This document shows positions 1-64,000 of a stretch of 64,000 nucleotides of DNA, one piece after another. The notes beneath the pieces were generated by a model. That model ran no database searches. It saw only the letters and a list, made by a program, of their open reading frames with translations, and had not been told where the DNA came from. Positions within the stretch are counted from its first letter, which is position 1. Every line of letters begins with the position of its first letter. The position numbers were made by a program, and so were the translations under genes. The stretch lies in contig JBAZJZ010000001.1 in assembly GCA_041650995.1 (NCBI GenBank), positions 149,757-213,756 of the forward strand. Direction: 5' to 3'. The stretch is from Patescibacteria group bacterium (GTDB lineage: Bacteria; Patescibacteriota; Patescibacteriia; XYB2-FULL-38-15).

Positions 1-5
1 TAGTT

Positions 6-566
6 ATGATTGTTGCCGCAGCAGCAATTTTTGGTGTGAGATTTTTTAGTGAAGAAGACAGCTGGATTTGCGAAAATGGCGAATGGGTAAAGCACGGAAA
101 TCCGAGCGCGGCAAAACCAAATGAAGGTTGCGGTATTCTGCTGGTAAATCAGCCGGCAAACACGAACGCAGAAGAAACGATGACTGTGAAAGTATTTTTT
201 GGGAACAGCATTTTTGACCCGGAAGTTTTGGATTGCCAGAAAAATTTCGCGGTAGAAAGAACAATTCCGAAAACTGAAGCTGTGGCGCGCGCCGCATTAG
301 AGCAACTTTTATCCGGGCCAACTGACGCCGAAAAAGCAGAAGGATATTTTACGAGCATTAATCCGGGAGTGAAGATCCAGAGTTTGGTTGTGGCGAACGG
401 CATCGCCAATGTTGATTTTGATGAGCAATTGGAATTTCAGGTCGGCGGATCATGCCGGGTTGCGGCTATCGCGTCGCAAATCAGGGAAACTTTAAAACAA
501 TTTCCGACCGTGACGGACGTGGTGATTTCCATTAATGGACGAACTGAAGATATTTTGCAACCATAA
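6..566 (+). CDS. GerMN/Gmad-type domain protein (secreted or lipoprotein-like); may continue upstream of the window
   Basis: 186-aa ORF whose frame is open to the window edge. C-terminal part resembles GerMN-type domains. Similar Gmad2-like fold again at 4934..5500. Confidence 0.45.
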   Translation: MIVAAAAIFGVRFFSEEDSWICENGEWVKHGNPSAAKPNEGCGILLVNQPANTNAEETMTVKVFFGNSIFDPEVLDCQKNFAVERTIPKTEAVARAALEQLLSGPTDAEKAEGYFTSINPGVKIQSLVVANGIANVDFDEQLEFQVGGSCRVAAIASQIRETLKQFPTVTDVVISINGRTEDILQP

Positions 567-568
567 AA

Positions 569-1210
569 ATGGAAAAAAAAATAAAAAATGGAATCATTGC
601 CGTCCGAAAGCCAAAAGGCCCGACATCTTTTGATGTAATCCATAAGTTGCGGAAGATTTCCGGTATTAAAAAAATCGGTCACGCCGGAACTCTAGATACT
701 CTGGCTAGCGGAGTTTTGGTAGTTGGTATTGGCCGTGAGGCGACGAGAAAATTACATGAAATTGTGGAATTGGAAAAAGAATATATGGCGACGATTCGGT
801 TTGGCGAGGAAAGCACGACAGACGATGAGGCTGGAGAAAAATCAGTCGTGGAGTTTGTAAAAAAACCATCGCGAGCTGACGTGGAAAAAGCATTAGCCAA
901 GTTTAGTGGAAAAATTATGCAATTACCACCGAATTTCAGCGCGATAAAAATCGGCGGCGTGCGAGCTTATAAAATGGCGAGGCGGGGACAATCGCCGAAA
1001 TTAATAAAACGTCCGGTGGAAGTTAAAAAAATAAAAATTATAAAATATAAATGGCCGTTGCTCAAAATTAAAATTATCTCCGGCTCGGGATTTTATGTCA
1101 GGGCGCTGGCCCGCGATTTGGGAAGAAAATTAAAAGTCGGCGGATATTTGGCGGCACTCGAGCGGACGCGCGTCGGGCAGTTTAAAAAAAATATGGCCAT
1201 TAAAATATGA
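569..1210 (+). CDS. truB: tRNA pseudouridine(55) synthase TruB
   Basis: 213 aa with the GHAGTLD catalytic-Asp motif (KKIGHAGTLDTLASGVLVVGIG). Confidence 0.85.
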   Translation: MEKKIKNGIIAVRKPKGPTSFDVIHKLRKISGIKKIGHAGTLDTLASGVLVVGIGREATRKLHEIVELEKEYMATIRFGEESTTDDEAGEKSVVEFVKKPSRADVEKALAKFSGKIMQLPPNFSAIKIGGVRAYKMARRGQSPKLIKRPVEVKKIKIIKYKWPLLKIKIISGSGFYVRALARDLGRKLKVGGYLAALERTRVGQFKKNMAIKI

Positions 1211-2211
1211 ACTTAGAAAAATTAGAGAAAATTTTTGCGGATGAACCGACCTATCGCGTAAAACAGGCGCGAGAGGCGGTTTTTTCTAAATTGATTGAAA
1301 ATTGGGATGAAGCAACTAATTTGCCGGCGGCGTTACGTGAAAAATTAAATGAAGAATGTCCGCTTAAAATTGATTTTAAAAAAATTATTTCCGATGACGG
1401 CGCGACAATAAAATTTTTAATTACGCTCACGGATGATTTTAAAATTGAATCGGTTTTAATGCGCCATGAAGATCGAAATACTGTTTGCGTTTCCTCCGAA
1501 GTTGGCTGTCCATTGAATTGTGCTTTTTGCGCCACAGGGAAGATGGGGTTTAAAAGAAATCTTTTGCCCGGAGAAATTATTGAACAGGTTCTGTGTTCGG
1601 CGAGATTATTAAAAAAAGAAAAACAAAAAGTGGACAGCGTGGTTTTTATGGGAATGGGCGAACCGTTTTTAAATTATGAAAACGTATTGGCCGCTATCAA
1701 AATTTTAAATGATAAAGAAGGATTGGGTATTGGCGCCCGCCATATTTCCATTTCCACTGCTGGAGTTGTGGAAGGAATAAGAAAACTTTCTAAAGAATCA
1801 ATGCAAATTAATTTGGCAATTTCGCTTCACGCGCCGAATGATAAGCTGCGAAACGAAATTATGCCTGCTGGGAAAAAATATAGTATCAAGAAAATTATGG
1901 CGGCGGTTGGAGAATATCTTGAGGCGACAAGTAGAAAAATAATGTTTGAATATCTAATGATTAAAAATTTTAATGATCGGCCGGAACACGCGAGAGAATT
2001 GGCCGCGCTTTTGAGTCAGCTTCCGCGACAGCTAATTTTTGTAAATTTAATTTTATATAATCCGACAGGCGATTTTTTGCCGTCGAAAAAAGAGGCGGTC
2101 CAAAAATTTAAGGAAATTTTGCGGCGCGCCGGTGTTTCCACGACCGAGCGTTATCGTTTTGGCCGCGGAGTGAAAGGCGCCTGCGGGCAGTTGGCCGGTA
2201 AAAATTATTAA
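1207..2211 (+). CDS. rlmN: 23S rRNA/tRNA m2A methyltransferase RlmN (radical SAM)
   Basis: 334 aa with the CPLNCAFCAT radical-SAM CxxxCxxC cluster. ATGA overlap with truB. Confidence 0.85.
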   Translation: MNLEKLEKIFADEPTYRVKQAREAVFSKLIENWDEATNLPAALREKLNEECPLKIDFKKIISDDGATIKFLITLTDDFKIESVLMRHEDRNTVCVSSEVGCPLNCAFCATGKMGFKRNLLPGEIIEQVLCSARLLKKEKQKVDSVVFMGMGEPFLNYENVLAAIKILNDKEGLGIGARHISISTAGVVEGIRKLSKESMQINLAISLHAPNDKLRNEIMPAGKKYSIKKIMAAVGEYLEATSRKIMFEYLMIKNFNDRPEHARELAALLSQLPRQLIFVNLILYNPTGDFLPSKKEAVQKFKEILRRAGVSTTERYRFGRGVKGACGQLAGKNY

Positions 2212-2221
2212 ATTTGAAAAT

Positions 2222-2692
2222 ATGAGAATGAAGATGAGTTTTATTTTTATTCCGATTGCAGTTTTTGCCGTGGCCGCGCTCGGCTCTTGGCTCACGGGCG
2301 GAGGAATGGATTGGTACAAAACAATTAACTTGCCGAGCTTCACGCCGCCGGGTTCAGTGATTGGCACGGTCTGGACAATAATTTTTATTTTGACAGCAAT
2401 TTCCGCAATTATTTTCTGGCAAAAAGCGCCTCGTGATGGAAGGTTTTGGTGGGTTTTAGGATTTTTTATTTTAAATGGTTTATTAAATGTTTTTTGGAGT
2501 TTTTTATTTTTCAATCGTCATTGGCTTTACGCCGCAGTTTGGGAAGCGGGAATTCTTGATCTTAGTGTTGTAGTTTTGATTATTTTAATCTGGCCCGTTT
2601 CGCGTCTGGCTTCAACGCTTTTTATGCCGTACGCCGCCTGGACAACTTTCGCAACTTATTTAACTTATGTGATTTGGAGCTTGAATAAATAA
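2222..2692 (+). CDS. tspO: TspO/MBR tryptophan-rich sensory protein
   Basis: 156 aa, ~5 TM helices, Trp-rich (WLTGGGMDWYK, FWWVLGFFILNG), TspO family size. Confidence 0.7.
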   Translation: MRMKMSFIFIPIAVFAVAALGSWLTGGGMDWYKTINLPSFTPPGSVIGTVWTIIFILTAISAIIFWQKAPRDGRFWWVLGFFILNGLLNVFWSFLFFNRHWLYAAVWEAGILDLSVVVLIILIWPVSRLASTLFMPYAAWTTFATYLTYVIWSLNK

Positions 2693-2702
2693 TTTTATTT
2701 TT

Positions 2703-3515
2703 ATGTGTTTTGGGGAGAAGAAAAATAAAAAATACAAAGTCGGTTTAGCATTGGGGAGCGGAGGAGCTAGGGGTCTGGCGCACATCGGAGTGATTAAGGT
2801 TCTTTTGGAAAATAATATTCCAATTCATTGTATTGTGGGCTCAAGTATCGGAGCACTGATCGGCGGAATTTACGCCACAACCGGCGATGTTAGTGAAGTA
2901 GAAAAAATAGCTAGAGGAAATAATTGGCGGCAGCTTCTTGATTTAATGTGGGATCCTACATTAAAGGGAGGGCTGAACGGCGGTAAAAAAATTGAGATGT
3001 TTATAAGAAAACAAATTAATGGCGTAAACTTTTCCGACCTGAAAATGCGCTTTGCTGCCGTAGCAACAAATTTTGAAACGGGGGAGCCTGTAGTAATGAA
3101 GACTGGTGATGTCACATTAGCTATCAAAAGCAGTTTGTCGGTGCCGATTATTTTTAATCCGGTTGAGTTTAACGGAAAAATTTTAGTTGATGGCGGGCTT
3201 TCGGAACCAGTGCCAGTCGACGCGGTAAGAAAATTAGGCGCGGATTTTGTGATCGCCGTTAATTTGGATAATTGCCATTTGGTCAAAAAGAAAAAAATCG
3301 GATTTTTTGAGGCGGTCGAAGACTCTTTGAGTATTTTACGCCACCATTTATCTAAAGAAAAAGTTAAAGCTGCTGATATTTTGGTTGAACCGAAAGTTTT
3401 TCCACAATCTCTTATTGGTTGGCGCCAATTTATGGAAAGCGACAAATTCATTGCCGAGGGAGAAAGGGCCATGAGAGCGGCTTTGCCGAAATTAAAAAAG
3501 TTGATCGGCATGTAA
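2703..3515 (+). CDS. patatin-like phospholipase
   Basis: GSGGARG oxyanion motif, GSSIG (GxSxG) nucleophile motif, DGG dyad Asp (VDGGLS). Confidence 0.8.
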   Translation: MCFGEKKNKKYKVGLALGSGGARGLAHIGVIKVLLENNIPIHCIVGSSIGALIGGIYATTGDVSEVEKIARGNNWRQLLDLMWDPTLKGGLNGGKKIEMFIRKQINGVNFSDLKMRFAAVATNFETGEPVVMKTGDVTLAIKSSLSVPIIFNPVEFNGKILVDGGLSEPVPVDAVRKLGADFVIAVNLDNCHLVKKKKIGFFEAVEDSLSILRHHLSKEKVKAADILVEPKVFPQSLIGWRQFMESDKFIAEGERAMRAALPKLKKLIGM

Positions 3516-3517
3516 TT

Positions 3518-3991
3518 ATGATTGTGATTTTACATAATATCAGAAGCACGCATAATGTCGGTTCGATTTTTCGGACAGCCGACGCGGCAGGGTGCCAAAA
3601 AATTTATTTGTGTGGAATTACGTCGGCGCCGGTTGATCGGTTTGGCCGCGTGAATGAAAAAATCAGTAAAGTGGCCTTGGGCGCGGAAAAGTGGATCGCC
3701 TGGGAAAAAGTTGGCCAAACGACAAGGTTAATTGATAAAATAAAGAAGGACGGTTATAAAATTTTGGCGATTGAACAATCGCGTCGTTCAATCCCATATC
3801 AAAAAATAAAATTATCAAAAAAAGATTTGGCAAAAACGGCGCTTATCGTCGGTAATGAAATATGGGGTTTGCCGCCGGCAATTTTGCGCCGGACTGATAA
3901 AATTTTAGAAATTCCGATGCGCGGCAAAAAGGAATCGCTAAACGTCGCCGTAGCTTTTGGAGTCGTAGCCTTTAATTTAATCAATAAATAA
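3518..3991 (+). CDS. SpoU/TrmH-family RNA 2'-O-methyltransferase
   Basis: Start moved to the ATG at 3518 (the track ORF at 3419 overlaps the patatin gene). ~157 aa with IVGNEIWGLPP SpoU motif. Confidence 0.7.
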   Translation: MIVILHNIRSTHNVGSIFRTADAAGCQKIYLCGITSAPVDRFGRVNEKISKVALGAEKWIAWEKVGQTTRLIDKIKKDGYKILAIEQSRRSIPYQKIKLSKKDLAKTALIVGNEIWGLPPAILRRTDKILEIPMRGKKESLNVAVAFGVVAFNLINK

Positions 3992-3993
3992 TT

Positions 3994-4707
3994 ATGAAAG
4001 TGCACAGATTTATCAGTAATTTTAATTTTGATAAAAAAATTACATCAATTACAAATAAAGAAATTTATAATCAAATAAAAAATGTTTTGCATCTCCGGCC
4101 GGGCGAAGAAATTATTTTGGGCGATGGGGAGGGGAGAGAGGCGCGCGCGGGAATTATGGATTTTGGAAAGCAGAGCGTGGGGATAAAGATTTTTAAAGTG
4201 GAAGCAAACGAGACCGAGCCGGAAATGAAACCAATTCTTTACGCGGCGATTTTAAAAAAAGAAAATTTTGAGTTGGTGGCGGAAAAAGCGGTGGAAGCTG
4301 GTGTGGCGGAAATCATTCCGGTTATAACTGCGAAAACTATAAAAACAAATTTGCGAATGGACAGATTGGAAAAAATTGTCCGTGAGGCGGCGGAGCAGTC
4401 TGGCCGGGGAATTTTGCCAGCAGTGGGAAAGATTTTGAAATTTAAAGAAGCTTTGGCTCATGCCGAAGAAAATGATTCAAATTTATTTTTTGAAGTTCGC
4501 GCGCCGCGTTTTGAACAAAGAAAATTAGCGGTTGATGTTGGCCGGCGAGTGGGGGTTTGGATTGGGCCAGAAGGCGGCTGGGATGAAGAGGAAATAAAAG
4601 CGGTTCAGGAGAAAAATTTTCAACTTGTCAGTTTAGGAAAATTAACTTTGCGGGCCGAGACCGCGGCAATTGTTGCCAGCTATCTCGTTGCTTCGGCAAA
4701 AAATTAA
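3994..4707 (+). CDS. rsmE: 16S rRNA m3U1498 methyltransferase RsmE
   Basis: 237 aa, C-terminal GPEGGW motif, RsmE-like length. Confidence 0.75.
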   Translation: MKVHRFISNFNFDKKITSITNKEIYNQIKNVLHLRPGEEIILGDGEGREARAGIMDFGKQSVGIKIFKVEANETEPEMKPILYAAILKKENFELVAEKAVEAGVAEIIPVITAKTIKTNLRMDRLEKIVREAAEQSGRGILPAVGKILKFKEALAHAEENDSNLFFEVRAPRFEQRKLAVDVGRRVGVWIGPEGGWDEEEIKAVQEKNFQLVSLGKLTLRAETAAIVASYLVASAKN

Positions 4708-4708
4708 A

Positions 4709-4927
4709 ATGAAGATTTTTGTAAAAGCAAAACCGAGAGCGCACGAAGAAAAAGTGGAAAAAATTGACGACGCTCATTTTGAAGTGTCGGTTACGGCGCC
4801 GCCGGTCAAAGGTTTAGCAAATCAAGCGATTATCAAAACCATCGCCGAATATTTCAAAATCGCGCCGTCGCGCGTCAGAATTGTTTCAGGATTTACTTCA
4901 CGACAAAAAATTTTAGAAATAATTTAA
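4709..4927 (+). CDS. DUF167/YggU-family small protein
   Basis: Start at ATG 4709 right after the rsmE stop. ~72 aa, KIFVKAKP...VSGFTSRQKILEI matches the UPF0235/YggU pattern. Confidence 0.55.
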   Translation: MKIFVKAKPRAHEEKVEKIDDAHFEVSVTAPPVKGLANQAIIKTIAEYFKIAPSRVRIVSGFTSRQKILEII

Positions 4928-4933
4928 AAAACT

Positions 4934-5500
4934 ATGAAAACAAGAATCGCAATTTTATTAATCGTTCTTATTTTTCTTTCGGGCGGAGTATTTTATTACT
5001 ACAATTTTTACAAAGAAACTCCACTAGTCGGAAATGAAAATCAAAACGTTCCAGTCGTTACGGTTACAAATTTTGAAGAATGCGTTGCCACCGGAAATCC
5101 GGTTATGGAATCTTATCCGCGCCAATGCCGGGCGGGCAACCAAAATTTTATAGAATATATCGGCAATGAATTGGAAAAAACAGATTTAATAAAAATTGAT
5201 TCACCGCGGCCAAACACAGTTGTCACAAGTCCGCTTGAAGTGACGGGTCAAGCCCGCGGAACATGGTATTTTGAAGCCAGTTTTCCGGTGAAACTTTTGG
5301 ATGCGAACGGCGTGCAACTTGCCGTTATTCCGGCTCAGGCGCAAGGCGAATGGATGACTGAAGAATTTGTGTCGTTCAAAGCGACTTTAGAATTTACCGC
5401 GCCGACTACCGACACTGGTACTTTAGTTTTGGAAAAAGACAATCCCTCCGGCCTTCCGGAAAACGACGACTCGCTTATCGTACCAGTGAGGTTTAGATAA
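4934..5500 (+). CDS. secreted protein with Gmad2 Ig-like domain
   Basis: N-terminal TM/signal (IAILLIVLIFLSGGVFYYY). C-terminal beta-rich domain (VTSPLEVTGQARGTWYFEASFPVKLLDANG...) as found in GerMN-associated Gmad2. Confidence 0.5.
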   Translation: MKTRIAILLIVLIFLSGGVFYYYNFYKETPLVGNENQNVPVVTVTNFEECVATGNPVMESYPRQCRAGNQNFIEYIGNELEKTDLIKIDSPRPNTVVTSPLEVTGQARGTWYFEASFPVKLLDANGVQLAVIPAQAQGEWMTEEFVSFKATLEFTAPTTDTGTLVLEKDNPSGLPENDDSLIVPVRFR

Positions 5501-5515
5501 ATTAATTTAAATTTT

Positions 5516-6007
5516 ATGCGTGAAAAAATTGGTGCCGCTCCAGAGGGAAAAACCTCAAATTTAAAAACACCGGAAGGTTTTAGCGAGGCGGTAATACGAA
5601 AACCGAGCTCGGAAGAAATTTCACGGATTTCAGTGGAAGACACGGCGGAATTGATGAGAAAATTTTTAGGTTTGGCTTGGTTTTTGCCGCATTTAGAAAC
5701 ATACGGCGAAACTCCTGAAGCCGAGCGGGAATTAAAATCAGTAGTTGATAATACTCTTAAAACAATGAGAGAGCTCGATTTGGTACGGGACAGATTGGCT
5801 GCAAATAAATTAGACAAGAAATTAGTAGAAAAGAGCCGCGAGGCATTTATTAATCATTTATTTGATTATTTACAATTTGTCAAGGCAAGAATTGAAAGGT
5901 TTTTATTGCCATCAGCAAAATATAAAAAACAAGTAGCCGCTGGCGCTTCAGCAGTGCCAGTAAGTTTTAGAGAACTTCTTGAGGCGTATTTGAGAATGGT
6001 CCATTAA
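5516..6007 (+). CDS. hypothetical protein
   Basis: 163-aa ORF, helical/charged, no recognisable motif. Confidence 0.4.
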   Translation: MREKIGAAPEGKTSNLKTPEGFSEAVIRKPSSEEISRISVEDTAELMRKFLGLAWFLPHLETYGETPEAERELKSVVDNTLKTMRELDLVRDRLAANKLDKKLVEKSREAFINHLFDYLQFVKARIERFLLPSAKYKKQVAAGASAVPVSFRELLEAYLRMVH

Positions 6008-6019
6008 ATGTTTTGAAAT

Positions 6020-6056
6020 AAAAAAAGAGAGCTTGTCGAAGGCTCTCGGTCGGTTC
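6020..6056 (-). terminator. rho-independent terminator for the minus-strand ORFan (hairpin gagagc-N9-gctctc plus T-run on minus strand)
   Basis: Perfect 6-bp stem at 6036..6056. The A-run 6020..6035 on + reads as a U-run on -. Confidence 0.55.
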
Positions 6057-6074
6057 GCGTGTTTGCAAACCGTT

Positions 6075-6341
6075 TTACGACTTCCGCTGTCGCGTCTCGC
6101 GGTAATGTAGAATTATTCCCACGACCGTGATGATGAAGAAGAGTATTTGTACGGCACCAATGCGCCAGGCTCCAGACATGAATGCATCAATTCCGATGCC
6201 AAGTTGGCCGAGGAGCGAGAAGATCATGAAGAGTAAAAACTCCCGATCGTAAGTGAGCTTTGTGCCCTTGAGTGAAAGTCGCACCCATGCGATCGCTTGG
6301 AGGGTTATCAAGAAATACAGAACGAGTCGAAGTCCGTCCAT
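6075..6341 (-). CDS. small membrane protein, GC-elevated ORFan (88 aa from ATG; the track ORF starts at an upstream GTG)
   Basis: Only minus-strand gene in the first 60 kb. ~50 % GC versus ~33 % in the flanks. AAGGAGG RBS 5 nt before the ATG (plus CAT at 6339..6341). 2-3 TM helices. Confidence 0.55.
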   Translation of the reverse strand: MDGLRLVLYFLITLQAIAWVRLSLKGTKLTYDREFLLFMIFSLLGQLGIGIDAFMSGAWRIGAVQILFFIITVVGIILHYRETRQRKS

Positions 6342-6357
6342 TAGTTCCTCCTTCTTT

Positions 6358-6407
6358 ACCACAACTTTGTGGTCGTTTAATATTAATGGATATTAGAAAA
6401 TTGTCAA
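6358..6407 (-). promoter_or_regulatory. sigma70-like promoter for the minus ORFan (-35 TTGACA = plus 6402..6407, -10 TAATAT ~6380..6385) with a perfect palindrome ACCACAA-CT-TTGTGGT (6358..6373) at about +1
   Basis: Read from the reverse complement. The 7-bp-arm palindrome sits between promoter and RBS, an operator-like placement. Confidence 0.45.
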
Positions 6408-6438
6408 CATAAATTCAGTTTCGTCTTTTAGTGATTTT

Positions 6439-6448
6439 GTGCTATAAT
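6439..6448 (+). promoter_or_regulatory. extended -10 promoter (TGcTATAAT) upstream of hpf
   Basis: TTTTGTGCTATAAT. The same TTTTGTGnTATAAT box recurs before the genes at 15162, 17611, 19239, 25375, 25968 and 35368. Confidence 0.5.
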
Positions 6449-6476
6449 TTGATAATTAATCATTAATATTTTCCAT

Positions 6477-6773
6477 ATGCAAATTGACTATTTTTTCAAA
6501 AATTTAACCCCGAATGAAAAGAAGTGGTGTGAGGAATATGTTGAGACGAAAATTCCGCAGTTAGAAAAATTAATTCATCGGCAGGCGGAAGATTCAGTCT
6601 CGCTCCGAATAAAGGCGGAAAAGTTCAGCACCAATAGCGCTTACAAAATTACTTTCGATTTAAAACTGCCAAAACAAAGTTTTCTCGTGAGCGAGGATGA
6701 CCATACGATTGTTGAGGCGATTGATTTGGCTAAAGATAAATTGATCGCGCAATTAAAGAAATTAAAAAGATAA
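6477..6773 (+). CDS. hpf: ribosome hibernation-promoting factor / RaiA (YfiA family)
   Basis: 98 aa, typical HPF length and beta-alpha pattern (MQIDYFFKNLTPNEKKW...). Confidence 0.65.
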   Translation: MQIDYFFKNLTPNEKKWCEEYVETKIPQLEKLIHRQAEDSVSLRIKAEKFSTNSAYKITFDLKLPKQSFLVSEDDHTIVEAIDLAKDKLIAQLKKLKR

Positions 6774-6775
6774 CT

Positions 6776-7777
6776 ATGGCAAAAAATTTTGACGTCGTGA
6801 CGATTGGTGGCGCGGCGCGGGATATTACTTTTTATACCAAAGAAGGAAGATTAGTTGCCCAAATGAAAGATCCGTTGCGGCAGAAGCTTTTAGGATTTGA
6901 GTACGGCGCGAAAATCAATATTGAAAAATCATTTCAAACTTTTGGCGGAGGAGCGGCGAACGCGGCTGTGGCTTTGGCGCGCTTAGGTTTGAAGACCGCG
7001 GCGATCGCGCGAGTCGGAAAAGATGAAGACGGCCGGGCAGTCATCACAAATTTAGTGAAAAATAAAATTGACACAAAATTTATTCAAATTGATCCGGCCG
7101 CTAAAACCGGTTTTTCTTTTATTGTAACTTTTGGTCCGGAAGTTGAGCATACGGCGTTTCTATTCCGCGGGGCGAATAATAATTTAAAACTCGCGGCTCG
7201 CGATTTAAAATTAAAAACGGACTGGTTTTATGTCGCGTCGCTCTCTGGCGAGGGATGGCGCGGCGTGCTCGATTCCGTGGTCGCAAAAAAAGAAACGCGG
7301 CTTGCCTGGAATCCGGGAAACACGCAGCTTGCGGCAGGTCTTTCGGGTTTAAAAAAATACATGGCAAAAACGGCGATATTTTTTGTAAATAAAGATGAGG
7401 CAATTCAACTTGTTGTCTCTCTTCCAAAATATAAAAAAGCGAGCACGACTTGGCTAAATCAGCCGAAAAATCTTTTCGGGGTTTTGGCGGAATTTTGTCC
7501 GGGAATTTTGGTAATTACCGACGGTGCGAAAGGCGCATATGTTTTTTTTCGCGGGAAAATACATCACCAAATTTCTTTAAGTAAAAAAATTGTGGACACG
7601 ACCGGGGCTGGCGACACATTTTGCTCAAGCTTTCTCGCCGGCTACATTAATTATTGCGGAGATATTTTAAAAGCCGCCAAACTCGGTGCTATAAACAGCG
7701 CTTACAATTTAACTGGCATCGGAGCGCAAGAACCTCTTTTAACTTGGCGCGAGGCCGAAAAATTAATGGGAAAATAA
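6776..7777 (+). CDS. PfkB-family carbohydrate kinase (ribokinase-like)
   Basis: GGAANAAVALARLG N-terminal motif and DTTGAGDTF C-terminal motif. Confidence 0.8.
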   Translation: MAKNFDVVTIGGAARDITFYTKEGRLVAQMKDPLRQKLLGFEYGAKINIEKSFQTFGGGAANAAVALARLGLKTAAIARVGKDEDGRAVITNLVKNKIDTKFIQIDPAAKTGFSFIVTFGPEVEHTAFLFRGANNNLKLAARDLKLKTDWFYVASLSGEGWRGVLDSVVAKKETRLAWNPGNTQLAAGLSGLKKYMAKTAIFFVNKDEAIQLVVSLPKYKKASTTWLNQPKNLFGVLAEFCPGILVITDGAKGAYVFFRGKIHHQISLSKKIVDTTGAGDTFCSSFLAGYINYCGDILKAAKLGAINSAYNLTGIGAQEPLLTWREAEKLMGK

Positions 7778-7778
7778 T

Positions 7779-8360
7779 ATGAAAACAATAAAAGTAAAAG
7801 TGGAAATTTCCGCGCGCCACATTCATCTTAATCAAACTGATTTGGAAAAACTTTTTGGCGCGGGATATGAATTAAAAAAAATAAAAGATTTGTCGCAAGA
7901 AGGGGAGTTTGCCGCGGAAGAAACCGTGGCGCTCGTCGGACCAAAAAGAAAATTAGAAAATTTGCGAGTAGTCGGGCCGGTACGCCCAGCGACGCAAATT
8001 GAGCTTGCTTACACTGATGCTTTTTCGATTGGCCTTGATGTGCCGCTCCGGATTTCCGGAGATGTGGTCGGTTCGGCCGGGGCGAAAATTATTGGTCCAG
8101 CTGGTGAAGTTGATTTAGTTGAAGGTGTAATTGTCGCTAAACGCCATTTACACATTAATCAAAAAGAAGCTGATGAAATTGGCCTTAAAAATGATGATTT
8201 GGTAAAAGTTAAAGTCGCGGGTGAGCGGGGATTAGTTTTTGAAAATGTGGTTGTTCGCGTCAAACCTAATTTCCATACTTCAATCCACATTGATACCGAC
8301 GAAGCCAACGCTTGCGGTTGCGGAAAAGTTTGTAGTTTTGGCGAATTGATTTTGGAATAA
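7779..8360 (+). CDS. pduL: phosphate propanoyl/acetyl-transferase PduL-type
   Basis: 193 aa with the two PduL half-repeats (SARHIHL... and AKRHLHI...). ATG overlaps the upstream stop. Immediately followed by ackA. Confidence 0.7.
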   Translation: MKTIKVKVEISARHIHLNQTDLEKLFGAGYELKKIKDLSQEGEFAAEETVALVGPKRKLENLRVVGPVRPATQIELAYTDAFSIGLDVPLRISGDVVGSAGAKIIGPAGEVDLVEGVIVAKRHLHINQKEADEIGLKNDDLVKVKVAGERGLVFENVVVRVKPNFHTSIHIDTDEANACGCGKVCSFGELILE

Positions 8361-8363
8361 TTT

Positions 8364-9503
8364 ATGAAATATATTTTAGTTATCAATTCTGGTAGCGCGA
8401 CGCTGAAGTTTGCACTTTTTGAAAAAGAAACGCTTAAAAAGATTGCTTCAGGAATTGTTGAGCGCATCAATCTGCCTGGGAGTTTTTTAGAATGTAAAAT
8501 TGGACGCCAAGAATTGAAAATCAATCGCCAAGCTTCTAATCATGAAGCAGCTTTTAAGTTAGTGTTAGAAAAAATTTCTAGCCAATATTCAAAGGAGAAT
8601 ATTCTAATTGTCGGCCATCGCGTTGTTCACGGCGGAGAGGAGTTTACCAAGCCGACGGTTATTACGCCAACGGTATTGAAAAATTTAGCAAAATATGATA
8701 AGTTATCGCCGTTGCATAATCCGGCGAATTTGATGGGAATTCGGGCATGCTTGAAGCTTTTGCCTCGCGCTAAAAATGTCGCGGTTTTTGACACGGCATT
8801 TTATAAAACTTTACCCGACTACGCCTACACTTACGCTCTTCCGATAGATTTTTATAAGAAGCATGCAATTCGGCGTTATGGTTTTCATGGAATTTCACAC
8901 GAATTTGTTGCGCACGAGGCGGCAAGAATTTTTAAAAAACCGTTAGCAAAATTAAATTTGATAACATGCCACCTGGGAAGTGGCGCGAGTATTACAGCAA
9001 TCCGCAACGGCCGGGCGGTGGATACAAGCATGGGCTTTACGCCGCTCGAAGGGCTCGTGATGTCAACGCGTTCCGGCGACCTTGATCCAGCTATTTTGCT
9101 TTATTTAATTCGAGAATTAAAATTAAGCCCGCAGGAAGTTGATAATATTTTAAATAAAAAATCGGGTCTTCTCGGTCTTTCGGGGATGGCCGACATGCGT
9201 GATGTGCTCACGGCTGCGGGTTATAAAGTAGCGGGATTTAAGGGTAAAAAAGTCGATGCGAAAAAAAGAAAATTAGCTAAACTCGCACTTCAAGTTTTTG
9301 TTTATCGGGTACAAAAATATATTGCTGCTTACGCCGGGATTTTAGGAAAAATTGATGCCATAATTTTTACGGCCGGCATTGGAGAGAGAAATAAAACAGT
9401 CAGGGATCTAATAATGAAAAATTTAAAAATTTCCGGCCAGCCGAAAATTTTAGCCATTCCGACGAACGAAGAATTGATGATTGTTCGAAAATTAAAAATT
9501 TAA
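8364..9503 (+). CDS. ackA: acetate kinase
   Basis: 379 aa, N-terminal ILVINSGSATLKFALF sugar-kinase fold, AckA length. Confidence 0.85.
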   Translation: MKYILVINSGSATLKFALFEKETLKKIASGIVERINLPGSFLECKIGRQELKINRQASNHEAAFKLVLEKISSQYSKENILIVGHRVVHGGEEFTKPTVITPTVLKNLAKYDKLSPLHNPANLMGIRACLKLLPRAKNVAVFDTAFYKTLPDYAYTYALPIDFYKKHAIRRYGFHGISHEFVAHEAARIFKKPLAKLNLITCHLGSGASITAIRNGRAVDTSMGFTPLEGLVMSTRSGDLDPAILLYLIRELKLSPQEVDNILNKKSGLLGLSGMADMRDVLTAAGYKVAGFKGKKVDAKKRKLAKLALQVFVYRVQKYIAAYAGILGKIDAIIFTAGIGERNKTVRDLIMKNLKISGQPKILAIPTNEELMIVRKLKI

Positions 9504-9512
9504 GATAAAACC

Positions 9513-9782
9513 ATGGAAGATCAAAAAACATCAATGAAATTAGAAGTGATTGAAAAAATTTCTGGGTTGGCTACAGCTAGTTTGGGTTTGGTGGCGGCTT
9601 TGGCTTGGAACGAAGCGATTTTAGAATTATTTAAAAAGATTTTTGGTGAGCAAGGTACGTTAATAGCAAAATTTATTTACGCAGTAGCGGTTACGATTTT
9701 AGTCATCTTAATTACAATTCAGTTTGGTAGGGTAATTAATAAATTGAAGGGAAAAACGGAAAAAAAGAATGACATTGCGTAA
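9513..9782 (+). CDS. small membrane protein (DUF5654-like)
   Basis: 89 aa, two hydrophobic helices. Overlaps the murJ start by 14 nt. Confidence 0.5.
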   Translation: MEDQKTSMKLEVIEKISGLATASLGLVAALAWNEAILELFKKIFGEQGTLIAKFIYAVAVTILVILITIQFGRVINKLKGKTEKKNDIA

Positions 9783-11400
9783 TATTTTTAACGGCGAATC
9801 AAAAACTATCACCGGAGCTGCTCTTCTTTTGGGGGCAGCTTCTTTGGCATCCCGTTTTTTGGGAGTTCTTCGTGATAGAGTTTTAGCCGGCGAGTTCGGA
9901 GCGGGAGATATGTTGGATATTTATTACGCCGCATTCCGAATTCCGGATTTGATTTTTAATTTATTAATTTTGGGCGCTCTTTCCGCCGGATTTATTCCAA
10001 TTTTTACTGCCGCGATATGTTCAGCAAAAGAAAAAAATGAACACCCAAAAGAAGCTTGGGAAATAGTAAACAGCGTGATGAATATTATGGGCGTGGCGCT
10101 CGCCGTGCTTTGTGGTTTGTTTATGGCATTTGCTCCCTGGATTATTCCCTTGATCACCCCGGGATTTGGATCGGAAAAAATGGCCATGACCATCACAATG
10201 ACGCAGATAATGATGCTCTCGTCGATTTTTTTGGGTTTTTCCAATATTTTAGGAAGTGTTCTGCAGTCGTTTAAAAGATTTTTTATCTATGCCCTAGCAC
10301 CGATTTTTTATAATATCGGGATAATTGTTGGCGCGCTGTTTTTTACAAAATGGTGGAATATTTATGGTTTGGCGTGGGGTGTCGTTTTGGGAGCTGCGGC
10401 TCATATGTTAATTCAGGCACCTGCTGCCTGGCAGCTGGGATTTCGTTATCGTTTGTTTTTTGATTTAGCTAATAAAAAGATTCGGGCGATTGGAAAAATG
10501 ATGATTCCAAGAACTCTTGGTCTTGCTGTATCGCAAATAAATTTAGTGGTAATGACAATAATTGCTTCAACTCTGGTTCCGGGGAGTTTAGCTGTTTTTA
10601 ATTTAGCAAATAATTTACAATATTTTCCGGTGGGAATTATCGGAATTTCTTTTGCCGTGGCTGCTTTTCCGCTTTTGGGAGAATTCGCCGCCGCCGGGAA
10701 AAAAGAGGAAATGGTTAAAAGTTTTTCCCACACCACGCGGCAAATTGTTTTTTTTATTGTTCCCGCTTCGGTTTTGCTTTTGGTTCTTCGCGCCCAGATT
10801 GTTCGCGTTATTTTCGGCGCCGGATATTTTGATTGGGAAGACACGATTTTGACAGCTGATACGCTCGCGTATTTTGTTTTAAGTTTGTTTGCTCAAGCTT
10901 TAATCCCGCTTTTGGCTAGATTCTTTTACGCCCTTCAGGACACTAAGACGCCGTTTTTTATCGGTTTGGTTTCGGCAGTAATAAATATTTTAGCTGCGGT
11001 TTTTTTGGTAAAACCTTGGGGTGTCGCGGGTTTGGCCATGGCTTTTTCAATTGCCTCAATTTTAAATTTTTGTTTACTTTGGATAATGCTTCGGATAAAA
11101 TTCGGGCCGCTTGATGAAGGGAATATTTTAAAATCAACTTTTAAAATTTCCGCTGCGGCTTCGCTTATGGCTTTTGCCGCGCAAACGATGAAATCCATTC
11201 TCGCGCCTTACGTTGATATGCAGACATTTTTGGGTGTGCTTGGGCAAGGGTTTGGCGCGGGAACTGTGGGAATTTTTATTTTTTCTGTTGTCGCTTTAGT
11301 TCTCGGCTCCCGTGAGATGGCTGCCCTCCGCGACGCCATAAAATATAAATTATTTAGAATAAAACGGCCGATTGTTAATATTGAGGAAGGCCCGAGATAA
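9769..11400 (+). CDS. murJ: lipid II flippase MurJ (MviN)
   Basis: 543 aa, ~14 TM, N-terminal GAALLLGAASLASRFLGVLRDRVLA and FRIPDLIFNLL typical of MurJ. Confidence 0.85.
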   Translation: MTLRNIFNGESKTITGAALLLGAASLASRFLGVLRDRVLAGEFGAGDMLDIYYAAFRIPDLIFNLLILGALSAGFIPIFTAAICSAKEKNEHPKEAWEIVNSVMNIMGVALAVLCGLFMAFAPWIIPLITPGFGSEKMAMTITMTQIMMLSSIFLGFSNILGSVLQSFKRFFIYALAPIFYNIGIIVGALFFTKWWNIYGLAWGVVLGAAAHMLIQAPAAWQLGFRYRLFFDLANKKIRAIGKMMIPRTLGLAVSQINLVVMTIIASTLVPGSLAVFNLANNLQYFPVGIIGISFAVAAFPLLGEFAAAGKKEEMVKSFSHTTRQIVFFIVPASVLLLVLRAQIVRVIFGAGYFDWEDTILTADTLAYFVLSLFAQALIPLLARFFYALQDTKTPFFIGLVSAVINILAAVFLVKPWGVAGLAMAFSIASILNFCLLWIMLRIKFGPLDEGNILKSTFKISAAASLMAFAAQTMKSILAPYVDMQTFLGVLGQGFGAGTVGIFIFSVVALVLGSREMAALRDAIKYKLFRIKRPIVNIEEGPR

Positions 11401-11402
11401 TT

Positions 11403-13184
11403 ATGCAGCAAGATAAGATTAGGAATTTTTGTATCATCGCTCATATTGATCACGGAAAGTCGACGCTCGCCGACCGTCTTTTGGAATTTACCGGAACCGT
11501 GTCGCGGCGGGAAATGAAAAATCAACTGCTTGATATGATGGATTTGGAACGAGAGCGGGGGATTACGATAAAATTGCAGCCGGTTAGAATGAATTACAAA
11601 GATTTTATTTTAAATTTGATTGATACTCCCGGTCATGTTGATTTTAATTATGAAGTTTCTCGTTCGCTTGCCGCAGTGGAAGGCGCTCTGCTTTTGGTTG
11701 ACGCGACTCAAGGAGTTCAGGCACAAACCCTGGGAAATTTATATTTGGCCTTAGAACAGAATTTAGCGATTATTCCGGTTGTCAATAAAGTTGATTTAAA
11801 AAACGCTGAAGTAGAAAAAACAGTTCAGGAAATTGTGGCTCTTGTCGGCTGTAAAAAAGAAGAAGTGATTTTGGCGTCTGGAAAAACCGGTGTTGGGGTG
11901 CCGGAAATTTTGGAAGCGGTTGTTAAAAAAGTTCCGCCGCCGGTTGGTGAAATTAATAATCCTCTCCGAGCTCTTATTTTTGATTCCAAATACGATGATT
12001 ATAAAGGCGTGGTGGCTTACGTCCGAGCTGTTGATGGCGAAGTAAAACGTGGCGACAAGATGTTTTTAATGGCTACAAAAACTGAAAGTGAAGTTTTGGA
12101 AGTAGGGTATTTTAAACCAAAGTTTCAGCCAGCCGAAAAATTATCGGTCGGGGAAATTGGTTATATTGTTACGGGTTTGAAAGAAATTGAAAAGTGTAGA
12201 GTTGGCGATACGGTTACTGCTCGTGGTTCAGAGTTAATGGTTCAAAGTTTGCCCGGCTACAAAGAAGTTAAGCCCATGGTTTTCGCGGGAATTTTTTGCA
12301 AAGAAGGGGATGATTTTCCGAAACTCAGAGAGGCGATTTTAAAATTAAAACTAAACGACGCATCGCTTACTTTTGAAACAGAACAATCCAAGGCTTTGGG
12401 ATTTGGTTTTCGGTGCGGTCTTTTGGGACTTCTCCACCTTGAAATAGTGGAAGAGCGACTGCGACGGGAACATAATCTTGATGTTATTGTTACGGTGCCG
12501 TCCGTGGCTTACCGTATTACTACGGCAAAAAATGAAGTGATAATTGTAAAAAGTCCGATGGAGTTGCCCGATCCGTCACACGTAAAATTGATTGAAGAGC
12601 CATGGATTAAAATTGATGTTGTTTCCCCCGGAAATTTTATTGGTGGAATTATGCAGATGGTTCAGGAAAAGAGAGGGGTGTATCAGAACACGGAATATCT
12701 TGACGCTGATCGGGTAATTTTACATTATGAAATTCCTCTCTCGGCAATTCTTGTGGATTTTTATGACAAATTAAAAAGTGTAAGTTCTGGTTATGCATCC
12801 TTGAATTATGAATTTTTTGGATATAAAAAAGCCGACGTTGTAAAAATGGATATTTTGGTCGCGAGCGAACCAGTTGAAGCGTTGGCCACAATTGTTTACC
12901 GCGATACGGCTCAGGACGTTGGTCGGAGGATTGTTCAGTCTTTGAAAAAAGTTTTGCCGCGGCAGATGTTTGAAGTTAAAATCCAGGCGGCACTTGGCGG
13001 AAAAATTGTTGCTTCAGAACATTTGCCAGCGATGAAAAAAGACGTGACTGCTAAACTTTACGGGGGAGATGTAACACGCAAGAACAAACTTTTGGAAAAA
13101 CAGAAAAAAGGTAAGAAAAAAATGAAAGCTTTGGGCAAGGTTGATATTCCACCAGAGGCATTTTTAGCGGTTTTGAAAAAATAG
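11403..13184 (+). CDS. lepA: elongation factor 4 (LepA)
   Basis: 593 aa, G1 box IIAHIDHGKSTLADRL, DTPGHVDF, NKVD. LepA-specific C-terminal domain. Confidence 0.9.
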   Translation: MQQDKIRNFCIIAHIDHGKSTLADRLLEFTGTVSRREMKNQLLDMMDLERERGITIKLQPVRMNYKDFILNLIDTPGHVDFNYEVSRSLAAVEGALLLVDATQGVQAQTLGNLYLALEQNLAIIPVVNKVDLKNAEVEKTVQEIVALVGCKKEEVILASGKTGVGVPEILEAVVKKVPPPVGEINNPLRALIFDSKYDDYKGVVAYVRAVDGEVKRGDKMFLMATKTESEVLEVGYFKPKFQPAEKLSVGEIGYIVTGLKEIEKCRVGDTVTARGSELMVQSLPGYKEVKPMVFAGIFCKEGDDFPKLREAILKLKLNDASLTFETEQSKALGFGFRCGLLGLLHLEIVEERLRREHNLDVIVTVPSVAYRITTAKNEVIIVKSPMELPDPSHVKLIEEPWIKIDVVSPGNFIGGIMQMVQEKRGVYQNTEYLDADRVILHYEIPLSAILVDFYDKLKSVSSGYASLNYEFFGYKKADVVKMDILVASEPVEALATIVYRDTAQDVGRRIVQSLKKVLPRQMFEVKIQAALGGKIVASEHLPAMKKDVTAKLYGGDVTRKNKLLEKQKKGKKKMKALGKVDIPPEAFLAVLKK

Positions 13185-13254
13185 CGAACGAGATGGAGTG
13201 GCACCGCCTTGCGGTGCCAAAAAGTAACAGCGCAAGGCGCTGTCATTCCGGAAT

Positions 13255-13279
13255 CCACGCGAAAAGCGTGGATTTTTAT
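13255..13279 (+). terminator. rho-independent terminator after lepA (ccacgc-gaaaa-gcgtgg + TTTTTAT)
   Basis: Third of three consecutive hairpins (13199..13218, 13228..13242, 13255..13271). Only this one has a U-tail. Confidence 0.7.
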
Positions 13280-13388
13280 ATTGGCGTGGAGTTGTTTGAA
13301 TTAGTATATATTAGCAATAATTATGACAATTTATTTTGGCTAATTTAAGCTAAAATAATGAATTTTTTGGGAAATAGTGTCAGAAACC

Positions 13389-13418
13389 CTTGACAAAATA
13401 CGGAATATATGTTATACT
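13389..13418 (+). promoter_or_regulatory. near-consensus sigma70 promoter TTGACA-N18-TATACT driving a ~410-nt leader and the high-GC ORFan
   Basis: cccTTGACAaaatacggaatatatgtTATACTta. Extended TG present. Confidence 0.55.
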
Positions 13419-13830
13419 TACTTGTTAAGCTGAAATAGGCTTAAAGATTAAAAAAAGTGCTTGTCGTGCTGGAACAGATGCGCTTCGCGCGCTGTTCTCC
13501 TACGAATTACGAATCTATTACGAATATACGAATAGATTACGCACATTGAAAAAAGTGCCAGAGAAACTTGGAGGAGGAAAGTCTTCGTGAACCATTAATT
13601 GGTAACCACGAGACCCGGCATGAGGTTCAATTAAATTTCGGTGTCCGTCCTGCGGATTACTAAAAGTTAATTGACCAAAATGCCACCGGCCAGTCCTGTG
13701 TTATCAGGACAGGCCAACTCACCTCCAAATTCCTCTGGCACACTCCGTAGAATCGGAGAGCCAAAGGTCAGATCGTGGATGGTTCCCGGTCTGATTTTTC
13801 ATAACTGCCAAGAGAAGAAGGAGATTGGAT

Positions 13831-14910
13831 ATGGCGGAAGCGACGAAGATCGTCCCGGTGCCGGCAGGCACCCTGACCGACGAGGATTACGAGGAAATGA
13901 TCGTCGCCGCCATGCCGTCTCCCGTGGAGACGCAGGTGGCGCCGACCCTGGTCGTGACCGAGCCGGAGAAGCCGGCCGAGCCCAAGAAGCGGCGGGTTTG
14001 CAGCAAGTGCGGCCACCACGACGGGAACAGCGTCGGCAGGATCAGGCGTGGTCGACTGGCCGAGAAGTGGGACAAGGAGCGGGGCATCAGGGTGTACTAC
14101 GTCGATTGGTTCTGCCAGCCCTGCCTCGACCGCGAGTCCGAATTGCTCGAGCTCGAATGCGATCCGCGTCCGGTCGGCAAGGGCGGATACCTCATCGCCC
14201 TTTGCGGCCTCCGGAACAAGGAGGAGGCCGAGCGCTACGCCGCTCGGACCGCCAGGGAGCGGTACCAGGTGGCGAAGGCCACATGGCTCGCCATCCTGGC
14301 GGGCGAGAAGCCCTTCCTCGAGAACGTCGAGAGGGAGACGGGGTGCTGCGAGTTCGGCGGCTGCGACACCGAAGTGGACGCCGAGGTGTTCGCTGTCGTG
14401 AACGGCCAGCTTCGCCGCTTCTGTCGCCTCCACGCCGAGACGCTGCGGGAGATCAAGGTGAAGGGGCGGAACAAAGACCCGCGCCTCATGGCCTGGCGAG
14501 GTCCGGAAGCTGAGGCCAAGTGCCAGCGGCACTTGGCCTGGCTCAGGCACCAGGCCAAGGAAGCCGAGCGCCGCGCGACCCCGGCGAGCCCCGAGTTCGT
14601 CGATCGTCTGAAGGGCGTCTTCGACCGTCGCTCCAACGATGAGCGCAAGGCCGACAGGAGCGAGGCGTCTCGGACCGCCAAGGAGCGGCAGGCGGCCTAC
14701 GCCGCGGCGCTTCGGAACGGCGGGAGCCTCGCTGACGTCGTGTCCGTGTCCGAAGAGACGGTCGAGACCAGGGACGACGGCTCGGATCCGGTCTGGGCCG
14801 AGATCGTCGCCCACAACCACGCGGTCGACGCCCGCTGCGCCGGCAAGCGCAAGAAGGGTGGCGGCAAGAAGGACGGCAAGGACAAGGGCGGCAAGAACAA
14901 GCGCCGCTAG
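13831..14910 (+). CDS. high-GC ORFan: Cys-cluster (Zn-binding-like) protein with lysine-rich C-terminal tail
   Basis: AAGGAG RBS 13817..13822, ATG 13831. ~65 % GC with G/C at ~90 % of third positions in this frame only; the minus 13768..14952 and other-frame ORFs are shadows. CSKCGHH...CQPC and CCEFGGCD...C clusters. KRKKGGGKKDGKDKGGKNKRR tail. Confidence 0.7.
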   Translation: MAEATKIVPVPAGTLTDEDYEEMIVAAMPSPVETQVAPTLVVTEPEKPAEPKKRRVCSKCGHHDGNSVGRIRRGRLAEKWDKERGIRVYYVDWFCQPCLDRESELLELECDPRPVGKGGYLIALCGLRNKEEAERYAARTARERYQVAKATWLAILAGEKPFLENVERETGCCEFGGCDTEVDAEVFAVVNGQLRRFCRLHAETLREIKVKGRNKDPRLMAWRGPEAEAKCQRHLAWLRHQAKEAERRATPASPEFVDRLKGVFDRRSNDERKADRSEASRTAKERQAAYAAALRNGGSLADVVSVSEETVETRDDGSDPVWAEIVAHNHAVDARCAGKRKKGGGKKDGKDKGGKNKRR

Positions 14911-14941
14911 CCGTCCCCTCGGTTCGTTCCTTTCAATATTT

Positions 14942-15063
14942 TCTTGGAGCAAGTAGTCTGTGCAATGCAGACACTGTTTGCAAATCGAGAAATCGAGGCG
15001 TGACAGGATCTTGCTCCAAGTCCCTTTCCTCTGAATCAGTATAAGTTGGTTTGGAGGAAAGGG
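14942..15063. repeat. nested inverted repeats downstream of the high-GC ORF
   Basis: cttggagcaag (14942..14952) / cttgctccaag (15009..15019). tccctttcctc (15021..15031) / gaggaaaggga (15053..15063). Internal gtctg-N7-cagac and a tandem aaatcgag x2. Confidence 0.6.
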
Positions 15064-15121
15064 ATTAATAACAAAAACAAAATTTTAGTCATTTTTGACT
15101 ATATTTAAATCCCATACAAGA

Positions 15122-15148
15122 ACACTGCCGCTTGGCGGTGTTTTTGTT
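15122..15148 (+). terminator. terminator-like hairpin (cactgccgc-ttg-gcggtg) + TTTTTGTTTT
   Basis: GC stem with U-run, directly upstream of the recJ promoter box (TGcTATAAT at 15159..15167). Confidence 0.5.
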
Positions 15149-15195
15149 TTAAAAGATGTGCTATAATAGTCCAATATTTATTTCTTAATTTATTT

Positions 15196-15291
15196 ATGAA
15201 AAAAAGAAATTTATTGAAAATCGTTTGGATAATTTTAAGCGCCATGATTGTTTTTTCAATGGTTATTTGGACGGTAGCCCCGATGTTTTAA
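15196..15291 (+). CDS. 31-aa hydrophobic micro-ORF (MKKRNLLKIVWIILSAMIVFSMVIWTVAPMF) between the promoter and recJ
   Basis: ATG..TAA in the leader of recJ. Single TM-like helix. Not in the ORF track (<60 aa). Confidence 0.3.
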   Translation: MKKRNLLKIVWIILSAMIVFSMVIWTVAPMF

Positions 15292-15300
15292 ATTGAGTTT

Positions 15301-17025
15301 ATGAAGTGGAAAATTGCTGAACAAATCAATGGGGAGTTTAAAAATAAATTTCCGGAGATTGATCCGGTGATTTTGCAATTACTGGCAAATCGGGGAATTA
15401 AAACTCAGGAGCAGATTGACGAATTTTTATATCCTGATTACAGCCAGGATATTCATGATCCATATCTTTTTTTAGATATGGAAAAAGCAGTGGAAAGAAT
15501 TTTTTTGGCTTTAGAAAAAAAAGAAAAAATAATAGTACACGGCGATTACGACGCTGACGGAGTTTGTTCGGCGTTAGTTGTGGTTTCTACTCTTTTAGCT
15601 ATGGGAGCTGATGTTCAGGTTTATTTGCCTCATCGCGAACTTGAGGGTTATGGATTGAATATGCAGACTGTGGAAGAACTTGGAAAAAATGGAGTGAATT
15701 TAATTATCACAACAGATTGTGGCATTAGCAATCGTCTGGAAATAAAAAGAGCTGCGGAACTTGGGATAGACGTAATTATTACCGACCATCACGCCGAGCC
15801 CCCGAATTTGCCGGAAGCGGCGTTTGCGATTATTGATCCGCACCTTTCTCGTGAGAAATATCCATTTCGCGACTTGGCTGGGGCGGGAGTTGCTTTTAAA
15901 TTAGTTCAGGCGATTTTAAAAAGTCCACAGTTTAAATTCGGCGGTTTGCAGTTTGACCCTGAGGCTTTTGAAAAATGGTTATTGGATTTAGTAGCAATTG
16001 CTACGATTACTGATATAATGCCTCTTTTGGGAGAAAACCGGACTTTGGTAAAACATGGGCTTTTGGTTTTAAATAAAACTCAGCGCATTGGTTTAAAAAA
16101 ATTAGTTGAATCGTTGGGATTAAATAAAAATAAAGATCTTGATGCGAAAAATGTTGCTTTTCAAATTGGACCGCGCCTTAACGCCGCTGGCAGAATAGAT
16201 CATGCTAATCAAGCGTATGAACTTTTAAAAATCGATGATGTGGTTGAAGTCCAAAATTTGGTTGACGCCCTAAATAAAACAAATGAAGGCAGGCAAGGTT
16301 TAAGCGAGCGCGTGATGGCCGAAGCCAAGGCGCAAATTGGGGAAGATATTGGCGAGCAAAAAGTTTTATTTGCAAAAGGCGACGGGTGGCCGGTTGGGAT
16401 TGTTGGTTTGGTTGCAGGGAAAATCGCTGAAAATTTTTGGCGACCGACTTTTATTATGACAGAGAGAGAGGAGGATATAATGGGTTCTGGCAGAAGTATT
16501 CCAGAGTTTGATATTACAGAAGGGCTTCACGAGGCAAAAGATTTTTTATCTCATTATGGCGGACACGCCGGCGCTTGCGGCTTTACTTTAAAAAATAAAA
16601 AAGATTTAAAAAAATTTGAAAAAATATTGAAAAAATTTGTGGAGCAAAAATTATCTGGATTAGAGCTTGTGCCGACATTGAATATTGATGCAGAAGTGCG
16701 TTTGGAAAAAATAAACTGGGAATTGTTTGAACTTTTGGAAAAATTTGCGCCATTTGGCAAGGCAAATGAGCGGCCGCGGTATTTAGGACGAGAATTTACA
16801 GTGGAAAGTTTTGAAAGTGTGGGGACAAATGGGAATCATCTTAGAACAAATTTGAGCCAGGGGAATGGTGTCCGAAAAAAATTTATCGGGTTTTGTTTTG
16901 GTGAGTGGTGTCGGAAATTAAAAGTTGGGGATAAGATTGATGTGGTTTTTGAGGTTGATGTTAATGAGTGGAATGGAAATAGGGAACTGCAGATGAAAAT
17001 TATTGATTTAAAATTGAGTGAATAA
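15301..17025 (+). CDS. recJ: single-stranded-DNA-specific exonuclease RecJ
   Basis: 574 aa. DHH motifs (HGDYDADGVCS, ITDHHAE), DHHA1 (GGHAGACG). Confidence 0.85.
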   Translation: MKWKIAEQINGEFKNKFPEIDPVILQLLANRGIKTQEQIDEFLYPDYSQDIHDPYLFLDMEKAVERIFLALEKKEKIIVHGDYDADGVCSALVVVSTLLAMGADVQVYLPHRELEGYGLNMQTVEELGKNGVNLIITTDCGISNRLEIKRAAELGIDVIITDHHAEPPNLPEAAFAIIDPHLSREKYPFRDLAGAGVAFKLVQAILKSPQFKFGGLQFDPEAFEKWLLDLVAIATITDIMPLLGENRTLVKHGLLVLNKTQRIGLKKLVESLGLNKNKDLDAKNVAFQIGPRLNAAGRIDHANQAYELLKIDDVVEVQNLVDALNKTNEGRQGLSERVMAEAKAQIGEDIGEQKVLFAKGDGWPVGIVGLVAGKIAENFWRPTFIMTEREEDIMGSGRSIPEFDITEGLHEAKDFLSHYGGHAGACGFTLKNKKDLKKFEKILKKFVEQKLSGLELVPTLNIDAEVRLEKINWELFELLEKFAPFGKANERPRYLGREFTVESFESVGTNGNHLRTNLSQGNGVRKKFIGFCFGEWCRKLKVGDKIDVVFEVDVNEWNGNRELQMKIIDLKLSE

Positions 17026-17028
17026 TTT

Positions 17029-17091
17029 ATGATTTATAACAAACTTCAAATTTTTACCGACGGCGGCGCGCGAGGTAATCCCGGACCGTCG
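17029..17091 (+). repeat. 63-bp direct duplicate (62/63 identical) of the first 21 codons of rnhA, creating an upstream pseudo-start
   Basis: ATGATTTATAACAAACTTCAAATTTTTACCGACGGCGGCGCGCGAGGTAATCCCGGACCGTC matches 17199..17261. Separated from it by a 107-bp GC-rich hairpin-rich spacer. Confidence 0.8.
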
Positions 17092-17198
17092 GCGCTTCGC
17101 GCCTCTTTAAAACCCCTCGGTTTTAATATTTCCGCTACGGGAAAACTGCGCTTTCCCGACCCCTTTCCCTCGGTCCGGGCGTTATTTTATTTAACATT

Positions 17199-17612
17199 AT
17201 GATTTATAATAAACTTCAAATTTTTACCGACGGCGGCGCGCGAGGTAATCCCGGACCGTCCGGCATCGGCGTTGTGATTTGGTCTGGAAATGAATTAGTT
17301 GGTCAGTATAAAAAATATATTGGCGAGGCGACTAATAATCAGGCCGAATATAAGGCGGTAATTTTGGCTCTTGAAGAAGCCAAAAAATTGAGCCCGACTG
17401 AGCTGGAATTTTTTCTTGATAGTGAATTGGTTGTGAAACAATTAAATCGTGAATATAAAGTAAAGGATAAAGAGCTGGCGCCGCTTTTTGTTCAGGTTTG
17501 GAATTTAAGTATGGGATTTAAAAAGGTGACTTTTACGCACGTGCCGCGAGAGAAAAATAAGGAAGCGGATAAATTAGTTAATGAAGCGATGGATGAGGCG
17601 ACGCGAAAGTGA
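17199..17612 (+). CDS. rnhA: ribonuclease HI
   Basis: 137 aa, TDGGARGNPGPSGIGVVI (D), NNQAEYKAVILAL (E), DSELVV (D), RNase H fold. Confidence 0.85.
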   Translation: MIYNKLQIFTDGGARGNPGPSGIGVVIWSGNELVGQYKKYIGEATNNQAEYKAVILALEEAKKLSPTELEFFLDSELVVKQLNREYKVKDKELAPLFVQVWNLSMGFKKVTFTHVPREKNKEADKLVNEAMDEATRK

Positions 17613-17632
17613 TTTTGTGCTATAATTAAAGC

Positions 17633-19213
17633 ATGAAACAGGCAAGAAAAATTCTTGGCGGAAAAATTTTTAAATTAGCGCTGATTTTTGTTTTTATTTT
17701 TTTAGTCGGCGCTTTTTTGTTAGTAAAAGAAAAAATTAAAGAAGTGCGGGCGGGCGAGGATGATAATGTAGCTGGCTGGGCGTGGTCGTCAGATAATTTT
17801 GGCTGGTTTTCGGCTAATTGTTCAAATTTGGGATTATGTCCTGATGTTGGGAGAATTGATTATGGAATGAATGTGGAAGATGACGGAACGGTTAGTGGTT
17901 ATCTTTGGTCAGAAAACATTGGTTGGGTACGTTTCAGCAATCCTGAAGGAGAACTTGCGCCCGGCGGGGCAATAGCCAGAGCAATTTATGATAGAGTTCT
18001 TGGCAGAATTACCGGTTGGGCAAAAGTTTTGGCATTAGGTGATGGAGGGTGGTTGAAGCTTCGCGGGCCTGACGCTGGAATGCCAGGCGGGCCGTATCGC
18101 GCGTGCGCTGATTGCCAGGATGTGGAAATTCCCGGCGATCCGCCGACAATTGATTATCAATGCAATGTTTGTTTTACTGATAAATTTCCCGATCCGTCAG
18201 AAACGGGAGTTGGGAATATTTGCGGCCAGTGTTCTAATTGTGTTCGGGGAGCGCTGGAAGATACTTGCGCGGCTTGCACCTTTTGTGATAAATACGGCGT
18301 ATCGGTTGATCGGCAAAACGGCAGAATTATCGGCTGGGCATGGAATGGAAATAATGATCCGGCGGTCGGAGTTGGATGGATCAATTTTTCACCGACTCCG
18401 GGCGGTCTTGGTTTGTCTTCGCCCTGGCTTGAAACAAAATATGGAGAAATTTATGGAAAACTTTCGGTTGAATCACCTAGCGCTTTTGTGGAATTAATTA
18501 ATAAATACAACGCGACTTATTGCATTTTATCCACGGGCGCCATTACGAATTTTAGAAGTGGCGAGGGGTGTATTAGAACACCGTTTGAAAATTTTGATTT
18601 TCCCAAGGCAGGCAATCTTTACACCAACATTTTCGGTAAAATTGACTTAGCGGGAATTTCAGCGGGAAAGTATGGGTTGGTAAAAAATATTGCGGGCGAG
18701 GCAGACATCCCGGATTTACTCGCCGGCAAGGTTTATTATAAAAATGGTGATTTAACAATTGGTGCTAAAACTTTTAGTAATGGTTCGGGACGGCAAGATG
18801 GATCGGGCCTAATAGTCGTTAAAGGAAATTTAACGATTACCGGTAATCTTTCATATCAAGCCGGGGCGGTTATGAATTTAAAAAATTTAGCTTCAGTCGG
18901 CTGGCTCGTGCTTGACGACGGTTCTAAAACAAAAGGAAAAATAATTATTAATCCGTCAGTGGAAAAATTAGTGGGGGCGTTTTACGCGGAACAAGAAATC
19001 AGCACCGGAACAACTAATAATCGTCGGACTGACCTATCCCTCACGGTTCGCGGGTTAATGTTAGCCAAAAAATTAAATTTTGAGCGGCTTTGGCAGTCGG
19101 CGGAGCGCGGTTCGGAACAGGTTATTTATGATGGCCGGGTGCTTGCCAATACACCACCCGGAATGGCCGATTTAATGAGAGCTTTGCCTATTTGGCGAGA
19201 AGCAGCGCCGTAA
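17633..19213 (+). CDS. secreted/anchored Cys-rich protein with tandem GW(A/L)W...GW..F repeats, first gene of the pilus locus
   Basis: N-terminal TM. At least 4 repeats (NVAGWAWSSDNFGWFSANC, SGYLWSENIGWVRFSN, GRITGWAKV...GGWLKL, GRIIGWAWNGNNDPAVGVGWINF). Cys block CADCQD...CNVC...CGQCSNC...CAACTFC. Confidence 0.5.
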   Translation: MKQARKILGGKIFKLALIFVFIFLVGAFLLVKEKIKEVRAGEDDNVAGWAWSSDNFGWFSANCSNLGLCPDVGRIDYGMNVEDDGTVSGYLWSENIGWVRFSNPEGELAPGGAIARAIYDRVLGRITGWAKVLALGDGGWLKLRGPDAGMPGGPYRACADCQDVEIPGDPPTIDYQCNVCFTDKFPDPSETGVGNICGQCSNCVRGALEDTCAACTFCDKYGVSVDRQNGRIIGWAWNGNNDPAVGVGWINFSPTPGGLGLSSPWLETKYGEIYGKLSVESPSAFVELINKYNATYCILSTGAITNFRSGEGCIRTPFENFDFPKAGNLYTNIFGKIDLAGISAGKYGLVKNIAGEADIPDLLAGKVYYKNGDLTIGAKTFSNGSGRQDGSGLIVVKGNLTITGNLSYQAGAVMNLKNLASVGWLVLDDGSKTKGKIIINPSVEKLVGAFYAEQEISTGTTNNRRTDLSLTVRGLMLAKKLNFERLWQSAERGSEQVIYDGRVLANTPPGMADLMRALPIWREAAP

Positions 19214-19277
19214 ATTGGTTATTGGTTTATTTTTGTGTTATAATAAATTAATTGTTAAGCGTTAACTGTTTTAAAAT

Positions 19278-20330
19278 ATGACCAAAAGTTTTTTGGGTGT
19301 TGATTTGGGCGCGACGAGCATTAAAATTGTTGAATTAAAAGAAGAAGCAGGGAGGCCGAGGCTTTTAACTTACGGTTATACGGAACAAAGCGTTGGTTAT
19401 CCGGAAAAAGAATTTACAGAAACCCCCGAGCGGGCGATTGATTTAATTAAAAAAATTTCCATTAAAGCAAGAACCGTTTCCAAACAAGCAGTGGCGGCGT
19501 TGCCCTCTGCCTCGGTTTTTAGTTCGGTAATCAATATCCCAGCCGCGCCGGGCAAAGATTTGGCTGAAGCGGTGCGTTGGGAGGCGAAGAAGATCATTCC
19601 GTTGCCTTTAGAAGAGATGATTTTAGATTGGAAAGTTTTGACTCCAGAAGCTGCGGTTGGCGCCACCGTGCCGGTCATGCCGCAAAAGACGACCAGAGTT
19701 TTACTTACGGCAGCAGCAAAAAATTTAGTTAAAAAATATTTGGATATTTTTAAGGGCGCCGGTTTAAATTTAATAAGTTTGGAGACGGAAACTTTTGCCT
19801 TGGTCAGAGCTCTGGTTGGCGTTGATAAATCCACAGTGATTGTCGTGGATATGGGCGCGGCAAGCACAGCCATTTCCATTATCGAAAATGGTGTGCCTTT
19901 TTTAAACCGCTCTTTAAATGTCGGAGGAATAAATATTACCAAAGAAATCGCGGCGAGCCTTGGAACTGATTTTAATCAGGCTGAACAGATGAAATACGAT
20001 GTTGGAATGACGTCGGGCGCGGGCGGAGGAGTCTCGAAAATTGTAGAAAGAGCGTTATCAATGCTTTTGAATGAAATTAAATATTGCGCGAACATTTATC
20101 AAAATCAGGAAGGTGGAGCAGGGAAGAAAATTGAAAAAGTAATTTTAACCGGCGGCGGAGCGCTTCTTCCAAATTTTGTTGAATATCTTTCGGGCGCGCT
20201 AAATATGAGAGTTTACGCAGGCAATCCTTGGGCAAGAATAATTTATCCCGAGGAACTCCGTCCTATTTTAGATCAGATTGGACCAAAATTTTCCGTAGCA
20301 ATCGGTCTCGCGATGCGCGAATTGGAATAA
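19278..20330 (+). CDS. pilM: type IV pilus assembly ATPase-like protein PilM
   Basis: 350 aa actin-like fold, N-terminal LGVDLGATSIKIVELK. Confidence 0.8.
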   Translation: MTKSFLGVDLGATSIKIVELKEEAGRPRLLTYGYTEQSVGYPEKEFTETPERAIDLIKKISIKARTVSKQAVAALPSASVFSSVINIPAAPGKDLAEAVRWEAKKIIPLPLEEMILDWKVLTPEAAVGATVPVMPQKTTRVLLTAAAKNLVKKYLDIFKGAGLNLISLETETFALVRALVGVDKSTVIVVDMGAASTAISIIENGVPFLNRSLNVGGINITKEIAASLGTDFNQAEQMKYDVGMTSGAGGGVSKIVERALSMLLNEIKYCANIYQNQEGGAGKKIEKVILTGGGALLPNFVEYLSGALNMRVYAGNPWARIIYPEELRPILDQIGPKFSVAIGLAMRELE

Positions 20331-20506
20331 ACTAAAAATAAAAGATATATTGTTTTTTGCGTTGGTATTATTTCGAAGTTATGCCCCGCTAGAAATCGTC
20401 GGCAGAAAATTTTTATCAAAATTTTTTATTTGTGCAAAACGGGGCGGGCAGAATATTTTGTTATAGGGCAGACACTAAATAATTTTATTCAGATTTTTAA
20501 CGGGGT

Positions 20507-21550
20507 ATGCCCAACGGAAATAAAAATAGCGGGAATGATGACATAGAACTTTTGCCGGTTGAACTCCGGAGGCCGGAAGAGAAAAAGAAAAAGGAAGAAA
20601 AACAAGAAGTAAAATTATTCGTTCCCGAAACGGAAGAAAAATCCCAAAAATCAACTTTCATGGGAAAATTTTTTGGTTTGAAATCTGCTCCAAAACCCAT
20701 GGGTTCGCCAAAACCAGCCGCACCTCCACCGGAATCAGCCACAGAATCAGATCTGTCGGTTTTTAAAATGCAAAAAGAAGTTCCTAATGTCACTCCGCCG
20801 ACATCAGTTTTTTCTAGGTCAACACCCCCGCAACCGCGAGAAATTGTTCCTCCGCCAGCAAAACCGCCCGCGGAACAAAGACCCGCGCCACCGCAAAAAA
20901 TTGAACCAAAGCGCTCGCAAAATGGTGCGTCAAAAGGGAAATTATCAAAACCGTCAGGAGAAAAAATATCGCTTAGTCAGAAGCTCGGCATCACTTTGAT
21001 TCCAGAGGAAGAATCGGCGGTTAAAGAAAAAAGAAAAACGTCAAGGAAGGCGATCCTCCTGATTGTCGTGGCAATTATTTTAGTGTTAATCGGCGGGGGG
21101 TCATATTGGGCGTTAAAATGGTATCAGGGACAGGTTGATTTAGATTTACAAAAAGTTGAGGCAGATTTGAGCGTGATTAACGAAAAAAATAAAGCGTTGG
21201 ATTCAGAAAAAACTCAGGCTCAATTTTTTCAGAAAAAATTAAAAACTGCTGATAAACTTTTGGAAAATCATATTTATTGGACAAACTTTTTTTCTTTTTT
21301 AGAAAAAAATACCGTAGCGGATGTTTATTTTGTTAATTTAATCGGTGGGAGCGACGGACAGATTGTTATGTCGGGGGTGGCGAAAAGTTACAGAGCGATG
21401 GCAAGGCAGATTGTCGCCCTTAAGGCAGATGACAGGGTTTCTAAGGTTTCCGTTCTTTCCGCTTCAGCAAGCGTGGATACGGAAGGGAATGTGACGGAAA
21501 TTGATTTTGACGCGAAGCTGCAGATTAATTCGGAAATTTTTCTGAAATAA
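20507..21550 (+). CDS. pilN: PilN-like pilus assembly protein with Pro/Lys-rich N-terminal extension
   Basis: Low-complexity P/K/E N-terminus, single TM (AILLIVVAIILVLIGGGSYWAL), coiled-coil periplasmic part. Position between pilM and pilO. Confidence 0.55.
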   Translation: MPNGNKNSGNDDIELLPVELRRPEEKKKKEEKQEVKLFVPETEEKSQKSTFMGKFFGLKSAPKPMGSPKPAAPPPESATESDLSVFKMQKEVPNVTPPTSVFSRSTPPQPREIVPPPAKPPAEQRPAPPQKIEPKRSQNGASKGKLSKPSGEKISLSQKLGITLIPEEESAVKEKRKTSRKAILLIVVAIILVLIGGGSYWALKWYQGQVDLDLQKVEADLSVINEKNKALDSEKTQAQFFQKKLKTADKLLENHIYWTNFFSFLEKNTVADVYFVNLIGGSDGQIVMSGVAKSYRAMARQIVALKADDRVSKVSVLSASASVDTEGNVTEIDFDAKLQINSEIFLK

Positions 21551-21556
21551 AAAGAT

Positions 21557-22186
21557 ATGGAAAAAGTAGAAGAAAAAAAATCGAAAGAAGAGCAGAAAGA
21601 AGAGTCGAAGAAAAAAACATCTTCTTCTCTTTTGATATTTTTATTGATTGCGATTTTCGCAGTTGCGGGCTATCTTTTAATTTGGCCGGAATATAGCCGT
21701 CTGTTCGACGCTCGGGCAAAAATAGTTTTACAAAAACAAGCGTTGGAAAATGCATCTAAAGCTTTTGGGGAAATCAATAAATTGTTGGAAAACTACGCTG
21801 ATATTTCTTCGGAAGAGAAAGAAAAAATTGACGCGATGTTGCCAGATGAAGTTGATGAAGCGGGACTCTTTACTTTATTTGAAACTTTAGCACAAAAAAA
21901 TAAAATTATTGTCTTGGCGGTTGATATCAGCGAAAAAGAGTCAGCGGAAAATCTAAAAAATTTAGGGATTGTCGAAGTTCAGTCTTCCCTTAATCTTACC
22001 GCGGGTCCGGATTCGGAAGATTCATACGGTGATTTTAAAAAATTTTTAGTTGACGTAGAGGCAAGTTTAAGATTGGCAGACATCACTTCAATAAATTATA
22101 CGCCGGAAACAGCCACCTACACATTAAATCTAAAAACTTATCGCATGGCGCAGGCGCAAAGTTCCTTAGGACAACCTGCTCCGTAA
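21557..22186 (+). CDS. pilO: PilO-like pilus assembly protein
   Basis: Single TM after a charged N-terminus, then coiled coil. Synteny. Confidence 0.5.
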   Translation: MEKVEEKKSKEEQKEESKKKTSSSLLIFLLIAIFAVAGYLLIWPEYSRLFDARAKIVLQKQALENASKAFGEINKLLENYADISSEEKEKIDAMLPDEVDEAGLFTLFETLAQKNKIIVLAVDISEKESAENLKNLGIVEVQSSLNLTAGPDSEDSYGDFKKFLVDVEASLRLADITSINYTPETATYTLNLKTYRMAQAQSSLGQPAP

Positions 22187-22190
22187 ATTT

Positions 22191-22433
22191 ATGAAAAAAA
22201 GAGCACTGATTTTAATAGTTGTATTATTGCTTATCGCGGCAGGCGGATATTTTTTATATTATAAATTGATGAGCGAAGAAGTAGGCGGTACGCTTGGCAT
22301 TACAAAAACTATTGATACGAATTTTGACACAAAAATTTTTTCTAACAGTAAGTTTGACGGATTAAAAACATATGTAGTTTTGCCGGTTGAAGTCGGTCAG
22401 AAGGGAAAAATCAATCCCTTTATGAAGTTTTAA
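22191..22433 (+). CDS. small membrane-anchored pilus-locus protein (PilP-like?)
   Basis: 80 aa with N-terminal TM. TAATATG overlap with pilB. Confidence 0.35.
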   Translation: MKKRALILIVVLLLIAAGGYFLYYKLMSEEVGGTLGITKTIDTNFDTKIFSNSKFDGLKTYVVLPVEVGQKGKINPFMKF

Positions 22434-22434
22434 T

Positions 22435-24171
22435 ATGGATAATAGTCCCTTACTTAGTATTTTGCTCCAGGAAAAATTGATTGACGGAGAAAAAGCAGGT
22501 GTATTGATGGAGGAAAGTCAAAAAACAGGAAAAAGTATTGAAGCCCTTATTGACGAATCGGGCCAGATTGAAGAAGAAAAACTGGCCGAAGTAAAGGGCA
22601 AAGTTTTTAATTTGCCGTATGTTAATTTAGTCGGCCGTGAAATAAAATATGAAGATTTAAATATCATTCCAAAAGACGTGGCGGAAAATAATCATGTCGT
22701 TTCTTTTGAAAAACTTGATGGTGCGGTTAACGTTGGCATTATCAATCCGGGGAATATCGCAGCCATGGAGGCGATTGATTTTTTAGCTAAGGAGAAGAAA
22801 TTTTCCGTTAAATATTTTATAATTTCTCCGGCCAGTTTCAGGGATGCCGCGAAAAAATATGAGATTTTGAAAAAAGAAGTGGAAAAAGTTTTGGAAATCG
22901 CCGAGGAGAGATTTAAAGAAGAAGAAAAGGAAATTGAAGAGATTCCGGTGGGTGAGGTGGCAGAAGCGATTAAAAAAGCTCCAGTTTCCAAAATGGTTGC
23001 GATGATCATGAAATACTCCGTTGATAATAAAGCTTCGGATATTCACATTGAACCCGCGTTTAAAGAATCCCGAGTTCGTTATCGCATAGACGGCGTCCTC
23101 CGTCCGAGACTCGCCCTTCCAGCCTATATTCACGCAGCTGTAGTCGCAAGAATTAAGGTTTTAGCCAATTTAAAATTAGACGAGACGAGAATCCCTCAGG
23201 ATGGAAGAATTAGACAGGTTATCAACGGAAGAAACGTTGATTTTCGTATTTCCACGTTGCCTTTGATGGACCAAGAAAAAGTTGTGATGAGGGTTTTGGA
23301 GACCGCAACAAAAGCCGCAACACTTGAAGATCTTGGATTTCGCGGGCGGGCGGTGGAAATTATCAGTCGGGAAATAAAAAGACCGCATGGACTTTTGCTT
23401 GTTACCGGTCCGACTGGCTCTGGTAAATCCACAACTCTTTACACGGCGCTTTCTATGGTAAATCGTGAAGGAATCAACCTTGTAACTTTAGAAGACCCGA
23501 TAGAATATTATATTGGCGGAGTAAACCAGTCGCAAATTCGGCCGGAAATTGGATTTACTTTTGCCGCCGGACTTCGTTCTCTCTTGCGGCAGGATCCGAA
23601 TATTATTATGGTCGGCGAAATTCGCGACAATGAGACAGCGGAACTTGCTATTCACGCGGCGCTTACTGGCCACTTAATTTTTTCCACCCTGCACACAAAT
23701 GACGCCGCCGGAGCGATCCCGCGTTTGATTGATATGAAAGTAGAGCCGTTTTTATTATCATCAACCTTAAATGTAGTCGTCGCCCAGCGATTAGTTAGAA
23801 AAATTTGTTCTTTTTGTAAAGAAGAAGTTGCCATGCCCGTCGATGTTACAGAAAATATCAGAAACGAGCTGGTTTCCATGCCCAAGAAATTTTTGCCGTC
23901 AGGAGTTGATCTGGATTCTCCTTTCAAACTTTGGCACGGGGCAGGCTGCGCGCGTTGTAATAATGAAGGGTATATTGGTCGAGTCGTTATTTCTGAAGTT
24001 TTGGAGGTTACGGATAATTTAAAAAGAATTATCGCCGAGGGATTTAATATTAAAAATTTTAATGAGGAAAGAAAAAATCAGGGCATGGTCAGCATGAAAC
24101 AAGATGGGTTTTTAAAAGTACTTGAAGGATTAACAACCGTAGAAGAAGTTTTGCGTGCGACACAAGAATAA
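22435..24171 (+). CDS. pilB: type IV pilus assembly ATPase PilB (GspE family)
   Basis: Walker A GPTGSGKSTTL, Walker B IIMVGEIRD, His box, tetracysteine CSFCK...CARC. Confidence 0.9.
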   Translation: MDNSPLLSILLQEKLIDGEKAGVLMEESQKTGKSIEALIDESGQIEEEKLAEVKGKVFNLPYVNLVGREIKYEDLNIIPKDVAENNHVVSFEKLDGAVNVGIINPGNIAAMEAIDFLAKEKKFSVKYFIISPASFRDAAKKYEILKKEVEKVLEIAEERFKEEEKEIEEIPVGEVAEAIKKAPVSKMVAMIMKYSVDNKASDIHIEPAFKESRVRYRIDGVLRPRLALPAYIHAAVVARIKVLANLKLDETRIPQDGRIRQVINGRNVDFRISTLPLMDQEKVVMRVLETATKAATLEDLGFRGRAVEIISREIKRPHGLLLVTGPTGSGKSTTLYTALSMVNREGINLVTLEDPIEYYIGGVNQSQIRPEIGFTFAAGLRSLLRQDPNIIMVGEIRDNETAELAIHAALTGHLIFSTLHTNDAAGAIPRLIDMKVEPFLLSSTLNVVVAQRLVRKICSFCKEEVAMPVDVTENIRNELVSMPKKFLPSGVDLDSPFKLWHGAGCARCNNEGYIGRVVISEVLEVTDNLKRIIAEGFNIKNFNEERKNQGMVSMKQDGFLKVLEGLTTVEEVLRATQE

Positions 24172-24195
24172 AATAGAATTTAGGAAAATCTGCTT

Positions 24196-25281
24196 ATGGC
24201 GATGGATACAAATCTAGATAAATATATTGCGAAAATACCTTTTTTAAACCGAGTCCCGGCTAAAGACTTGGTTATTTTTGCTCGTCAGCTTTCGGTTATG
24301 ATTTCCGCCGACGTGCCAGTTGTTCAGGCTTTGAAAATTTTGATCCGGCAAACAGCTAACAAAAATTTACGAACTGTTGTGGCCAATCTCGCCGCTGATG
24401 TTGAGGGCGGCGCGAAACTTTCCATCGCCCTGGGACGGTACCCTCATATTTTTGACGATTTTTTTGTTAATATTATCCGTTCAGGTGAAACGACGGGAAA
24501 GCTAGACGAGGTTTTGGATTATTTGGCAACTCAACGGGAAAAAGATTATGATCTGCAAAGCAAAATAAAGGGCGCCATGATTTATCCAGCGTTTATTTTG
24601 TTTGGTTTGGTAGCGGTCGGCATTGTGATGATGATTTTCGTTATTCCTAAACTGACGGATATTTTAAAGGAAACGGGAGGGGTCCTACCTCTTTCTACGA
24701 GAATTTTAATTACAACTTCTGATGTGATGACAAATTATTGGTGGGCTCTGGCGGTCGTTGTTGTGGGTATTGTTTTAGGCGTGAGATATCTAATCAGTTT
24801 TCCTCTTGGCAGAAAATATTGGGATACGATGAAATTAAAGTTACCAATTTTCGGCCAATTATTTAAAAGAATTTACATAGTCCGTTTTACTCGCGGACTT
24901 TCAACGCTTCTTACTGGCGGAGTGGAAATTGTAGGAAGTTTGAAAATCGCCGGAGAGATTACTGGAAACGCGGTTTATAAAGAATTGATAACGGAAACCA
25001 TGAAAGAGGTGGAGGACGGCAATCCAATTACGACGGTTTTTGCCAAAAGCAAAGATATCCCAATAATGGTTACTCAAATGCTGGGCATTGGAGAGCAAAC
25101 CGGGAAAATTAGTGTTATTTTGGAAAGAATTACCGATTTTTATACGCGAGAGACGGAAAATATGGTTAGGAATTTAACCACGATTATGGAGCCGCTTATT
25201 ATGCTTTTGATGGGGGTGGGCGTTGGCATTATGGTCGCGGCGGTAATTTTACCAATGTACAGTCTGGCGACGCAGTTTTAG
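24196..25281 (+). CDS. pilC: type IV pilus platform protein PilC (GspF family)
   Basis: 361 aa with GspF repeats and 3 TM segments. Confidence 0.8.
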   Translation: MAMDTNLDKYIAKIPFLNRVPAKDLVIFARQLSVMISADVPVVQALKILIRQTANKNLRTVVANLAADVEGGAKLSIALGRYPHIFDDFFVNIIRSGETTGKLDEVLDYLATQREKDYDLQSKIKGAMIYPAFILFGLVAVGIVMMIFVIPKLTDILKETGGVLPLSTRILITTSDVMTNYWWALAVVVVGIVLGVRYLISFPLGRKYWDTMKLKLPIFGQLFKRIYIVRFTRGLSTLLTGGVEIVGSLKIAGEITGNAVYKELITETMKEVEDGNPITTVFAKSKDIPIMVTQMLGIGEQTGKISVILERITDFYTRETENMVRNLTTIMEPLIMLLMGVGVGIMVAAVILPMYSLATQF

Positions 25282-25335
25282 TTGTGGAACTTAAAATTTG
25301 AAACTCGCAACTCGTTGACAGTTTATCAAGCCCAA

Positions 25336-25363
25336 AGTTCCATGTTTCAAGTTCCATGTTTCA
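25336..25363 (+). promoter_or_regulatory. perfect tandem 14-bp direct repeat AGTTCCATGTTTCA x2 over the -35 region of the pilin promoter
   Basis: Repeats 25336..25349 and 25350..25363. Extended -10 TGtTATAAT at 25372..25380. Pilin ATG at 25454. Confidence 0.55.
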
Positions 25364-25453
25364 TGATTTTGTGTTATAATTTAATAATAATTTAATCCTA
25401 AAAAATCACAACTTAGAAGCTTAAAGTTGTGATGGACGAAAGGAGGTGGAAGA

Positions 25454-25894
25454 ATGTTTAAAAATAAAAAAGGTTTTACCTTGATTGAATTGCTCGTAGT
25501 TATTGCCATTATCGGCTTGCTTTCAACCTTGGCGGTCGTCGCTTTGACTTCAGCTAGAACTAAAGCCAGAGATTCAAAGAGAGTTGCGGACATGAAACAG
25601 GTCCAAACAGCTATGGAATTGTATTACAGCGCTAACAACGCTTATCCTCTTTGTGCTGCCGGAACATTGGTTTCTGCTTGCGGAGTTTTGGCGCCTGATT
25701 ATTTGCCCGGCGTTGCTAATTTGAAGGATCCGGGTGGAATTGCAGCGGCTTGCGCCGATCCAGCAGCAGCGAAGTGCAATTATTCTTTTGGCGCACCAGT
25801 AGCGGGCGAGTTTGAGGTCAATTTTTGGTTAGAGGGAGCGACAGGAGATTTAGCTGCAGGTGCTCATACGGTAACACCGGCTGGTCTCAAGTAA
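25454..25894 (+). CDS. pilA: major type IV pilin (prepilin)
   Basis: MFKNKKG|FTLIELLVVIAIIGLLS class III signal with Glu+5. 146 aa with C-terminal Cys pair. Confidence 0.85.
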   Translation: MFKNKKGFTLIELLVVIAIIGLLSTLAVVALTSARTKARDSKRVADMKQVQTAMELYYSANNAYPLCAAGTLVSACGVLAPDYLPGVANLKDPGGIAAACADPAAAKCNYSFGAPVAGEFEVNFWLEGATGDLAAGAHTVTPAGLK

Positions 25895-25925
25895 ATTTAG
25901 TCTCAAAATTTTGAGAGATCAAAAA

Positions 25926-25947
25926 ACTCCCGCGCGGGAGTTTTTTG
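25926..25947 (+). terminator. strong rho-independent terminator after pilin (actcccgcgcgggagt + TTTTTTGTTT)
   Basis: Perfect GC palindrome with a U-run. Also a 16-bp perfect palindrome tctcaaaattttgaga just upstream. Confidence 0.8.
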
Positions 25948-25979
25948 TTTGGTTTTTGCTTATTTTTGTGGTATAATTT

Positions 25980-26762
25980 TTGAATATGGTGATTACAATA
26001 GTTTTTATTTTTGGCTTAATTTTGGGAAGTTTTCTAAATGTCGTAATTTGGCGGATGCATGCCGGAGAGTCGGTTTTAACCGGCCATTCCCATTGCCCAA
26101 AATGCCGCCATATTTTAGGTCCTTTTGAATTAATTCCGGTTTTAAGTTTTCTAATTCAGAAGGGGAGGTGTCGGCATTGCGGAAAATCAATTTCCTGGCA
26201 ATATCCGCTCGTGGAACTTTCTACCGCGATTTTATTTTTGCTCGTTTATTTGCCGTACGATTTACGGTTTACAACCTATAATTTTTTTCTCTTAGCAAGA
26301 ACATGGTTTATCATTGCTACTCTGATAGTAGTTTTTGTTTATGATTTAAAATATTATTTAATTTTGGATAAAATAATTTATCCCGCAGCGGCGGTTGTTA
26401 TTATAACTTTGCCGTTAATTTATGGAGGAGAAATTTCTTGGTGGGGATTAGTTGGTCCGATTATCGCAGCAATTCTGGGCGGCGGATTTTTTCTTTTGCA
26501 GTATTTAATTTCAAAAGGTAAATGGATTGGCGGGGGAGATATAAAAATGGGAGCGTTGATGGGTTTGATTTTGGGAATTGGCGGGCTCGGCGTAGCTTTG
26601 TTTTTTGCGTATGTCGTCGGCGCGGTTATAGGGTTGATTTTAGTGGCCGGGAAAATTAAAACAATGAAAAGCCAAGTGCCATTTGGGACGTTTCTCGCCG
26701 CCGGAACTGTTTTCGCGATGTTTTTGGCTCGGCCAATTTTAAATTGGTATTTAAATTTTTAA
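25980..26762 (+). CDS. pilD: prepilin peptidase PilD (A24 family)
   Basis: CPKCRH...CRHCG zinc tetracysteine, 8 TM, two catalytic Asp regions. Confidence 0.85.
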   Translation: MNMVITIVFIFGLILGSFLNVVIWRMHAGESVLTGHSHCPKCRHILGPFELIPVLSFLIQKGRCRHCGKSISWQYPLVELSTAILFLLVYLPYDLRFTTYNFFLLARTWFIIATLIVVFVYDLKYYLILDKIIYPAAAVVIITLPLIYGGEISWWGLVGPIIAAILGGGFFLLQYLISKGKWIGGGDIKMGALMGLILGIGGLGVALFFAYVVGAVIGLILVAGKIKTMKSQVPFGTFLAAGTVFAMFLARPILNWYLNF

Positions 26763-26763
26763 A

Positions 26764-27279
26764 ATGAGAAAAGGTTTTACGATAATTGAACTGCTTGTTT
26801 CTTTGGGAATTTTTATTGTTGTGACGACCATGGTCGTGACGAATTTTCGGGGAGGCAGTCGGAGTGATGAATTGAAAATCGCGGCGGAAACGATTGCTTC
26901 CAATTTGCGGCGGGTACAAAATATGGCTTTGGCCGGCGAACTTACAGACGGAGTAACACCTCCGGGAGGATATGGTATTTATTTTAATTTGGGAAGTTCG
27001 GACCGCTATATAATTTTTGCCGACAAAAATGGAAATCTCGCTTACGACATGAACGAAGCTTTGCCGGACGGGACAATTATTTTAGCTAAAAACATAAGTT
27101 TGAGCGGCGTTTTTCCCGCGGTCGCGTCAACAGTAATTTTTAAGCCGCCAAAGCCGACAATCTACATTAATGGAGGCACGGCCGATAATGTTATTACGGT
27201 GACGATCAAGCATGCGTTAAGCGGAAAGATTAAAAAGATTTTGGCTAATAGAATTTCGGGCAGAGTTGACGTAGAGTAA
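26764..27279 (+). CDS. pseudopilin / minor pilin
   Basis: MRKG|FTIIELLVSLGIFIVV prepilin N-terminus. Confidence 0.75.
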   Translation: MRKGFTIIELLVSLGIFIVVTTMVVTNFRGGSRSDELKIAAETIASNLRRVQNMALAGELTDGVTPPGGYGIYFNLGSSDRYIIFADKNGNLAYDMNEALPDGTIILAKNISLSGVFPAVASTVIFKPPKPTIYINGGTADNVITVTIKHALSGKIKKILANRISGRVDVE

Positions 27280-27404
27280 ATAAAAGAGATTTGAGAATCG
27301 AGAATTGAGTTATGGGTTTTAATTTTCAAAATTTAAAAATTCGGCAATATCGTCTTTGGTTAAATCGTTTCCGCGCCAAAAATTTTAATCGGGAGATTGC
27401 TAAA

Positions 27405-28037
27405 ATGCTTTATCCACTAATGAAATATATAAAATTTAATTTTCAATACTCAGCTCTCGGTTCTCAATCCGGCCAGAGTTTAGTGGAAATGATTGTTGCC
27501 ATTGCCATAATTTTGACCGGTTTGGTGGGAGCTTTGTCGCTCACTATTTCCAACTTAAGCGGAGTGGACGAGGCGGGGACAAGGGTTGTAGCGTCAAATC
27601 TCGCGAGGGAGGGCGTTGAAGTTGTGCGTAATTTTCGCGATACAAATTGGCTCCAAAATTTAGATTGGGATACTGGACTTTTTTTAATAAATGATTTTAC
27701 GGCGATCGCCGTTTTTAATCCGCTAACAAATAAATGGCACCTAAATTTTACTCCGAACACTGTGGCTGATCCGGCGGCGAAATTATACCGCGGGGCGGAG
27801 AACATATATTTGCAGGATGTAGTTCCGCCGGGTGGCACGGCGACTTTTTATTCGAGACTTTTGACTCTTGATCCAATTTGTTTTAATGCATTGACCCAAA
27901 CAGAGAATATTACCGGGAATTCTTGCGGCGCGGGAGAAGAAAAAATTGGCATCAGGGTTAAGTCGGAAGTGATATGGAATTTATCTGGCCGTCCGCGAGA
28001 CGTAACATTAGAAGACAGAATTTATAATTGGCGGTAA
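27405..28037 (+). CDS. pseudopilin / minor pilin (start chosen at internal ATG 27405)
   Basis: GGGAG RBS 9 nt upstream. ...LGSQSG|QSLVEMIVAIAIILTG prepilin cleavage motif with Glu+5. The track ORF from 27312 would give an implausibly long leader. Confidence 0.6.
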   Translation: MLYPLMKYIKFNFQYSALGSQSGQSLVEMIVAIAIILTGLVGALSLTISNLSGVDEAGTRVVASNLAREGVEVVRNFRDTNWLQNLDWDTGLFLINDFTAIAVFNPLTNKWHLNFTPNTVADPAAKLYRGAENIYLQDVVPPGGTATFYSRLLTLDPICFNALTQTENITGNSCGAGEEKIGIRVKSEVIWNLSGRPRDVTLEDRIYNWR

Positions 28038-28046
28038 TAAGGGAGT

Positions 28047-28625
28047 ATGAATAAAAAAGGTTTTACACTCGTAGAAATGATGGTGGTGCTCGCGATTTTT
28101 TCCGTGGCAACGGTTGTCATTGTGGATATTTTTATGATGGCGGGCAAAGCGCAACGCCGGACTTTAGCGATAGAAAAAATTCAATCCGACGCGCGATATT
28201 CCATAGAAGCGATTTCTAAAGAAATAAAAATGGATATGATTGATTATGGTTGGGCGGGATACGTCGGCGGAATAACTTTGCCCGAAGATGCGCTTGCTCT
28301 TTTGGACGCGGACAACAATTCGATTATTTTTAAAAAAAGTGAGGATGATTGTCCTACGGGAACGACAAAATGTCTTGTGGTAAGTCTTGATGGCGGATTG
28401 ACCTGGGCGAGCATTACTTCTGAAGGAAATAATGTGGAGGATTTAAAATTTTATATTGATCCGCCGGTTGATCCGTTTGTAATGAATGCGGGAAATACTT
28501 ACGACTCGGATAATCAGCCGAGAGTTACTATTGTTCTTGCAACCAAAGGTATTGGCGGCCGGGCAGAGGAGCAGCAAACGATTTATTTGCAGACAACGGT
28601 GTCGAGTAGAATTTACCGCAGGTAA
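28047..28625 (+). CDS. pseudopilin / minor pilin
   Basis: MNKKG|FTLVEMMVVLAIFSVA. Confidence 0.75.
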   Translation: MNKKGFTLVEMMVVLAIFSVATVVIVDIFMMAGKAQRRTLAIEKIQSDARYSIEAISKEIKMDMIDYGWAGYVGGITLPEDALALLDADNNSIIFKKSEDDCPTGTTKCLVVSLDGGLTWASITSEGNNVEDLKFYIDPPVDPFVMNAGNTYDSDNQPRVTIVLATKGIGGRAEEQQTIYLQTTVSSRIYRR

Positions 28626-28638
28626 TTCAAAATTAAAA

Positions 28639-31601
<2,963 letters not shown>

Positions 31602-31631
31602 TTATGTTTTTAGGCGGTATAATAAGTAAAT

Positions 31632-31925
31632 ATGAAATTAACAAAACTTGAAGTTGAACACATCGCCACTTTGGCGCGATTGGAATTGACCGAAAAAGAA
31701 AAGGAAAAATTTGCCGAACAGTTGTCGGCGATTTTGGGATATTTTAAAGAGTTACAAAAAGTTGATTTGAAAAATGTTCTGCCAACGGCGCAGGTGACGG
31801 GATTGGAAAACGTTGCTCGGCCGGATGAAGTTAAAAAATGTGATGAAGAAAAAATGAAAAAATTAATTGTCGCCGCGCCGGAGAGGGTGGATAATTTGGT
31901 AAAAGTTAAAGCCGTGTTTGAGTAA
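31632..31925 (+). CDS. gatC: Asp/Glu-tRNA amidotransferase subunit C
   Basis: 97 aa, EHIATLARLEL...ILGYF pattern. Confidence 0.8.
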   Translation: MKLTKLEVEHIATLARLELTEKEKEKFAEQLSAILGYFKELQKVDLKNVLPTAQVTGLENVARPDEVKKCDEEKMKKLIVAAPERVDNLVKVKAVFE

Positions 31926-31952
31926 TGAATTATGAATTAGGAATTGTGAATT

Positions 31953-33374
31953 ATGAAGTTGAATGAGTTAACAATTAAACAAGCCCACGACGGCTTGGTA
32001 AAGAAAAAATTTACATCAGCCGAATTGACTTCGGCCTGTTTGACGCAAATAAAAAAGTTGAACAAAAAATTAAACGCGTTTATTACTGTGATGGAGCGTG
32101 AGGCTTTGGAGCAAGCGGAAGCGGTTGATAAAAAAATCGCCAAGGGTGGGAAGATTGGAATTTTGGAAGGAATACCAATGGCGCTAAAAGATAATATTTT
32201 AGTAAAAGGTTTTCGCGCGACTTCGGGTTCAAAAATTTTAGAAAATTATGTTGCGTCCTACGATGCGACAGTGGTGGAAAAATTGAAGGTGGCCGGAGCA
32301 ATAATTTTGGGAAAAACAAATATGGACGAATTTGCCATGGGCGCTTCAACCGAGACATCGTATTTTGGTCCGACAAAAAATCCGCATGACCCAACTCGTG
32401 TTCCGGGCGGATCGTCTGGCGGTTCGGCGGCGGCCGTGGCGGCAAATATGTGCATTTACGCGCTCGGTTCTGACACTGGCGGTTCAGTGCGCCAGCCGGC
32501 ATCTTTTTGCGGTGTTACGGGTTTAAAGCCGACTTATGGGGCAGTTTCTCGTTATGGTTTGATGGCTATGGCTTCGAGTCTAGATCAAATCGGACCGATT
32601 ACAAAAAGTGCGGAGGACGCGCAAGCGGTGTTTGAAGTAATAGCTGGCCATGATACGTTAGATTCTACTACGGTAGAAAAATCAAAAATAAAAAATCAAA
32701 AATCAAAATTACAATTTGAAATTAAAAATTTAAAAATAGGTATTCCGAAGGAATATTTTATTGGTGGAATAGATAATGGCGTTGAAAAAGTTGCACGAAC
32801 ATCTGTTGAAAAATTAAAAAATGCGGGCGCGAAAATAGTGGATGTCAGTTTGCCACACGCGGAATATGCCTTGGCTGTTTATTATTTAATTATGCCAGCC
32901 GAAGTTTCCGCCAATTTGGCGCGTTTTGATGGCGTGAGATATGGATACCAAACAAAAAAAGCAAAAACACTTTTGGATGTATATTTAAAAACTCGTGCTG
33001 AGGGTTTTGGTGATGAAGTTAAGCGCCGAATAATGCTTGGCACTTATGCCCTGTCGGCTGGCTATTATGATGCGTATTACTTGCAAGCGCAAAAAATGCG
33101 GACATTGATTCGCGAAGATTTTGAGAAAGTTTTTAAAGAAGTCGATTGTATTTTGACGCCGACAGCACCGACCACGGCCTTCAAGATTGGAGAAAAAATA
33201 GATGATCCGTTGACGATGTATCTGTCTGATGTTTTCACTGTTTCAGCGAACGTTGCCGGAGTGCCGGCAATTTCCGTGCCGTGTGGCGAGGTAAAAAAAA
33301 TGCCGGTGGGTTTGCAGATTATGGGAAAATGGTTTGATGAAGAAACAATATTGGAATTAGCAAAATTAATTTAA
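31953..33374 (+). CDS. gatA: Asp/Glu-tRNA amidotransferase subunit A
   Basis: Amidase signature GGSSGGSAAAVA, catalytic K/S/S context, 473 aa. Confidence 0.9.
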   Translation: MKLNELTIKQAHDGLVKKKFTSAELTSACLTQIKKLNKKLNAFITVMEREALEQAEAVDKKIAKGGKIGILEGIPMALKDNILVKGFRATSGSKILENYVASYDATVVEKLKVAGAIILGKTNMDEFAMGASTETSYFGPTKNPHDPTRVPGGSSGGSAAAVAANMCIYALGSDTGGSVRQPASFCGVTGLKPTYGAVSRYGLMAMASSLDQIGPITKSAEDAQAVFEVIAGHDTLDSTTVEKSKIKNQKSKLQFEIKNLKIGIPKEYFIGGIDNGVEKVARTSVEKLKNAGAKIVDVSLPHAEYALAVYYLIMPAEVSANLARFDGVRYGYQTKKAKTLLDVYLKTRAEGFGDEVKRRIMLGTYALSAGYYDAYYLQAQKMRTLIREDFEKVFKEVDCILTPTAPTTAFKIGEKIDDPLTMYLSDVFTVSANVAGVPAISVPCGEVKKMPVGLQIMGKWFDEETILELAKLI

Positions 33375-33380
33375 AATACA

Positions 33381-33974
33381 ATGAAAAAAATTAATGTTAA
33401 AAAAGGGAAGAAATCAACGAGTCAGACCGCGCTCACAAGATCAGTAAAAAATAAATTGACGGCAAGCCATACGCCGCGCGTTGCACCGAGCTGGTGGGAA
33501 CACGAAGTTAAAGGAAAAAAGCCGCTTCGCGTTTGTTCCCGTTGCGGCGCGGTTTATTTTGATGAGCATTGGCACACTATTCCGAATTTTCTGAAACTAT
33601 ATAAAAAAATGTTGTCTCCAAAACCGGTTGCGAAAGAATTATGCGCCGAGTGCAAATGGATTATGGGCGGAAAAAATAAAACCGGATGGGAAGGGGAGTT
33701 AGTTTTGGAAAATTTAGTGCCTGAAGAAAAAAGTGAAATTGTAAATTTAGTGCGAAATGTCGGTAAGCGCGCCTTTCTCCGCGATCCCGAAGATCAGATT
33801 ATAAAAATTGAAGACATGGGCCGCAAGGTGCGCGTCACAACCACGGAAAATCAACTGGCTGTTTCTATCGGTAAACAAGTCGCGAGCGCTTTTAAGGGTG
33901 GCCGCTTGGAAATAATCTGGTCGGATGAAGACGCGCCAGCGAGAGTTCGGTGGATAAGGAAAAATAAGAAATAA
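33381..33974 (+). CDS. hypothetical Zn-ribbon protein (basic N-terminus, CSRCG...C..C)
   Basis: 197 aa with CxxC...CxxC-like arrangement (CSRCGAV...CAEC). No family recognised. Confidence 0.4.
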   Translation: MKKINVKKGKKSTSQTALTRSVKNKLTASHTPRVAPSWWEHEVKGKKPLRVCSRCGAVYFDEHWHTIPNFLKLYKKMLSPKPVAKELCAECKWIMGGKNKTGWEGELVLENLVPEEKSEIVNLVRNVGKRAFLRDPEDQIIKIEDMGRKVRVTTTENQLAVSIGKQVASAFKGGRLEIIWSDEDAPARVRWIRKNKK

Positions 33975-33977
33975 GAT

Positions 33978-34433
33978 ATGACCGTTGAAGTCGATCTCTA
34001 CTCTTTAGTTAAATTTATCGGCGGGACGCTGGCCGCGATCGCTTTTATTTTTTTAATATACCGCGCGTACAAAGCTATTGCGGTATTTTTTAAAAGTAGG
34101 GAATATGATCTAGATAAGAGCGGCATAAAAAAACGTTGGCAGGAGATAGAAAAAATGCTCGATGGTCCCGGTGAAATGAATTATAAAATAGCCGTGATGG
34201 AAGCGGACAAAATGCTTGATTATGTTTTAAAATCAATGTCAATGGCTGGAAAAGATATGGGAGAGAGGATCCGATTCGCGAGTTTTAAATACAGCCGGCT
34301 AAGAAAAGTTTGGTGGGCGCATGTTTTACGAAATCAGCTTGTGCACGAAGCGACTTTTGTTTTGGATTATGGCATGGCCAAGAGAGCAATAAAAACATTT
34401 AGGCGCGCGCTCGAAGAATTGGGCGCGTTATAA
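33978..34433 (+). CDS. hypothetical membrane-anchored protein
   Basis: 151 aa with N-terminal TM (FIGGTLAAIAFIFLIY). Confidence 0.4.
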   Translation: MTVEVDLYSLVKFIGGTLAAIAFIFLIYRAYKAIAVFFKSREYDLDKSGIKKRWQEIEKMLDGPGEMNYKIAVMEADKMLDYVLKSMSMAGKDMGERIRFASFKYSRLRKVWWAHVLRNQLVHEATFVLDYGMAKRAIKTFRRALEELGAL

Positions 34434-34460
34434 ATAAATTAGTAATTAAGAGTAAATTTT

Positions 34461-35291
34461 ATGCAGTCAAAAAATTTAAATTTTTTTCTTGCTAATTTAT
34501 TTTTTGCCGCGATTATAATTCTATATATTTTTATTTTGTGGAAAGGTCAGGATATTGGCGGATTTTTTCTGACGGCGTTTTTTACTTTATCGGTTTTTAT
34601 TTTTACGCTTTGGCACGCCTTCAGGAAATTCGGCGCGAGAAACGCGATTCTCTTTCTTTTTTTAGTTTTATTTGTAAGTTTGGGAGCTGAGTTTATCGGC
34701 GCCAATTTGGCTAATAACTTTGAGGGGTATTACAAATATTCAGAATTTTTAGGATGGAAGTTTTTAAATATTCCGTTGCTTATAATTTTGATGTGGACGG
34801 CAATTATTTATCTTTCCTATCAGGTTTCGGAACACATTACCAATTTTCGATTTACGAAACAAACTCCGTTTTTACAAAAGTTTTGGGTTAGTTTCTGGTG
34901 CGCGCTTTTGACATCGCTTGTAGTTGTGGCTTGGGACTTTGCCCTTGAGCCGCTCGCGGTAGAGATGGGATGGTGGTCGTGGCTTCATCCCGGAGAATAT
35001 TTCGGCGTGCCGATTAATAATTTTTTCGGCTGGATGACGATTTCTTTCTCCACAGTTTTTCTTTATAAAATTTTCTTTGAGAGAGAAAGGCCGGAAGAGG
35101 CGACCTTGTTTGATTACGCTCCAATTATCGGATATGCCATGATTTGTTTTTTCACCATTCTTACGGCTATAAATATCAATAAGCCCATCTTTGCCCTGAT
35201 TGCTTTTACGGGAATGTTTCCCTTTGCCTGTATTATGGTTGTTAAATTCTTGGTTGGCCGGCTTAATTTTCCCGAACAATACAGGAAATAA
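34461..35291 (+). CDS. polytopic membrane protein (unknown family)
   Basis: 276 aa with ~7 TM helices. Trp/Phe-rich loops. Confidence 0.45.
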   Translation: MQSKNLNFFLANLFFAAIIILYIFILWKGQDIGGFFLTAFFTLSVFIFTLWHAFRKFGARNAILFLFLVLFVSLGAEFIGANLANNFEGYYKYSEFLGWKFLNIPLLIILMWTAIIYLSYQVSEHITNFRFTKQTPFLQKFWVSFWCALLTSLVVVAWDFALEPLAVEMGWWSWLHPGEYFGVPINNFFGWMTISFSTVFLYKIFFERERPEEATLFDYAPIIGYAMICFFTILTAININKPIFALIAFTGMFPFACIMVVKFLVGRLNFPEQYRK

Positions 35292-35400
35292 TCGTATAAA
35301 ACATCTTACCGCCGGCGAACATAGCTGGCGGTTTTCATTTGCTGTTAACCTTGACGCCCTTTTGTGGTATAATAAATGTAGATAGCAATACGCGAAGCAA

Positions 35401-35478
35401 GATTAATTAATTACTCAATTACTATCAATTACTTAATTACAACGAGGTAATTGGTAATTAGGTAATTAAGTAATTATT
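35401..35478. repeat. AATTAC x4 / GTAATT x4 convergent hexamer array (quasi-palindrome) in the 5' leader of the 35510 gene
   Basis: AATTAC at 35409, 35417, 35427, 35435. GTAATT at 35447, 35454, 35462, 35470. Putative promoter 35345..35373 upstream. Confidence 0.6.
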
Positions 35479-35509
35479 GTTTTGGTTTTGTGTTATTTAA
35501 ATTCAAGCG

Positions 35510-36916
35510 ATGATCACTATTGATTTGAGTTATTTTGATACTTTAGCGACAATGTCGCCGCTTGCGATTATGTGGCGGCTTTTCGCCGACGGAGGGTGGG
35601 CAATAATCCTCTGGGTTTTTCTTTGGGGATCTTGGGAAATTTGGGTTAATTGGCGGCAAAATCTTTATGAGGCCAAACGCCGTTGGATATTTTTGGCGGT
35701 GGATATTCCCAAGGCCGTCTTGGATGAGCCTGGCCAATCGCCGCGTGCCGTAGAAAATATATTTGCTCATTTGGACGGTGCTCACGGCTCTGACACTCTT
35801 TGGGAAAAGTATTGGGAAGGCAAAACTCAGGATTGGTTTAGTTTGGAAATAGTGAGCATCGAAGGGTACATCCAATTTGTCATTCGCACTCGCGATAAAT
35901 TTCGTGACCTAGTGGAAGCGGCGATTTACGCGCAATATCCCGACGCGGAAATTACGGAAGTTATTGATTACACCAAATGGGCGCCAAAGAAATTTCCCGA
36001 TCCTGAGTGGGATTTATTTGGTACAGAGTGGATTAAAGTTAGAAAAGAAGATGCCTACCCGCTTCGGACATATCATGATTTCGAAGATCCGGCGACTAAA
36101 GAATTTAAAGATCCTCTGGCAGCCGTGCTTGAAACGATGTCTAAAATGGGAAAAGGTGAACATATCTGGTTCCAAATAATTGTGACGCCGATCAGTCAGA
36201 AAGAATGGACTACGAAAGGTGTAAATTTAGTTAAAAAGTTAATCGGCGCGAAAGTGGAAGCTAAACAAACTTGGGCGGATAAAGCTTTTGATTTGCCGCT
36301 TAAGGTGGCCGATACCGCGCTTAGTCAAATTTTAAGCAGCGCGGAAGAGGCACCTAAGAAAAAAGAAGAAAAAAAAGAAGCATCGCAAATGCAATATCTT
36401 TCTCCCGGAACAAAAACTTTAGTGGAAGCCATTGAGAAAAAAATTTCCAAGATTGGTTTGCAAACAAAGGTAAGGATGATTTATCTCGCTCGAAAAGAAG
36501 TTTTTAAAAAGTCCCGCGCTGCGCATCCAATGGTTGGGGCTATTAAACAATTTAATACGCTGGATGGTCAAAGCATAAAGCCTGAGTATAAAAAAGTTGG
36601 CACAGCCGCCCATTATATTTTGGTAAAGAAAAGAGTGGCTTGGAAAAAAGAAAAAATCATGAGGGCTTACAAGGGACGCAGCCCCTCGCGCGGGATTGGT
36701 AAGGGTTTTGTTTTAAATATTGAAGAATTGGCTACAATGTGGCATTTTCCGGCGTTTTGGATTAAAGCACCGCCAGTTAAGACCGTGGAGAGTAAGCGAG
36801 GCGTTCCGCCCATTAATTTGCCTTTTGAAGAGCCGTCTTACATGAAAGCAATCGCGGAAACAGCGGGTGAGGAAGAATTGGAAAAAGAAATTCCGCCAAA
36901 CCTGCCCACGGCGTAG
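35510..36916 (+). CDS. membrane-anchored hypothetical protein partnered with the VirD4/HerA-like ATPase
   Basis: 468 aa. Two N-terminal TM helices (AIMWRLFADGGWAIILWVFLWGSWEIW), large soluble domain, K/E-rich linker. Confidence 0.45.
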   Translation: MITIDLSYFDTLATMSPLAIMWRLFADGGWAIILWVFLWGSWEIWVNWRQNLYEAKRRWIFLAVDIPKAVLDEPGQSPRAVENIFAHLDGAHGSDTLWEKYWEGKTQDWFSLEIVSIEGYIQFVIRTRDKFRDLVEAAIYAQYPDAEITEVIDYTKWAPKKFPDPEWDLFGTEWIKVRKEDAYPLRTYHDFEDPATKEFKDPLAAVLETMSKMGKGEHIWFQIIVTPISQKEWTTKGVNLVKKLIGAKVEAKQTWADKAFDLPLKVADTALSQILSSAEEAPKKKEEKKEASQMQYLSPGTKTLVEAIEKKISKIGLQTKVRMIYLARKEVFKKSRAAHPMVGAIKQFNTLDGQSIKPEYKKVGTAAHYILVKKRVAWKKEKIMRAYKGRSPSRGIGKGFVLNIEELATMWHFPAFWIKAPPVKTVESKRGVPPINLPFEEPSYMKAIAETAGEEELEKEIPPNLPTA

Positions 36917-36954
36917 AGATCTAATGTGGAAAATATTAAGTATAAATACTCACA

Positions 36955-39075
36955 ATGGAGGAAGTCGCATTGTTCGCTGAAACAAATTTTCGGGGGGAGC
37001 GGAAACGTTTCGGCATAAAAACCGACGATCGCCGTCGGCACATGTATATCATCGGTAAAACCGGCATGGGAAAAACTACCACGCTGGAGAATTTGATTAT
37101 CTCCGATATCAGAGCGGGTCGCGGTGTGGGCGTGGTTGATCCACATGGCGACTTAGCGGAAAAAATTCTTGATTTCATCCCGGCGGATAGAATTAACGAC
37201 GTGGTTTATTTTAATCCGGCTGACTTGGATTGGCCGATTGCTTTTAATATTTTGGAATCAATTGATCCAAGATATAAACACCTTGTCGCTTCCGGTATGA
37301 TGGGAGTTTTCAAAAAAATCTGGCCGGATGTTTGGTCGGCCCGAATGGAATATATTTTGAATAATACAATTTTAGCGCTCTTGGATTGTCCGGGGTCCAC
37401 GATGCTTGGCATCAACCGGATGTTGGCCGACAAGGATTATCGGAAAAAAGTTATTCTTAAATTGAAAGATCCGGTGGTTAAAGCTTTTTGGGTTGATGAA
37501 TTTGCAAAATATAATGAAAGATTTGCCACTGAAGCGATCGCACCAATTCAGAATAAAGTTGGTCAGTTTTTATCGGCTTCAATCGTTAGAAATATTGTTG
37601 GCCAGGTGAAATCTACGATTGATATGCGCGAGATAATGGACAGCCAAAAGATTTTTATAATGAATTTAGCAAAAGGCCGGATAGGTGAAGACGCGAGCGC
37701 TCTTTTGGGAAATATGCTTGTTACAAGAATTCAGTTGGCAGCCATGGGGCGCGTTGATATTCCGGAACCTCAGAGAAAAGATTTTTATCTCTATGTCGAC
37801 GAATTTCAAAATTTTGCCACGCTGAGTTTTGCCAATATTTTATCCGAGGCCAGAAAATATCGTTTGAATTTGATTTTAGCTCATCAATATATTGAACAGT
37901 TGGCCGAAGAAGTTGCCGCCGCTGTTTTTGGCAATGTCGGAACAATTGTTGCTTTTCGAATTGGCGCGGCTGATGCCGAGGTTTTGGAAAAGGAATTTTC
38001 ACCAACCTTCACGTCTGAAGATTTGGTAAATCTGACTAAGTACGACACGTACATGAAATTGATGATCAATGGAGTATCATCAACGCCTTTTTCCGCTTCG
38101 GGTTTGCCGCCAGTTATGGGCCCGACTGATAATCGAGATAAAGTCATCCGCGTTTCCCGGGAACGTTATGCCAAGCCGAAGGAAATCGTTGAAGAAAAAA
38201 TTATTCGCTGGAGCGGAATGCAGGTTATTGGCACTGAAGAAAAATCAGATGAAGAACTTGAAGCGGAGATTAAAAAGTCAATTGAAGAAAAAAAGAAAGA
38301 GGCAGAAGGTCTAAAAAGCGGAGTAGCGGAGGCGGGAGAAAAGAAAAAACCGGAAATGTCTCAAGTCGAACTTGAAGAACGTGCCATTACCGCTCGTGAA
38401 GCATTTTTGGAAAAATCAAAAGTTCAAGCGGTTGATTTCTTAAAAATTTTTGCTTCAGAACCAGAAGAAAGGGAAAAGATTATTGAAGAACAAGAAATAA
38501 AAAAGGAAGTGGCTGCTCCAACCGTGATTGTACGCCCGCCGAAAGTTGTGATTAAACCGACAGAACAAATTAATATAGATATACAAATAAAGGAACCGCA
38601 GCGGCATGAAAAGCCGGCAAGGGAAGAAAAAAGGGTGCCGGTTCAAAAACAAGAAAAAGCTGTCCCTCAAAAATCAGCGACAGAGGAAGATCTTCCGTCG
38701 CCCCTGAAGCTGGATGAGCCGGAGGAGAAAAAAATTGCATCTGTTTCGGAAAATCTCCCTACAGTTTCTTTGGATAAAAAATCAACTCCGGCTGTGATGC
38801 CCGCGCCTCCAGCTGTTTTGCCGATTAAAAAAGAAGAAAAGAAAAAAGAAGAGGATAGGGATAAAAAGACATTTGAAGAAAAATTTCCTTACGAAATAAT
38901 TTGCTCGGCTTGCGGAAAACCGGATAGAGTTTCTTTTAACCCCGATCCGAATCGGCCAGTTTATTGTAAGGCCTGTCTCAAAATTGAAAAAGAAAAGGAA
39001 AGGCAGGCGAAGAAAAATAAAAATAGACAGAAACAAGTGCCACGAGCCGCAGGAACGGAGCCGAAGAGTTCATAA
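36955..39075 (+). CDS. VirD4/TraG-like (DUF87/HerA-FtsK superfamily) P-loop ATPase with K/E-rich linker and C-terminal CxxC...CxxC zinc ribbon
   Basis: Walker A IIGKTGMGKTT, Walker B FYLYVDEFQNF, 'TraD/TraG' type DNA-binding core. Terminal CSACGKPDRVSFNPDPNRPVYCKAC. Confidence 0.65.
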   Translation: MEEVALFAETNFRGERKRFGIKTDDRRRHMYIIGKTGMGKTTTLENLIISDIRAGRGVGVVDPHGDLAEKILDFIPADRINDVVYFNPADLDWPIAFNILESIDPRYKHLVASGMMGVFKKIWPDVWSARMEYILNNTILALLDCPGSTMLGINRMLADKDYRKKVILKLKDPVVKAFWVDEFAKYNERFATEAIAPIQNKVGQFLSASIVRNIVGQVKSTIDMREIMDSQKIFIMNLAKGRIGEDASALLGNMLVTRIQLAAMGRVDIPEPQRKDFYLYVDEFQNFATLSFANILSEARKYRLNLILAHQYIEQLAEEVAAAVFGNVGTIVAFRIGAADAEVLEKEFSPTFTSEDLVNLTKYDTYMKLMINGVSSTPFSASGLPPVMGPTDNRDKVIRVSRERYAKPKEIVEEKIIRWSGMQVIGTEEKSDEELEAEIKKSIEEKKKEAEGLKSGVAEAGEKKKPEMSQVELEERAITAREAFLEKSKVQAVDFLKIFASEPEEREKIIEEQEIKKEVAAPTVIVRPPKVVIKPTEQINIDIQIKEPQRHEKPAREEKRVPVQKQEKAVPQKSATEEDLPSPLKLDEPEEKKIASVSENLPTVSLDKKSTPAVMPAPPAVLPIKKEEKKKEEDRDKKTFEEKFPYEIICSACGKPDRVSFNPDPNRPVYCKACLKIEKEKERQAKKNKNRQKQVPRAAGTEPKSS

Positions 39076-39096
39076 TTTACAAAACATAAAAGAAAA

Positions 39097-39121
39097 ACAA
39101 GCTCTTGAAAAGCTTGTTTTT
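39097..39121 (+). terminator. rho-independent terminator (acaagct-cttgaaa-agcttgt + TTTTT)
   Basis: Perfect 7-bp stem with a U-run after the ATPase gene. Confidence 0.75.
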
Positions 39122-39142
39122 ATGTGGTAAAATTGGTTCGCT

Positions 39143-39688
39143 ATGAATTTAACTAAACCTAAATTATTACTTCATATTTGTTGCGGCGTTTGCGGGGCAT
39201 GGGTGCCTAAAAAGCTGTCCGCAGATTTTGACGTAACTTTATATTTTTTTAATCCAAATATTGCTCCGGAGGAAGAGTACAAAAAAAGATTGGCTGCGGC
39301 GTGGGAGGTAGCAAAAGAGGCACAAATAGAATTGGCTGAAGGGCAGTATCAGCCGCAGGAATGGCTGGCTTTAGTTCGTGGCCACGAGAGTGACCCGGAA
39401 GGCGGAGCACGATGTGAAATGTGTTTTAGTTTACGTCTCGGGGAAACCGTAAAACATGCCAAAGAAAATGGTTTTGAATATTTTGCTTCAACCTTGACCA
39501 TTGGCCGGAATAAAAAAGCGGCGGTGATAAATCCGCTCGGGGAAAAATGGGCAAAACAATTTGGCCTGAAATTTTTGGCGGAAGATTTTAAAAAGGGCGG
39601 CGGGCAGGTAGAGACCGACAAAGAGTCGCGTCGCCTGCACTTATATCGGCAAAATTATTGTGGTTGTATTTTTTCAATAAAAAAATAA
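39143..39688 (+). CDS. queH: epoxyqueuosine reductase QueH (DUF208)
   Basis: N-terminal LLLHICCGVCG and conserved Cys pattern (CEMC). 181 aa. Confidence 0.65.
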   Translation: MNLTKPKLLLHICCGVCGAWVPKKLSADFDVTLYFFNPNIAPEEEYKKRLAAAWEVAKEAQIELAEGQYQPQEWLALVRGHESDPEGGARCEMCFSLRLGETVKHAKENGFEYFASTLTIGRNKKAAVINPLGEKWAKQFGLKFLAEDFKKGGGQVETDKESRRLHLYRQNYCGCIFSIKK

Positions 39689-39748
39689 AAAAGAAAGAGT
39701 TGACAAAATTGTTTTTTTAATATATCCTCTCTCCAAGAGGAGGAGCAA

Positions 39749-40054
39749 ATGTTGGACGACGGTGGAATAGACTGGGGTGATGATGTCCGCGAGGGGAGGA
39801 TGGTTCGTTGGCGCGATCCGCGAAACGCGGAATTGTTCAACAGCGGTCCTGGACCATTCCGCGCGGTGAGAGTTAGAGAAGATGAAGCTGCTCCCGTTTG
39901 TACTTGCGGTGGTAATGGCGGTGGTTTGCTCGACGATGGGCACAGTTTTCATTGTGAAATTCGAGTGAAGCGGGTTGTGGCAACGTTCGTGACGGTCGTA
40001 ATGAACGGACGGCATTGTTCTTTTGACGCAGATCTCTTCGAGGTCGAGAAGTGA
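39749..40054 (+). CDS. GC-rich ORFan, 101 aa, Cys/His-containing
   Basis: Own promoter (TTGACA at ~39701), strong RBS AGAGGAGGAG 6 nt before the ATG. ~60 % GC with GC-rich third positions. VCTCGGNGGG...HSFHC...C. Confidence 0.55.
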   Translation: MLDDGGIDWGDDVREGRMVRWRDPRNAELFNSGPGPFRAVRVREDEAAPVCTCGGNGGGLLDDGHSFHCEIRVKRVVATFVTVVMNGRHCSFDADLFEVEK

Positions 40055-40061
40055 GGACAGA

Positions 40062-40094
40062 AAGCGATGGTTAAAAGCCGTCGCTTGTTTTTTA
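40062..40094 (+). terminator. rho-independent terminator after the GC-rich ORFan (gcgatgg-ttaaaag-ccgtcgc + TTTTTT)
   Basis: Stem with one G-U pair and a U-run. Confidence 0.6.
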
Positions 40095-40122
40095 TCAAGA
40101 ATTGTTGTAAAATTGGGTAATT

Positions 40123-41181
40123 ATGGTTAAAAAGAATAAAAAAGTAATGGTGGCAATGTCAGGCGGGGTTGACTCCTCGGTCGCGGCCGCACTTTTGAAA
40201 AAGCAGGGCTATGATGTCGTTGGCGTCTTTATGCGTTTTTGGTCAGAGTCGTCCAGCGGCGCAGGGTCGGCGATGAATAAGTGTTGTTCGTTTGAAGCGT
40301 ATTCCGACGCACGGCGCGTGGCGCAAAAATTAGGAATTCCGATTTATACGCTGAACATGAGGGTTCGATTTAAGAAGTCGGTGGTCGATTATTTTTTAAA
40401 AGAATATCAAGCCGGGCGGACGCCGAATCCTTGCGTGGAATGCAACAGGTTTATAAAATTCGGTGAACTATTAAAGAAAGCGCGGGCGATGGACCTGGAT
40501 TATATTGCGACCGGCCATTACGCGCGAGTGTACGGAGCGAAATTATTAAAAGGAAAAGATTCAAAAAAAGATCAATCATATTTTTTGTATACTTTGACGC
40601 AAGATAAGTTAAAACAGGTTTTGTTTCCGGTAGGAAATTATAAAAAACCGAAAGTTCGCGAGATGGCAAAAAAGTTTGGTTTGCCGGTGCATTTGAAAAA
40701 TGATAGTCAGGAAGTTTGTTTTGTCGGGGCGAGTTTGAAAAATTTTTTGAAAAAATATTTAAAAGTTAAAAGTGGAAAAATTATAGAATTGAAAAGTAAA
40801 AAAGTTTTGGGTAGACATGAAGGTTTGCCATTTTATACAACTGGCCAGAGAAGAGGACTCGCGCTTGGCGGTGGACCGTGGTATGTTGTGAAAATTGATG
40901 TAAGAAAAAATGTTTTGTATGTTAGTCGCGATCAAAAAAAGTTATTAACTAAAGAATTGACAGCCGGAAAAGTTAGTTGGATTTCCGGTGTGGCGCCGAA
41001 GTTGCCGATTCGCGCGAAAGTGAAAATCAGATATAAGCATAAAGAAGCGCCAGCCGCGATTCGAAAAATAAAAAATAATTATAAAATAATTTTTGATAAA
41101 CCTCAGAGAGCCGTGACAGCCGGACAGTCAGCAGTTTTTTACAAAGGTGACGAAGTCCTCGGCGGAGGAGTTATAAAATAA
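40123..41181 (+). CDS. mnmA: tRNA-specific 2-thiouridylase MnmA
   Basis: PP-loop VAMSGGVDSSVAA, catalytic Cys pair. 352 aa. Confidence 0.9.
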   Translation: MVKKNKKVMVAMSGGVDSSVAAALLKKQGYDVVGVFMRFWSESSSGAGSAMNKCCSFEAYSDARRVAQKLGIPIYTLNMRVRFKKSVVDYFLKEYQAGRTPNPCVECNRFIKFGELLKKARAMDLDYIATGHYARVYGAKLLKGKDSKKDQSYFLYTLTQDKLKQVLFPVGNYKKPKVREMAKKFGLPVHLKNDSQEVCFVGASLKNFLKKYLKVKSGKIIELKSKKVLGRHEGLPFYTTGQRRGLALGGGPWYVVKIDVRKNVLYVSRDQKKLLTKELTAGKVSWISGVAPKLPIRAKVKIRYKHKEAPAAIRKIKNNYKIIFDKPQRAVTAGQSAVFYKGDEVLGGGVIK

Positions 41182-41185
41182 AATT

Positions 41186-43135
41186 ATGACAGCAAAAGAA
41201 CTAAGAGAAAAATTTTTAGAGTTTTTTAAGGAACGCAGTCATGCCGTTCTTCCTTCGGCTTCTTTAATTCCGGAAAATGATCCGACCGTGCTTTTCACAA
41301 CAGCTGGCATGCATCCGCTTGTCCCGTTTTTGCTTGGCGAAAAACATCCGGCCGGGAAGCGGTTAGCGAGCGTTCAAAAATGCATTCGTACTGGCGATAT
41401 TGATGAAGTTGGCGACAATTGGCACAACACCTTTTTTGAAATGCTTGGCAACTGGTCGCTTGGAGATTATTTTAAAGAAGACGCGATTAAATGGAGCTGG
41501 GAATTTTTAACAGATAAAAAGTGGCTCGGTCTTGATCCGAGGAATTTAGCAGTTTCAGTTTTTGCCGGAGACGCTGACGCGCCGTTTGACGAAGAGGCAT
41601 ATAAAATTTGGCGTGAGTTGGATGTGAGTGAAGAAAGAATTGCCCGACTGCCAAAAGAGGATAACTGGTGGGGACCAGCCGGCACAGTCGGACCATGCGG
41701 ACCAGACACGGAGATGTTTTTTTGGGCGGGGGAAGGCGAGGCGCCAAAAAAATTTGATCCTCAAAATAAAAATTGGGTGGAAATCTGGAATGATGTTTTC
41801 ATGGAATTTACCAAGAGAATTAAACCGAATAAAATGGATGAGCATGATAAATTATTAGTCCAGGGAGAACCAATACCAGAGGATTTTTATGAATATGTAA
41901 AATCTGAACAAAAAAACATTGACACTGGCATGGGCCTTGAGCGGACGATCGGAGTTTTGAATGGTTATAAAAGTGTTTATGAAACAGAATTTTTCTCAGA
42001 TCTTATTAAAAAAATTGAGGAAATCTCTGGTAAAAAGTATATTGACTGTCAACGGGAAATGAGAATTATCGCTGATCATGTTAAAGCGGCAGTGATGATC
42101 TTGGGCGATGATAAAGGAATTACCCCTTCTAAAACAGGGAGAGGTTATGTTGTAAGAAAATTAATTAGGAGAGCTATTAGAAATGGTTGGCTGGTAATGG
42201 ATAAAGGTAACTGGAATATTTCAATTTTTGCGAAGATTGTTATCCAAAATTATGAGAAAGTTTATGAAGAATTGCGGAGGAATGAAAAATTTATAGTTGA
42301 TAATTTAATCGAAGAAGAAGATAAATTTAATAAAACGTTAGAGAGGGGGTTAAGAGAACTCCATAAATTAGGTTATAATATTTCAGGGAAGGAAGGTTTT
42401 GATTTATATCAAAGTTACGGACTAACGGAAGAAATAATTTTAGATGAATTAAAATATCATTATTTTTATAGCGTTGATAATGAATTGCTGGTTGAGGCTG
42501 GTTGGGATTCAAAAAAAATCCAGGTTGAAAAAGAAAAAAATGAAGCCCTAATAAGGGGATTCGATAGTTTTAAAAAGAAGTTTAAGAAGGAATTTAATGA
42601 GGCTTTTAAAAAGCACCAAGAACTTTCGCGAACTGCTTCGGCTGGACAATTTAAAGGTGGTTTGGCAGATGCCGGCGTGGAGACGACTCGACTGCACACC
42701 GCGGCACATTTGATGCTCGCGGCTCTGCGGCAAGTTTTGGGCGATCATGTTCAGCAAAAGGGAAGTAACATCACTGCCGAGCGATTGCGCTTTGATTTTT
42801 TTCATCCACAAAAGGTAACGCCGGAAGAAATAAAAAAAGTGGAAGATATAGTTAATAATGAAATCAGCAAAAAAACACAGGTGCAAATGGAAGAGATGAC
42901 AGTTGACGAAGCAAAGGCAGCGGGCGCGACCGGAGTTTTTGAACATAAATACGGCGATAAAGTTAAAGTTTATACAATCGGCGACCCCCGATCAGGTCGA
43001 GGGCAAGCTTTCAGTAAAGAAATTTGTGGCGGTCCGCATGTGGATAATACCGGAGAATTAGGTCATTTTAAGATTATAAGGGAAGAGGCTTCAAGTGCCG
43101 GAATTCGTCGAATTAAAGCGGTTTTGGAACAATAG
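41186..43135 (+). CDS. alaS: alanine--tRNA ligase, short form lacking the C-terminal C-Ala domain
   Basis: N-terminal catalytic core (FTTAGMHPLVPF, GNWSLGDYFKE), editing-domain HxxxH (TAAHLMLAAL) and Cys (ICGGPHV). 649 aa versus ~870 typical. Confidence 0.85.
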   Translation: MTAKELREKFLEFFKERSHAVLPSASLIPENDPTVLFTTAGMHPLVPFLLGEKHPAGKRLASVQKCIRTGDIDEVGDNWHNTFFEMLGNWSLGDYFKEDAIKWSWEFLTDKKWLGLDPRNLAVSVFAGDADAPFDEEAYKIWRELDVSEERIARLPKEDNWWGPAGTVGPCGPDTEMFFWAGEGEAPKKFDPQNKNWVEIWNDVFMEFTKRIKPNKMDEHDKLLVQGEPIPEDFYEYVKSEQKNIDTGMGLERTIGVLNGYKSVYETEFFSDLIKKIEEISGKKYIDCQREMRIIADHVKAAVMILGDDKGITPSKTGRGYVVRKLIRRAIRNGWLVMDKGNWNISIFAKIVIQNYEKVYEELRRNEKFIVDNLIEEEDKFNKTLERGLRELHKLGYNISGKEGFDLYQSYGLTEEIILDELKYHYFYSVDNELLVEAGWDSKKIQVEKEKNEALIRGFDSFKKKFKKEFNEAFKKHQELSRTASAGQFKGGLADAGVETTRLHTAAHLMLAALRQVLGDHVQQKGSNITAERLRFDFFHPQKVTPEEIKKVEDIVNNEISKKTQVQMEEMTVDEAKAAGATGVFEHKYGDKVKVYTIGDPRSGRGQAFSKEICGGPHVDNTGELGHFKIIREEASSAGIRRIKAVLEQ

Positions 43136-43145
43136 GAGCTTTTAT

Positions 43146-43208
43146 TTGACAGAAATACGAGTATTCTGTATAATATTACTTGACACCTTTTAAGGGGAAT
43201 AATATAAT
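43146..43208 (+). promoter_or_regulatory. two tandem consensus sigma70 promoters (TTGACA-17-TATAAT twice) for the infA/alpha ribosomal operon
   Basis: P1 has -35 at 43146..43151 and TGtATAAT with -10 at 43169..43174. P2 has -35 at 43180..43185 and -10 at 43203..43208. A 110-nt leader follows. Confidence 0.6.
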
Positions 43209-43318
43209 AATTCCAGTAATAACGAAATCAAAATTTTAGGACTGGGGACTCGGAGGAGATTCCGGGTTCTGCGGTTTTTATTTTAGTTATCAAAGAGAAA
43301 ATTAAGAAAGTTCACCTT

Positions 43319-43543
43319 ATGGTGCAAGACACAAGTAAAGATTTTATTGAAGTAACTGGCACGGTAGAAGAACTTTTGCCGGCAGCTACTTTTAAAATCA
43401 AACTGGAGGACGGCCATGTTATTTTGGGCCATCTCTCCGGCAAGATGCGTTTAAATAAAATTAGATTGCTTCCCGGTGATAAAGTTAAAGTGGAAATGAC
43501 GCCGTATGATTTGACTAAGGGGAGAGTGGTTTATAGATTTTAA
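43319..43543 (+). CDS. infA: translation initiation factor IF-1
   Basis: 74 aa S1-like OB fold, [20 protein letters not shown]. Confidence 0.9.
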
Positions 43544-43549
43544 AAAATT

Positions 43550-43663
43550 ATGAAAGTCAGAGCTTCAGTCAAAAAAATTTGTCCGTCATGTAAAGTTATA
43601 AAACGCGGCAAGCGGATTTTTGTCATTTGTAAAACAGCTAAACATAAACAAAGACAAGGCTGA
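43550..43663 (+). CDS. rpmJ: 50S ribosomal protein L36
   Basis: [37 protein letters not shown], 37 aa. Not in the ORF track (<60 aa). Confidence 0.85.
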
Positions 43664-43742
43664 CCGACGCGGTGCGTGTAAATTTGCTTGGGCTGTTATC
43701 ACGCAACAAGTCGATAGAAATTAATTTAACAAGAATTTATTT

Positions 43743-44135
43743 ATGGTAGTTAGAATCGCGGGTTTAGTTCTCCCACAAAACAAAAGAATAGAAATCGCAT
43801 TAGGTTATTTATATGGTATTGGCCGATCTCAGGCGAATAAAATTTTGGCGGCCACAAAAATTAATCCCAACACAAGAACTAACGCCTTGACCGACGATGA
43901 GGTTAATAAATTAAGAGAATTTATTGAAAAGAATTATAAAGTTGAAGGTGATTTAAAAAGAGATGTTTTTAGCAATATTAAAAGATTAAAAGAAATTGGC
44001 GCGTATCGCGGAACACGGCATGCTCGGGGACTTCCGGCGCGCGGACAGAGAACAAAAACAAATTCCAGAACTGTTCGCGGTAATACCAGAAGAACAATGG
44101 GTAGTGGACGAAAAGCTGCGGGACAAAAAACCTAA
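43743..44135 (+). CDS. rpsM: 30S ribosomal protein S13
   Basis: RIAGLVLP...[12 protein letters not shown]...[10 protein letters not shown]...[22 protein letters not shown]. Confidence 0.9.
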
Positions 44136-44165
44136 AATAACTCAAAAGTCAAAATAAAATAATTT

Positions 44166-44627
44166 ATGGCAGAAGAACAAATTGTAAAAACCGAAGCAGC
44201 CACAGAGGGCGAGAAAAAACCCGTAGAGAAAACCGGAGTCGCCCCAAAAGCAAAAGCTAAAAAGAAAAAAGTTGTAAGGCATGTGCCGAGTGGTCGAGCT
44301 TATATTCAGGCTACTTACAATAATACGATAGTTACTTTGACTGATCCGAATGGAAATGTTTTGGCATGGTCTTCGTCCGGACTTTGTGGTTTTAAAGGTC
44401 CTAAAAAGGCCACACCTTACGCGGCAGGCATTGTTGTGAAGAACGCGGCGGAAAAAGCCGCGGATTATGGTTTGCAAGAAGTGAATGTTTTAGTGAAGGG
44501 TGTCGGCTCTGGACGAGAAGCGGCAGTTCGCGCCTTAAATGCAAATGGATTAAATGTTTTATCAATTAAGGATATGACCCCGATTCCGCACAACGGTTGC
44601 CGGGCGCCAAAACCAAGGAGAGTTTAA
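44166..44627 (+). CDS. rpsK: 30S ribosomal protein S11 (with N-terminal K/E-rich extension)
   Basis: [20 protein letters not shown]...[13 protein letters not shown].... Confidence 0.85.
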
Positions 44628-44635
44628 ACTGAAAT

Positions 44636-45265
44636 ATGGCAAGAAATTTAAAAGCTAGATGTGCGCAATGTCGCCGAGAGGGAGAAAAACTTTTTTTAAA
44701 AGGGGATCGTTGTAATTTGGCTAAATGCGCGATTGTCCGCAGAGGTTATCCGCCGGGCGTGCACGGTCCAAAAGGGAAAATTAGATTGACTGGCTATGGA
44801 ACACAGCTTCGAGAAAAACAAAAAGCCAAACATATTTATGGAATTTTAGAAAGACAATTCAGAAATTATTTCGAAAAAGCTATAAAGAGAACCGGGGATA
44901 CGAGCGAATTTTTACTCCAACTTCTGGAAATGCGCCTTGATAATACTGTTTATCGTCTTGGAATCAGCAAATCGCGCCAGGGAGCAAGGCAATTTGTCGG
45001 CCATGGGCTTTTAGCAGTAAATGGGAAAAAAGTTACGATTCCTTCATACCAGGTAAAAATTGGTGATGTAATTTCTATTAAAACAAGCGCCACGCCAAAA
45101 AAAGTTTTCCAAAATTTATCGCAGACACTTGCGAAGTATGAACCGCCGGCATGGCTTGCGCTTGATATTGTTAAAATGGAAGGAAAAGTTACAAGAAAGC
45201 CAAATAAAGACGACGTGAAGACGCAGTTTGATCTCAAAATGATTATTGAGTTTTATTCTCGTTAA
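44636..45265 (+). CDS. rpsD: 30S ribosomal protein S4
   Basis: Zn-ribbon CAQCRREGEKLFLKGDRCNLAKC and S4 domain (RLDNTVYRLGISKSRQGARQFVGHG). Confidence 0.9.
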   Translation: MARNLKARCAQCRREGEKLFLKGDRCNLAKCAIVRRGYPPGVHGPKGKIRLTGYGTQLREKQKAKHIYGILERQFRNYFEKAIKRTGDTSEFLLQLLEMRLDNTVYRLGISKSRQGARQFVGHGLLAVNGKKVTIPSYQVKIGDVISIKTSATPKKVFQNLSQTLAKYEPPAWLALDIVKMEGKVTRKPNKDDVKTQFDLKMIIEFYSR

Positions 45266-45292
45266 TAATTTAAACGAGTTTAGCAAATTCTT

Positions 45293-46111
45293 ATGGAACC
45301 AATTATTTTACCGTCCAAAATCGAAATCAAAAAAGGAAAAAACAAAAACGAGGCGACTATTGTAGTTGAACCTTGCTATTACGGTTATGGAACGACTTTG
45401 GGCAATGCCATCCGGCGCGTGATACTTTCTTCCTTACCGGGAGCGGCGGCGACAGCCGTTAAAATAAAAGGCGTCCAGCATGAATTTTCCACAATTCCGC
45501 ACGTGAAAGAAGATGTGGTGGAAGTTCTCCTGAATATTAAACAGTTGAGATTAAAAGTCTTTTCAACTGAACCGGTGCGTTTGGTTTTGAAAGCCAAGGG
45601 AGAAAAAGAAGCGACAGCCGCTGACATTTTAAAATCTTCTGACGTGGAAATCATAAATAAAGATTTACATATTGCCACTTTGACTAGTAAAAATGCTGAT
45701 TTAGAAATGGAAATTTTTGTAAGCCAGGGGAGAGGATTTTTGCCGGTGGAAGCGCGGGAAAAAGAAAAATTAGAACTTGGGGCCATTGCCGTTGATTCAA
45801 TTTTCGCTCCGATTAAGAATATTGGTTATAAAGTGGAAAATGTTCGTGTTGGTGATATAACAAATTATGATCGTTTGATTTTAGATATTGAAACTGACGG
45901 AACAATTACTCCGGAAGAAGCCCTAAAACAAAGCGTCCAGATTTTAATTGATCATTTCAATTTATTTTTAAACGGAACAGATTCAAAAGAGGAAATTTCA
46001 GAAAAAGTTAAGGACGAGGAAGGGGAAGAGGAAGTTGTTCAGGAAAAAGAGGAAGAAGCTCCGGCCGAAGATAAGGCGAAGAAAAAAAGAGGAAGACCAA
46101 AAAAAAGCTAA
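45293..46111 (+). CDS. rpoA: RNA polymerase alpha subunit, N-terminal domain only, with acidic + AT-hook-like (KKKRGRPKK) tail
   Basis: alpha-NTD motifs (GYGTTLGNAIRRVLLSS, LPVEAREKE). 272 aa, no alpha-CTD. Confidence 0.8.
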   Translation: MEPIILPSKIEIKKGKNKNEATIVVEPCYYGYGTTLGNAIRRVILSSLPGAAATAVKIKGVQHEFSTIPHVKEDVVEVLLNIKQLRLKVFSTEPVRLVLKAKGEKEATAADILKSSDVEIINKDLHIATLTSKNADLEMEIFVSQGRGFLPVEAREKEKLELGAIAVDSIFAPIKNIGYKVENVRVGDITNYDRLILDIETDGTITPEEALKQSVQILIDHFNLFLNGTDSKEEISEKVKDEEGEEEVVQEKEEEAPAEDKAKKKRGRPKKS

Positions 46112-46148
46112 AAGTTAAAACTGCAAAGCGTAAAGTTAAAAGTCATTT

Positions 46149-46499
46149 ATGAGACACAGAAAAAAGGGAAAAATTTTAGATAGAAAAGTTGGACCAAGAA
46201 CCGCCTTACTCAGAGGATTGGCGGTAAGTTTGATTTTGTATGAAAAGATGCAAACTACTAAGGCTAAGGCAAAAACCGTAAAGCCGATTGTGGAAAGATT
46301 AATTACGCGCGGTAGAGAGAATACTTTGGCGGCCAGACGTTATTTATTGAAATATTTGTATAAAGAAGCGGCAGTTAAAAAAGTTCTTGAAGAAATTGGG
46401 CCGAGATATAAAGATAGAAAAGGCGGTTATACGAGAATTATAAATGTCGGTCGTCGGCAGGGAGATGGAGCGGAAATTGTTCAAATTGAATTAGTATAA
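46149..46499 (+). CDS. rplQ: 50S ribosomal protein L17
   Basis: MRHRKKGKILDRKVGPRTALLRGL.... Confidence 0.9.
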   Translation: MRHRKKGKILDRKVGPRTALLRGLAVSLILYEKMQTTKAKAKTVKPIVERLITRGRENTLAARRYLLKYLYKEAAVKKVLEEIGPRYKDRKGGYTRIINVGRRQGDGAEIVQIELV

Positions 46500-46511
46500 A
46501 TTTAACGGGAT

Positions 46512-46877
46512 ATGCCAAAAGCAATAATAAAAAGACAAATACATACAATTGACGCGGCGGGCGTGCCTCTCGGAAGATTGGCGACGCACGTTGCCATGCT
46601 TCTGCGTGGAAAAAATAAAACGACTTTTAGATTTGATGTTGATGGCGGGGATTTTGTTAATGTCCTTAATGCTACCAAGGTAAAATTTACCGGTAAAAAA
46701 TTTACTGATAAAAAATATTTTTGGCATACTTTTTTTCCGGGCGGGGCGAAGCAGCCGACAATCGAACAGTTATTCAAGAAGAGCCCGCAAAAAGTTATTT
46801 GGAAAGCCGTATGGGGAATGTTACCTACAAATAGATCAAGAAAAAATATAATCAAAAGGTTAAAAATCAGCAAATAA
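46512..46877 (+). CDS. rplM: 50S ribosomal protein L13
   Basis: IDAAGVPLGRLATHVAMLLRGKNK. Confidence 0.9.
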   Translation: MPKAIIKRQIHTIDAAGVPLGRLATHVAMLLRGKNKTTFRFDVDGGDFVNVLNATKVKFTGKKFTDKKYFWHTFFPGGAKQPTIEQLFKKSPQKVIWKAVWGMLPTNRSRKNIIKRLKISK

Positions 46878-46880
46878 AGT

Positions 46881-47429
46881 ATGACTGCGGAAACAAAAAA
46901 ACCTAAAAAAACAACAACCAAGGCTGTTAAACCGGTCGTGAAAAAAGTTGTCAAGAAGAAGATAGCCGAAGGAAAACCCAAAATGGAAGAAGAAAAAGAA
47001 GTGGTGGCGGTTCAAGAAAAAGTAACCGAAGATAAAAAATCGGGATATATTTATGCTATCGGCCGGCGCAAACAAGCTATTGCCACCGTGAAGCTTCATA
47101 AAAATGGTAAGGGGAAAATTACGGTAAACGGAAAATTATATACTGAATATTTTCCAACTGATGAAATGGAACAGATTGTCTCTGGACCATTGAAATCGGT
47201 CGGGCAGGCGGATAAAGTTGATATTGAAGCAAAATCTTTTAGTGGCGGTCTTCGCGGCCAGGCTGAGGCGGTTCGTTTAGGCATTTCCAGAGCTCTCGTT
47301 CAGTTGAATGTAAATTTTAAAAAGAATTTGCGCAAAGCAGGATACTTAACTCGCGACCCGAGAGTAAAAGAAAGAAAGAAACCGGGATTGAAAAAAGCGC
47401 GTCGAGCCCCGCAATGGCAAAAGAGATAG
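46881..47429 (+). CDS. rpsI: 30S ribosomal protein S9 (with Lys-rich N-terminal extension)
   Basis: GRRKQAIATVKL...GGLRGQAEAVRLGISRAL...TRDPRVKERKK. Confidence 0.9.
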   Translation: MTAETKKPKKTTTKAVKPVVKKVVKKKIAEGKPKMEEEKEVVAVQEKVTEDKKSGYIYAIGRRKQAIATVKLHKNGKGKITVNGKLYTEYFPTDEMEQIVSGPLKSVGQADKVDIEAKSFSGGLRGQAEAVRLGISRALVQLNVNFKKNLRKAGYLTRDPRVKERKKPGLKKARRAPQWQKR

Positions 47430-47481
47430 CGCCACGCGCCACAACCGCATAAATTTCCTATAAAATAGCGGAAATTAGCGA

Positions 47482-47514
47482 AACTACACACTCTATGAAG
47501 TGTGTAGTTTTTTG
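47482..47514 (+). terminator. rho-independent terminator after rpsI (actacacac-N7-gtgtgtagt + TTTTTTG)
   Basis: Perfect 9-bp stem and a U-run. Marks the end of the ribosomal operon and the host/phage-like boundary. Confidence 0.75.
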
Positions 47515-47606
47515 TTATGTTCTGCCGGTCTTGAAGGGAGGTTGTCCGCTGTGGATAACCACGAACTACACACTCGCTCTTCAAGCCGGGCAAAAAATAA
47601 TAATTC

Positions 47607-47638
47607 TTAATCTCACACCAAGGTGTGAAGAAAGGAAA
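47607..47638 (+). promoter_or_regulatory. 32-bp operator+RBS module copy 1 (TTAATC-TCACACCAAGGTGTGA-AGAAAGGAAA), 16-bp perfect palindrome
   Basis: Identical 32-mer at 48175..48206. Palindrome TCACACC-AA-GGTGTGA at 47613..47628 ends 12 nt before the ATG. Confidence 0.65.
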
Positions 47639-47640
47639 CT

Positions 47641-47847
47641 ATGGATCAGAAATTTGATCAAGCATTTGTGAATTACAATCTTGATTTGAAAGCGGCACGT
47701 ATCCGGAATGGCACGGATCACGGCCCGGTATCCAACCTCAGCTACAAGTGTGTTGAGTGCGGAAAATTCGTGAGCGGCCGGGTGGTTGATTTTTACGATG
47801 GAGAGGTTGAGAGAGTCCGGTGCTACGAGTGCCAAAATAAAGAATAA
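47641..47847 (+). CDS. small Zn-ribbon protein (CVECGKF...CYECQ)
   Basis: 68 aa, two CxxC pairs. First gene after operator copy 1. Confidence 0.5.
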   Translation: MDQKFDQAFVNYNLDLKAARIRNGTDHGPVSNLSYKCVECGKFVSGRVVDFYDGEVERVRCYECQNKE

Positions 47848-47856
47848 TTTTAAATT

Positions 47857-48159
47857 ATGGAAAATCAAAAATCAGTTTATACGCAGTACGCCGAAGTGGA
47901 CAAACAAATTAAAGATCTCCAAGAAAAACAAAAAATACTTCAGGTTGAGTGCTTAGTAGAAATGGAAAAAAGAAAAGCCACTCAAATAAAAACAGATCTC
48001 GGAATTTTCTCGGTAGCCGAAAGAAGAACCTGGACTTATAGCGCGGACTTGAAAAAAGAAGAAACAAACATCAAGGCCCTAAAAAAGGCGGAGGAAATTT
48101 CGGGCAAGGCGACGTGTGAAATTTCAAAGTCAATGAGATTTCTAAAAGCAAAAGAGTAA
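47857..48159 (+). CDS. hypothetical coiled-coil protein
   Basis: 100 aa, charged/helical. Confidence 0.4.
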   Translation: MENQKSVYTQYAEVDKQIKDLQEKQKILQVECLVEMEKRKATQIKTDLGIFSVAERRTWTYSADLKKEETNIKALKKAEEISGKATCEISKSMRFLKAKE

Positions 48160-48174
48160 AAATTTATAAAAACT

Positions 48175-48206
48175 TTAATCTCACACCAAGGTGTGAAGAA
48201 AGGAAA
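48175..48206 (+). promoter_or_regulatory. 32-bp operator+RBS module copy 2
   Basis: Identical to 47607..47638. Palindrome at 48181..48196. ATG of the next gene at 48210. Confidence 0.65.
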
Positions 48207-48209
48207 AGT

Positions 48210-49022
48210 ATGGCTGATACCATGAAGCCGGAAAATGAAAAAAGAGAACCGACACAAATTGTTAAAGCAGGAGAAAGTTTACCGCCGCAATTGATTGATC
48301 CGGCTAAGCAAGTTGAATTTGCCGGCCGCGCGGCCAAAGTTTTGATGGATATTATCAAAACAAAACCAAAAAAATTAGTTTTAAATGGTGAGCAATACAT
48401 TGAGTTTGAGGATTGGCAGACTGTCGCGCGGTTCTACAACATGACGGTTGGCGTTGACTGGACAAGAGAGATTATGCGTGAAGGAAAAATCCACGGATTT
48501 GAAGCCAAGGCAAATGTCTACAATTCTGGCGGAACAATAATCTCGTCGGCCGAAGCATCTTGTTTAAGGGATGAACCAAAATGGAATACCCGATCAAAAT
48601 ACGAATATAAAAATGGTAAGAGAAATAAAGTTAGTGACGAATTGGTCCCAGAATTTCAGTTAAAAAGTATGGCACAGACGCGGGCCTCTGCCAAGGCGTT
48701 GCGCAACGTGCTGGCCTGGGTTGTAGTGCTGGCTGGGTTCAAGGCCACGCCGGCTGAAGAAATGGATGGTGTAGAGGGTTTTGAGAGCCGGGCCGCAGCG
48801 CCGCCCGCAGGGTCAGTTGCCAGACCGGCAGTAAGACCTCCGGTTGCACCGGTCGCAAAAGATACATCGGCCAATGTTCCGGGAATTCCTGAAGAAAAAT
48901 TAATCTGCGCGATGACCGGTGTTAAAATCACTCAGGAAGAATATGCCTACAGCATGCGCAAATACGGAATGCCTTTAAGCCGGGCCGCGCAAAGAGAACA
49001 GCAGCAAGGAGGGGGAAATTAA
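48210..49022 (+). CDS. putative phage single-strand annealing protein (RecT/ERF-like), tentative
   Basis: 270 aa. Central region (LVLNGEQYIEFEDWQTVARFYNMTV...KSMAQTRASAKALRNVLAWVV) resembles RecT/Redbeta-type SSAPs. Ala/Pro-rich C-terminus. Adjacent to an exonuclease and RusA. Confidence 0.35.
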   Translation: MADTMKPENEKREPTQIVKAGESLPPQLIDPAKQVEFAGRAAKVLMDIIKTKPKKLVLNGEQYIEFEDWQTVARFYNMTVGVDWTREIMREGKIHGFEAKANVYNSGGTIISSAEASCLRDEPKWNTRSKYEYKNGKRNKVSDELVPEFQLKSMAQTRASAKALRNVLAWVVVLAGFKATPAEEMDGVEGFESRAAAPPAGSVARPAVRPPVAPVAKDTSANVPGIPEEKLICAMTGVKITQEEYAYSMRKYGMPLSRAAQREQQQGGGN

Positions 49023-49023
49023 T

Positions 49024-49302
49024 ATGGCAAATCCCATGGGAAAATTCGCGACTGGATGGAAAACAAATAAATTTAAAAGACTTGTCGGAGCAAAAAAGAT
49101 GTTGAATGTCGCGGCTATAAATCTTAATTCTGTATCAAAAGAAATCGGACGCGCGATTAAGGACGAGGAGCATGGGAGTGAGGAATTAGTCAGAGCCTTG
49201 GATTACGCCGTAAAAATAGGACAGATAAGCGAAGAGGTTGGAATGGAACTTCTAAGTGACAAGCAGAAGGCGGATAAATTTCTTTCGACGGGGGAAGTCT
49301 AA
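49024..49302 (+). CDS. hypothetical protein
   Basis: 92 aa. TAATATG overlap with the upstream gene. Confidence 0.35.
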   Translation: MANPMGKFATGWKTNKFKRLVGAKKMLNVAAINLNSVSKEIGRAIKDEEHGSEELVRALDYAVKIGQISEEVGMELLSDKQKADKFLSTGEV

Positions 49303-49324
49303 CTAACCACTAAACGCTTGTCTT

Positions 49325-49834
49325 ATGGCTACGCGAAAAAGAATGTTAGCGCCAAACATTTGGCAGGACTCAGGGTTTGGCCTTCTCTCTCAGGTTGGCA
49401 AATTGCTTTGGATCGGATGTATCACTCAGGCTGATGATGAGGGACGATTGACTGGCAATCCGGTTGTCTTAAAAGGCATTCTGTTTCCTTTTGGCGATCC
49501 TGATTTGAATGATGTTTTTGACGGAGTAGAAGAACTGCGCCAAACGATGAAAAATTTTATTCTTTACGAGGTTGGCGGTGAATGTTTCATCCAGTTAAAA
49601 AATTGGAAAATACATCAAATTTTGAGAGCAGACAGAAAGGCCGATTCGACCTTTCCTGCGCCACCTCGGGAGGCATTGGTTGATAAACGGTTGTCGGGCG
49701 GTTGTCAGGTGGGGACACAAGTAAGTAAGGAAGTAAGTAAGCAAGGAAGCAATGACGCCGCAATAAAAATTTTAAACCATTGGCGGACCGAACTGGAGAG
49801 CAAGGGAATTCTTACTAAAAAAAAGTTAATTTAA
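49325..49834 (+). CDS. putative replication initiation / replisome-organizer N-terminal domain protein, tentative
   Basis: 169 aa. Winged-helix-like N-terminal segment (WIGCITQADDEGRLTGNPVVLKGILF). Position within the replication/recombination module. Confidence 0.3.
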   Translation: MATRKRMLAPNIWQDSGFGLLSQVGKLLWIGCITQADDEGRLTGNPVVLKGILFPFGDPDLNDVFDGVEELRQTMKNFILYEVGGECFIQLKNWKIHQILRADRKADSTFPAPPREALVDKRLSGGCQVGTQVSKEVSKQGSNDAAIKILNHWRTELESKGILTKKKLI

Positions 49835-49838
49835 TTTT

Positions 49839-50048
49839 ATGACAGAACAGGAATTGAGAAAAGATAAAAATTTAGTTCTTTGCAGTCATTGTGACACACC
49901 GGCAAGTTGGGATTTATCATGCGAAGCTGGATGGGTTGGCTGTGCGCCATGTATCACTGGAGAGGCGGCAAGTTTTGATCCGGGAGATTTAATTGCTGCC
50001 GACAAAGATTGTACTGATTCTTTTTTGGAAGAATTTAATAAAAAATAA
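49839..50048 (+). CDS. small Cys-rich protein
   Basis: 69 aa, CSHCD...C...CAPC. Confidence 0.35.
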   Translation: MTEQELRKDKNLVLCSHCDTPASWDLSCEAGWVGCAPCITGEAASFDPGDLIAADKDCTDSFLEEFNKK

Positions 50049-50053
50049 ACAAA

Positions 50054-50470
50054 ATGACCCCCTCGGAAATTAGAGAAAATTTCCAACTCTACCAGTCCGG
50101 CAAGATCTCGCTTGCGGACTATACTCACCGAATCACGCCGGCCGGTAGAGTTATTGCGCCGGTTCCGCAAACTATGCAGATTCCATTTTTTGACGCCGCA
50201 AAAACTCAAAGAGCAAAACTACTCAATTTATTGCAAGATGGTTTGCCACATTCTACGCCGGAAATTATGCAAAAAGTTTATGGCAACGAGCATTGTGGCA
50301 TCGCGCGAATCGGCGCGCGAATAAACGATCTTGTAAAAGAGGGTTATGTATTCGTTGACGAAAATGGGATTGAACTTAAAGAGAATCGGCGCGGTTGGGC
50401 TGACAAAAATGACAGATCGGTTTACTGGTATTGTCTTAAAGAATTTAGACAAAAATGGTATGCGAAATAA
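50054..50470 (+). CDS. hypothetical protein, possible winged-helix DNA-binding domain
   Basis: 138 aa. LPHSTPEIMQKVYGNEHCGIARIGARINDLVKEGYVFVD resembles a wHTH. Confidence 0.3.
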   Translation: MTPSEIRENFQLYQSGKISLADYTHRITPAGRVIAPVPQTMQIPFFDAAKTQRAKLLNLLQDGLPHSTPEIMQKVYGNEHCGIARIGARINDLVKEGYVFVDENGIELKENRRGWADKNDRSVYWYCLKEFRQKWYAK

Positions 50471-50492
50471 TTTATAAATAATTAATTTTTCC

Positions 50493-51065
50493 ATGAAAAT
50501 AATTTATTTTGATACTGAAACGACCGGCCTCAATCCAGTGGTTAATGACATAATTCAATTTGCCGGAATAATTGAAATTGATGGTGAAGAAAAAGAAAGA
50601 TTTGATTTTAAATTACAGCCATTCAGTTACGAAAATATAAATCAGTCCGCGATGTCTGTTCACGGAATTACCGCTGAGCAACTTAAAAATTTTGATTCTC
50701 CCGGAGAAGCCTATAATAAAATAATTTCTATTTTTGACAAATACATTGATAAATATGATAAAAACGATAAATTTATTGTTTGCGGGTATAACGTAAAATT
50801 TGATGTAGATTTTTTAAAAGAATTTTTTTCTAAAAATAAAAATAATTATTTATTTTCATATTTTGGGGTTGTTAAAGATCCATTGCCCGTTCTCGGATAT
50901 TTGAAGAGCATTAATAAAATAGATTGCGAGAATTTAAAACTTGAATCAGTTTGTAAAATATTTGGAATAGAAATTTTTAATGCTCACAATGCCTTGGCTG
51001 ATATTGATGCGACAAGATCGGTTATAAAAAAAGTTGATGAGATATTAAATTCGGTCAAACTTTAA
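50493..51065 (+). CDS. DEDDh 3'-5' exonuclease (DnaQ/epsilon-like)
   Basis: Exo I YFDTETTGL, Exo II (FIVCGYNVKFDVDFL), Exo III (HNALADIDATRSV). Confidence 0.75.
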   Translation: MKIIYFDTETTGLNPVVNDIIQFAGIIEIDGEEKERFDFKLQPFSYENINQSAMSVHGITAEQLKNFDSPGEAYNKIISIFDKYIDKYDKNDKFIVCGYNVKFDVDFLKEFFSKNKNNYLFSYFGVVKDPLPVLGYLKSINKIDCENLKLESVCKIFGIEIFNAHNALADIDATRSVIKKVDEILNSVKL

Positions 51066-51083
51066 TCATTAAATAAAAATATT

Positions 51084-51320
51084 ATGGCTGGTATGCCAAG
51101 TAAAGGGGAAATTACAATCACGAGTAAAAATGCCGCTAAAATTTTTGATGCTGCCAGAGAAAAAATAGACAATTTAGTGATTGGAAATGCGAAATGGATA
51201 TGTCCGATTTTTTGGATGTATTGTCCGCGGTGTTTAAAAGTTCATGTCTTCAATAAAAAAACAAATAAAAAATGCAGAGATCAAATAATGAAAATTATAT
51301 CGGCCCAACTGGCAAAGTAA
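51084..51320 (+). CDS. small Cys-containing hypothetical protein
   Basis: 78 aa. WICPIFWMYCPRCLK. Confidence 0.3.
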   Translation: MAGMPSKGEITITSKNAAKIFDAAREKIDNLVIGNAKWICPIFWMYCPRCLKVHVFNKKTNKKCRDQIMKIISAQLAK

Positions 51321-51523
51321 AATGCCAAGAAATACAGCTCAAAGGCGGTGCCAAAGTGATTGTCAACTGGAGTAGTAAAACAAAATGCAAATGCGGCGCA
51401 GAATTTTGGTGGGCATGCACTAAAAATCACAAAATGATTCCGATTGTTTTGGTTGGTCATTGTGAATGGGCCGCACACTTCGCCGATTGTCCGCTTGCGG
51501 GTAAATTTAGAAAAAATAAATAA
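51272..51523 (+). CDS. small Cys-rich hypothetical protein (overlaps previous ORF by 49 nt, start uncertain)
   Basis: 83 aa. KCKCGAEFWWAC...HCEWAAHFADCP. Confidence 0.3.
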   Translation: MQRSNNENYIGPTGKVKCQEIQLKGGAKVIVNWSSKTKCKCGAEFWWACTKNHKMIPIVLVGHCEWAAHFADCPLAGKFRKNK

Positions 51524-51528
51524 ATTTT

Positions 51529-51780
51529 ATGCCAAACACTAAAATCGCAGAGCCGATGGATATAAATAAACCGGAGGCAATGCCAGCCAAAATTTATGTC
51601 ATTATTACAAGTGAAAAAGGAGAGGTTGTTTTTCCGAAAGGTCAGGGAGTTCAAATTATAAAGGGTTATTCACTTGAAGACGCTTTCGCCACTATTCGCA
51701 AGGAAAGGCCGGGTACACGAGACGTGACTTTTGTTGCATCACTTCTGCTTGATGATTTTCAAAAGAGTTTGGAGATTTAA
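51529..51780 (+). CDS. hypothetical protein
   Basis: 83 aa. Confidence 0.3.
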   Translation: MPNTKIAEPMDINKPEAMPAKIYVIITSEKGEVVFPKGQGVQIIKGYSLEDAFATIRKERPGTRDVTFVASLLLDDFQKSLEI

Positions 51781-52076
51781 AAATATGAAATGGTTTATTT
51801 GGGCAATTCTTAATTTAATACTTGGATCAATCTATGTAGGTTTGGAGCGCTACGGAATGGCGACATTTATGCTTGGGATATTTTTGTATGGAATGTTCAT
51901 TTCTTTAATTGAGAGAGAAAAATAATTTTTAAAAATGCTTGGTTTTCTTCGTTCTTTATAACAAAAATTTAATCATACCTTTTTGTCTGTTTTTATCAGA
52001 AAGGAGTAAGGGCAAGCATCGTCCGTCAATAAATCATCTTTGAGAAAACAAAAGACGGGCAAGAAATTAAAATATT

Positions 52077-52508
52077 ATGCCAATTAAAAATTATACCACG
52101 ACCGTCCCGGCCAATCGAAGCATTGAAGAAATACAGAGCGCTTTAGTTAAACACGGTGCGTCCGGCGTGCTTTACGAATACGAAAAGGGGACCGGGAGGA
52201 TCGCGGCATTGAAATTTAAACTTCAAATTGGAGAACAGGCGGTGGCATTTTCTCTGCCGGTCAGCTGGCGTCGTTTTCAGGCGGTGTTAGAGGAGCAGCA
52301 AGTTAAGCGCAGCAACGATGAGGATTATGTTTATCGCGTTTCTTGGAGAAATATCAGGGACTGGGTACTAGCGCAGCTCGCGCTTTATGAAACGGAGATG
52401 GTGGAATTGCCTCAAGTATTTTTACCATTCGCGACCGGAAAGGATGGTAGCACTCTTTATGACCGAGTGCTAAATCAAGGCTTTTTATTAACTGATGGTG
52501 AAAAATAA
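52077..52508 (+). CDS. hypothetical protein
   Basis: 143 aa. Confidence 0.35.
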   Translation: MPIKNYTTTVPANRSIEEIQSALVKHGASGVLYEYEKGTGRIAALKFKLQIGEQAVAFSLPVSWRRFQAVLEEQQVKRSNDEDYVYRVSWRNIRDWVLAQLALYETEMVELPQVFLPFATGKDGSTLYDRVLNQGFLLTDGEK

Positions 52509-52642
52509 TTTTATGAAAGAAAGAACAAAAGAGTTAGTAAATCTTCTAGCGATATGTATTTTCTGTATCGGAATTATAACATTTTTAATTATTGTGACAG
52601 TGAGATGTTGGAACATACCACTTATGGAAAGGACCGGGGTTT

Positions 52643-52897
52643 GTGCCATGCAGTTTATGTCACGTTAAATTTATGGATAAACCAAAAAAGTGTTGTGGGC
52701 TTGGAGAGTTTAAATGTCAAATTCCGATGCCAATTAAAGGACGAAGCCAAGACATTGATTTTTGTATAGCAGATATTGTTGCCGCCCTAAACGCCGCAAA
52801 TATCATCACGATTGCCTCTTGTTGCGGACACAAAAAATTTGATGGAAATATTATTTTAGAGGACGGCAGAGAATTGATTATTAAAATTAAAAAATAA
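52643..52897 (+). CDS. small Cys-rich protein
   Basis: 84 aa. CSLCHV...CCGLGEFKCQ...CIADIV...SCCGH. Confidence 0.35.
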   Translation: MPCSLCHVKFMDKPKKCCGLGEFKCQIPMPIKGRSQDIDFCIADIVAALNAANIITIASCCGHKKFDGNIILEDGRELIIKIKK

Positions 52898-53103
52898 ACC
52901 CACGAATAAACCCTGAGAGACAAATAGGCGGAAAGAATTAAAATTTTAGAGTATGAAGGAAAAATGTAATGGCTGCGGAAAAGAGGGTGGTGTGATCAAG
53001 CACTACATCATTGCCGACGATTTGGAAAATCCCCGCCCTTACCACCAGTCTTGTTTTAGAAATATGATTTGGCGCGCCTGGCAGAAATGGAAGGAGGCGA
53101 AGA

Positions 53104-53457
53104 ATGATTAAAATTTTGATGGATAATATCCGGCCGCTTTCAGTTAATGAGGCATGGCAAGGCCGGAGGTTTAAAACAAAAAAGTATAAAAATTATGAGC
53201 GTGAGCTGCTGTACTCTTTGCCGGCCAGGGAGAAGATTCTGGGAACCGTGGGAGTGGATATTAAGTTTTATTTTAAAAATCCGAATTGCCGGGATGTAGA
53301 CAATCCAATTAAGCCGCTGCTCGATATTCTGGACAAAAAAGGATATTTTGAAAATGACAAAAAAATTGTTTGTCTTCACGTGGAGAAAATAAAAAGTGAA
53401 ATGGAAGGTTTTGAAGTTTGTATTTATCCGACTATTTATGTGTCAAAGCAAAATTAA
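53104..53457 (+). CDS. rusA: Holliday-junction resolvase RusA
   Basis: 117 aa. PLSVNEAWQGRRFKTKKYKNYE..., DVDNPIKPLLDIL, ENDKKIV pattern of the RusA family. Confidence 0.65.
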   Translation: MIKILMDNIRPLSVNEAWQGRRFKTKKYKNYERELLYSLPAREKILGTVGVDIKFYFKNPNCRDVDNPIKPLLDILDKKGYFENDKKIVCLHVEKIKSEMEGFEVCIYPTIYVSKQN

Positions 53458-53624
53458 AAAACTCCGGCAACTGTACAAGAGGGAGTTTCGGGAAAAACTT
53501 TTGAACGGCTGGGTACATCTGCCGAGCGCCATTTGGGAGCTGATAAAGCCGAAGCCAAAATGGATGCCGCAATTTTTGTGGGTTAAATTAATAAGATTAG
53601 TTTTAAAAATTGACGAAGTAGAAA

Positions 53625-54908
53625 ATGGAAATAAAACAAATCAAAATCAAGGAACTCCTCCCGTCGGAATACAACCCCCGGATAATGCCGGACGACGAGA
53701 TGAAAAAACTGATTAGATCGATTCAGGAATTTGGTTTTGTGGAGCCGGTAGTGGTAAACCAGCATCCGGGGAGGGAGAACATCATCATCGGCGGCCACCA
53801 GAGAGTTCTGGCTGCCAAAACGCTCGGCTACGAAGAGGTGCCGGTTGTTTTTGTCAGCCTTACGCCGGAGAAAGAAAAGTTGCTGAATCTCGCGCTGAAC
53901 AGAATTTCCGGATCGTGGGAAGAAGAAAAGCTGGCCGCGCTTTTGTCCGAACTGGAAGAAGCAGACGTTGATTTATTTTTATCCGGTTTTAATTCGGCCG
54001 AGATAGACGAGCTGCTGAAAAATTTTCATGAGACAAAGGAAGAAGATTTTAATGCCGTAGAGGAATTGGAAAAAATTACCACACCGGAATCTAAGCCCGG
54101 GGAAATTTATGAGTTGGGCCGGCATAGATTGCTTTGCGGTGATAGTACGGAAATTCTGAATCTGAAAAAATTGATAGGAGAGAATATAATAGATTTGGTT
54201 TTTACTGATCCGCCGTTCAACGTCGGTTATAAATCAAGCGGCAAAAATCGGGACAAGTGGTCTGAAGCGTATGGAGATGATGATTACACGGACGAGGGCT
54301 TTGATGAATTTTGTATAAAAGTATTTGGAAATTTTAAGAAATTTTTAAAGGGTGGTGGTGCTTATTATGTTTGCTCGGGCTGGAGTTCCTGGGCATCTTT
54401 TTGGCAGGCGTTGAAGAAAAACAATTTGAAGCCAAAGGGATGTATTATCTGGGACAAGGGGCATGGCGGGATGGGATGGTCTGATTACTGGTACCAGCAT
54501 GAATTAATCGCAGCCGGGCTGAAATTTGAGGCCACCGGCGACACAGAAAGTGAAGTCTATGAGATGGTGGTTTACGGCTTTGACGAAAAGGCAAAACATT
54601 ATTTTGCCAAGAGGGGCGGCGCGCGGCTTACCGATGTTTGGCGTATTCCGCGAGATCCGAATAACAAGTATGAACATCCAACGCAAAAGCCGCTGAAATT
54701 AATTGAGAACGCGATTTATAACAGCTCGAGGATTGGTGACAAAGTTTTGGATATGTTTGGTGGTTCCGGATCAACTTTAATCGCGTGCGAGCGGACCGGG
54801 CGAACAGCTTTTTTAATTGAGCGTTCGCCTTTGTTTTGTGATGTTATTAGAAAAAGATATGAAAAATTCACCGGAGGAAGAGCAGTTAAAATTACCCCTA
54901 CCGGATGA
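53625..54908 (+). CDS. ParB-like nuclease domain fused to N6-adenine/N4-cytosine DNA methyltransferase
   Basis: ParB N-terminus (LLPSEYNPR...GGHQRVLAA). MTase motif IV DPPFN (TDPPFNVGY) and motif I-like MFGGSGST. Confidence 0.75.
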   Translation: MEIKQIKIKELLPSEYNPRIMPDDEMKKLIRSIQEFGFVEPVVVNQHPGRENIIIGGHQRVLAAKTLGYEEVPVVFVSLTPEKEKLLNLALNRISGSWEEEKLAALLSELEEADVDLFLSGFNSAEIDELLKNFHETKEEDFNAVEELEKITTPESKPGEIYELGRHRLLCGDSTEILNLKKLIGENIIDLVFTDPPFNVGYKSSGKNRDKWSEAYGDDDYTDEGFDEFCIKVFGNFKKFLKGGGAYYVCSGWSSWASFWQALKKNNLKPKGCIIWDKGHGGMGWSDYWYQHELIAAGLKFEATGDTESEVYEMVVYGFDEKAKHYFAKRGGARLTDVWRIPRDPNNKYEHPTQKPLKLIENAIYNSSRIGDKVLDMFGGSGSTLIACERTGRTAFLIERSPLFCDVIRKRYEKFTGGRAVKITPTG

Positions 54909-54940
54909 GGATAGTTGGGTCTTTGATTTAATAGAAAAAT

Positions 54941-55528
54941 ATGGAGGACAAGAATAAAAAAATGGATCAGAAACAAGGTTCCGCCTTTATGGCGTACTGG
55001 GGTTTGGGTGGAGATAGAAGTTTAGAACGGTTGTACCGAGAATGGACTAAATTACTACCGAATCTTAATCGGCCGCGGAGTATTACAACGCTGAAAAATT
55101 GGTCTTCTAAATTCAGATGGCAGGAGGAGATGGAAAAGATGGATGATGATGCTAACAAAAATCTCTTTGATGAAGCTAAGAATGTAGCGCGGGAAAGCAG
55201 GATTGATATTTTAAAGGTTTTTAGAGCCGTAGTTTTGAGATTTGCCACACAACTTAAAAATAACCCGGGCAAAGAAATTAACAGTTCTGACGTGGCAACT
55301 TTCTGGAAGATGGTAAGAGTGGAGATGGGATTACCGGCCGAACAAAGCAAAATGGAAATTAGTGAGGCAAAAACTCTTGATGACTTATTAAAAGAAGACG
55401 AAGAGGACTATGAGAACCAACAAAGAATTAATAGAGGGCCTGCTGAGAATTCAGAACAAAAAGCAGCAAAAAGTAAAATTCAAACTAAACGCAGTTCAGG
55501 CAAAATACGAAAAGGAACAAACAAATAG
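54941..55528 (+). CDS. putative terminase small subunit
   Basis: 195 aa. Position directly upstream of and overlapping the large terminase. Charged/helical. Confidence 0.4.
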   Translation: MEDKNKKMDQKQGSAFMAYWGLGGDRSLERLYREWTKLLPNLNRPRSITTLKNWSSKFRWQEEMEKMDDDANKNLFDEAKNVARESRIDILKVFRAVVLRFATQLKNNPGKEINSSDVATFWKMVRVEMGLPAEQSKMEISEAKTLDDLLKEDEEDYENQQRINRGPAENSEQKAAKSKIQTKRSSGKIRKGTNK

Positions 55529-56804
55529 GGATCTGATTCTTAAGGCTCGTCAAGAAGGTTTTTCAAGTTATATTTTGGCGGATTATTTTATTGATTGTTT
55601 ACGAGCTCCAACCTCTGCAGTGGTAATCTCTCATGAGTATGAAGCGACTCACAGACTTTTGGAAAAGGTAAAATATTATATTGGTAATCTTAAAGTTAAA
55701 CCGGGAATTAAGTATGAAACAAAGCAGGAGATTACTTTTCCAAAACTGCCAAGTTCGTTTTATATAGGCACGGCCGGGCAGAGGTCTTTTGGCCGCGGCG
55801 ACACAATTCACCGGGCACATCTTTCAGAGGTTGCTTTTTGGAATAATGCGCCAAATATTATTTCCGGCATAACAGAGGCAGTGCCACTTTCCGGAAAGAT
55901 CAGGATTGAAAGTACTCCGTTCGGCCGCGGCAATTGGTTTTATGATGAATGCCAAAAAGCTAAGGCACACGAAAGTTCATACACATTTCATTTTTATCCT
56001 TGGTGGTTGAATCAGGAATATTCGGCCGAGTATTTGACTGAAGAAGACAGGGCAAATCTACCGCCAAAAATCGCAGAGCTCTTTTTAATACCGGATGCTG
56101 AATTTAAATTAACAGATGAAGAAAATGATTTGGTTTTAAAAAATAATTTAACCATAGGTCAAATAAAATGGCGGCGATATAAGGTTTGGGATCTGGGTGA
56201 TCTTTTTGTGCAGGAATATCCGGAAGATGATGTCACTTGTTTTTTACAATCGGGCAGACCAGTCTTCCGGACCGTCAATATTTCTACTCAAGAACCATTG
56301 GTGGAAAAACATTTTTATCTTGGAGGATTGGACGGAGCGGAGGGCATTGAGAATGGAGACAGACATTGTTTTTCTTTAATTGATCCCTGGACTAAACCGG
56401 CAAAAACTGTTTTTGAAATTGTAAGTAATGAGCCAATTGAGATTTTTGATTTTAAAGTATCAGAAATTTGTAAAAAATATAGTGTAAAGTTGGGAGTGGA
56501 AAAAAATGGTATTGGAGTTGCGCATTGCCAGAAGTTAAGAGATTTGGGAGTTGATTTTGAAGAATGGGAGACAACCTCAGCAAGTCGTCCTTTGATGCTT
56601 GTTGAACTTGAGGAGGCGCTTCGTAAGGATGAATTGCGCGAATGTTATCTTGAGGCGAAAAATGAATTTTTGGACATGGTTTACGATGAAAAAAACCGGC
56701 CGACGCATACATCAGGAAAACATGATGATAGAGTTTTTTCCCGCGCCATCGCGTGGCAAATGCGCAAATCATTAATGGCTAACTGTGAAGTCAAATGGCT
56801 TTAG
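55410..56804 (+). CDS. phage terminase large subunit
   Basis: 464 aa. N-terminal ATPase region (LKARQEGFSS deviant P-loop) and C-terminal RNaseH-like nuclease Asp residues (GKHDDRVFSRAIA). Overlaps TerS by 118 nt in another frame. Confidence 0.6.
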   Translation: MRTNKELIEGLLRIQNKKQQKVKFKLNAVQAKYEKEQTNRDLILKARQEGFSSYILADYFIDCLRAPTSAVVISHEYEATHRLLEKVKYYIGNLKVKPGIKYETKQEITFPKLPSSFYIGTAGQRSFGRGDTIHRAHLSEVAFWNNAPNIISGITEAVPLSGKIRIESTPFGRGNWFYDECQKAKAHESSYTFHFYPWWLNQEYSAEYLTEEDRANLPPKIAELFLIPDAEFKLTDEENDLVLKNNLTIGQIKWRRYKVWDLGDLFVQEYPEDDVTCFLQSGRPVFRTVNISTQEPLVEKHFYLGGLDGAEGIENGDRHCFSLIDPWTKPAKTVFEIVSNEPIEIFDFKVSEICKKYSVKLGVEKNGIGVAHCQKLRDLGVDFEEWETTSASRPLMLVELEEALRKDELRECYLEAKNEFLDMVYDEKNRPTHTSGKHDDRVFSRAIAWQMRKSLMANCEVKWL

Positions 56805-57004
56805 GTAACAAAACAAAAGTGATGAGGGAGATCCCGGCGGAGTGGGACAGACTGATCAAGTTTGCCGAGGCGTTGAAATTTGGTGAGGCAAAGGTTGTTT
56901 TTCAAAATGGCCGGCCGGTTCGGATTGACCACGCGATTCAGCAAATCAAAATTGATAATGAAAAAGATTTTGATGACGGACTTAAAACAATTCCGCTGAT
57001 TTAA
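56795..57004 (+). CDS. hypothetical protein
   Basis: 69 aa. ATG overlaps the terL end. Confidence 0.3.
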   Translation: MALGNKTKVMREIPAEWDRLIKFAEALKFGEAKVVFQNGRPVRIDHAIQQIKIDNEKDFDDGLKTIPLI

Positions 57005-57121
57005 TAAAGTTGTAATAATTTTGTGATAGAGTATTTGTGGATAAGTTTTCTTGCGCGGATTTTTTTAAAGTTGTATAGTTAAATTAACAATTTATTTTTC
57101 GGGCTGAGTTGATTACCAATA

Positions 57122-57172
57122 GGCTCGCAATCTAATCTGATTTTTAATCGGGTTCGGTTGCGAGCCTTTTTT
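57122..57172 (+). promoter_or_regulatory. long hairpin (ggctcgcaa-N27-ttgcgagcc) followed by a T-run, immediately upstream of the portal gene
   Basis: Perfect 9-bp stem. Possible terminator, attenuator or packaging-related structure. Confidence 0.4.
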
Positions 57173-57178
57173 GTTTAT

Positions 57179-59323
57179 ATGAAACTTTTAGATAAATTTT
57201 TAGATACCATCGGCTTGGTTAGGAAATCTTTTACCACGCCATCGGCCTTGATCGCCGGGATGACAGGGTGGCTCTCCGGCGGCGGCATCAGTAAAGACGT
57301 GTTGATGGATTCAGGAAGGAACTGGGTTTATACCTGCATGCGCGCGATTGCCGAAGAGGTTGGGAAAATTGAATTGCGGCTCATCTCGATTAAAAAAGAT
57401 GGCACGGAAGAAGAAATTTTTGAACACGAGTTGCTGGATGTTATTTATAAGGCCAACAACTTCATGACAAAAAACGAACTCTTTGAGTTATTGTCAATGC
57501 ACTGGGATTTGGCCGGTAATGCATATTGGTTTATGGAAGGAGTAAATAAGCCGGGAGATCTGCCGACCGCTTTTTATCCTCTGAACCCAAAATATTTAAA
57601 AATTAAAAAAGGCAAGTGGCCGGTTCTGATTGAAAAATACGCGTACAAGGAACCGGATCAGCAGGGCGCGGAGTATGATCCTTTTAAAATTTTACATTTT
57701 CGGTTGCCAAATCCAAACAATTTAGCCGAGGGGCTGGGAACGGTTGAGGCGATTGCTGAATGGGTTGATGTTGAAAATTTTGCGACAAAGTGGAATCGCT
57801 TGTGGTTTTGGAATGGCGCGCGGCCGGATCTCGCCCTGACAACTGAGAATAATCTGACCGCCGACCAGCAGGAAATTTTGCGTACTTCATTTGAATCGGT
57901 CTACAAAGGCGTTGAGAACGCGCACAAAGTGGCGATCATGCCCAAGGGGACCGACCTTAAAGACATCAGCAAATCGCACAAGGACATGGATTTTACCGAG
58001 TTGGACCGGGTGTATCGCGATAAGATTTTGGCCGGCTTCAGAGTGCCGCGCACAGCGCTCGGAATTACCGATGATGTTAACCGCGCGAACGCCGAAGTGA
58101 CAAATTATGTTTTTGCTCTTCGCACAATCAAACCGCGCCTGCAGAGGATTGTTGATTATTTGAATGAATTTTTGGTGCCGCGATATGGCGAAAATATTTA
58201 TTTAACTTTCAAAGACCCGGTGCCGGAGAATAGAGAGCTCGAGCTCGAGGAAAATAAAGCGGCTCTGGGTGGTCAACCTTACAAGAGTGTTAATGAAGTT
58301 AGAGAAAATGATGGACTACCGGCGATTGAAAACGGCGACGCGGTCAGCACTAATTTCTCGCTTGTGCCACTTGGCAAACCGATTGAGAAGGCACAGCCGA
58401 AAAAGATTCAAATAAAAAAACGGCCGGGTCAAAGAAAAAAAGATGAGATTTTATCGGGAGTAGCATCGGCCGCGGCCAAGATGGTGACAGCAGAAATCAA
58501 GGCGGTGGTGGAGAAAAAATCTTTTAAGAATGAAGATTTAAAAAATGATGATCTGTGGGGTGCGGCCTGGAAATTATTTATTGGAAGAGTGACGCCTTAT
58601 GAAAAAGCGCTCAGGGAAGAGATTAAAAAATACAACGAAAAACAAAAAGAAAAAGTGTTGGCCGCCTTGTCCGGATTGGTTAAAGGAGTAAAGGCGATTA
58701 ATCCAAAAGATTTATTGAACGTGAAAGATGAGATTGGAGCGTTCATTAAACTTGCCACGCCAGTTTTGTTTGAATTATTTGGAAAAGAAGGCGAAGCGGC
58801 GCTGGCTTTAATCGGCGCGGATCAGGCCTTTGATTTCACTTCTCAAAAGGTCAAAGAAAAATTAAATGCGGCAATTAATCTCTTGGCCGAAAGCTATAAC
58901 GAAACGACGCTTGATTTGCTTAAAACAAAATTGAGTGAGGGGCTGGATGCCGGTGAGGGGCTGGATCAGCTAAAAGACAGAGTCTCAACGATCTACGAAT
59001 TCAGCGATGAATACCGGGCGGCGAGAGTAGCGCAAACGGAAACATTCAGGACCGGGAACGCGGCCACGCGCGAGGCGTGGAAACAATCCGGTGTGGTTAA
59101 AACCTTGAAATGGTACACGGCCGAGGATGAGCAAGTTTGTGAATTCTGCGGGCCGATGCACGACAAGACGGTCGGCGTAGAGGAAAAATGGTTTGACAGG
59201 GGAGAGGAAATCACCGGCGCGGATGGTGGGAAATTGAATGTTGATTATGTTGATATTGAAAATCCGCCGTTGCACGCCAACTGCCGCTGTTACATTCGTC
59301 CCGAGGAAATTTCAATTGAATAA
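57179..59323 (+). CDS. phage portal protein fused to MuF/SPP1-gp7-like head morphogenesis domain
   Basis: Start chosen at ATG 57179 (the track begins at a TTG at 57158). Portal-like N-terminal part. C-terminal AARVAQTETFRTGN...CEFCGPMHD...NPPLHANCRCYIRP MuF-family signature. Confidence 0.6.
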   Translation: MKLLDKFLDTIGLVRKSFTTPSALIAGMTGWLSGGGISKDVLMDSGRNWVYTCMRAIAEEVGKIELRLISIKKDGTEEEIFEHELLDVIYKANNFMTKNELFELLSMHWDLAGNAYWFMEGVNKPGDLPTAFYPLNPKYLKIKKGKWPVLIEKYAYKEPDQQGAEYDPFKILHFRLPNPNNLAEGLGTVEAIAEWVDVENFATKWNRLWFWNGARPDLALTTENNLTADQQEILRTSFESVYKGVENAHKVAIMPKGTDLKDISKSHKDMDFTELDRVYRDKILAGFRVPRTALGITDDVNRANAEVTNYVFALRTIKPRLQRIVDYLNEFLVPRYGENIYLTFKDPVPENRELELEENKAALGGQPYKSVNEVRENDGLPAIENGDAVSTNFSLVPLGKPIEKAQPKKIQIKKRPGQRKKDEILSGVASAAAKMVTAEIKAVVEKKSFKNEDLKNDDLWGAAWKLFIGRVTPYEKALREEIKKYNEKQKEKVLAALSGLVKGVKAINPKDLLNVKDEIGAFIKLATPVLFELFGKEGEAALALIGADQAFDFTSQKVKEKLNAAINLLAESYNETTLDLLKTKLSEGLDAGEGLDQLKDRVSTIYEFSDEYRAARVAQTETFRTGNAATREAWKQSGVVKTLKWYTAEDEQVCEFCGPMHDKTVGVEEKWFDRGEEITGADGGKLNVDYVDIENPPLHANCRCYIRPEEISIE

Positions 59324-59338
59324 TTAATTTAAAAATTT

Positions 59339-59623
59339 ATGTACCAAAAAAGCACACTTTACAACAAAACATTGACGCTCGCGGACACGGAGTATTCCCA
59401 AGCGCTGCCGACTGACACGAGAAAAGTTTTAATTAGTGAACGATCAGGCGGGGCTGATTTGAAACTGGCTTATGTTTCAGGGGAATCAGGTACAAAATTT
59501 ATTACCATTCGGGCCGGGAGTTCTAAATATCTTGAGGGAGTTTATTTGAGCGGGGTTACTCTCTATATGCAGAGCCCGACGGCCGGCGCGGTGATTGAGA
59601 TTGAGGTTTGGCAGGATCAATAA
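59339..59623 (+). CDS. hypothetical protein
   Basis: 94 aa, beta-rich. Confidence 0.35.
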   Translation: MYQKSTLYNKTLTLADTEYSQALPTDTRKVLISERSGGADLKLAYVSGESGTKFITIRAGSSKYLEGVYLSGVTLYMQSPTAGAVIEIEVWQDQ

Positions 59624-59648
59624 AATTTTAAAAATAATTTTATAAGCT

Positions 59649-61091
59649 ATGCAAAAACTTTTCAATTCAAAGTGGTTTAAAAGAATATCCATTGGCATTT
59701 TAGCCGTGGCTATTTTAATAATTCCACTCATTACGGCCGCGCAGATGGGCGGAGGTATCAGCGTGCCAAATTTCTTTAAGAGAGTAGGCAACGCCATAAA
59801 CCCGACAAACTCCTCCTGGACTCTCGGTTCTTCCGGCACACCTCTTGCCAACGGCTACTTCACGGCGCTCACCGCGGGCACGCTTACAATCTCTTCCACT
59901 GTCTCCGGCGACTTATCAGTGGGGGGCGTGATTAAGGCAAGTGCCGGCACCGCCGCCGCACCTTCCATAACTTTTACGGCCAATCCTGATACCGGATTTT
60001 ATTATAGTGCCGATACTATGGGCGTTGTTATAAACGGAACAATCGTTGGCAGTTTTACCGGATCAGGAGTACGAGCGACACAATTTATGAATACGGCGGC
60101 AGCTCACGTGTCCATTTTGGGCATGAACGCCGACGGAGCTACGGCTTATGCAACAAAAATTGGAAGCAATACGGCATTGACAACCGTCGGAGCAAAAATA
60201 GTTGGATTTTATAATGATGGATTTGTAACCGAAAAAGCGTACATTGATAAAGACGGCAATATGTATTTAGGCGGTGGGGCGATGATTGCCTTAACTTCAA
60301 ATACTGCGGCTTATTTCGCTGGAAACATAAGCAATGGTGCTTCTGCTATCGGAGTACAAATTGGAAATATAAACGCACTAAGCACGGCTGGAGCTAAGAT
60401 TGTAAGTTTTTACTCTGATAACAGAACAACTGAAAAAGCTTATGTAGATTATCTCGGTTCTTTCAATGCCGGTGCAGGGACTGCTTTATTGCCTGCTTAC
60501 TCGTTTGTTGCTGACCCGAATACTGGTATCTATTCGTATGGCGCTGACCAGATTGGATTTACTACAAACGGAGTTGCAAGAGCTTCATTAGACCAAACTG
60601 CTTTCTGGAATAGTACCTTTTATTCATTTGGTGCGGCGACCATTACAATGAAGGGTCAAGTTGCGGATGGAGCAAGTGCTGTTGGGGTTACTCTCGGTTC
60701 TTATGTATCCCAGACAACGGCAGGCGGAAAACTGTTATCTGTCGTAAACAACACGACGGAAAAGGCCTTTATAGACAAAGACGGCGCTTTCGGCTCGGTT
60801 CTCGGCGCGGCGACTATCGCGAACGCCGCTACTACTTTTGCGGCGCAAGGCAATGTAATGACCGTTACCGGCGATGCTGGCGGAAATACCGTGGCGACAA
60901 TTACGGCGGGCGTGGTCGGACAACGGCTCACGATGAAATTTGTTGACGCTTTGGTAACAATTACTGATACGGACGCGGCCACCGCGAACACAGTCAATTT
61001 AAGTGCGGCGTTTACTTCCACGGCGAACGACACGATGACGATTGTTTTTGACGGAAATAAATGGTTTGAAGTTTCTAGAGCGATTAATTAA
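59649..61091 (+). CDS. secreted Gly/Ala/Thr-rich repeat protein (3 x ~80-aa repeats ending TEKA(Y/F)(I/V)D..G)
   Basis: N-terminal signal/[22 protein letters not shown]. Repeats ...[24 protein letters not shown], ...[24 protein letters not shown], ...[22 protein letters not shown]. Confidence 0.5.
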
Positions 61092-61660
61092 TGTTTCAAT
61101 CTTGGATTATGGAATTTGCGATGTTCGGCGCGAGACATTAATTGTAGATTTTCAAGCCGATTATCAAGTTTATTTCCATTATTATGGTGGACAATTTCCG
61201 AAGTAATGAGTTTTCTTTTTAGATGTTTTTCCATGATAAGCCGATGTTCGCTGACCCGTTTTCCTTTAATAGAAAAAACCTTATATCCTTTCACAAGAAA
61301 TCCACTTCCATCATTAATTAATTTTAGGGGATCACCGTGTCGTAAAAATCTATGATAATGCATTGCACAAAATCCATGAGAGCCACCCTTATAAGTATCA
61401 GAAATATTATTGCAATTTTCTATAATACATTTTTTGGGTATAGAGTGGAATTTACGGAGACAAGACATAGAGCAAAATTGTGTTTTTCGTTGTTCAGAAT
61501 GAAAAGTAATATGGCAAAATTTACATTCTTTATCTGGAACTTTATGATGAAGAAGTTTTATTGGATCACCATATCTTCTCCAACGAGTGTAATGCATTAG
61601 ACAAAAATCTTTGATAATTCTCGTCGTGTTGTGGCAATTCTTGATTGAGCAATGTTTCAT
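61088..61660 (-). CDS. HNH endonuclease with duplicated N-terminal Cys/His zinc-finger modules
   Basis: HNH core [25 protein letters not shown]. Two repeats C..NC.N...FC.MHY.R..R.GDP. Confidence 0.7.
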
Positions 61661-61747
61661 AAAATTAAATAATTATTAATTATTTAATCATATCATAATT
61701 GCTATGAAATAACAAGAAGTGTCAATTAAATCTTAACTTTCAAAAAA

Positions 61748-61957
61748 ATGGACTCATCAAAAAAATCAATTCTCGTTGGATTTTCGTTGGGCATTATGGC
61801 CGCAATTTTGGGTTTTGGAATTTACTTTTTTATAGGATTGCGGACGCTCACAATTCAAAATGTTTCAGCCACAAATTATATTGTCAGTTTCTTGGCCAGT
61901 AAATATCCTGATTTTGGCCAGGCGCCGCAAGCGCAACCTACGCAACCGCAAGAGTAA
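61748..61957 (+). CDS. small membrane protein (holin-like candidate)
   Basis: 69 aa with TM ILVGFSLGIMAAILGFGIYFFIGL. Confidence 0.35.
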   Translation: MDSSKKSILVGFSLGIMAAILGFGIYFFIGLRTLTIQNVSATNYIVSFLASKYPDFGQAPQAQPTQPQE

Positions 61958-62008
61958 TCTGGGCAAAATAAATACAAACTGGGTAAATAATAATTAATTT
62001 AAAAAAGT

Positions 62009-62191
62009 ATGGACTACATCAAAAAACTTCTTAAATCAAAAACTGTCTGGGCTGGCATTGTCGCGGTCGTCACCGGCTTCGGGCTTTTTATGACCGGCGA
62101 GCAAGAACTTTCAGAATTTCTTTTTGGAGCGAGTGGCGTTCTTTCAATTATCTTGCGCTCGATGACTAATCAGCCGATTGAAAATAAATAG
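62009..62191 (+). CDS. small two-TM membrane protein (holin-like candidate)
   Basis: 60 aa. VWAGIVAVVTGFGLFMTG and GASGVLSIIL. Confidence 0.35.
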   Translation: MDYIKKLLKSKTVWAGIVAVVTGFGLFMTGEQELSEFLFGASGVLSIILRSMTNQPIENK

Positions 62192-62558
62192 TATGGAAAA
62201 TAAAGCAAAACAAATCGCTCTTGGCTTAGCACTGCTCGGCACTATGGTCGGCGGGGTTTTTACTTGGAACGAAGGAACGAGGCCTGAGCCGTTATCTTTT
62301 GAAGAGCAGGAAACACTACACAAAATATGGAATTACGAAATTGAAAAAGCGGGTGGGACGATCACACTGGAAAATACCACAGCAGATAATATCATCGTGA
62401 AAATTAACGAACGATTGTCCGACCCCTCTAAAGTGGAAACAAAAGATGTAAAACTGGACGGCGAAGAAGCGTTGACCGCTACGGAATACGAAACTTTAAA
62501 AGCTGGGTTGATGGATAAGGCCGAACAGAAGACAGCGATTGGCGAACTTTTACAATAA
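62178..62558 (+). CDS. membrane-anchored protein (spanin/antiholin-like candidate)
   Basis: 126 aa with N-terminal TM ALGLALLGTMVGGVF. Confidence 0.3.
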   Translation: MKINSMENKAKQIALGLALLGTMVGGVFTWNEGTRPEPLSFEEQETLHKIWNYEIEKAGGTITLENTTADNIIVKINERLSDPSKVETKDVKLDGEEALTATEYETLKAGLMDKAEQKTAIGELLQ

Positions 62559-62593
62559 CAACCAAAGGCGGCAGATAGAAAGAGAGGACGGAA

Positions 62594-62788
62594 ATGATGG
62601 TCTATGAGGTGTTCAAGTGTCCGCAGTGCAAGTGTGTCCATTCGTGCAAGTGGGGCGAGCAGATGAGCCGCTGTGCTACTTGCCCGCCCTCGGCGCAAGC
62701 GTCGTGTTCTATGCACGAAACGGCGACGAGGGTGTGGACTTATTGCGAAGACTGCAAGGGAGGTGACGGAAAGAAGGCAAGGCGATGA
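62594..62788 (+). CDS. small Cys-rich Zn-ribbon protein
   Basis: 64 aa. CPQCKCVHSCKW...CATCPPS...CEDCKGG. Confidence 0.4.
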   Translation: MMVYEVFKCPQCKCVHSCKWGEQMSRCATCPPSAQASCSMHETATRVWTYCEDCKGGDGKKARR

Positions 62789-62964
62789 ATATCCGCTACT
62801 GGGTTCGATCAAACTTGCGGTGTCCGCATTGCGACCGGAATCTCACGGAAATACTACTGGAAGATGATCCTCTCAATTACTACTGGTGTCAGCCGTGTCG
62901 CAAACTTTTTCGGCTTTCAAGAAATCCGAAGAAGTTGCTCTCGCTCGCACCGCCGAAGGAATGA
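62785..62964 (+). CDS. small Zn-ribbon protein (59 aa; CPHCDRN...CQPCRK), ATGA-coupled to the previous gene
   Basis: Read directly from the sequence. Not in the ORF track (<60 aa). Confidence 0.35.
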   Translation: MNIRYWVRSNLRCPHCDRNLTEILLEDDPLNYYWCQPCRKLFRLSRNPKKLLSLAPPKE

Positions 62965-63137
62965 GCAAACTCTGCCGCCATTCCTTTAATTCTTAAAAGA
63001 AAACTTATGAACAAAATTAAATGGTTAATCGTTAGTGTCGTTTTTTAGTCGGGATTTTTATTCAGGGGTTTGCCTGGAAGAATTACGAAACTTTTGACAA
63101 GGACTGGATACACAAAGGCGGCGTTGCTCACAGGGAA

Positions 63138-63503
63138 TTGAAGGTTGAAATTACAGCCGAGCCACAGAAAAACGAAACAGGGAGGGAGCAGATAGTGTTG
63201 GCGAATGGGAATTCCGAAATCAAAGATTATATCCGAAGTTTGTGGGGTGATGAAACAGAGAGGGCGTTTGAAATAGTGAATTGTGAGAGTGGCTGGAAAA
63301 CAGCAATTATCTCGCGGACAAATGATGTTGGGTTGTTTCAAATAAACCTCGCGGCTCACTGGGCGCAAATACCAGGGGAAGACAGAGCGGAAAAGATTTT
63401 ATGGCTTCAGAATTGGCGTAATAATGTTGAATTCGCCTATATGCTCTGGGCGGATCAGGGGTGGAGGCCGTGGGTATGCTCAAGAATTAAAAACTATTTA
63501 TGA
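63138..63503 (+). CDS. lytic transglycosylase / lysozyme-like (SLT-domain) putative endolysin
   Basis: SLT signature CESGW...TNDVGLFQIN (E-S...GLMQ pattern). Confidence 0.55.
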   Translation: MKVEITAEPQKNETGREQIVLANGNSEIKDYIRSLWGDETERAFEIVNCESGWKTAIISRTNDVGLFQINLAAHWAQIPGEDRAEKILWLQNWRNNVEFAYMLWADQGWRPWVCSRIKNYL

Positions 63504-64000
63504 TCCACTTTAATACTTACATACCGGAAAGAATCAAAAAGGGAAACGCCATTTATGAAATGATTTTTGGCGCAGGTGTGAAAACAGAGTCCTTTGACTG
63601 GTTAAAATATTTGCCGGATCGCGAGCGGCAGTGGTGGTTGCCTTTTTGTGTAGCGTTCAGCCGCCTGGACTGCGCCGAAGCGGTGGCGAGAAAAGCCGGA
63701 AAGACGCTTGATTTTTCAGATAGACGGCTCGCGGTTGAAAGCGGAACGAGTAAAAGAGGCAATACTCTTGATGCCGTCTCTGATTGTTTTCGTAAGAACG
63801 GCGTGGACAAAGAAGAAGATACTCCTTTAACAGCAAAGATGATAGCCGACGGCTGGAACGCCTGGGAAGCGATTAACAAGTTGCCTCGGGCCGGTGAAAG
63901 ATATTTTGGCGGGTCGCACTCTTGGGTATTAAGCAAGGCCGCGATGATAGACGCGCTTGATCATTCGCCGCTTCAAATCGCGGTCGGAGAGACGGACGCA
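63500..64000 (+). CDS. 3'-truncated ORF (>=167 aa), ATGA-coupled to the lysin; possible additional cell-wall hydrolase/peptidase
   Basis: Open frame from ATG 63500 to the window end. Not in the ORF track (no stop). Confidence 0.3.
   Translation, partial: MIHFNTYIPERIKKGNAIYEMIFGAGVKTESFDWLKYLPDRERQWWLPFCVAFSRLDCAEAVARKAGKTLDFSDRRLAVESGTSKRGNTLDAVSDCFRKNGVDKEEDTPLTAKMIADGWNAWEAINKLPRAGERYFGGSHSWVLSKAAMIDALDHSPLQIAVGETDA

Follow-up and report, generated by a model that had tools for sequence, protein, structure and literature searches.

The lone reverse-strand gene next to hpf in this patescibacterial genome is probably (we put the probability at roughly 0.6) an autonomous single-gene accessory cassette. 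The slot that it occupies, between gmad2 and hpf, is hypervariable in a clade of Patescibacteria. The genomes of Patescibacteria (CPR) are tiny and streamlined, and how accessory genes are acquired and expressed in them is little understood. The gene lies in a 64,000-nt stretch of DNA, which is referred to as the window. Its cassette follows a common plan, consisting of a sigma-70-type promoter, a stem-loop at the 5' end (in 12 of 14 cassettes), a Shine-Dalgarno sequence, a foreign GC-rich ORF and a 3' module of about 65 nt. Since relatives carry other units with shared modules at this spot and the closest homolog of the encoded protein is found in the same slot, the unit reads, judged by sequence comparison, as an accessory cassette, similar to a moron and reminiscent of integrons, in a hot spot of the chromosome. 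No prior description of such cassettes in Patescibacteria was found in the literature.

Organization of the reverse-strand unit

The intergenic gaps before 61 kb contain no other credible minus-strand gene, as the first-pass annotation had stated. The elements it had described, TTGACA-N16-TAATAT, a 16-nt palindrome, AAGGAGG-N5-ATG and a hairpin with a U-run, were all recovered exactly where it had placed them (Table 1). DNA homology with the cassettes of relatives starts at TTGACA and ends at TTTTTTTATT(T/C). The hpf promoter, which is kept in all relatives compared, marks the right-hand boundary of the slot. Because homologs were found, the region 6075..6341 is regarded as coding. A structured RNA instead of a gene was ruled out by the existence of these homologs and by searches of Rfam and with ARAGORN: the window has no gathering-level Rfam match, scanning 5900..6500 by E-value gave a single match, at E = 9.7, which is attributed to chance, and ARAGORN detected no tRNA or tmRNA.

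Table 1. Features of the cassette and its immediate neighbours (positions in the window)
Feature	Position	Strand	Remark
Whole cassette	6016..6407	-	-35 hexamer through terminator T-run/ATTT
-35 hexamer TTGACA	6407..6402	-	perfect in 14/14 cassettes compared
-10 hexamer TAATAT	6385..6380	-	16-nt spacer
Palindrome ACCACAAAGTTGTGGT (ACCACAA-ag-TTGTGGT)	6373..6358	-	begins 7 nt past the -10 box
Shine-Dalgarno AAGGAGG	6353..6347	-	5 nt upstream of ATG at 6341
ORF, 88 aa, integral membrane protein, three TM helices, unnamed family	6341 to 6075	-	
Conserved box AAGTCGTAAAAC	6072..6083	-	opens the 3' module; its TAA is the ORF stop codon
Hairpin 1, GGTTTGC-aaacac-GCGAACC	6071..6052	-	sequence varies between cassettes, structure kept
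Predicted intrinsic terminator GACC-GAGAGC-CTTCGACAA-GCTCTC-T7-ATTT	6016..6051	-	nearly invariant
Terminator hairpin GAGAGC-N9-GCTCTC	6047..6027	-	followed by T7 at 6026..6020
163-aa gene	5516..6007	+	second variable occupant of the gmad2-hpf gap, host-like 39% GC
hpf promoter TTCGTC-N17-TGcTATAAT	6420..6448	+	back to back with the cassette promoter

The GC content of the ORF is 49.4%, and that of the immediate 200-nt flanks is 33.2% and 32.0%, which bears out the elevation noticed at first (about 50% against about 33%). The genes of the window are a fairer background (41.6 +/- 3.6%), against which the elevation is milder (z = 2.2), and about 7% of all 267-nt stretches match the ORF in GC richness. 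The real outlier is GC3, which reaches 59.6% vs 39 +/- 4.9% and is higher than in all 63 genes. The codon-usage score of the ORF (-0.15 vs 0.36 +/- 0.10) is likewise lower than that of every one of the 63 host genes.

The cassette promoter is the best promoter-like site in 5000..7500 (score 10/12), and the number of such sites in the region (7 vs 4.1 +/- 1.9 expected) is not significant. Palindromes with 7-bp arms are not rare in themselves, as the window contains 48 of them vs 22 +/- 5 in shuffles. The significance of the promoter and palindrome elements rests on their conservation across related cassettes as aligned here, not on this single sequence. A spacer of 16-17 nt is present in all 14 cassettes, the palindrome is identical in the cassette of the relative L039 (ACCACAAAGTTGTGG), and the cassette leaders that were read contain a Shine-Dalgarno-type purine run, with a ribosome-binding site that is usually strong.

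At the mRNA level, the palindrome is predicted to form a 5'-terminal stem-loop of 6 bp with a 4-nt loop (-7.4 kcal/mol). A stem-loop lies within about 3 nt of the predicted +1 in 12 of the 14 cassettes, but the stems differ between cassette types. Types B and C carry hairpins of unrelated sequence at the same position, one of them with a G.U pair; several cargos share the sequence of the type-A core, CCACAA-TT-T(C/T)GTGG. Because the stem at +1 recurs with sequences that differ by type, the palindrome is, on this comparison, more likely a 5'-terminal mRNA hairpin than a common operator. The earlier proposal that transcription is gated by a dimeric repressor is weakened by this, and an operator role is possible for the palindrome of the type-A module. 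Stabilizing stem-loops at the 5' end of bacterial mRNAs are well known from E. coli ompA and from the B. subtilis aprE and ermC leaders. The cassette leaders resemble them in the short stable hairpin near the predicted 5' end, which is followed by a strong Shine-Dalgarno sequence, and in that structure rather than sequence is kept among the cassette types. They differ from them in that the type-A stem is also conserved in sequence, so that a protein-binding role is possible, and the transcription start considered here is a predicted one. A general use of 5'-hairpin leaders was not seen in this genome, in which few genes only have one.

The 3' module (about 65 nt) has a nearly invariant plan, which consists of AAGTCGTAAAAC, a variable, compensating hairpin, GAGAGCCTTCGACAAGCTCTC and then T7. 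All but one of the 14 copies have an identical AGTCGTAAAAC box, and several cassette ORFs obtain their stop codon from the module. Hairpin 1 occurs in 13 distinct sequences among 14 copies, all of which fold (mean -5.6 vs -2.8 +/- 0.56 kcal/mol for shuffles), and the folding energy of the whole 71-nt 3' region is -20.5 kcal/mol (z = -4.05). Although hpf diverges by about 18%, 13 of the 14 copies of the invariant hairpin GAGAGCC-TTCGACAA-GCTCTC are near-identical. Since termination alone fails to explain such near-invariance of the 36-nt terminator, including its loop, the alignment hints at a sequence-specific partner.

A covariance model of the 3' module scores 87 bits at this site; the rest of the window does not exceed 14.9 bits, and in the loci of relatives it matched only at the hpf site. 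An exact search of metagenome contigs for the terminator core returned 7 loci, all of them in the gmad2-hpf gap. A genome-wide REP-like repeat was ruled out, as the 3' module and, according to a repeat search, the palindrome each occur once in 64 kb. Viral contigs contained no exact 25-mer of the module; the 2 matches to the 19-nt promoter-module pattern and the 22 17-mer matches found there are taken as chance because their scores against the 3'-module model are at best marginal (19-26 bits, with 54-94 bits for real copies).

Promoter, transcription start, hairpin function and termination are predictions. The transcript would start at about 6373 and end at about 6020, the 5' hairpin would stabilize the mRNA against decay that depends on the 5' end, and the 3' module would terminate transcription and insulate the unit. 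Convergent transcription may be stopped as well, by hairpin 1 and the GUUUUAC that follows it on the other strand.

Turnover of units between gmad2 and hpf

Loci of relatives were identified through the neighbouring PfkB; the sample comprises about a dozen loci from one clade. Four genomes (PfkB 71-89% and HPF 86-97% identical) keep the order gmad2...hpf-pfkB-ptac and have neither the 88-aa gene nor the 163-aa gene. The gmad2-hpf gaps of the relatives hold other genes, including 0-2 other reverse-strand units at the same spot. DNA homology to these relatives resumes at the promoter/palindrome and reappears at the terminator after each reverse-strand ORF. Maps of 11 gaps (14 cassettes when that of L039 is counted) gave a cargo GC of 49-64% (52-64% in the relatives) in hosts of about 41-46%. 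The slot accommodates 0 to at least 2 cassettes, all oriented against hpf. The type-A 5' module is carried by at least 6 unrelated ORF families, among them a DUF218/YdcF enzyme-like protein and other soluble proteins, and the same 3' module by at least 9. At the level of sequence, this comparison establishes a modular architecture, presence/absence polymorphism between conserved neighbours, and one 5' and one 3' module that are common to unrelated ORFs; the initial description of a complete, insulated and compositionally foreign unit is upheld by the same observations.

The closest homolog of the 88-aa protein, P0002 (41% identity), occupies the same slot in a more distant relative (L039), where it is divergent from hpf and likewise comes with this palindrome and 3' module; L039 also has a 77-aa partner of the protein. 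In a comparison of the window with L039, identity is 83-84% for the modules and 81.5% (nt) for hpf, but only 65% (nt) and 41% (aa) for the ORFs. A syntenic homolog of normal composition had been named beforehand as evidence against a foreign unit. The opposite was found, as the syntenic homolog has 61% GC in a host of 45%.

An ordinary lineage-specific gene in an indel-tolerant gap, in which the shared modules are leftovers of tandem duplication and subsequent ORF replacement and nothing is mobile, is very unlikely. It would agree with the finding that the modules occur at this locus only, that their divergence between the window and L039 resembles that of hpf, and that the gap also turns over host-like plus-strand genes of low GC (the 163-aa gene here; an HExxH protein, a hydrolase and a NUDIX protein in relatives). 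However, it is contradicted by the number of unrelated ORF families that share the type-A 5' module and the 3' module, by the foreign composition of all cargos and by a terminator that is conserved far beyond neutral sequence. The DUF218 cassette moreover stands first in the array in L013 and L035 but second in L011. Under the favoured reading of an accessory cassette, units would be gained, lost and swapped by recombination through the conserved modules and flanks, most simply by homologous recombination after DNA uptake.

According to a domain search of the ORFs from about 1 to 19 kb, recombinases and other mobility genes are absent from the roughly 10 kb that adjoin the slot on each side. 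A defence or phage origin of the cargos was considered and rejected: PADLOC and PHROGs gave no match, tblastn of P0002 against plasmids and phages returned nothing, and the DUF218 cargo found only distant YdcF genes on plasmids.

The 88-aa membrane protein and its family

The first-pass annotation had taken the product for an ORFan with two to three TM helices. The topology check is in line with the latter, as the AF2 model shows three TM helices (pLDDT 88); the positive-inside pattern fits an N-out/C-in topology, and the C-terminus is basic. The ORFan status did not hold. A word-indexed search had returned the protein itself alone, but exhaustive searching overturned that result: phmmer against 1.84 billion representatives found 20 full-length homologs (E down to 2.8e-10), one of the homologs being syntenic, and a profile search found 33 homologous clusters with names from Parcubacteria, Patescibacteria and Yanofskybacteria. 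Overall, the searches collected about 45 clusters of homologs, which are 75-120 aa long, have three TM helices and come mostly from Patescibacteria. No Pfam family covers these homologs. The query matches the family profile over its full length (E = 4.8e-25) and has the family motifs (alignment A2), which are Q(TM1)...KGG.L, GQ...(E/D) in TM2 and AWG...Q..FF..T..G...R in TM3. Conserved polar residues within the membrane are Q15, G45-Q46, D/E53, Q65, T72 and R79. Elsewhere, homologs are co-directional members of ordinary gene clusters (FemAB/Mur ligase, GT/GH57/GH15, DUF2784, PAP2), in contexts that differ from one another.

Initially, a toxin-like or holin-like peptide was suggested, for which we found no support. 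That the product is a small membrane toxin or is holin-like, with a dimeric repressor on the +1 palindrome switching its transcription, is very unlikely. The protein is indeed small and hydrophobic, with three TM helices and a basic C-terminus, and single family members give weak, sub-threshold matches to holin Pfam families (E 0.004-0.025); but significant holin, PHROG or PADLOC matches are absent, and no endolysin, antitoxin or antisense promoter was found nearby. A perfect palindrome that covers +1, next to a strong promoter and a strong Shine-Dalgarno sequence, and a type-A core that is conserved as in a shared operator, would suit such a switch. Yet soluble proteins, one of them the DUF218/YdcF enzyme-like protein, are driven by the same type-A 5' module, hairpins of unrelated sequence replace the palindrome in types B and C, no regulator gene is linked to the slot, and the co-directional gene clusters around homologs are unexpected for toxins. 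Type I toxins are hydrophobic peptides, usually of fewer than 60 aa with one TM helix, which are accompanied by an overlapping or adjacent antisense RNA gene. The protein described here has 88 aa and three TM helices, and the plus strand of 6020..6410 has no promoter-like site.

The family is reminiscent of SemiSWEET/PQ-loop transporters, with which it shares a length of about 85-95 aa, three TM helices, the N-out/C-in topology, intramembrane polar residues and, in TM1, a Q that is followed by a basic, Gly-containing loop. In contrast to these transporters, it has no Pfam MtN3_slv or PQ-loop match (one family member scores 0.021), and hhalign of the family against the 4QNC/4RNG sequences gave a probability of 0.3%. 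Fold searches with the 88-aa protein returned unspecific matches, an exact-sequence look-up in contigs returned no record, and neither family, fold nor context gave a signal for its function. Tentatively, it might be a non-toxic, probably oligomeric small membrane component, such as an accessory subunit or part of a pathway for solutes or ions.

Relation to morons and integrons

Measured against the moron concept of Hendrix and Juhala (as summarized in PMC2920897), the unit is an extra gene between conserved neighbours, with its own promoter and factor-independent terminator (predicted from sequence, the pattern recurring in 14 cassettes), with a composition unlike its surroundings (most clearly in GC3 and in the codon score), and with variable presence among relatives, in which different units occupy one hot spot. 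Unlike phage morons, it lies outside a phage or prophage, among housekeeping neighbours (hpf, pfkB, PTAC/acetate kinase, RsmE, SpoU, TruB), and has no PHROG match and no viral-contig module match beyond chance 17-mers. Its unrelated cargos share standardized promoter and terminator sequences, in contrast to typical morons.

Integron arrays, and the clusters of attC sites lacking integrase known as CALINs, resemble the slot in other respects. Both have tandem, co-oriented cassettes at one chromosomal site, with unrelated ORFs mostly of unknown function, and each cassette ends in a repeat with conserved structure and partly variable sequence, within which stop codons sometimes lie. To our knowledge, integrons have not been described in Patescibacteria. 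It is tempting to speculate about an integron-like, site-specific system, in which the invariant hairpin GAGAGCC-TTCGACAA-GCTCTC together with AAGTCGTAAAAC is a site analogous to attC and the recombinase is encoded elsewhere. Such a system is unlikely, though less so than an ordinary gene or a toxin. The near-invariance of the hairpin, the one-orientation arrays of unrelated ORFs and the stop codons supplied by the module all speak for it, as do the 'empty' sites of L014 and L036, in which the hairpin alone is kept, directly abutting the hpf promoter. A resemblance of TTGACAA at the cassette 5' end to TTCGACAA in the hairpin loop is more speculative. Cassettes would be inserted and excised at an attachment point proximal to hpf. 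However, neither an intI with attI and Pc nor another recombinase is encoded within about 10 kb of the slot (ORFs from about 1 to 19 kb), and the junction patterns are not those expected of a simple crossover, whether in the hairpin loop or the AAGTCGTAAAAC box. By reading, the 3' module lacks R''/R' core sites (RYYYAAC...GTTRRRY), and in place of the one long imperfect hairpin of an attC site it has two short separate hairpins; its GTAAAAC has no GTTTTAC partner downstream. Moreover, integron cassettes are mostly promoterless and rely on Pc, whereas a perfect -35 and a spaced -10 precede every cassette of the hpf slot, and the repeat doubles as a canonical intrinsic terminator.

If the reading as an accessory cassette is correct, the slot represents an 'expression cassette' as designed by nature, which stands midway between the morons of phages and the cassettes of integrons. 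Potentially, though we consider it unlikely, it belongs to an undescribed, integron-analogous cassette system of this clade of Patescibacteria, in which units are ready to express, with a standardized promoter, a 5' stabilizer hairpin and a Shine-Dalgarno sequence, and the terminator hairpin doubles as the site for an unlinked recombinase. With a system of this kind, ultra-small genomes could sample foreign GC-rich accessory genes at one safe, insulated site by hpf. Active exchange would be expected to leave circular junctions of ...TTTTTTTATTT joined to TTGACAAT... (TTTATTT abutting TTGACA), and exchange that is both active and site-specific would represent a new kind of gene-capture system. 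Even if the units are exchanged by mere recombination through the modules, the slot would provide defined promoter, leader and terminator parts for the barely tractable CPR, a marker locus for strain-level variation, and a catalogue of small accessory proteins, the 3-TM family among them, on which strain-specific selection probably acts.

A minus-strand expression unit beside hpf

Every feature that the first-pass annotation had listed is present on the minus strand of 6016..6407, the unit beside hpf that we call the cassette. Its 71-nt 3' region has a fold energy of -20.5 kcal/mol (z = -4.05). By themselves, neither the palindrome nor the promoter match is statistically remarkable: the window has 48 perfect palindromes with 7-bp arms (22 +/- 5 in shuffles), and there are 7 promoter-like sites in 2.5 kb against 4.1 +/- 1.9 expected.

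Elements of the cassette as read in the window
Feature	Position	Strand	Remark
-35 box TTGACA	6407..6402	-	16-nt spacer to -10 box
-10 box TAATAT	6385..6380	-	
Perfect palindrome ACCACAA-ag-TTGTGGT	6373..6358	-	starts 7 nt past the -10 box
SD AAGGAGG	6353..6347	-	5 nt from the ATG
ORF, 88 codons	ATG 6341, end 6075	-	
3' hairpins	6071..6052 and 6047..6027	-	second one followed by T7

The 88-aa ORF has a GC content of 49.4%, its adjoining 200-nt flanks 32-33%. Compared to the 63 plus-strand genes of the window (mean 41.6 +/- 3.6%), it is only a mild outlier in overall GC (z = 2.2). The clear anomaly lies in third codon positions: GC3 is 59.6% versus 39 +/- 4.9%, exceeding all other genes, and the codon-usage score (-0.15 versus 0.36 +/- 0.10) is lower than that of all other genes. 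Composition deviates far more in a 359-aa ORF at 13831..14910 (+), between lepA and recJ, with ~66% GC where the genome has 41.6%. This ORF comes with an AAGGAGA ribosome-binding site of its own, long AT-rich flanks (13185..13830 and 14911..15300) with differing hairpins, ORFs in several frames because of its GC content, and no match in Pfam or PHROG; it is possibly another foreign insert.

No other credible minus-strand genes were found in intergenic gaps before 61 kb. The next one, 61088..61660 (-), encodes a protein with an HNH_3 endonuclease domain (Pfam E = 5.9e-09) and may be a homing or mobile element, located where strand uniformity stops. A 137-aa protein at 17199..17612 (+) with an RNase H / RVT_3 ('reverse transcriptase-like') domain is probably an ordinary RNase HI.

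The 88-aa protein and its family

The region had no match to Rfam, tRNA or tmRNA models, and it is a coding gene. A word-indexed protein search returned only the 88-aa protein itself. Exhaustive phmmer detected 20 full-length homologs (75-120 aa, 27-48% identity, best E 2.8e-10), and a profile built from them reached 33 clusters, so the earlier label of ORFan was wrong. The few named clusters are all 'hypothetical protein' from Parcubacteria, Patescibacteria group and Yanofskybacteria, and no Pfam domain was found in any of the 33. One homolog comes from a genome of 70% GC, so CPR is not a strict boundary of the family.

Three hydrophobic stretches are seen in the family alignment, with conservation at polar positions (conserved are Q15, a K-G-G-x-L loop, G45-Q46, D/E53, A-W 58-59, Q65, F68, T72, G75 and R79). 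AlphaFold2 with this alignment gave three helices (3-25, 32-56 and 59-87; mean pLDDT 88), and an N-out/C-in topology fits the charge distribution. A SemiSWEET/PQ-loop identity failed in a profile comparison (hhalign against genuine SemiSWEET sequences, probability 0.3%), and tblastn with P0002, the closest homolog, against plasmids and phages gave nothing. The protein was initially proposed as a possible toxin-like or holin-like peptide with repressor-gated transcription. Nothing significant was found in Pfam, NCBIfam, PHROG or PADLOC. Homologs in other genomes read in the same direction as the ordinary gene clusters around them, and their neighbours vary: a GT5/GT4 glycosyltransferase on one side and GH57/GH15 on the other, likewise FemAB and a Mur ligase, a DUF2784 membrane protein on either side, or an adjoining PAP2. 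These findings argue against a toxin or holin, and the proposal as a whole is unsupported. Our best guess, at low confidence, is a small oligomeric membrane component.

A variable slot between gmad2 and hpf

Relatives were fetched by the neighbouring PfkB kinase. Four genomes (PfkB 71-89%, HPF 86-97% and Gmad2 75-86% identical) retain the gmad2...hpf-pfkB-ptac order and lack both the 88-aa gene and the 163-aa gene at 5516..6007. The occupant of the gmad2-hpf gap differs from genome to genome, being an HExxH protein in L012, a hydrolase in L014, and reverse-strand ORFs of 57-61% GC in L011 and L013 (genomes of 43-45% GC). DNA homology between window and relatives ends at the gmad2 stop codon and picks up again precisely at the cassette promoter/palindrome. 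The window's terminator, in a piece of ~40-80 nt, is solitary in L014, and a copy follows each reverse-strand ORF of L011 and L013. These two loci hold complete tandem units, each consisting of TTGACA-N17-TATTAT, ~7 nt, a palindrome (CCACAAttTTGTGG or GTCACaatttcGTGAC), SD and ORF, followed by (A)ACAAGTCGTAAAAC, a short hairpin and GACC-GAGAGCCTTCGACAAGCTCTC-T7-ATTT.

The same cassette occurs in a more distant relative (L039/L040), where P0002 (41% identity) is flanked by hpf and NUDIX-gmad2 and oriented divergently to hpf. Its promoter is TTGACA-N16-TAAGAT, its palindrome ACCACAAAGTTGTGG is identical to the window's, and the protein ends in ...RSKS* with the same 3' module. Between window and L039 the modules are 83-84% identical, like hpf (81.5% nt, 83% aa), whereas the cargo ORFs share only 65% nt / 41% aa. 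Cargo GC is 49% in the window versus 61% in L039, and GC3 60% versus 82%. A syntenic homolog of normal composition would have refuted the first-pass reading; the one in L039 is syntenic and more anomalous still. This cassette also holds a 77-aa two-TM ORF (L039 478..711), translationally coupled to P0002 (ATGGGTGA overlap) and absent from the window's cassette, which may be a partner subunit.

Several further observations concern the slot. The 163-aa gene (+), with a host-like GC of 39%, has no match in Pfam or NCBIfam and is absent from all close relatives, which have an HExxH protein, hydrolase, NUDIX or others in its place; it counts as the gap's second variable occupant, on the plus strand. 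In L032 (2365..3788) the cassette array and hpf are separated by an additional plus-strand gene of 208 aa. A copy of other genomes' hpf-promoter sequence (…TTAATTGATAAATTATAACATAAAATCATGAAAAGACGAAAT…) precedes this gene and adjoins the cassette promoter in the place of hpf. A ~70-90-nt GC-rich segment (…CATTGCGAGGATCCGCCCGCTGGCGGAGACGCGGCAATCCC…), inserted between hpf and its usual promoter region in L035 (3137..3235), is perhaps a small repeat or of MITE-like type. L013 is OZ246416.1, a complete 886-kb chromosome titled 'uncultured Gammaproteobacteria bacterium'; it is syntenic with Patescibacteria MAGs and its PfkB and HPF are 84-97% identical, therefore this label looks wrong.

Shared modules and interchangeable cargos

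Fourteen cassettes were compared, with gaps mapped in cassette orientation and the L039 cassette included. Besides the window's 88-aa protein, the cargos are a 110-120-aa protein, a DUF218/YdcF protein (L011, L013 and L035; Pfam E = 3.6e-18), a 76-aa protein with two TM, a 120-138-aa family (L032, L037 and L038), a 106-131-aa protein, a Cys-rich 69-aa protein, a 122-aa protein and a 195-aa polytopic membrane protein. Cargo GC is 52-64%, except for the window's gene (49%).

Three promoter/leader types were distinguished, and type A, that of the window, stands 5' of at least 6 unrelated cargos. A perfect TTGACA with a 16-17-nt spacer is present in 14/14 cassettes, and in 12/14 a hairpin starts at most ~3 nt from the predicted +1. 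The leader stems differ (ACCACA/UGUGGU, GUCAC/GUGAC, UCUGUGGC/GCCGCAGA with one G.U pair, UCAGUG/CACUGA and GACACUA/UGGUGUC). Because cassette types share structure and not sequence, the palindrome would most simply be a 5'-terminal mRNA stem-loop. It is established that stem-loops of this kind protect mRNAs from 5'-end-dependent decay. For type A, whose core is conserved in sequence, a shared operator is possible. One and the same leader, TTAATC-TCACACCAAGGTGTGA-AGAAAGGAAA-N3-ATG (hairpin and SD), occurs twice elsewhere in the window, at 47607..47643 (+), 5' of a 68-aa Cys-rich ORF (47641..47847, +), and at 48175..48212 (+), 5' of a gene at 48210..49022 (+); it is a repeated 5' hairpin/SD module of the cassettes' design.

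In the 3' module, the box AGTCGTAAAAC is the same in 13/14 copies and the GAGAGCC...T7 hairpin is near-invariant. Hairpin 1, between the two, has 13 distinct sequences, all foldable (mean -5.6 versus -2.8 +/- 0.56 kcal/mol in shuffles). For several ORFs, including the window's (...RKS*), the TAA stop lies inside the module. A covariance model gave 87 bits for 6015..6083 and no more than 14.9 bits elsewhere in the window, and across 32 loci it matched hpf-site copies only. Exact searches with the terminator core returned none from viral contigs and 7 metagenome loci, 7/7 in the gmad2-hpf gap of related genomes. Matches of 17-mers in viral contigs were dismissed as chance, as the covariance model did not extend them. 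The module is predicted to be a terminator. Read on the opposite strand, hairpin 1 precedes GUUUUAC, and in that direction it may end transcripts converging from the 163-aa gene. Site-specific recombination at the slot is kept alive as an alternative, mainly because termination does not explain why the second hairpin, even in its loop, is nearly invariant.

Relatives of the DUF218 cargo in other Parcubacteria are 54-81% identical. Two of them (L043 3501..4019 and L045 3501..4019; 63-66% identical) are lone counter-strand genes of 54-57% GC in 41-43% GC hosts, between HD_4 and aspartate decarboxylase genes, so the pattern of a lone GC-rich reverse gene recurs at other loci. They have their own TTGACA promoter; promoter and terminator differ from the cassette's. 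Therefore, the cargo pool seems to stem from circulation inside CPR and not from phages or plasmids.

The best description of the unit is an accessory cassette that is autonomous and occupies a chromosomal hot spot. This supports the originally proposed insulated expression unit and extends it considerably, as its modules are shared with the relatives' cassettes. Three of the four criteria for phage morons (PMC2920897) apply, in that it has transcription signals of its own, deviates in composition and is variably present at a hot spot; however, morons lie in phages and the cassette has no phage context. As in integron arrays, co-oriented unrelated ORFs are each followed by a structured repeat, but the slot has no integrase within ~10 kb, its cassettes lack attC-type core sites and each carries its own promoter. 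As far as literature searches show, this architecture of a single slot next to hpf in Patescibacteria, where foreign ORFs are interchangeable between standardised promoter, leader and terminator modules, is undescribed.

Follow-up and report, generated by a model that had tools for sequence, protein, structure and literature searches.

Three genes dispersed along one stretch of a Patescibacteria genome, here c1, c2 (also called X) and c3, raise the question of whether DNA of such foreign-looking composition was imported together or belongs to the lineage that carries it. The original prediction, made from the nucleotide sequence, had described them as ORFans with consensus promoters, strong Shine-Dalgarno (SD) sites, terminators and shifted GC content, and had proposed either a common source (scattered mobile cargo or the components of one split system) or engineered or contaminant DNA. 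We analysed 64 kb of this genome (W), hereafter the window, which is part of a 567,161-bp NCBI MAG contig, together with ~10-20 kb of each relative. The three ORFs are present where they had been predicted (Table 1), and database entries identical to proteins of the window exist for LepA (MFA5128494.1), X (NCBI MFA5128495.1, 100% identity) and MnmA (MFA5128522.1).

Composition and expression signals of the three units

The predicted GC shift is borne out by GC content, GC3 and tetranucleotide correlations. Against 41.6% GC for the window, c1 has 49.4%, X 68.1% and c3 53.9%; their GC3 values are 0.60, 0.89 and 0.51, respectively, with neighbouring genes at 0.33-0.40. Their tetranucleotide correlations with the host (r = 0.12 for c1, -0.11 for X and 0.05 for c3) compare with 0.74-0.90 for host windows of the same size, and the three are the top outliers of the window when its prophage part is left out. 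They are also nearer to one another (r = 0.20-0.29) than to the host (0.05-0.12 or lower) in the comparison that had been proposed as a check, and dinucleotide delta* gives the same picture (130-165 among the units, 268-284 against the host). The prophage itself also holds GC-rich, Cys-rich mini-ORFs similar to the units.

Strong SD sites are indeed rare among host genes: 59 of the 75 ORFs in our census have no core of at least 4 nt, and c1, X and c3, with SDs of 6-7 nt, make up half of the six with a core of at least 6 nt. The same strong SD also precedes unrelated genes, namely a pilin (25454) and RusA (53104). Consensus promoters, part of the architecture originally described, are no foreign trait here: two perfect TTGACA-17-TATAAT promoters, for example, lie upstream of infA in the window. 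Beyond generic sigma-70 and SD consensus sequences, no regulatory motif common to the three units was found, and neither was any protein homology or shared flanking element among them. The window contains no tRNA gene.

A promoter and a terminator of its own had been ascribed to each unit. This is accurate for c1 and c3, but X is not tightly bracketed: its sole sigma-70-like promoter lies ~410 nt upstream of the ATG, and its terminator ~215 nt downstream of the stop codon. Conserved structured RNAs fill both gaps, and the X unit therefore spans 13390-15150. We propose that each unit is autonomous and monocistronic: it has a sigma-70 promoter and an intrinsic terminator to itself, a strong SD, and a conserved slot of its own.

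Table 1. Features of the c1, X and c3 units, in window coordinates
Feature	Position	Strand	Evidence
c1 promoter, TTGACA-16-TAATAT	6380-6407	-	Promoter scan
c1 SD, AAGGAGG	6347-6353	-	Sequence, SD census
c1 ORF, 88 aa, apparently 3 TM (predicted), basic C-terminus	6075-6341	-	Translation
c1 intrinsic terminator, GAGAGC-loop-GCTCTC + T7	6020-6047	-	Read from sequence
X-unit promoter, TTGACA-17-TATACT, upstream TG, 11/12 matches	13390-13418	+	Scan
Structured 5' leader RNA	13425-13799	+	MFE z-score -7.7, covariation
Leader part: 5' hairpin
Leader part: variable insert	13476-13545
Leader part: four-way junction	13555-13741
Leader part: small hairpin
Leader part: terminator-like hairpin + U-run	13764-13799
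X SD, AAGGAG	13818-13823	+	Sequence, SD census
X (c2) ORF, 359 aa	13831-14910	+	Frame shown by GC1/2/3 of 0.67/0.48/0.89
Structured 3' element	14942-15064	+	Covariation, 13/46 pairs compensatory
3' element part: three-way junction closed by CUUGGAGCAAG/CUUGCUCCAAG	14942-15019
3' element part: second hairpin	15021-15064
X-unit intrinsic terminator	15124-15150	+	Scan; kept in all orthologous loci
c3 promoter, TTGACA-17-TATCCT	39700-39728	+	Promoter scan
c3 SD, GAGGAGGAG	39737-39745	+	Sequence, SD census
c3 ORF, 101 aa, small beta-barrel protein, conserved CxC...GHS..C loop	39749-40054	+
c3 intrinsic terminator, 11-bp stem + T-run	40062-40094	+	Scan

Each unit keeps its own slot in related genomes

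Conservation in related genomes had been named in advance as evidence against a common origin, and it was found for all three units, each in its own syntenic slot in related Patescibacteria. c1 adjoins the S30AE/HPF gene. Its syntenic orthologue in locus L001 (2055-2312, minus strand) shares 39% identity (BLASTP E = 4e-16), with dN of 0.54, dS of 1.05 and dN/dS of 0.5, and searches with c1 of Pfam, NCBIfam, PADLOC and PHROGs gave no match. The flanks of the slot are 88-96% identical between genomes, and both promoter boxes (-35 and -10) are kept in L001 and L005, together with a 5'UTR hairpin, despite different downstream ORFs. Thus, c1 is a rapidly diverging, predicted small membrane protein in a promoter-conserved slot with variable small GC-rich ORFs.

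c3 sits directly 3' of queH in relatives and has seven homologous protein clusters. Its -35 box is kept in L007, with one substitution in L010/L012, and its terminator is kept in L007 and L010, where the changes in the stem are compensatory. It is inherited vertically under purifying selection (dN/dS 0.11-0.15), and neither recombination nor fast evolution is apparent in it, despite its moderate GC shift. A single common process may therefore not explain all three units.

At least eight independent contigs from different samples and assemblers (L001, L003, L004, L005, L006, L013, L018 and L034), one of them an 886-kb chromosome-level assembly, carry X between lepA and recJ, and 10 further protein clusters are homologous to that of X. 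The term ORFan is therefore only loosely apt: X and c3 have homologous clusters, and c1 has a syntenic orthologue. Conservation of each unit in its own slot argues against recently scattered cargo. The reading that we favour, with a probability of roughly 0.6, is that c1, X and c3 are native to one narrow clade of Patescibacteria, as accessory genes restricted to that lineage, and that they neither form one system nor were imported together.

X alleles are mosaics exchanged by recombination

The X protein begins with an acidic N-terminus and ends in a basic tail rich in Gly and Lys; it has two Cys4-type zinc modules, and cysteines C57, C60, C95, C98, C173, C178, C198 and C231 are invariant among orthologues. 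It has no family match in Pfam, NCBIfam, PADLOC or PHROGs, fold searches returned nothing beyond small zinc-finger matches, and neither a signal peptide nor a known surface domain was detected. Judging from its zinc modules and Lys/Gly tail, X may bind nucleic acids or carry a signal for export.

Comparison of W with L003 illustrates how X varies. Their flanking proteins are nearly identical (LepA 99.5%, MurJ 98.5%, RecJ 96.5%; dS 0.06-0.19), and X has only 69% amino-acid identity (dN 0.25, dS 0.49). Nucleotide identity is 95-100% up to ~13943, 45-83% over 13973-14804 and again 90-100% from 14834, so that an internal block of ~870 nt is strongly divergent in otherwise near-identical genomes. 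Conversely, the 3' end of X and the 3' element are 93-100% identical between W and L001, with flanks at ~84%, and L001 and L026 differ by a 120-nt divergent patch inside a region of 98-100% identity. Against L004 and L005, W shows flank dS of 0.8-2.1 and flank dN/dS of 0.05-0.08, versus ~1 for X (~0.5-1 overall). In more distant genomes, X segments and the RNA elements are more alike than the housekeeping flanks. Together with the phylogenetic discordance between alleles and flanks, these sharp intragenic breakpoints show that X alleles are mosaics exchanged by recombination, and the c1 and X loci do show recombinational turnover of GC-rich ORFs.

The pattern resembles the mosaic loci of the Neisseria pilE/tbpB type: a fixed locus with conserved ends, a hypervariable interior, sharp breakpoints, an allele phylogeny decoupled from the flanks and raised dN/dS. 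Unlike those, X lacks both a signal peptide and a known surface domain, conserved structured RNAs flank the locus, and its GC3 anomaly is extreme and persistent. Silent donors or paralogues are also missing from the window, where tblastn and repeat searches found no second copy of any X segment. A diversity-generating retroelement was rejected as a candidate: the ORFs scanned include no RT domain (the sole RVT_3 match is an RNase H gene conserved in all relatives), the window has no template repeat, and the variation spans ~870 nt rather than a short C-terminal VR.

Two structured RNA elements frame X

The leader RNA, ~380 nt long, has 21 compensatory pairs among the 92 predicted; shuffles yield 7.7 +/- 2.0, and slid controls 0-4. 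Its P1 helix covaries in L034 too; the closing helix, at 20 bp unusually long, is unchanged among 10 sequences. The terminator-like hairpin, conserved among orthologous leaders, ends 18 nt before the X SD, and the promoter hexamers are kept in all orthologous loci read, save one -10 position in L034. In the predicted structure, the X SD could alternatively pair with an anti-SD-like 3' arm of P1, which would mask it when P1 is open.

The leader had no Rfam match even at E <= 10, the whole window gave zero matches at the gathering threshold, and the best E-values in 13150-15320 fell far short of it, from unrelated sRNA or miRNA models. Riboswitch and attenuator leaders share with it a conserved, aptamer-like and covarying multi-helix junction followed by an intrinsic-terminator-like hairpin just upstream of the SD, and the predicted alternative pairing of the SD with the 3' arm of the closing helix. 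The X leader differs from the known ones in its lack of an Rfam match, in the length of its closing helix and in that no conserved antiterminator was found in it.

The 3' element forms an imperfect palindrome, in which the closing stem is invariant and the interior covaries. UUGGAG...CUCCAA closing stems and CCUCU/GGAGGAAAG motifs are common to this element and the leader junction, and in the window the motifs of the two elements occur only at the X locus. We regard both as previously undescribed RNA elements. Their arrangement in the order promoter, leader RNA, zinc-finger protein with basic tail, 3' RNA element and terminator is newly described here.

The two elements may serve as homology arms for swapping X alleles once DNA has been taken up (type IV pilus genes are present in the clade), and possibly also as regulatory or processing sites at the RNA level. 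From the predicted pairings, the leader would gate X expression in two ways, with the terminator hairpin attenuating transcription and the 3' arm of P1 alternatively masking the SD.

Alternative explanations

The 3' element could also be read as an attC-like site for the site-specific gain and loss of promoterless, SD-led, GC-rich cassettes, which would make the X locus an integron-like array. In L013 the element occurs twice, 100% identical over 126 nt, around an extra ~570-nt block; in L028 and L029 it also occurs twice, its copies diverged into two element types, around an extra GC-rich block. In the remote X homologue locus L033, another SD comes after a trailer-like element. As in integron cassettes, SD-led ORFs without promoters follow one strong promoter, and a structured imperfect palindrome, doubled with the extra block, stands after each ORF block; no attC GTTRRRY core was recognised in it by eye. 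However, the window ORFs scanned with Pfam include no integrase, tyrosine recombinase or other recombinase. The extra block is of one type only, a pair of SD-led GC-rich ORFs (Y1/Y2) homologous in L013, L028 and L029, which looks more like a lineage-specific operon extension than a varied stock of cassettes. Conservation of attC sites is chiefly structural, whereas the 3' element is conserved in sequence. Finally, X varies chiefly through intragenic homologous exchange, and mosaic borders inside the ORF are a mark of homologous, not site-specific, recombination. We thus consider an integron-like array unlikely.

Recent acquisition of the units from a single GC-rich donor would explain the GC shift as un-ameliorated foreign DNA, and with it the mutual similarity of three strong outliers, their atypical SD use and the amino-acid and codon make-up of X, which is like that of a high-GC organism. 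Genomic islets and phage morons similarly combine odd composition, their own promoter and terminator, and small ORFs lacking an assigned function. The units differ from these in their conserved position across diverged relatives, the lack of mobility genes or scars and the lack of amelioration. Indeed, the same slots are occupied in lineages with flank dS of 0.8-2, and under amelioration theory an un-ameliorated GC3 of 0.85-0.93 in every one of them would not be expected. Further arguments against such a donor are that no X relative was found among viral contigs, that the long X-bearing contigs examined look Patescibacteria-like, with X between lepA and recJ, and that promoters and 5'UTRs are conserved and host-like in composition. 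Moreover, the slots lack an integrase, a tRNA gene and direct-repeat scars (neighbouring ORFs scanned; X unit in W). A recent genomic island was likewise rejected: the composition is atypical, but relatives carry the units at the same sites and no mobility signatures were found. A single recent donor is accordingly quite improbable.

We give similarly poor odds to an RNA-protein conflict module of the type III toxin-antitoxin or abortive infection kind, in which an abundant leader RNA would neutralise or regulate X, a leaky terminator would set their ratio and the hypervariability would stem from an arms race with phages. The order promoter, structured non-coding RNA, terminator-like hairpin, SD and protein gene is that of ToxIN-like systems; X dN/dS of 0.5-1 and mosaic alleles are typical of conflict genes, and among 1.84 billion proteins this narrow family has just 18 representatives at 50% identity. 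Against this, X matches no family in PADLOC, Pfam, NCBIfam or PHROGs; TRF found no conserved tandem repeats in the leader, only a W-specific TACGAAT microrepeat in the variable insert; and the locus is fixed among housekeeping genes rather than in a defence island. As for the toxins ToxN, CptN and TenpN, they were rejected as candidates for X in the absence of a PADLOC or Pfam match, the only folds matched being small zinc fingers.

It is very unlikely that the units are co-regulated parts of one split functional system, as one branch of the original prediction held. All three occur in this genome with a like design of promoter, SD and terminator, the 149-kb contig Ga0315286_10000005 holds homologues of both c3 and X, and the L001 contig holds both c1 and X. 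Vertical inheritance in one clade predicts such co-occurrence as well, however, and L005 has X, yet unrelated ORFs in the c1 slot. The common motifs are generic, the strong SD recurs on the unrelated pilin and RusA genes, and GC3 and evolutionary regimes differ sharply among units that share neither homology nor flanks.

We likewise see little prospect that X owes its high GC to an overlapping function (an antisense ORF, an intragenic inversion switch or RNA structure in the coding region). An in-register antisense frame is stop-free across the whole of X in five of six orthologues, but it is broken in L003, and an open frame is expected anyway at GC3 of 0.9. A 21-nt inverted repeat lies close to the borders of the mosaic block; neither this repeat nor an internal 12-bp palindrome is conserved in orthologues. 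Alignments of divergent X alleles are co-linear and keep every Cys motif in register, so these alleles are not inversions, and the coding region is no more structured than synonymous-codon shuffles (z of -0.35 to -1.4).

The sharp GC step at 13.8-14.9 kb and the textbook design of promoter, RBS and terminator might suggest an assembly chimera, a contaminant or engineered DNA, but this is practically excluded, because each unit is conserved in its own slot, independent assemblies of unrelated samples (Logan, JGI, ENA, NCBI) contain the same junctions, orthologues show natural substitutions, the flanking RNAs covary and no vector-like or marker sequences were seen.

Persistence of high GC at the X locus

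The high GC of X is probably kept up actively and would not be the residue of recent transfer. GC3 of X is 0.89, 0.89, 0.85, 0.93, 0.93, 0.93 and 0.90 in seven loci whose flanking genes have 0.33-0.53; in the more distant homologue L033 it is only 0.58. Selection and GC-biased gene conversion in a hot spot of recombination would be the most plausible causes. As in hot spots of biased conversion, high recombination and raised GC3 coincide at one locus, and the shift extends to all codon positions and to amino-acid composition wherever constraint is weak. Bacterial biased gene conversion usually moves GC3 by a few percent; the change at X, from ~0.37 to 0.9, is far larger than reported cases, and the adjoining recombining RNA elements are not GC-rich.

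A bolder reading, rather unlikely as a whole, would make the X locus an RNA-framed diversification cassette. Both RNA elements would act as recombination handles and as RNA gates, and strains would swap the hypervariable zinc-finger protein, to which further GC-rich ORF blocks would occasionally be added. The cargo would stay at ~68% GC in a 41% GC genome through a locus-specific GC drive, be it extreme biased conversion or some dedicated mechanism, and the conserved Lys/Gly tail might mark the protein for export towards the host cell. If this is true, X would be a rapidly evolving host-interaction effector of an episymbiont.

The would-be crossover zones, that is, the leader and the 3' element, have no raised GC of their own, which runs counter to biased conversion. 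Near c1, the ORF at 5516-6007 is also fast-diverging (25% identity to its L001 counterpart), with a GC3 of only 0.32; fast evolution alone thus does not raise GC.

Composition and expression signals of the three units

The original prediction described three dispersed ORFs, each with its own promoter and terminator, a strong Shine-Dalgarno (SD) sequence and a shifted GC content. All three ORFs are present as described: c1, a predicted protein with three transmembrane segments; c2, hereafter X, with two Cys4-type zinc modules; and c3, a small Cys/His protein (see the table). Their compositional shift is borne out by GC content (49.4% for c1, 68.1% for X and 53.9% for c3), by GC3 (0.60, 0.89 and 0.51, versus 0.33-0.40 for adjoining genes) and by tetranucleotide correlation with the host (0.12, -0.11 and 0.05, versus 0.74-0.90 for equal-sized host windows). 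In a sliding tetranucleotide scan, the three units are the top three outliers outside the prophage part of the window. They are slightly closer to each other (r = 0.20-0.29, delta* 130-165) than to the host (delta* 268-284). The GC content of X at the three codon positions (0.67, 0.48 and 0.89) identifies the predicted frame as the coding frame; the long antisense and +2 ORFs over X are by-products of its high GC.

The window is compact and co-oriented (41.6% GC, nearly every gene on the + strand, GC skew steadily positive), and contains no tRNA and no Rfam family at threshold. Strong SDs are indeed largely missing from host genes: 59 of 75 ORFs have no SD core of at least 4 nt, and a core of at least 6 nt is found in only six, namely c1, X, c3, a type IV pilin, RusA and one ORF of the phage region. 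With SD-led accessory genes and SD-less housekeeping genes side by side, this genome is also an entry point for studying how translation starts in CPR bacteria. Promoter and terminator lie at the predicted places for c1 and c3, whereas those of X are found elsewhere (see the table), its promoter being the sole sigma-70-like one for this unit. The genome has consensus promoters of its own, two perfect ones standing in tandem before infA-rpmJ-rpsM. Between these promoters and the operon we observed a hairpin with a T-run, a region that may be a leader or attenuator.

Coordinates of the features discussed (positions in the window)
Feature	Position	Strand	Remark
ORF converging on c1	5516-6007		163 aa
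c1	6075-6341	-	88 aa
Hairpins directly after lepA	13190-13275		three, consecutive, GC-rich
Promoter of X	13390-13418
Leader of X	~13425-13799
Leader insert	13476-13545		~65 nt, TACGAAT microrepeats
Predicted leader four-way junction	13555-13741
Leader 5' arm	13566-13578		ACUUGGAGGAGGAAAG
Antisense ORF over X	13768-14952		full-length
X (c2)	13831-14910	+	359 aa
Inverted repeat within X	13940-13960/14759-14779
3' element	14942-15064
Segment complementary to leader 5' arm	15009-15030		CUUGCUCCAAGU / CCCUUUCCUC
Terminator of X	15124-15150
Peptide ORF just upstream of recJ	15197-15292		MKKRNLLKIVWIILSAMIVFSMVIWTVAPMF, 31 aa, hydrophobic; own promoter TGTGCTATAAT
Antisense ORF at c3	39674-40015
c3	39749-40054	+	101 aa
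Tandem promoters of infA-rpmJ-rpsM	43146-43174, 43180-43208		TTGACA-17-TATAAT
Hairpin with T-run	43245-43280
Block of phage-like gene content	~47.6 kb to 64 kb
RNase_T exonuclease	50493
RusA	53104		strong SD
ParB-N6/N4 methylase	53625
Portal with MuF domain	57158
Depolymerase-like protein	59649
HNH endonuclease	61088	-
Two overlapping mini-ORFs	62594-62964		GC-rich, Cys-rich

X is a clade-specific gene that exchanges alleles by recombination

Exact NCBI protein matches, all assigned to "Patescibacteria group bacterium", exist for LepA (MFA5128494.1), the product of X (MFA5128495.1) and MnmA (MFA5128522.1). In the contig index, exact-protein look-ups gave no match for c1, X, c3 or LepA, and the relatives compared here came from homology search. 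The X family is very small (18 representatives in a set of 1.84 billion proteins); X has no match in Pfam, NCBIfam, PADLOC, PHROGs or PDB sequences, and no relatives were found in the viral contigs of IMG/VR. Relatives of X lie between lepA and recJ in loci L001, L003, L004, L005/L006, L013, L018 and L034, which derive from unrelated samples, L004 coming from an 886-kb chromosome-level assembly. This record (OZ246416.1, "chromosome 1", also the source of L014) is titled "uncultured Gammaproteobacteria", a label that is probably wrong; it keeps gene-by-gene synteny with the Patescibacteria loci, X locus included.

X diverges far faster than its flanking genes. Between the window and L003, LepA, MurJ and RecJ are 99.5%, 98.5% and 96.5% identical (dS 0.06-0.19), versus 69% for X (dN 0.25, dS 0.49). 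Against L004 and L005, flanking genes have dS of 0.8-2.1 and dN/dS of 0.05-0.08, and the dN/dS of X is ~1. The divergence has sharp borders: sliding identity with L003 is 95-100% up to ~13943, 45-83% over 13973-14804, and 90-100% from 14834. Compared with L001, the 3' end of X and the element behind it are 93-100% identical, the flanks only ~84%; L026 is nearly identical to L001 but has a divergent patch of 120 nt within X. Read from these mosaic borders of identity, the variation of X is recombinational allele exchange. We suggest that such exchange would be homologous and would run through the conserved RNA elements on either side of the gene. X is hypervariable and clade-specific, and the organism is probably host-dependent, which makes X a candidate interaction factor.

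Two structured RNAs frame X

The leader and trailer of X are more conserved than X itself. The leader folds far better than shuffled sequences (z = -7.7), and its predicted core is a four-way junction, supported by ten sequences, with a closing helix of 20 bp; a small hairpin follows, and then, 18 nt ahead of the SD, one that resembles a terminator and has a U-run. In the alignment, 98.3% of cells are paired across 92 pairs, with compensatory changes at 21 of them; column shuffles give 7.7 +/- 2.0 and slid controls 0-4. The closing helix also covaries in the more distant L034 (CAGAG/CUCUG to CAAAG/CUUUG). Its 3' arm (CACCUCC..UUCCUCU) is anti-SD-like, and an alternative predicted fold pairs this arm with the SD of X. 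We propose that the leader would attenuate transcription and mask the SD.

In the 3' element, CUUGGAGCAAG/CUUGCUCCAAG close a three-way junction, behind which lies a second hairpin; changes are compensatory at 13 of 46 pairs. In L013 it is doubled: two 126-nt copies, 100% identical, flank an extra GC-rich block of ~570 nt with two small SD-led ORFs. The block likewise lies between two copies, here diverged, in L028 and L029. L033, with a remote member of the X family (GC3 0.58), has an element resembling the trailer, with another SD behind it.

Neither RNA has an Rfam match, for the leader not even at E <= 10. A leader segment, GGAGGAAAGUC, resembles CR-I of RNase P, but it forms a local hairpin. 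RNase P, tmRNA or another housekeeping RNA is rejected on this ground, by ARAGORN, which found no tmRNA, and by the empty Rfam search. Group I/II introns and OMEGA-type guide RNAs (IscB/TnpB) are likewise dismissed, with no Rfam intron or HEARO match and no RT, RuvC or HNH domain in X. Across both public-collection scans, the RNA motifs were limited to about a dozen public contigs, and the leader motif to three species-level genomes; within the window the pair has no further occurrence. Matches to the 3'-element pattern were attributed to chance for 7 of 16 in metagenomes and for the single one in phages. To our knowledge, very few non-coding RNAs have been described in Patescibacteria, and our literature search on GC-rich genes, SD-led genes or ncRNAs in this group returned nothing relevant; the X locus gives it two new covariation-supported motifs.

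The leader 5' arm is complementary over 9-13 nt to the 3' element; a long-range pairing of leader and trailer, which would enclose the X mRNA, is conceivable. The microrepeat insert in a variable leader hairpin is specific to the window, and other inserts occupy this position in L005, L015 and L018; in L029 (12390-12450), the hairpin loop of the 3' element is filled with similar repeats, GCGAAT/ACGAAT. L001, L003 and L005 lack the hairpins directly after lepA, and L004 and L034 have different hairpin inserts there. The peptide ORF upstream of recJ is conserved in the relatives examined.

The high GC of X persists across diverged lineages

The GC3 of X in seven loci is 0.89, 0.89, 0.85, 0.93, 0.93, 0.93 and 0.90, versus 0.33-0.53 for flanking genes. 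A passively ameliorating import should lose much of its excess GC by the time that its flanks reach dS values of 0.8-2. Since GC3 is still high at this divergence, amelioration theory implies that the excess GC of X must be actively maintained. The candidate causes left are selection and, at a recombination hot spot, biased gene conversion.

Several other causes are excluded. Dual coding through the antisense ORF is rejected: this frame is open in five of six orthologues but broken in L003, and at a GC3 of 0.9 an open frame is expected. RNA structure within the coding region is no different from that of synonymous shuffles (z -0.35 to -1.4). Fast evolution as a general cause is contradicted by the ORF converging on c1, very divergent with a GC3 of 0.32. 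Intragenic inversion is rejected, as the alleles are co-linear and orthologues do not retain the inverted repeat. The KCQRHLAW codons contain a 12-bp palindrome similar to leader P1; it is broken by synonymous changes in L001 and L003 and is taken to be chance. With a GC3 of ~0.9 in a genome of ~0.37, across lineages whose flanks are heavily diverged at synonymous sites, X bears on the long-running question of whether mutation bias, biased gene conversion or selection sets local GC in bacteria.

c1 occupies a variable slot and c3 an insertion-tolerant neighbourhood

Database search with c1 matched only c1 itself. By synteny we found an orthologue at L001:2055-2312(-), with 39% identity (E = 4e-16, dN 0.54, dS 1.05), between flanking proteins that are 96% (S30AE) and 88% (PfkB) identical. 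The window, L001 and L005 share a conserved divergent promoter region and 5'UTR hairpin, but the ORFs behind them differ: c1 by itself in the window, an additional 79-aa membrane ORF and then the c1 orthologue in L001, an acidic 133-aa ORF and then a Cys-rich one of ~70 aa in L005. Every one of these ORFs has a strong SD, and their GC3 is 0.6-0.75. The c1 gene thus occupies a small variable operon slot. The ORF converging on it, which has no Pfam match, is a second fast-diverging gene, with only 25% identity to its positional counterpart in L001 (flanks 88-96%) and a host-like GC3.

The c1 gene is present in the JGI and ENA gene calls only, not in NCBI, and c3 of this genome has no exact public gene call (best match 91%). 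Both were likely missed or mis-stranded by annotation pipelines, because the antisense ORF at c3 exceeds it in length. For curation, two of the three GC-rich units are absent or just partial in public gene calls. In L007 (6397-8588), three additional ORFs of 284, 275 and 72 aa, with no Pfam matches, lie between the c3 orthologue and mnmA, so the c3 neighbourhood is also insertion-tolerant.

The three units are not one system

The units had been proposed to be scattered cargo of a mobile element, parts of a split system, or engineered or contaminant DNA. The last is refuted, as the units are reproducible and inherited; sharply bounded GC islands that carry textbook expression signals are thus not necessarily contamination in CPR MAGs. 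The idea of a scattered cargo or split system finds no support, as we detected neither sequence homology nor common flanking elements among c1, X and c3. They differ in GC3 level and selective regime, and each is fixed in its own neighbourhood; they are not one thing. What deserves notice is the X locus, in which two new structured RNAs enclose a zinc-finger gene that recombines and stays GC-rich. What the units have in common is that they are clade-specific, SD-led, GC-shifted and predicted to be independently transcribed, in contrast to the SD-less, AT-rich core genes of the host.

A common accessory gene pool is a weak possibility, given similar mini-ORFs in the block at the end of the window, which by its gene content looks phage-derived. 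One mini-ORF (64 aa) has a C-terminal GGDGKKARR that recalls the tail of X, and the other (59 aa) contains CPHC...CQPC; neither has significant homology to X. The pair is the top tetranucleotide outlier of the phage block (r = -0.11).

Follow-up and report, generated by a model that had tools for sequence, protein, structure and literature searches.

In the 64-kb stretch of DNA analysed here (referred to as the window), rnhA is preceded by recJ on the plus strand. recJ (15301..17025) was identified from its ORF of 574 aa, the Pfam domains DHH/DHHA1/RecJ_OB and synteny. The intact rnhA gene (17199..17612, plus strand) is an ORF encoding 137 aa of the RNase HI family, 100% identical to a protein annotated in a Patescibacteria MAG (P0001); exact-protein look-up gave no record for the RNase HI, the RecJ or the decoy ORF (see below) of the window. 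A repeat search showed that the 5' end of rnhA is present twice, as a 64-nt direct repeat at 17027-17090 and 17197-17260 with an identity of 63/64 (98%) and a spacing of 170 bp. The single mismatch, C17042 versus T17212, is synonymous (AAC/AAT), and both copies start 2 nt 5' of an ATG and end in ...CCGTC. The first-pass annotation of this DNA had placed the duplication at 17029..17091 and 17199..17261 with 62 of 63 positions identical; the duplication is real, but these boundaries take in one extra mismatched base and the identity given was slightly generous. The ATG of copy 1 lies 3 nt from the recJ stop, the same distance as in relatives that are free of the insertion described below. Between the two copies is a spacer of 106 non-coding nt (17091-17196), which contains no integrase or recombinase gene, has a GC content of 51% compared with about 41% for the genome, and occurs only once within the window.

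The first-pass annotation had also pointed out a hairpin and complementary segments in this region, all of which exist, although their positions were 1-3 nt off. The hairpin ggcgc-ttc-gcgcc is located at 17091-17103, and cggga-N9-cccg proved to be a piece of a longer stem (17138-17146 / 17150-17158). The segment cggtccggg (17171-17179) is complementary to cccggaccg, which is found in both repeat copies (17080-17088 and 17250-17258). Its proposed ability to pair with either copy is real in the sequence, since the segment is an arm that matches a target, and this target is duplicated.

The upstream copy had furthermore been noted to open an ORF of about 57 codons. This decoy ORF is present in the ORF list (17029..17202, plus strand) and consists of 21 RNase HI codons followed by 36 codons running through the inserted sequence. 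Its TGA stop codon (17200-17202) overlaps the true rnhA ATG at 17199 as ATGA.

Empty sites and recurrence of the insertion

The contigs encoding the closest RNase HI homologues share the block recJ - rnhA - 526-aa ORF with the window, and their recJ-rnhA junctions carry a single copy of the rnhA start and no spacer. The order recJ-TAA-TTT-ATG-rnhA, and with it an empty site, was seen in L001, which is 95% identical to the window at the nucleotide level in recJ and the downstream gene, in L002-L007 (about 86% identity to the window), and in L054 and L055/L056. Since the relatives have a single copy, copy 1 (17027..17090, plus strand) is at the ancestral position beside recJ, where it represents the original start of rnhA (codons 1-21), now displaced, and the window carries a 170-bp insertion after rnhA codon 21. 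In the alignment with the close relatives, the missing segment corresponds to 17091..17260 on the plus strand, i.e. the spacer together with copy 2, this being one among several equivalent placements of the indel.

The insertion was found at the same rnhA codon in L049, an independent MAG, and in the JGI metagenome contig L053, whose aligned stretch does not differ from L049. L053 was the only locus obtained in a further metagenome scan, and a metagenome scan with a window-specific 21-mer gave no match. The flanking genes of L049/L053 are 82-83% identical to those of the window, and these loci are thereby more distant from it than the element-free L001 and L002. Their spacer is 95% identical to that of the window (102/107), and this extends to those portions of the hairpin and spacer that are free to vary among members of the family described below. 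With regard to the repeats, the first 21 nt of copy 2 in L049/L053 are the same as in the window, and copy 1 retains another natural N-terminus, MAYQ. The two L049 copies are identical to each other over their central 41 nt, a stretch specific to L049, which needs either gene conversion or a crossover inside the repeat; we infer that gene conversion was responsible. The simplest reading of these sequences would be that one lineage or more received the element at this site recently, the alternative explanation for what L049 and the window share being repeated precise loss.

Core, arm and predicted fold of the element family

A 20-mer from the spacer (AAAACCCCTCGGTTTTAATA) gave 45 exact matches in the species-representative genomes, whereas about one would be expected by chance. 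Essentially all of them were in Patescibacteria MAGs from many classes, with six copies or fewer per genome. A covariance model, R1, was built from 36 distinct cores, with the window sequence among them, and in the fetched loci it detected over 50 copies, some of them diverged and without the 20-mer. In the 64-kb window R1 found exactly one copy of the core, at 17101..17168 on the minus strand (86.3 bits, E = 7e-20), the second-best score being 11.8 bits. The family was also retrieved by the window 20-mer alone, independently of R1. Searches of Rfam 15 with 2.5 kb and then with a 166-nt slice (lax filters, E <= 10) gave no relevant match for the spacer or the core and only hits at chance level, and the spacer had no match in phage and plasmid records (BLAST) or in exact scans of viral contigs. 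Likewise, the literature, searched also with the core sequence as text, yielded one descriptive analogue (PMC2853133) and otherwise nothing that describes the family. The family thus appears to be an undescribed group of small structured mobile elements that is widespread in Patescibacteria.

On the plus strand, the layout of a member is as follows: the truncated gene end, the motif GTCG (in many members), a variable hairpin, the core, the arm, a spacer and the intact gene. The GTCG motif at the left terminus of the window element is located at 17088..17091, its GTC being shared with the target, and the complement CGAC is present in 27 of 49 variable regions. It is followed by the variable hairpin V (17091..17103), which on the minus strand reads GGCGC-GAA-GCGCC and includes GCGAAGC. 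The core of about 70 nt is made up of two hairpins (stem C and hairpin B) and joining strands, one of which mirrors a hairpin. The arm, 9-17 nt long and complementary to the terminal bases of the truncated copy, starts 6-11 nt after the core motif; in the window it begins 8 nt past this motif, like in other members. As judged by complementarity and folding, the window arm (17171..17179) and the end of copy 1 (17080..17088) are the element-side and the target-side strand, respectively, of a helix termed P1. The spacer from the arm to the intact gene measures 0-45 nt across the family. In the window it covers 17180..17196 on the plus strand, now lies upstream of the true rnhA start and is near-identical in L049/L053.

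Among the 34 copies with complete flanks, 23 had a perfect flanking repeat of at least 12 nt, compared with 2% when flanks were swapped between copies, and 11 had a perfect complementary arm of at least 8 nt, compared with 2% in controls. When one mismatch was allowed, many more copies had an arm of 9-16 bp. The flanking target repeats are variable in length (14-84 nt). In about one third of the copies no flanking repeat is clearly recognisable, and where a nearby repeat was missing, a search of the 8-kb loci found no distant repeat partner. In every case examined, the boundary of the repeat coincided with the end of a gene. Around 18 copies are located 50-100 nt 3' of a tRNA gene, with the 3' part of the tRNA, from the T-arm to the 3' end, as the repeat. 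The boundary is the stop codon in L014, L019, L030 and L036, and in the window and L010 it lies 2 nt 5' of the ATG. Over 15 different targets were seen, including tRNAs, fusA, pheT, rnhA and ribosomal-protein loci, and in L014 two elements are arranged in tandem with three target copies. The window displays all four features by which the family was defined, i.e. the core, an arm (9 bp), a gene-end repeat with the intact gene on the arm side (64 nt) and an empty site, and the geometry of its repeat and intact gene is the same as in L010 and L035.

The minus strand of 17074-17184 is predicted to fold into a four-way junction composed of P1, C, B and V, in which P1 pairs the arm with the target over 9 bp (17080-17088 / 17171-17179). 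Folded as RNA, this strand reached -47.8 kcal/mol with a z-score of -4.1, and none of 200 shuffled sequences folded as well; for the same slice the z-score was -3.4 as DNA and -3.7 for the plus strand as RNA. Arbitrary slices folded weakly (z = -0.9 to -1.8), significance being found only for the P1-bounded slice. Stem C (9 bp, 17138..17158, minus strand) shows compensatory changes at 6 pairs among the 36 sequences. Hairpin B (17107..17126, minus strand UUAAAACC-GAGG-GGUUUUAA) has a GNRA-like loop, and its pairs covary in diverged members. The strand neighbouring stem C (17160..17168, minus strand) mirrors the purine strand of this stem, with 121 of 180 cells identical compared with 85.7 ± 4.9 after shuffling, a value reached by none of 5000 shuffles. 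The mirror covariation has a clear optimum relative to slid registers, in a set of sequences that are related and in which the register varies. Such covariation is suggestive of an intramolecular triple helix, of which 17160..17168 is the candidate third strand.

The loop of hairpin B is GNRA-like on the minus strand, GCGAAGC occurs in 11 of 49 variable hairpins on the minus strand and in none on the plus strand, and G.U pairs number 5 on the minus strand against 2 on the plus strand. These features moderately favour the minus strand as the structured one. Relative to GC skew the strand bias of the copies is 25:10, without a strict replication-strand rule, and targets are found in both polarities relative to the element. 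The two polarities and the limited bias argue for a reaction at the DNA level.

Imported gene ends, proposed mechanism and alternatives

The repeat copies of other family members indicate where the second copy comes from. In L030 (pheT 3' end) the copies differ at 10 of 81 nt, all of these differences being synonymous, and both encode VLMGQEVAPRKKFIQVHAKQVKNLDI-stop, and in L035 (fusA 5' end) the first 21 codons show 13 synonymous and 2 non-synonymous codon differences. Synonymous divergence of this kind reflects purifying selection, and both copies must therefore once have been working gene ends in different lineages, which means that the gene end brought by the element comes from another source and takes the place of the resident one. 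It is for this reason, too, that the similarity ends exactly at the gene boundary. Judged from these sequence comparisons, the second copy in other family members is imported and not duplicated in place. For the window the argument draws on those members and on L049: copy 2 (17197..17260, plus strand) would be the gene start carried by the element, now serving as the working rnhA start. As its copies differ by one base, this particular copy may alternatively have been duplicated in place at integration.

With the insertion, the family membership, the structure, the cargo logic and the recurrence at the same site in a diverged genome in place, we consider it probable that the spacer and copy 2 constitute an inserted small non-coding mobile element, site-specific and belonging to a Patescibacteria-wide family. 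One of the readings offered in the first-pass annotation, the footprint of a small inverted-repeat element, came closest to this. A small element it is, but an intact one and hence no footprint; nor is it a classical inverted-repeat transposon, the 'inverted repeat' being the target-complementary arm. In the mechanism that we propose, the element would enter a gene close to one of its ends, its own copy of the gene end would join the working gene, and the native end would stay as a truncated copy on the other side. In the window it would have landed after rnhA codon 21, leaving copy 1 as the native end and copy 2 as the element-borne one. The reaction may be conservative and site-specific, with the element-borne and the chromosomal copy of the target undergoing exchange at the junction. 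The arm and the target copy could fold into the four-way junction and so define the site by pairing, possibly on single-stranded DNA of the minus strand. An enzyme carrying out the exchange would be encoded elsewhere, because no recombinase-like family recurs near the copies: in an all-against-all BLASTP of the 644 ORFs from the loci, in which recurrence was judged, only housekeeping families, and no recombinase or transposase family, were recurrent within about 4 kb of the 45 copies. As leads for the chemistry of the termini, we presume that GTCG could correspond to the N*GUC cleavage site of the hairpin ribozyme or the GUC site of the hammerhead, and that TAATATTTC might be a Rep-type nick site.

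That a single core is combined with another arm and another gene end from one target to the next suggests that sites are chosen by base pairing. A tentative extension of the mobile-element reading, for which we see a possible but minor case, is that the family represents a new class of programmable mobile DNA: a non-coding unit of about 110 nt whose own fold targets a site via 9-17 bp of pairing and which carries the displaced gene end and thereby spares the host. The fold would then probably be a four-way junction with a triple-helix-like core, formed on single-stranded DNA. If true, integration would in effect be site-specific and directed by a guide, with no recombinase gene in the element, and would be served by another Patescibacteria enzyme or by the nucleic acid itself.

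The most serious alternative, which we nevertheless regard as unlikely, is that the core works as a small RNA or an RNA acting in cis, be it a regulator, a ribozyme or a fold that binds a ligand or protein, that it is kept for its function in the cell, and that it spreads passively by DNA uptake and recombination, the gene-end repeats being by-products. About 70 nt are indeed very highly conserved, with compensatory changes, across many Patescibacteria classes, and no mobility gene is found nearby. Most copies are moreover located 3' of tRNA or highly expressed genes and co-oriented with them, so that read-through would transcribe the structured strand. The family also includes a circularly permuted form without repeats, located upstream of genes and followed by its own hairpin, an arrangement that would be more in keeping with a free-standing RNA gene than with a mobile element. 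However, the structured strand runs antisense to the operon in the window as well as in L010 and L035, where an RNA role would call for a promoter of its own. A cellular RNA also fits poorly with several copies per genome at unrelated genes, with the tandem accretion in L014, and with the occupation of one site in genomes that are 82% identical by spacers that are 95% identical down to the non-conserved hairpin and spacer parts. Passive recombination, finally, leaves the target-complementary arm unexplained.

Movement through an RNA intermediate seems very improbable to us. Here a self-cleaving or self-ligating RNA would pair with its target via the arm and then be reverse transcribed and integrated, in the manner of retrozymes or group II introns. 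The arm does resemble exon-binding or guide pairing, small ribozymes typically show circular permutation as the core does, and the predicted four-way junction has conserved purine-rich joining strands. Furthermore, some displaced tRNA fragments end in CCA, which is absent from the working copy. We rejected the CCA ends as proof of an RNA origin, since a difference between donor and recipient alleles explains them equally well. The existence of both target polarities speaks against this route in that no single RNA strand would pair with all target transcripts, and no ribozyme or intron family of Rfam was matched even with lax filters. Group II introns, which encode reverse transcriptase, have been reported to be absent from Patescibacteria (PMC13011429).

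The insertions at gene starts bear on another proposal of the first-pass annotation, namely that the region is a translational or attenuation device controlling RNase HI. Only a single frame of the core plus strand is open as far as the true start, and each of the four insertions examined at gene 5' ends uses this frame, namely those in rnhA of the window and of L049, in the 371-aa ORF of L010 and in fusA of L035. By using the sole open frame, a displaced start reads through the element and stops near the true ATG, the distance from this ATG to the decoy stop being +1 nt in the window, -17 nt in L049, -12 nt in L010 and -4 nt in L035. The decoy ORF of the window retains the native initiation context 3 nt after recJ, and no obvious Shine-Dalgarno motif was seen in 17180..17196 upstream of the true rnhA ATG. 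Stop and start codons that overlap, as here, or lie a few nt apart are the criterion for translational coupling. From this arrangement it is likely that RNase HI is translated by termination-reinitiation after the decoy ORF.

A decoy stop on or just before the true ATG in four of four cases lends the proposed device partial support, as a consequence of insertion rather than its purpose. That a decoy start and a structured leader evolved in place as an attenuator or translational switch for RNase HI would agree with the decoy ending in ATGA on the true start, with an arm that pairs with either copy and with the stable fold of the region, but it is an explanation to which we attach hardly any probability. 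The element has no specificity for rnhA: its core is also present at tRNA genes, at pheT and fusA and at loci for ribosomal proteins, and most copies are found at the 3' ends of tRNA or protein genes. It is dispensable, as shown by its absence from the closest relatives, and the strand favoured for folding is antisense to rnhA.

A simple local scar of tandem duplication or replication slippage, or an assembly artefact (the first-pass annotation had raised a tandem duplication and an artefact), might be suspected from copies that are 63/64 identical and just 170 bp apart in a metagenome-assembled genome, but is scarcely credible given that the 106 nt in between are a member of a multi-copy family and no duplicated sequence, that the repeat copies of other members have diverged almost only at synonymous sites, and that this architecture recurs in another lineage, where two independent assemblies (the MAG L049 and the unrelated JGI contig L053) show it at the same position, and at about 40 other family loci.

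Relation to known systems

Patescibacteria have tiny genomes and are thought to be poor in mobile elements, a picture that would change if elements can enter essential genes without breaking them and move between lineages. The imported gene ends also serve as direct markers of horizontal exchange among uncultivated lineages. Moreover, the family gives rise to decoy ORFs, truncated tRNA fragments and chimeric gene ends, which mislead annotation; in the window, RNase HI is probably expressed through a 57-codon junk ORF, and what looks like an ordinary duplication hides a widespread and apparently undescribed mobile element. The overlap of stop and start (ATGA) known from translational coupling is also seen here, the decoy TGA overlapping the rnhA ATG, but the upstream 'gene' is an insertion by-product and no functional cistron.

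The closest parallels are temperate phages, ICEs and genomic islands with tyrosine integrases, which integrate in tRNA/tmRNA genes or at the ends of protein genes. As in our family, the carried copy of the gene end keeps the gene intact with an imported replacement, the displaced native end stays as a partial copy, and direct repeats extend from the crossover to the gene end. T-loop and 3' regions of tRNAs are favoured by both, and both show tandem accretion. Integration repeats extending from the anticodon loop to the 3' end have been noted (PMC2853133). In contrast, those elements comprise kilobases and encode their own integrase, whereas the present ones are about 110-200 nt and non-coding. 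In addition, one core is found here at more than 15 targets, each with its own arm, which an attachment site read by a protein would not allow.

The descriptive analogue mentioned above is the 'insertion with long target duplication' (Nobusato et al. 2000; Furuta et al. 2010, PMC2853133). These inserts lack a mobility gene, have variable target repeats of more than 30 bp, were recognised by comparison with empty sites and occur mostly in naturally competent bacteria (PMC2853133). With no mobility gene, a repeat of this length and an empty site in relatives, the window fits this description, which stands for a descriptive class and no family. The described inserts are, however, restriction-modification cassettes of several kb without a shared non-coding core, and the elements studied here contain no such genes. 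Neither a target-complementary arm nor a repeat copy from a diverged allele is part of that description.

Small, hairpin-rich, non-coding DNA with one active strand is also known from integron attC sites, CTX-phage attP(+), the ends of IS200/IS605 elements and PATEs. In such folded single-strand substrates a stem can mimic or read the target, and the cleavage site of IS608 is set by a short guide beside a hairpin. We treat this likeness as a lead. These substrates are not known to leave target repeats of 14-84 nt or to carry a gene end, and the IS608 guide is 4 nt compared with 9-17 nt for the arm. No Y1/HUH, Xer or integron integrase was linked to the family when recurrence was assessed among the neighbouring ORFs of the loci. 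A PATE, i.e. an IS200/IS605 derivative with no target duplication, a fixed 4-5-nt target beside one end and a Y1 transposase in the genome, was considered and rejected on account of the long repeats; many copies do share a GTC(G) at the junction. MITEs resemble the family in being small, non-coding, multi-copy and non-autonomous, but a MITE is bounded by inverted repeats of its own sequence and duplicates a short target stretch whose length is fixed. That assignment was rejected as well: the two termini of the present element, GTCG... on one side and a variable spacer on the other, are no inverted copies of each other, and the repeat is of variable length (14-84 nt) and bounded by a gene end.

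Among other candidates, a diversity-generating retroelement was discarded as the source of the repeat pair because the sole mismatch is C versus T and hence not concentrated at adenines. Introns of groups I and II and known self-cleaving ribozymes were rejected for lack of an Rfam match, the element being too short for either intron class. The tRNA introns described in Patescibacteria are group I introns at position 35/36 (PMC13011429) and are unrelated to the element.

Pairing-based choice of the site, if borne out, is of interest for programmable DNA insertion, and here the comparison is with the bridge RNA of IS110/IS1111. In these elements the target is chosen by pairing with a segment encoded in the non-coding end of the element. 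The likeness lies in this choice by base pairing; IS110/IS1111 differ in using a recombinase from the same element and two binding loops, and they are not known to produce a long target repeat. Beside the present copies, where only housekeeping families recurred, no gene for such a recombinase was identified. Overall, the logic of the family is that of a variant of site-specific integrative elements, and a new class is a real possibility.

Target copies and tandem accretion

Locus L014 holds a tandem pair of family copies with 137 nt between them (L014:5290-5640), and three copies of the target separate and border the pair. This arrangement is tandem accretion.

In three loci with a tRNA gene as target (L018:3515-3700, L028:1019-1240 and L024:4740-4991), the two sides of the insertion end differently. 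The displaced 3' fragment ends in CCA, and in the working copy of each the discriminator base is followed by CAA, indicating that the tRNA gene end read as imported with the element has no encoded CCA.

Genes around recJ and rnhA

Directly 3' of rnhA, an ORF of 526 aa on the plus strand (window 17633-19213) is kept in every relative examined, and a Pfam search of it returned no domain. The gap between rnhA and the next gene is about 200 nt in two other loci (L054:1905-2107 and L057:470-670), compared to 20 nt in the window; the covariance model of the family core, R1, found no match in these two longer gaps. One of them, L054, comes with L008 from an 886-kb record (OZ246416.1) entitled 'uncultured Gammaproteobacteria'. 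The record carries the Patescibacteria-type block of recJ, rnhA and the 526-aa ORF together with one family copy, and its taxonomic label is probably wrong.

Upstream of recJ, a plus-strand ORF of 361 aa (window 13825-14910) has 68% GC, against 41% for the genome, with sharp compositional edges. Its product has many Cys residues and a tail rich in Lys and Gly, and gave no match in a Pfam search. Relatives keep a counterpart upstream of recJ at 65–67% GC. In L001, a close relative without the insertion, protein identity is only 59%, while the adjoining recJ is 95% identical in DNA. This ORF is a compositionally alien, fast-evolving gene.

The core and its permuted form

Within the rnhA copy, the core contains TAATATTTC (window 17123-17131, plus strand), one base off TAATATTAC, the sequence at which circular single-stranded DNA viruses are nicked by their Rep proteins; we regard the likeness as a lead only.

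Seven copies of the core are circularly permuted (L015:4693-4773, L016:5811-5869, L026:2872-2930, L033:1-48, L038:900-958, L038:2607-2665 and L043:296-351), being opened at the loop of stem C, with a short link in place of the P1 and V arms. In five of the seven, repeats are absent from the flanks and an AT-rich hairpin comes next, which resembles the layout expected of a free-standing small RNA gene.

Follow-up and report, generated by a model that had tools for sequence, protein, structure and literature searches.

A paired AATTAC/GTAATT repeat array in the 5' leader of a patescibacterial DUF8128/ATPase gene pair: a candidate lineage-specific hairpin enlarged by slippage

Eight short repeats, four in one orientation followed by four in the other, lie in front of a conserved gene pair in a member of the Patescibacteria (CPR). 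This raises the question whether such an array is a binding site for a protein, a regulatory RNA structure or simply a product of repeat expansion. It was studied within the whole stretch of 64,000 nucleotides that was analysed (hereafter the window), which has a G+C content of about 41%, carries nearly all of its long ORFs on the + strand, has a positive GC skew in every 2-kb bin and contains no tRNA genes. The close protein relatives all stem from Patescibacteria metagenome-assembled genomes.

On the + strand AATTAC starts at 35409, 35417, 35427 and 35435 (start-to-start spacing 8, 10 and 8), and its reverse complement GTAATT at 35447, 35454, 35462 and 35470 (spacing 7, 8 and 8), with the six nucleotides AACGAG at 35441-35446 between the arms. 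From 35409 to 35475 the array reads AATTAC-TC-AATTAC-TATC-AATTAC-TT-AATTAC, AACGAG, GTAATT-G-GTAATT-AG-GTAATT-AA-GTAATT. The copy numbers, spacings and 6-nt centre given in a preliminary description of this DNA were confirmed at all positions. The 3' arm can be parsed into the units (G)GTAATT, AGGTAATT and AAGTAATT. Tandem Repeats Finder assigned a period of about 8 to both arms (3.8 and 4.1 copies), and an inverted-repeat search placed the two arms among the longest pairs of the window.

Eight copies within 67 nt are far above chance. The densest 70-nt stretch of the window holds 8 copies, whereas simulations never exceeded 4 per 70 nt, neither in 300 first-order Markov sequences modelled on the window nor in 200 sequences of 64 kb with the composition of the leader (75% A+T). 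A Poisson estimate for an 8-copy cluster is about 4e-15. The cluster exceeds AT-rich expectation; the preliminary description had regarded a failure to do so as speaking against its reading. Counted on both strands of the window, the hexamer occurs 67 times vs 51.5 expected, a number reached in 2 of 100 shuffles, and this mild excess is essentially due to the leader cluster. The search for further arrays that the preliminary description had suggested led to a homologous array in three relatives (L083-L085); in the 64-kb window, hexamer and inverted-repeat searches gave no second paired-array site. AATTAC/GTAATT pairs at 4016-4052, 9710-9737 and 28622-28657 were rejected as further arrays; they are isolated copies, the first two within coding sequence.

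The array and its surroundings comprise the following features.

34461-35291: gene of a Caroten_synth-family membrane protein, upstream
35308-35332, + strand: intrinsic terminator of the Caroten_synth-like gene, GC-rich stem followed by TTTT (terminator scan)
35345-35373, + strand: sigma-70-type promoter with -35 TTAACC at 35345-35350, a 17-nt spacer and an extended -10 TGgTATAAT at 35365-35373
35380-35408, + strand: 5' outer hairpin strand, pairing in MFE structures with 35476-35499 mostly via G-U and A-U
35409-35440, + strand: 5' arm, AATTAC x4, spacers TC, TATC and TT
35441-35446, + strand: centre AACGAG; the predicted MFE loop is about 10 nt, with the innermost arm bases unpaired
35447-35475, + strand: 3' arm, GTAATT x4, spacers G, AG and AA
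35476-35499, + strand: U/G-rich 3' flank ATTGTTTTGGTTTTGTGTTATTTA, the 3' outer hairpin strand, kept in L083-L085
35510-36916, + strand: gene 1, a 468-aa DUF8128 membrane protein (PF26449, precomputed annotation)
36955-39075, + strand: gene 2, a 706-aa TrwB/VirD4-like ATPase with a C-terminal treble-clef zinc finger (PF10412, PF12696, PF23477)

The terminator is the end of the preceding transcription unit. In the alignment, relatives have a hairpin and a T-run at this position with differing stem sequences. The promoter reached 10 of 12 matches in the scan, including the TG-extended -10, and TTAAC, TG and TATAAT are invariant across ten aligned relatives in which the adjoining terminator stems vary. 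Its identity is thus well supported by sequence conservation, in agreement with the putative promoter of the preliminary description. Since the array is located downstream of this conserved promoter, it is most likely transcribed within the 5' UTR of the DUF8128/ATPase pair, with a transcription start predicted near A35380, 7 nt past the -10. The start codon proposed at 35510 agrees with the conserved ATGATCAC start of the orthologues, and this AUG has no Shine-Dalgarno sequence. What had been described as the leader of an ATPase operon does precede a two-gene unit, but the first gene encodes the DUF8128 membrane protein and the ATPase comes second. In the Pfam version used, the DUF8128 protein had no family match. 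Gene order is shared by all close relatives, and the pair has more than 500 relatives, patescibacterial, among species-representative genomes.

The palindrome that had been noted in the preliminary description as long and imperfect is borne out by the sequence, and folding the leader RNA, as suggested there, gave one hairpin. For the sense RNA of 35375-35512 a single long structure of -36 kcal/mol was predicted (mean of shuffled sequences -19.6 kcal/mol, z -5.2; none of 200 shuffles matched it). It spans 35379/35380, the predicted +1, to 35499, so that essentially the entire leader, starting at about +1 and stopping 10 nt short of the AUG, is predicted to form one long, AU-rich and bulged hairpin. 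Among 3,195 segments of 120 nt, taken every 20 nt over the 64 kb and corrected for G+C, 35380-35499 ranked third in structure (z -4.66). The leader RNA folds with -34.6 kcal/mol in sense vs -22.6 kcal/mol in antisense. The outer stem (35380-35408 with 35476-35499) contains G-U pairs and is formed in the sense RNA only, whereas the array core folds alike on both strands (-21.1 vs -22.0 kcal/mol); strand specificity therefore lies only in the weak outer stem. As single-stranded DNA the core reaches -12.2 kcal/mol (z -4.7). Cruciform extrusion from the core is conceivable on these predictions, although the bulges of the arms would hinder it. Rfam 15 covariance models gave no match at gathering score in the 64-kb window, and at the leader, with E up to 10, only chance-level hits (E at least 1.7; 12-17 bits vs cut-offs of 35-200).

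Leaders of DUF8128 orthologues were gathered via a genome scan and exact-protein look-ups. The array was absent from 13 orthologous leaders (L001, L002, L003, L004, L081, L082, L087, L088, L209, L210, L211, L212-215 and L216), where L212-215 were entered as one lineage, the leader being identical in these four samples. The proteins of these relatives share 65-92% identity, their leaders are about 20-55 nt long, and the intergenic region that contains the array exceeds those of the closest relatives by about 60-70 nt. In L210 the 33-nt promoter core from TTAACC through TATAAT (-35 to -10) equals that of the window, and an AT-rich stretch occupies the position of the array. The 3' flank ATTGTTTTGGTTTTGTGTTATTTA is recognisable in both L210 and L086, which do not have the array. 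Among more distant loci, up to L080, a scan that required at least three exact hexamers per arm found no AATTAC/GTAATT array. Because thirteen orthologous leaders do without the array, any function it may have is dispensable.

A homologous array was found in L083, L084 and L085, one lineage with 86% protein identity that is represented in three independent assemblies. Its 5' arm consists of AATTAC, AGTTAC, AGTTAC, AATTAC and AATTTC, and its 3' arm is built from GAGTAA[C/T]T units. Common to the window and this lineage are the inner spacers TAT[C/A] and TT, the 3' end GTAATT-AA-GTAATT-ATTGTTTTG, and the identical flank ATTGTTTTGATTTTGTGTCATTTAGATTCAAATA-ATG. Since flank, inner spacers and terminal GTAATT-AA-GTAATT agree, the arrays of the window and of L083-L085 are homologous and not independent inventions. 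The preliminary description had regarded absence from orthologous leaders as speaking against the array; the thirteen leaders indeed do not have it, but L083-L085 keep a homologous one. Judged by this distribution, restricted to the window and L083-L085, the array would not qualify as a conserved cis-regulatory leader of the DUF8128/ATPase pair.

Between the window and the L083 lineage the coding DNA differs by 12-21% and the 5' flank has diverged beyond recognition, and in both the two arms are complementary. The AGTTAC units of the L083 lineage pair with GTAACT units, which replaces an A-U pair of the window by G-C on both sides, and these variants occur in mirrored order across the arms. 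Such compensatory changes were read off MFE structures of three array-bearing sequences with differing unit numbers. They could also stem from DNA-level exchange between the arms and not from selection for RNA pairing.

The number of units per arm (5' plus 3') is 4+4 in the window, 5+8 in L083, 5+6 in L084 and 1+1 in L086; the L085 contig begins within the array. This difference between the 3' arms of L083 and L084 contrasts with 99-100% identity in the flanking genes. The contigs L084 and L085 come from Logan, whose assemblies we take to be built from short k-mers (k=31). In that case the assembly could account for some of the difference in copy number, since about 39 nt of perfect 8-nt repeats would lie at the resolution limit; the extra GAGTAATT unit of L083 is not explicable in this way. 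In L086 (83% identity) a single-unit hairpin, AATTTC-AAGAA-GAAATT, takes the same position and is followed by the same 3' flank. AATTTC is retained in L083 as the innermost 5' unit.

A different short leader type occupies the last ~50 nt before the ATG in the closest relatives, L001, L002, L003, L081, L082 and L087. It ends in (G/A)TAATTT(A/G)CGTAGTG-ATG, or, a little more diverged in L081, GTAATTTGTCATAGTG-ATG. In L002 and L087 it contains a small hairpin (GTAAATTA / TAATTTGC), and five of these six leaders carry one GTAATT some 25 nt upstream of the start codon. That two leader types exist among genomes whose coding sequences are equally far apart suggests rapid turnover of, or recombination in, the leader.

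Arrays of this general build have been described before. In Xanthomonas campestris and X. axonopodis GGGAATC heptamers form intergenic arrays of mostly four units, with about 180 arrays per genome, usually near the end of a neighbouring ORF, and with convergent inverted pairs capable of stem-loop formation 70-75 times per genome (Rehm et al. 2015, PMC4692102). Array length differs between close Xanthomonas relatives, the type (single or inverted pair) is usually retained, and a function was not found (PMC4692102). Like these, the array of the window consists of head-to-tail units of 6-9 nt, here four per arm, has the reverse-complement array nearby on the same strand, here 6 nt apart, and varies in unit number at the same locus among relatives, with the caveat of the Logan assemblies. 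It is a paired inverted tandem-repeat (SSR) array of the kind already known from Xanthomonas. In contrast to the G-rich Xanthomonas heptamer, the unit is AT-rich, GTAATT plus a spacer of 1-4 nt with a period of 7-10, and for this reason a G-quadruplex is not possible. Furthermore, it forms a single cluster in 64 kb, within a 5' UTR, unlike the many loci per genome of Xanthomonas.

Tandem arms with other units were found in further patescibacterial genomes. A scan of patescibacterial loci (584 kb) for hexamers that occur at least three times and then at least three times as their reverse complement yielded TGGAAAY x3 / RTTTCCA x3 before a gene start (L006, 1824-1885), CGTCCT x4 / GGACG x4 in an intergenic region just upstream of the promoter of a DUF8128 orthologue (L064, 2872-2940), and ACAAAT x4 / ATTTGT x4 with mirrored spacers of 2, 5 and 3 between the DUF8128 and ATPase genes (L075, 4465-4558). 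A looser scan added L030 (about 2590-2660, unit TAAAGTCC), again just upstream of the promoter of a DUF8128 orthologue, and L045 (about 2860-2920, unit GAATGC). At the level of sequence, tandem-arm hairpins thus recur in patescibacterial genomes with an arbitrary unit. L006 additionally contains, at about 2850-2945 upstream of the promoter of its DUF8128 orthologue, GAATTT/AAATTC-type motifs in both orientations (AATTTCGAATTTTGAATTTCGA ... AAATTCAGAATTAAGAATTCTGA ... GAAATTCTGA).

Taken together, we slightly favour the explanation that the array is a cis-acting, lineage-specific leader hairpin that has grown by slippage, a package of origin, placement, structure and effect. The starting point would be a small hairpin in the leader, AU-rich and of the form AATTTC-loop-GAAATT, such as is present in L086. 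Replication slippage may then have duplicated hexamer-plus-spacer units of about 8 nt on both arms, inside the 5' UTR of the DUF8128/TrwB-like ATPase pair and downstream of its conserved promoter. Any effect would be exerted in cis at the RNA level: a 5'-terminal stem-loop may alter mRNA stability, a long duplex may offer a site for RNase III-type processing, or the conserved U-rich tract upstream of the SD-less start codon may be partially sequestered. The number of units would set the strength of the effect and, since it readily changes, the structure could be a heritable tuning element. The array looks like a product of repeat expansion that would tune expression at most, and it is probably not a conserved operator, riboswitch, mobile element or switch. 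Of the two readings offered in the preliminary description, the structured 5' UTR is the better one, but it applies to a lineage-specific and copy-number-variable structure and not to a conserved regulatory RNA.

The leaders of ompA, ermC, rnc and pnp provide 5'-terminal stabiliser stem-loops or long-duplex RNase III sites. The array resembles them in its predicted stem-loop at the mRNA 5' end and in a long imperfect duplex that exceeds 20 bp. In contrast to these unique and conserved sequences, it is built from repeats, variable in copy number and missing in most orthologues.

The main rival is a neutral by-product, that is a slippage-prone palindromic minisatellite which is tolerated in a non-essential leader and does not affect expression. 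We consider this a serious possibility, though clearly the less probable one. The absence from thirteen orthologous leaders, including L210 with its identical promoter core, fits it well, as do the variation in unit number between near-identical strains, the arrays of like kind but arbitrary unit at many intergenic sites, and the comparable Xanthomonas or Nostoc arrays for which no function has been found (PMC4692102). It accounts less well for arms that stay complementary in two lineages with this degree of coding divergence and an unrecognisable 5' flank, or for the mirroring of AGTTAC and GTAACT units between the arms. Moreover, a hairpin of -35 kcal/mol across the whole 5' UTR is unlikely to leave the fate of the mRNA untouched.

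Readings that go beyond a slippage-grown leader hairpin appear unlikely to us. The unit-variable hairpin could act as a heritable, contingency-like expression rheostat via mRNA structure, differing in this from promoter-spacing or frameshift contingency loci and having the DUF8128/TrwB-like ATPase pair as its target. More generally, tandem-arm hairpins, which occur with different units in several Patescibacteria and as a dispersed [G/T][G/A]GTAATT family in Acidobacteriota, could constitute an unrecognised class of self-extending intergenic elements, possibly with a dedicated reading factor.

The iteron or operator array that the preliminary description had proposed seems rather improbable. 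A multimeric DNA-binding protein, e.g. of the ribbon-helix-helix type that recognises 7-8-bp repeats, would bind the eight hexamers and block or loop the promoter region. Operators composed of 7-8-bp repeats in direct and inverted orientation are known from the omega-protein heptads, the MetJ metboxes and the ParG sites, and ribbon-helix-helix operators overlap the promoter they control, are strictly phased and have a cognate regulator gene. An asymmetric hexamer that occurs eight times, in both orientations and with a period of about 8 bp, recalls these precedents, and the contiguous 7-8-bp units, direct and inverted, resemble omega heptads, 8-bp metboxes and the 4+4-bp boxes of ParG. Unlike these operators, however, the array extends from about +29 to +96 relative to the predicted start and does not overlap the -35/-10, its spacing is irregular (8, 10, 8 and 7, 8, 8), and no recognisable DNA-binding domain was found by Pfam in the neighbouring genes, two of which are unannotated. 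No additional site exists in the 64 kb, relatives with the same promoter and genes do not have the array, and the arms of L083 and L084 are unequal (6-8 vs 5 units). The homeodomain-like TAATT recognition suggested in the same context found no support.

A transcription attenuator, in which the hairpin and the U-rich tract AUUGUUUUGGUUUU end or pause some transcripts before the coding region, is similarly doubtful. U occupies six of the first eight bases past the last GTAATT, and the hairpins of the window, of L083-L085 and of L086 all precede a U/G-rich 3' flank, which in L086 contains less U. On the other hand, intrinsic terminators have a short GC-rich stem and a loop of 3-8 nt directly before a U-run; the terminator scan did not call the array, and its AU-rich stem, with only one G-C pair per hexamer, is much longer and more bulged than the canonical terminators of this genome, such as that at 35308-35332. 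No competing anti-terminator structure is apparent. As L210 has the U-rich tract but not the hairpin, this tract probably has another role. The origin as a MITE- or REP-like mobile element inserted in the leader, or as an assembly artefact, is very unlikely: the palindromic build and the extra length of the intergenic region would fit, but there is no second copy and no target-site duplication in the window, the arms are sub-repeats and not unique terminal repeats, homologous arrays occupy the same position in three independent assemblies, and the imperfect arms are unlike chimeric fold-back artefacts.

Another family with some resemblance to the slippage-grown hairpin favoured here are the direct TAACTGA repeats that precede start codons in marine Beggiatoaceae, in Cyanobacteria and in some Bacteroidetes (MacGregor 2015, PMC4679880). 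These are exact heptamers at about 170 sites per genome, with one inverted case in 170 sets and with 1 nt as the most frequent distance to the start codon; they have been proposed to bind a translational regulator and to act posttranscriptionally (PMC4679880). Both have short AT-rich units in the 5' leader of a gene without a Shine-Dalgarno sequence, and TAACTGA is present within the repeated unit GAGTAACT of the L083 3' arm. In contrast to the TAACTGA family, our array has a GTAATT unit, is inverted, ends 34 nt before the ATG and occurs at a single site. With REPs and other dispersed extragenic palindromes it shares the intergenic, imperfect palindrome capable of forming an RNA hairpin; in contrast to REPs, which have many copies mostly downstream of genes, it occurs once in 64 kb, in a leader. 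No publication matched the literal repeat sequences in a literature search.

Paired tandem-repeat palindromes have already been catalogued in Xanthomonas and cyanobacteria with no role assigned. The present value of the locus is mainly that of a well-documented case of repeat-driven hairpin growth, and it does not amount to evidence for a new regulatory system. If the hairpin alters mRNA stability or translation, it would provide an uncultivated bacterium of reduced genome with a simple mutational dial, which would act on a conserved membrane/ATPase system. Located within a defined 5' UTR and with natural variants of 1, 4 and 5 to 8 units, the array would be a convenient test object.

A metagenome scan with GTAAYTNNGTAATTNNGTAATT, three GTAATT at an 8-nt period, returned at least 120 contigs. 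Neither the AATTAC-first arrangement of the window nor a homologous leader was among the matches listed. Three control patterns with permuted units gave 117 to at least 120 matches in viral contigs, as for GTAATT. A link to metagenome families through the shared GTAATT was therefore rejected as an ascertainment effect, given that controls match as often and that the patescibacterial units vary.

Among the matches listed were dispersed palindromic octamer arrays on high-GC contigs (median 57%) of JGI soil and peat metagenomes (L095-L208). They consist of [G/T][G/A]GTAATT x3-4, a short centre that is often rich in GC (e.g. AAAACCGC..GCGGTTTT) and the complement x3-4, with a period of 8 nt in 313 of the 332 spacings among the matches listed; examples are L118 9392-9481, L116 552-640, L197 475-580, and L201 4182-4237 and about 10130-10160. 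About half are located between convergent ORFs according to a rough GC3-based call, which was wrong at one hand-checked site (L118). At several sites, e.g. in L118, L197 and L117, the array adjoins a stop codon, and six contigs carry two separate sites. The array of L118 follows an rpoN gene, the named relatives of which are Candidatus Sulfotelmatobacter (Acidobacteriota), and the orthologous rpoN 3'-ends in L178 and L195 carry arrays of different units. Searching the literature for the octamer sequence gave no match. Judged by sequence and position, this family looks like a REP-like or terminator-associated element, and these acidobacterial GTAATT arrays are much closer to REPs than the array of the window.

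Two further GTAATT arrays were found upstream of genes, both GTAATT-first and thus opposite to that of the window. In L170 (Candidatus Wolfebacteria-like) a nearly loop-less GTAATT x3 / AATTAC x4 palindrome at 6173-6225 follows the RNase Y gene and ends 9 nt before the ATG of HU (PF00216), with a fold of -22.3 kcal/mol (z -2.85). L151 (GC 0.38) has a GTAATT/AATTGC array upstream of an ORF that starts with MGQKVHPKAFRL and looks like ribosomal protein S3.

Elsewhere in the window, an ORF of about 359 aa at 13832-14910 (+ strand) stands out by about 65% G+C vs 41% in the genome, and the region including its flanks (13160-15140) holds three of the eight most structured 120-nt segments of the 64 kb. 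The ORF has no Pfam family, 13000-15400 gave no Rfam match, and the gene was probably acquired horizontally. About 300 nt upstream of this ORF, downstream of a promoter-like TTGACA...TATACT, the window contains its second leader array of short units, in direct orientation only, which reads TACGAAT-TACGAAT-C-TAT-TACGAAT-A-TACGAAT-AGAT-TACGCAC at 13501-13541.
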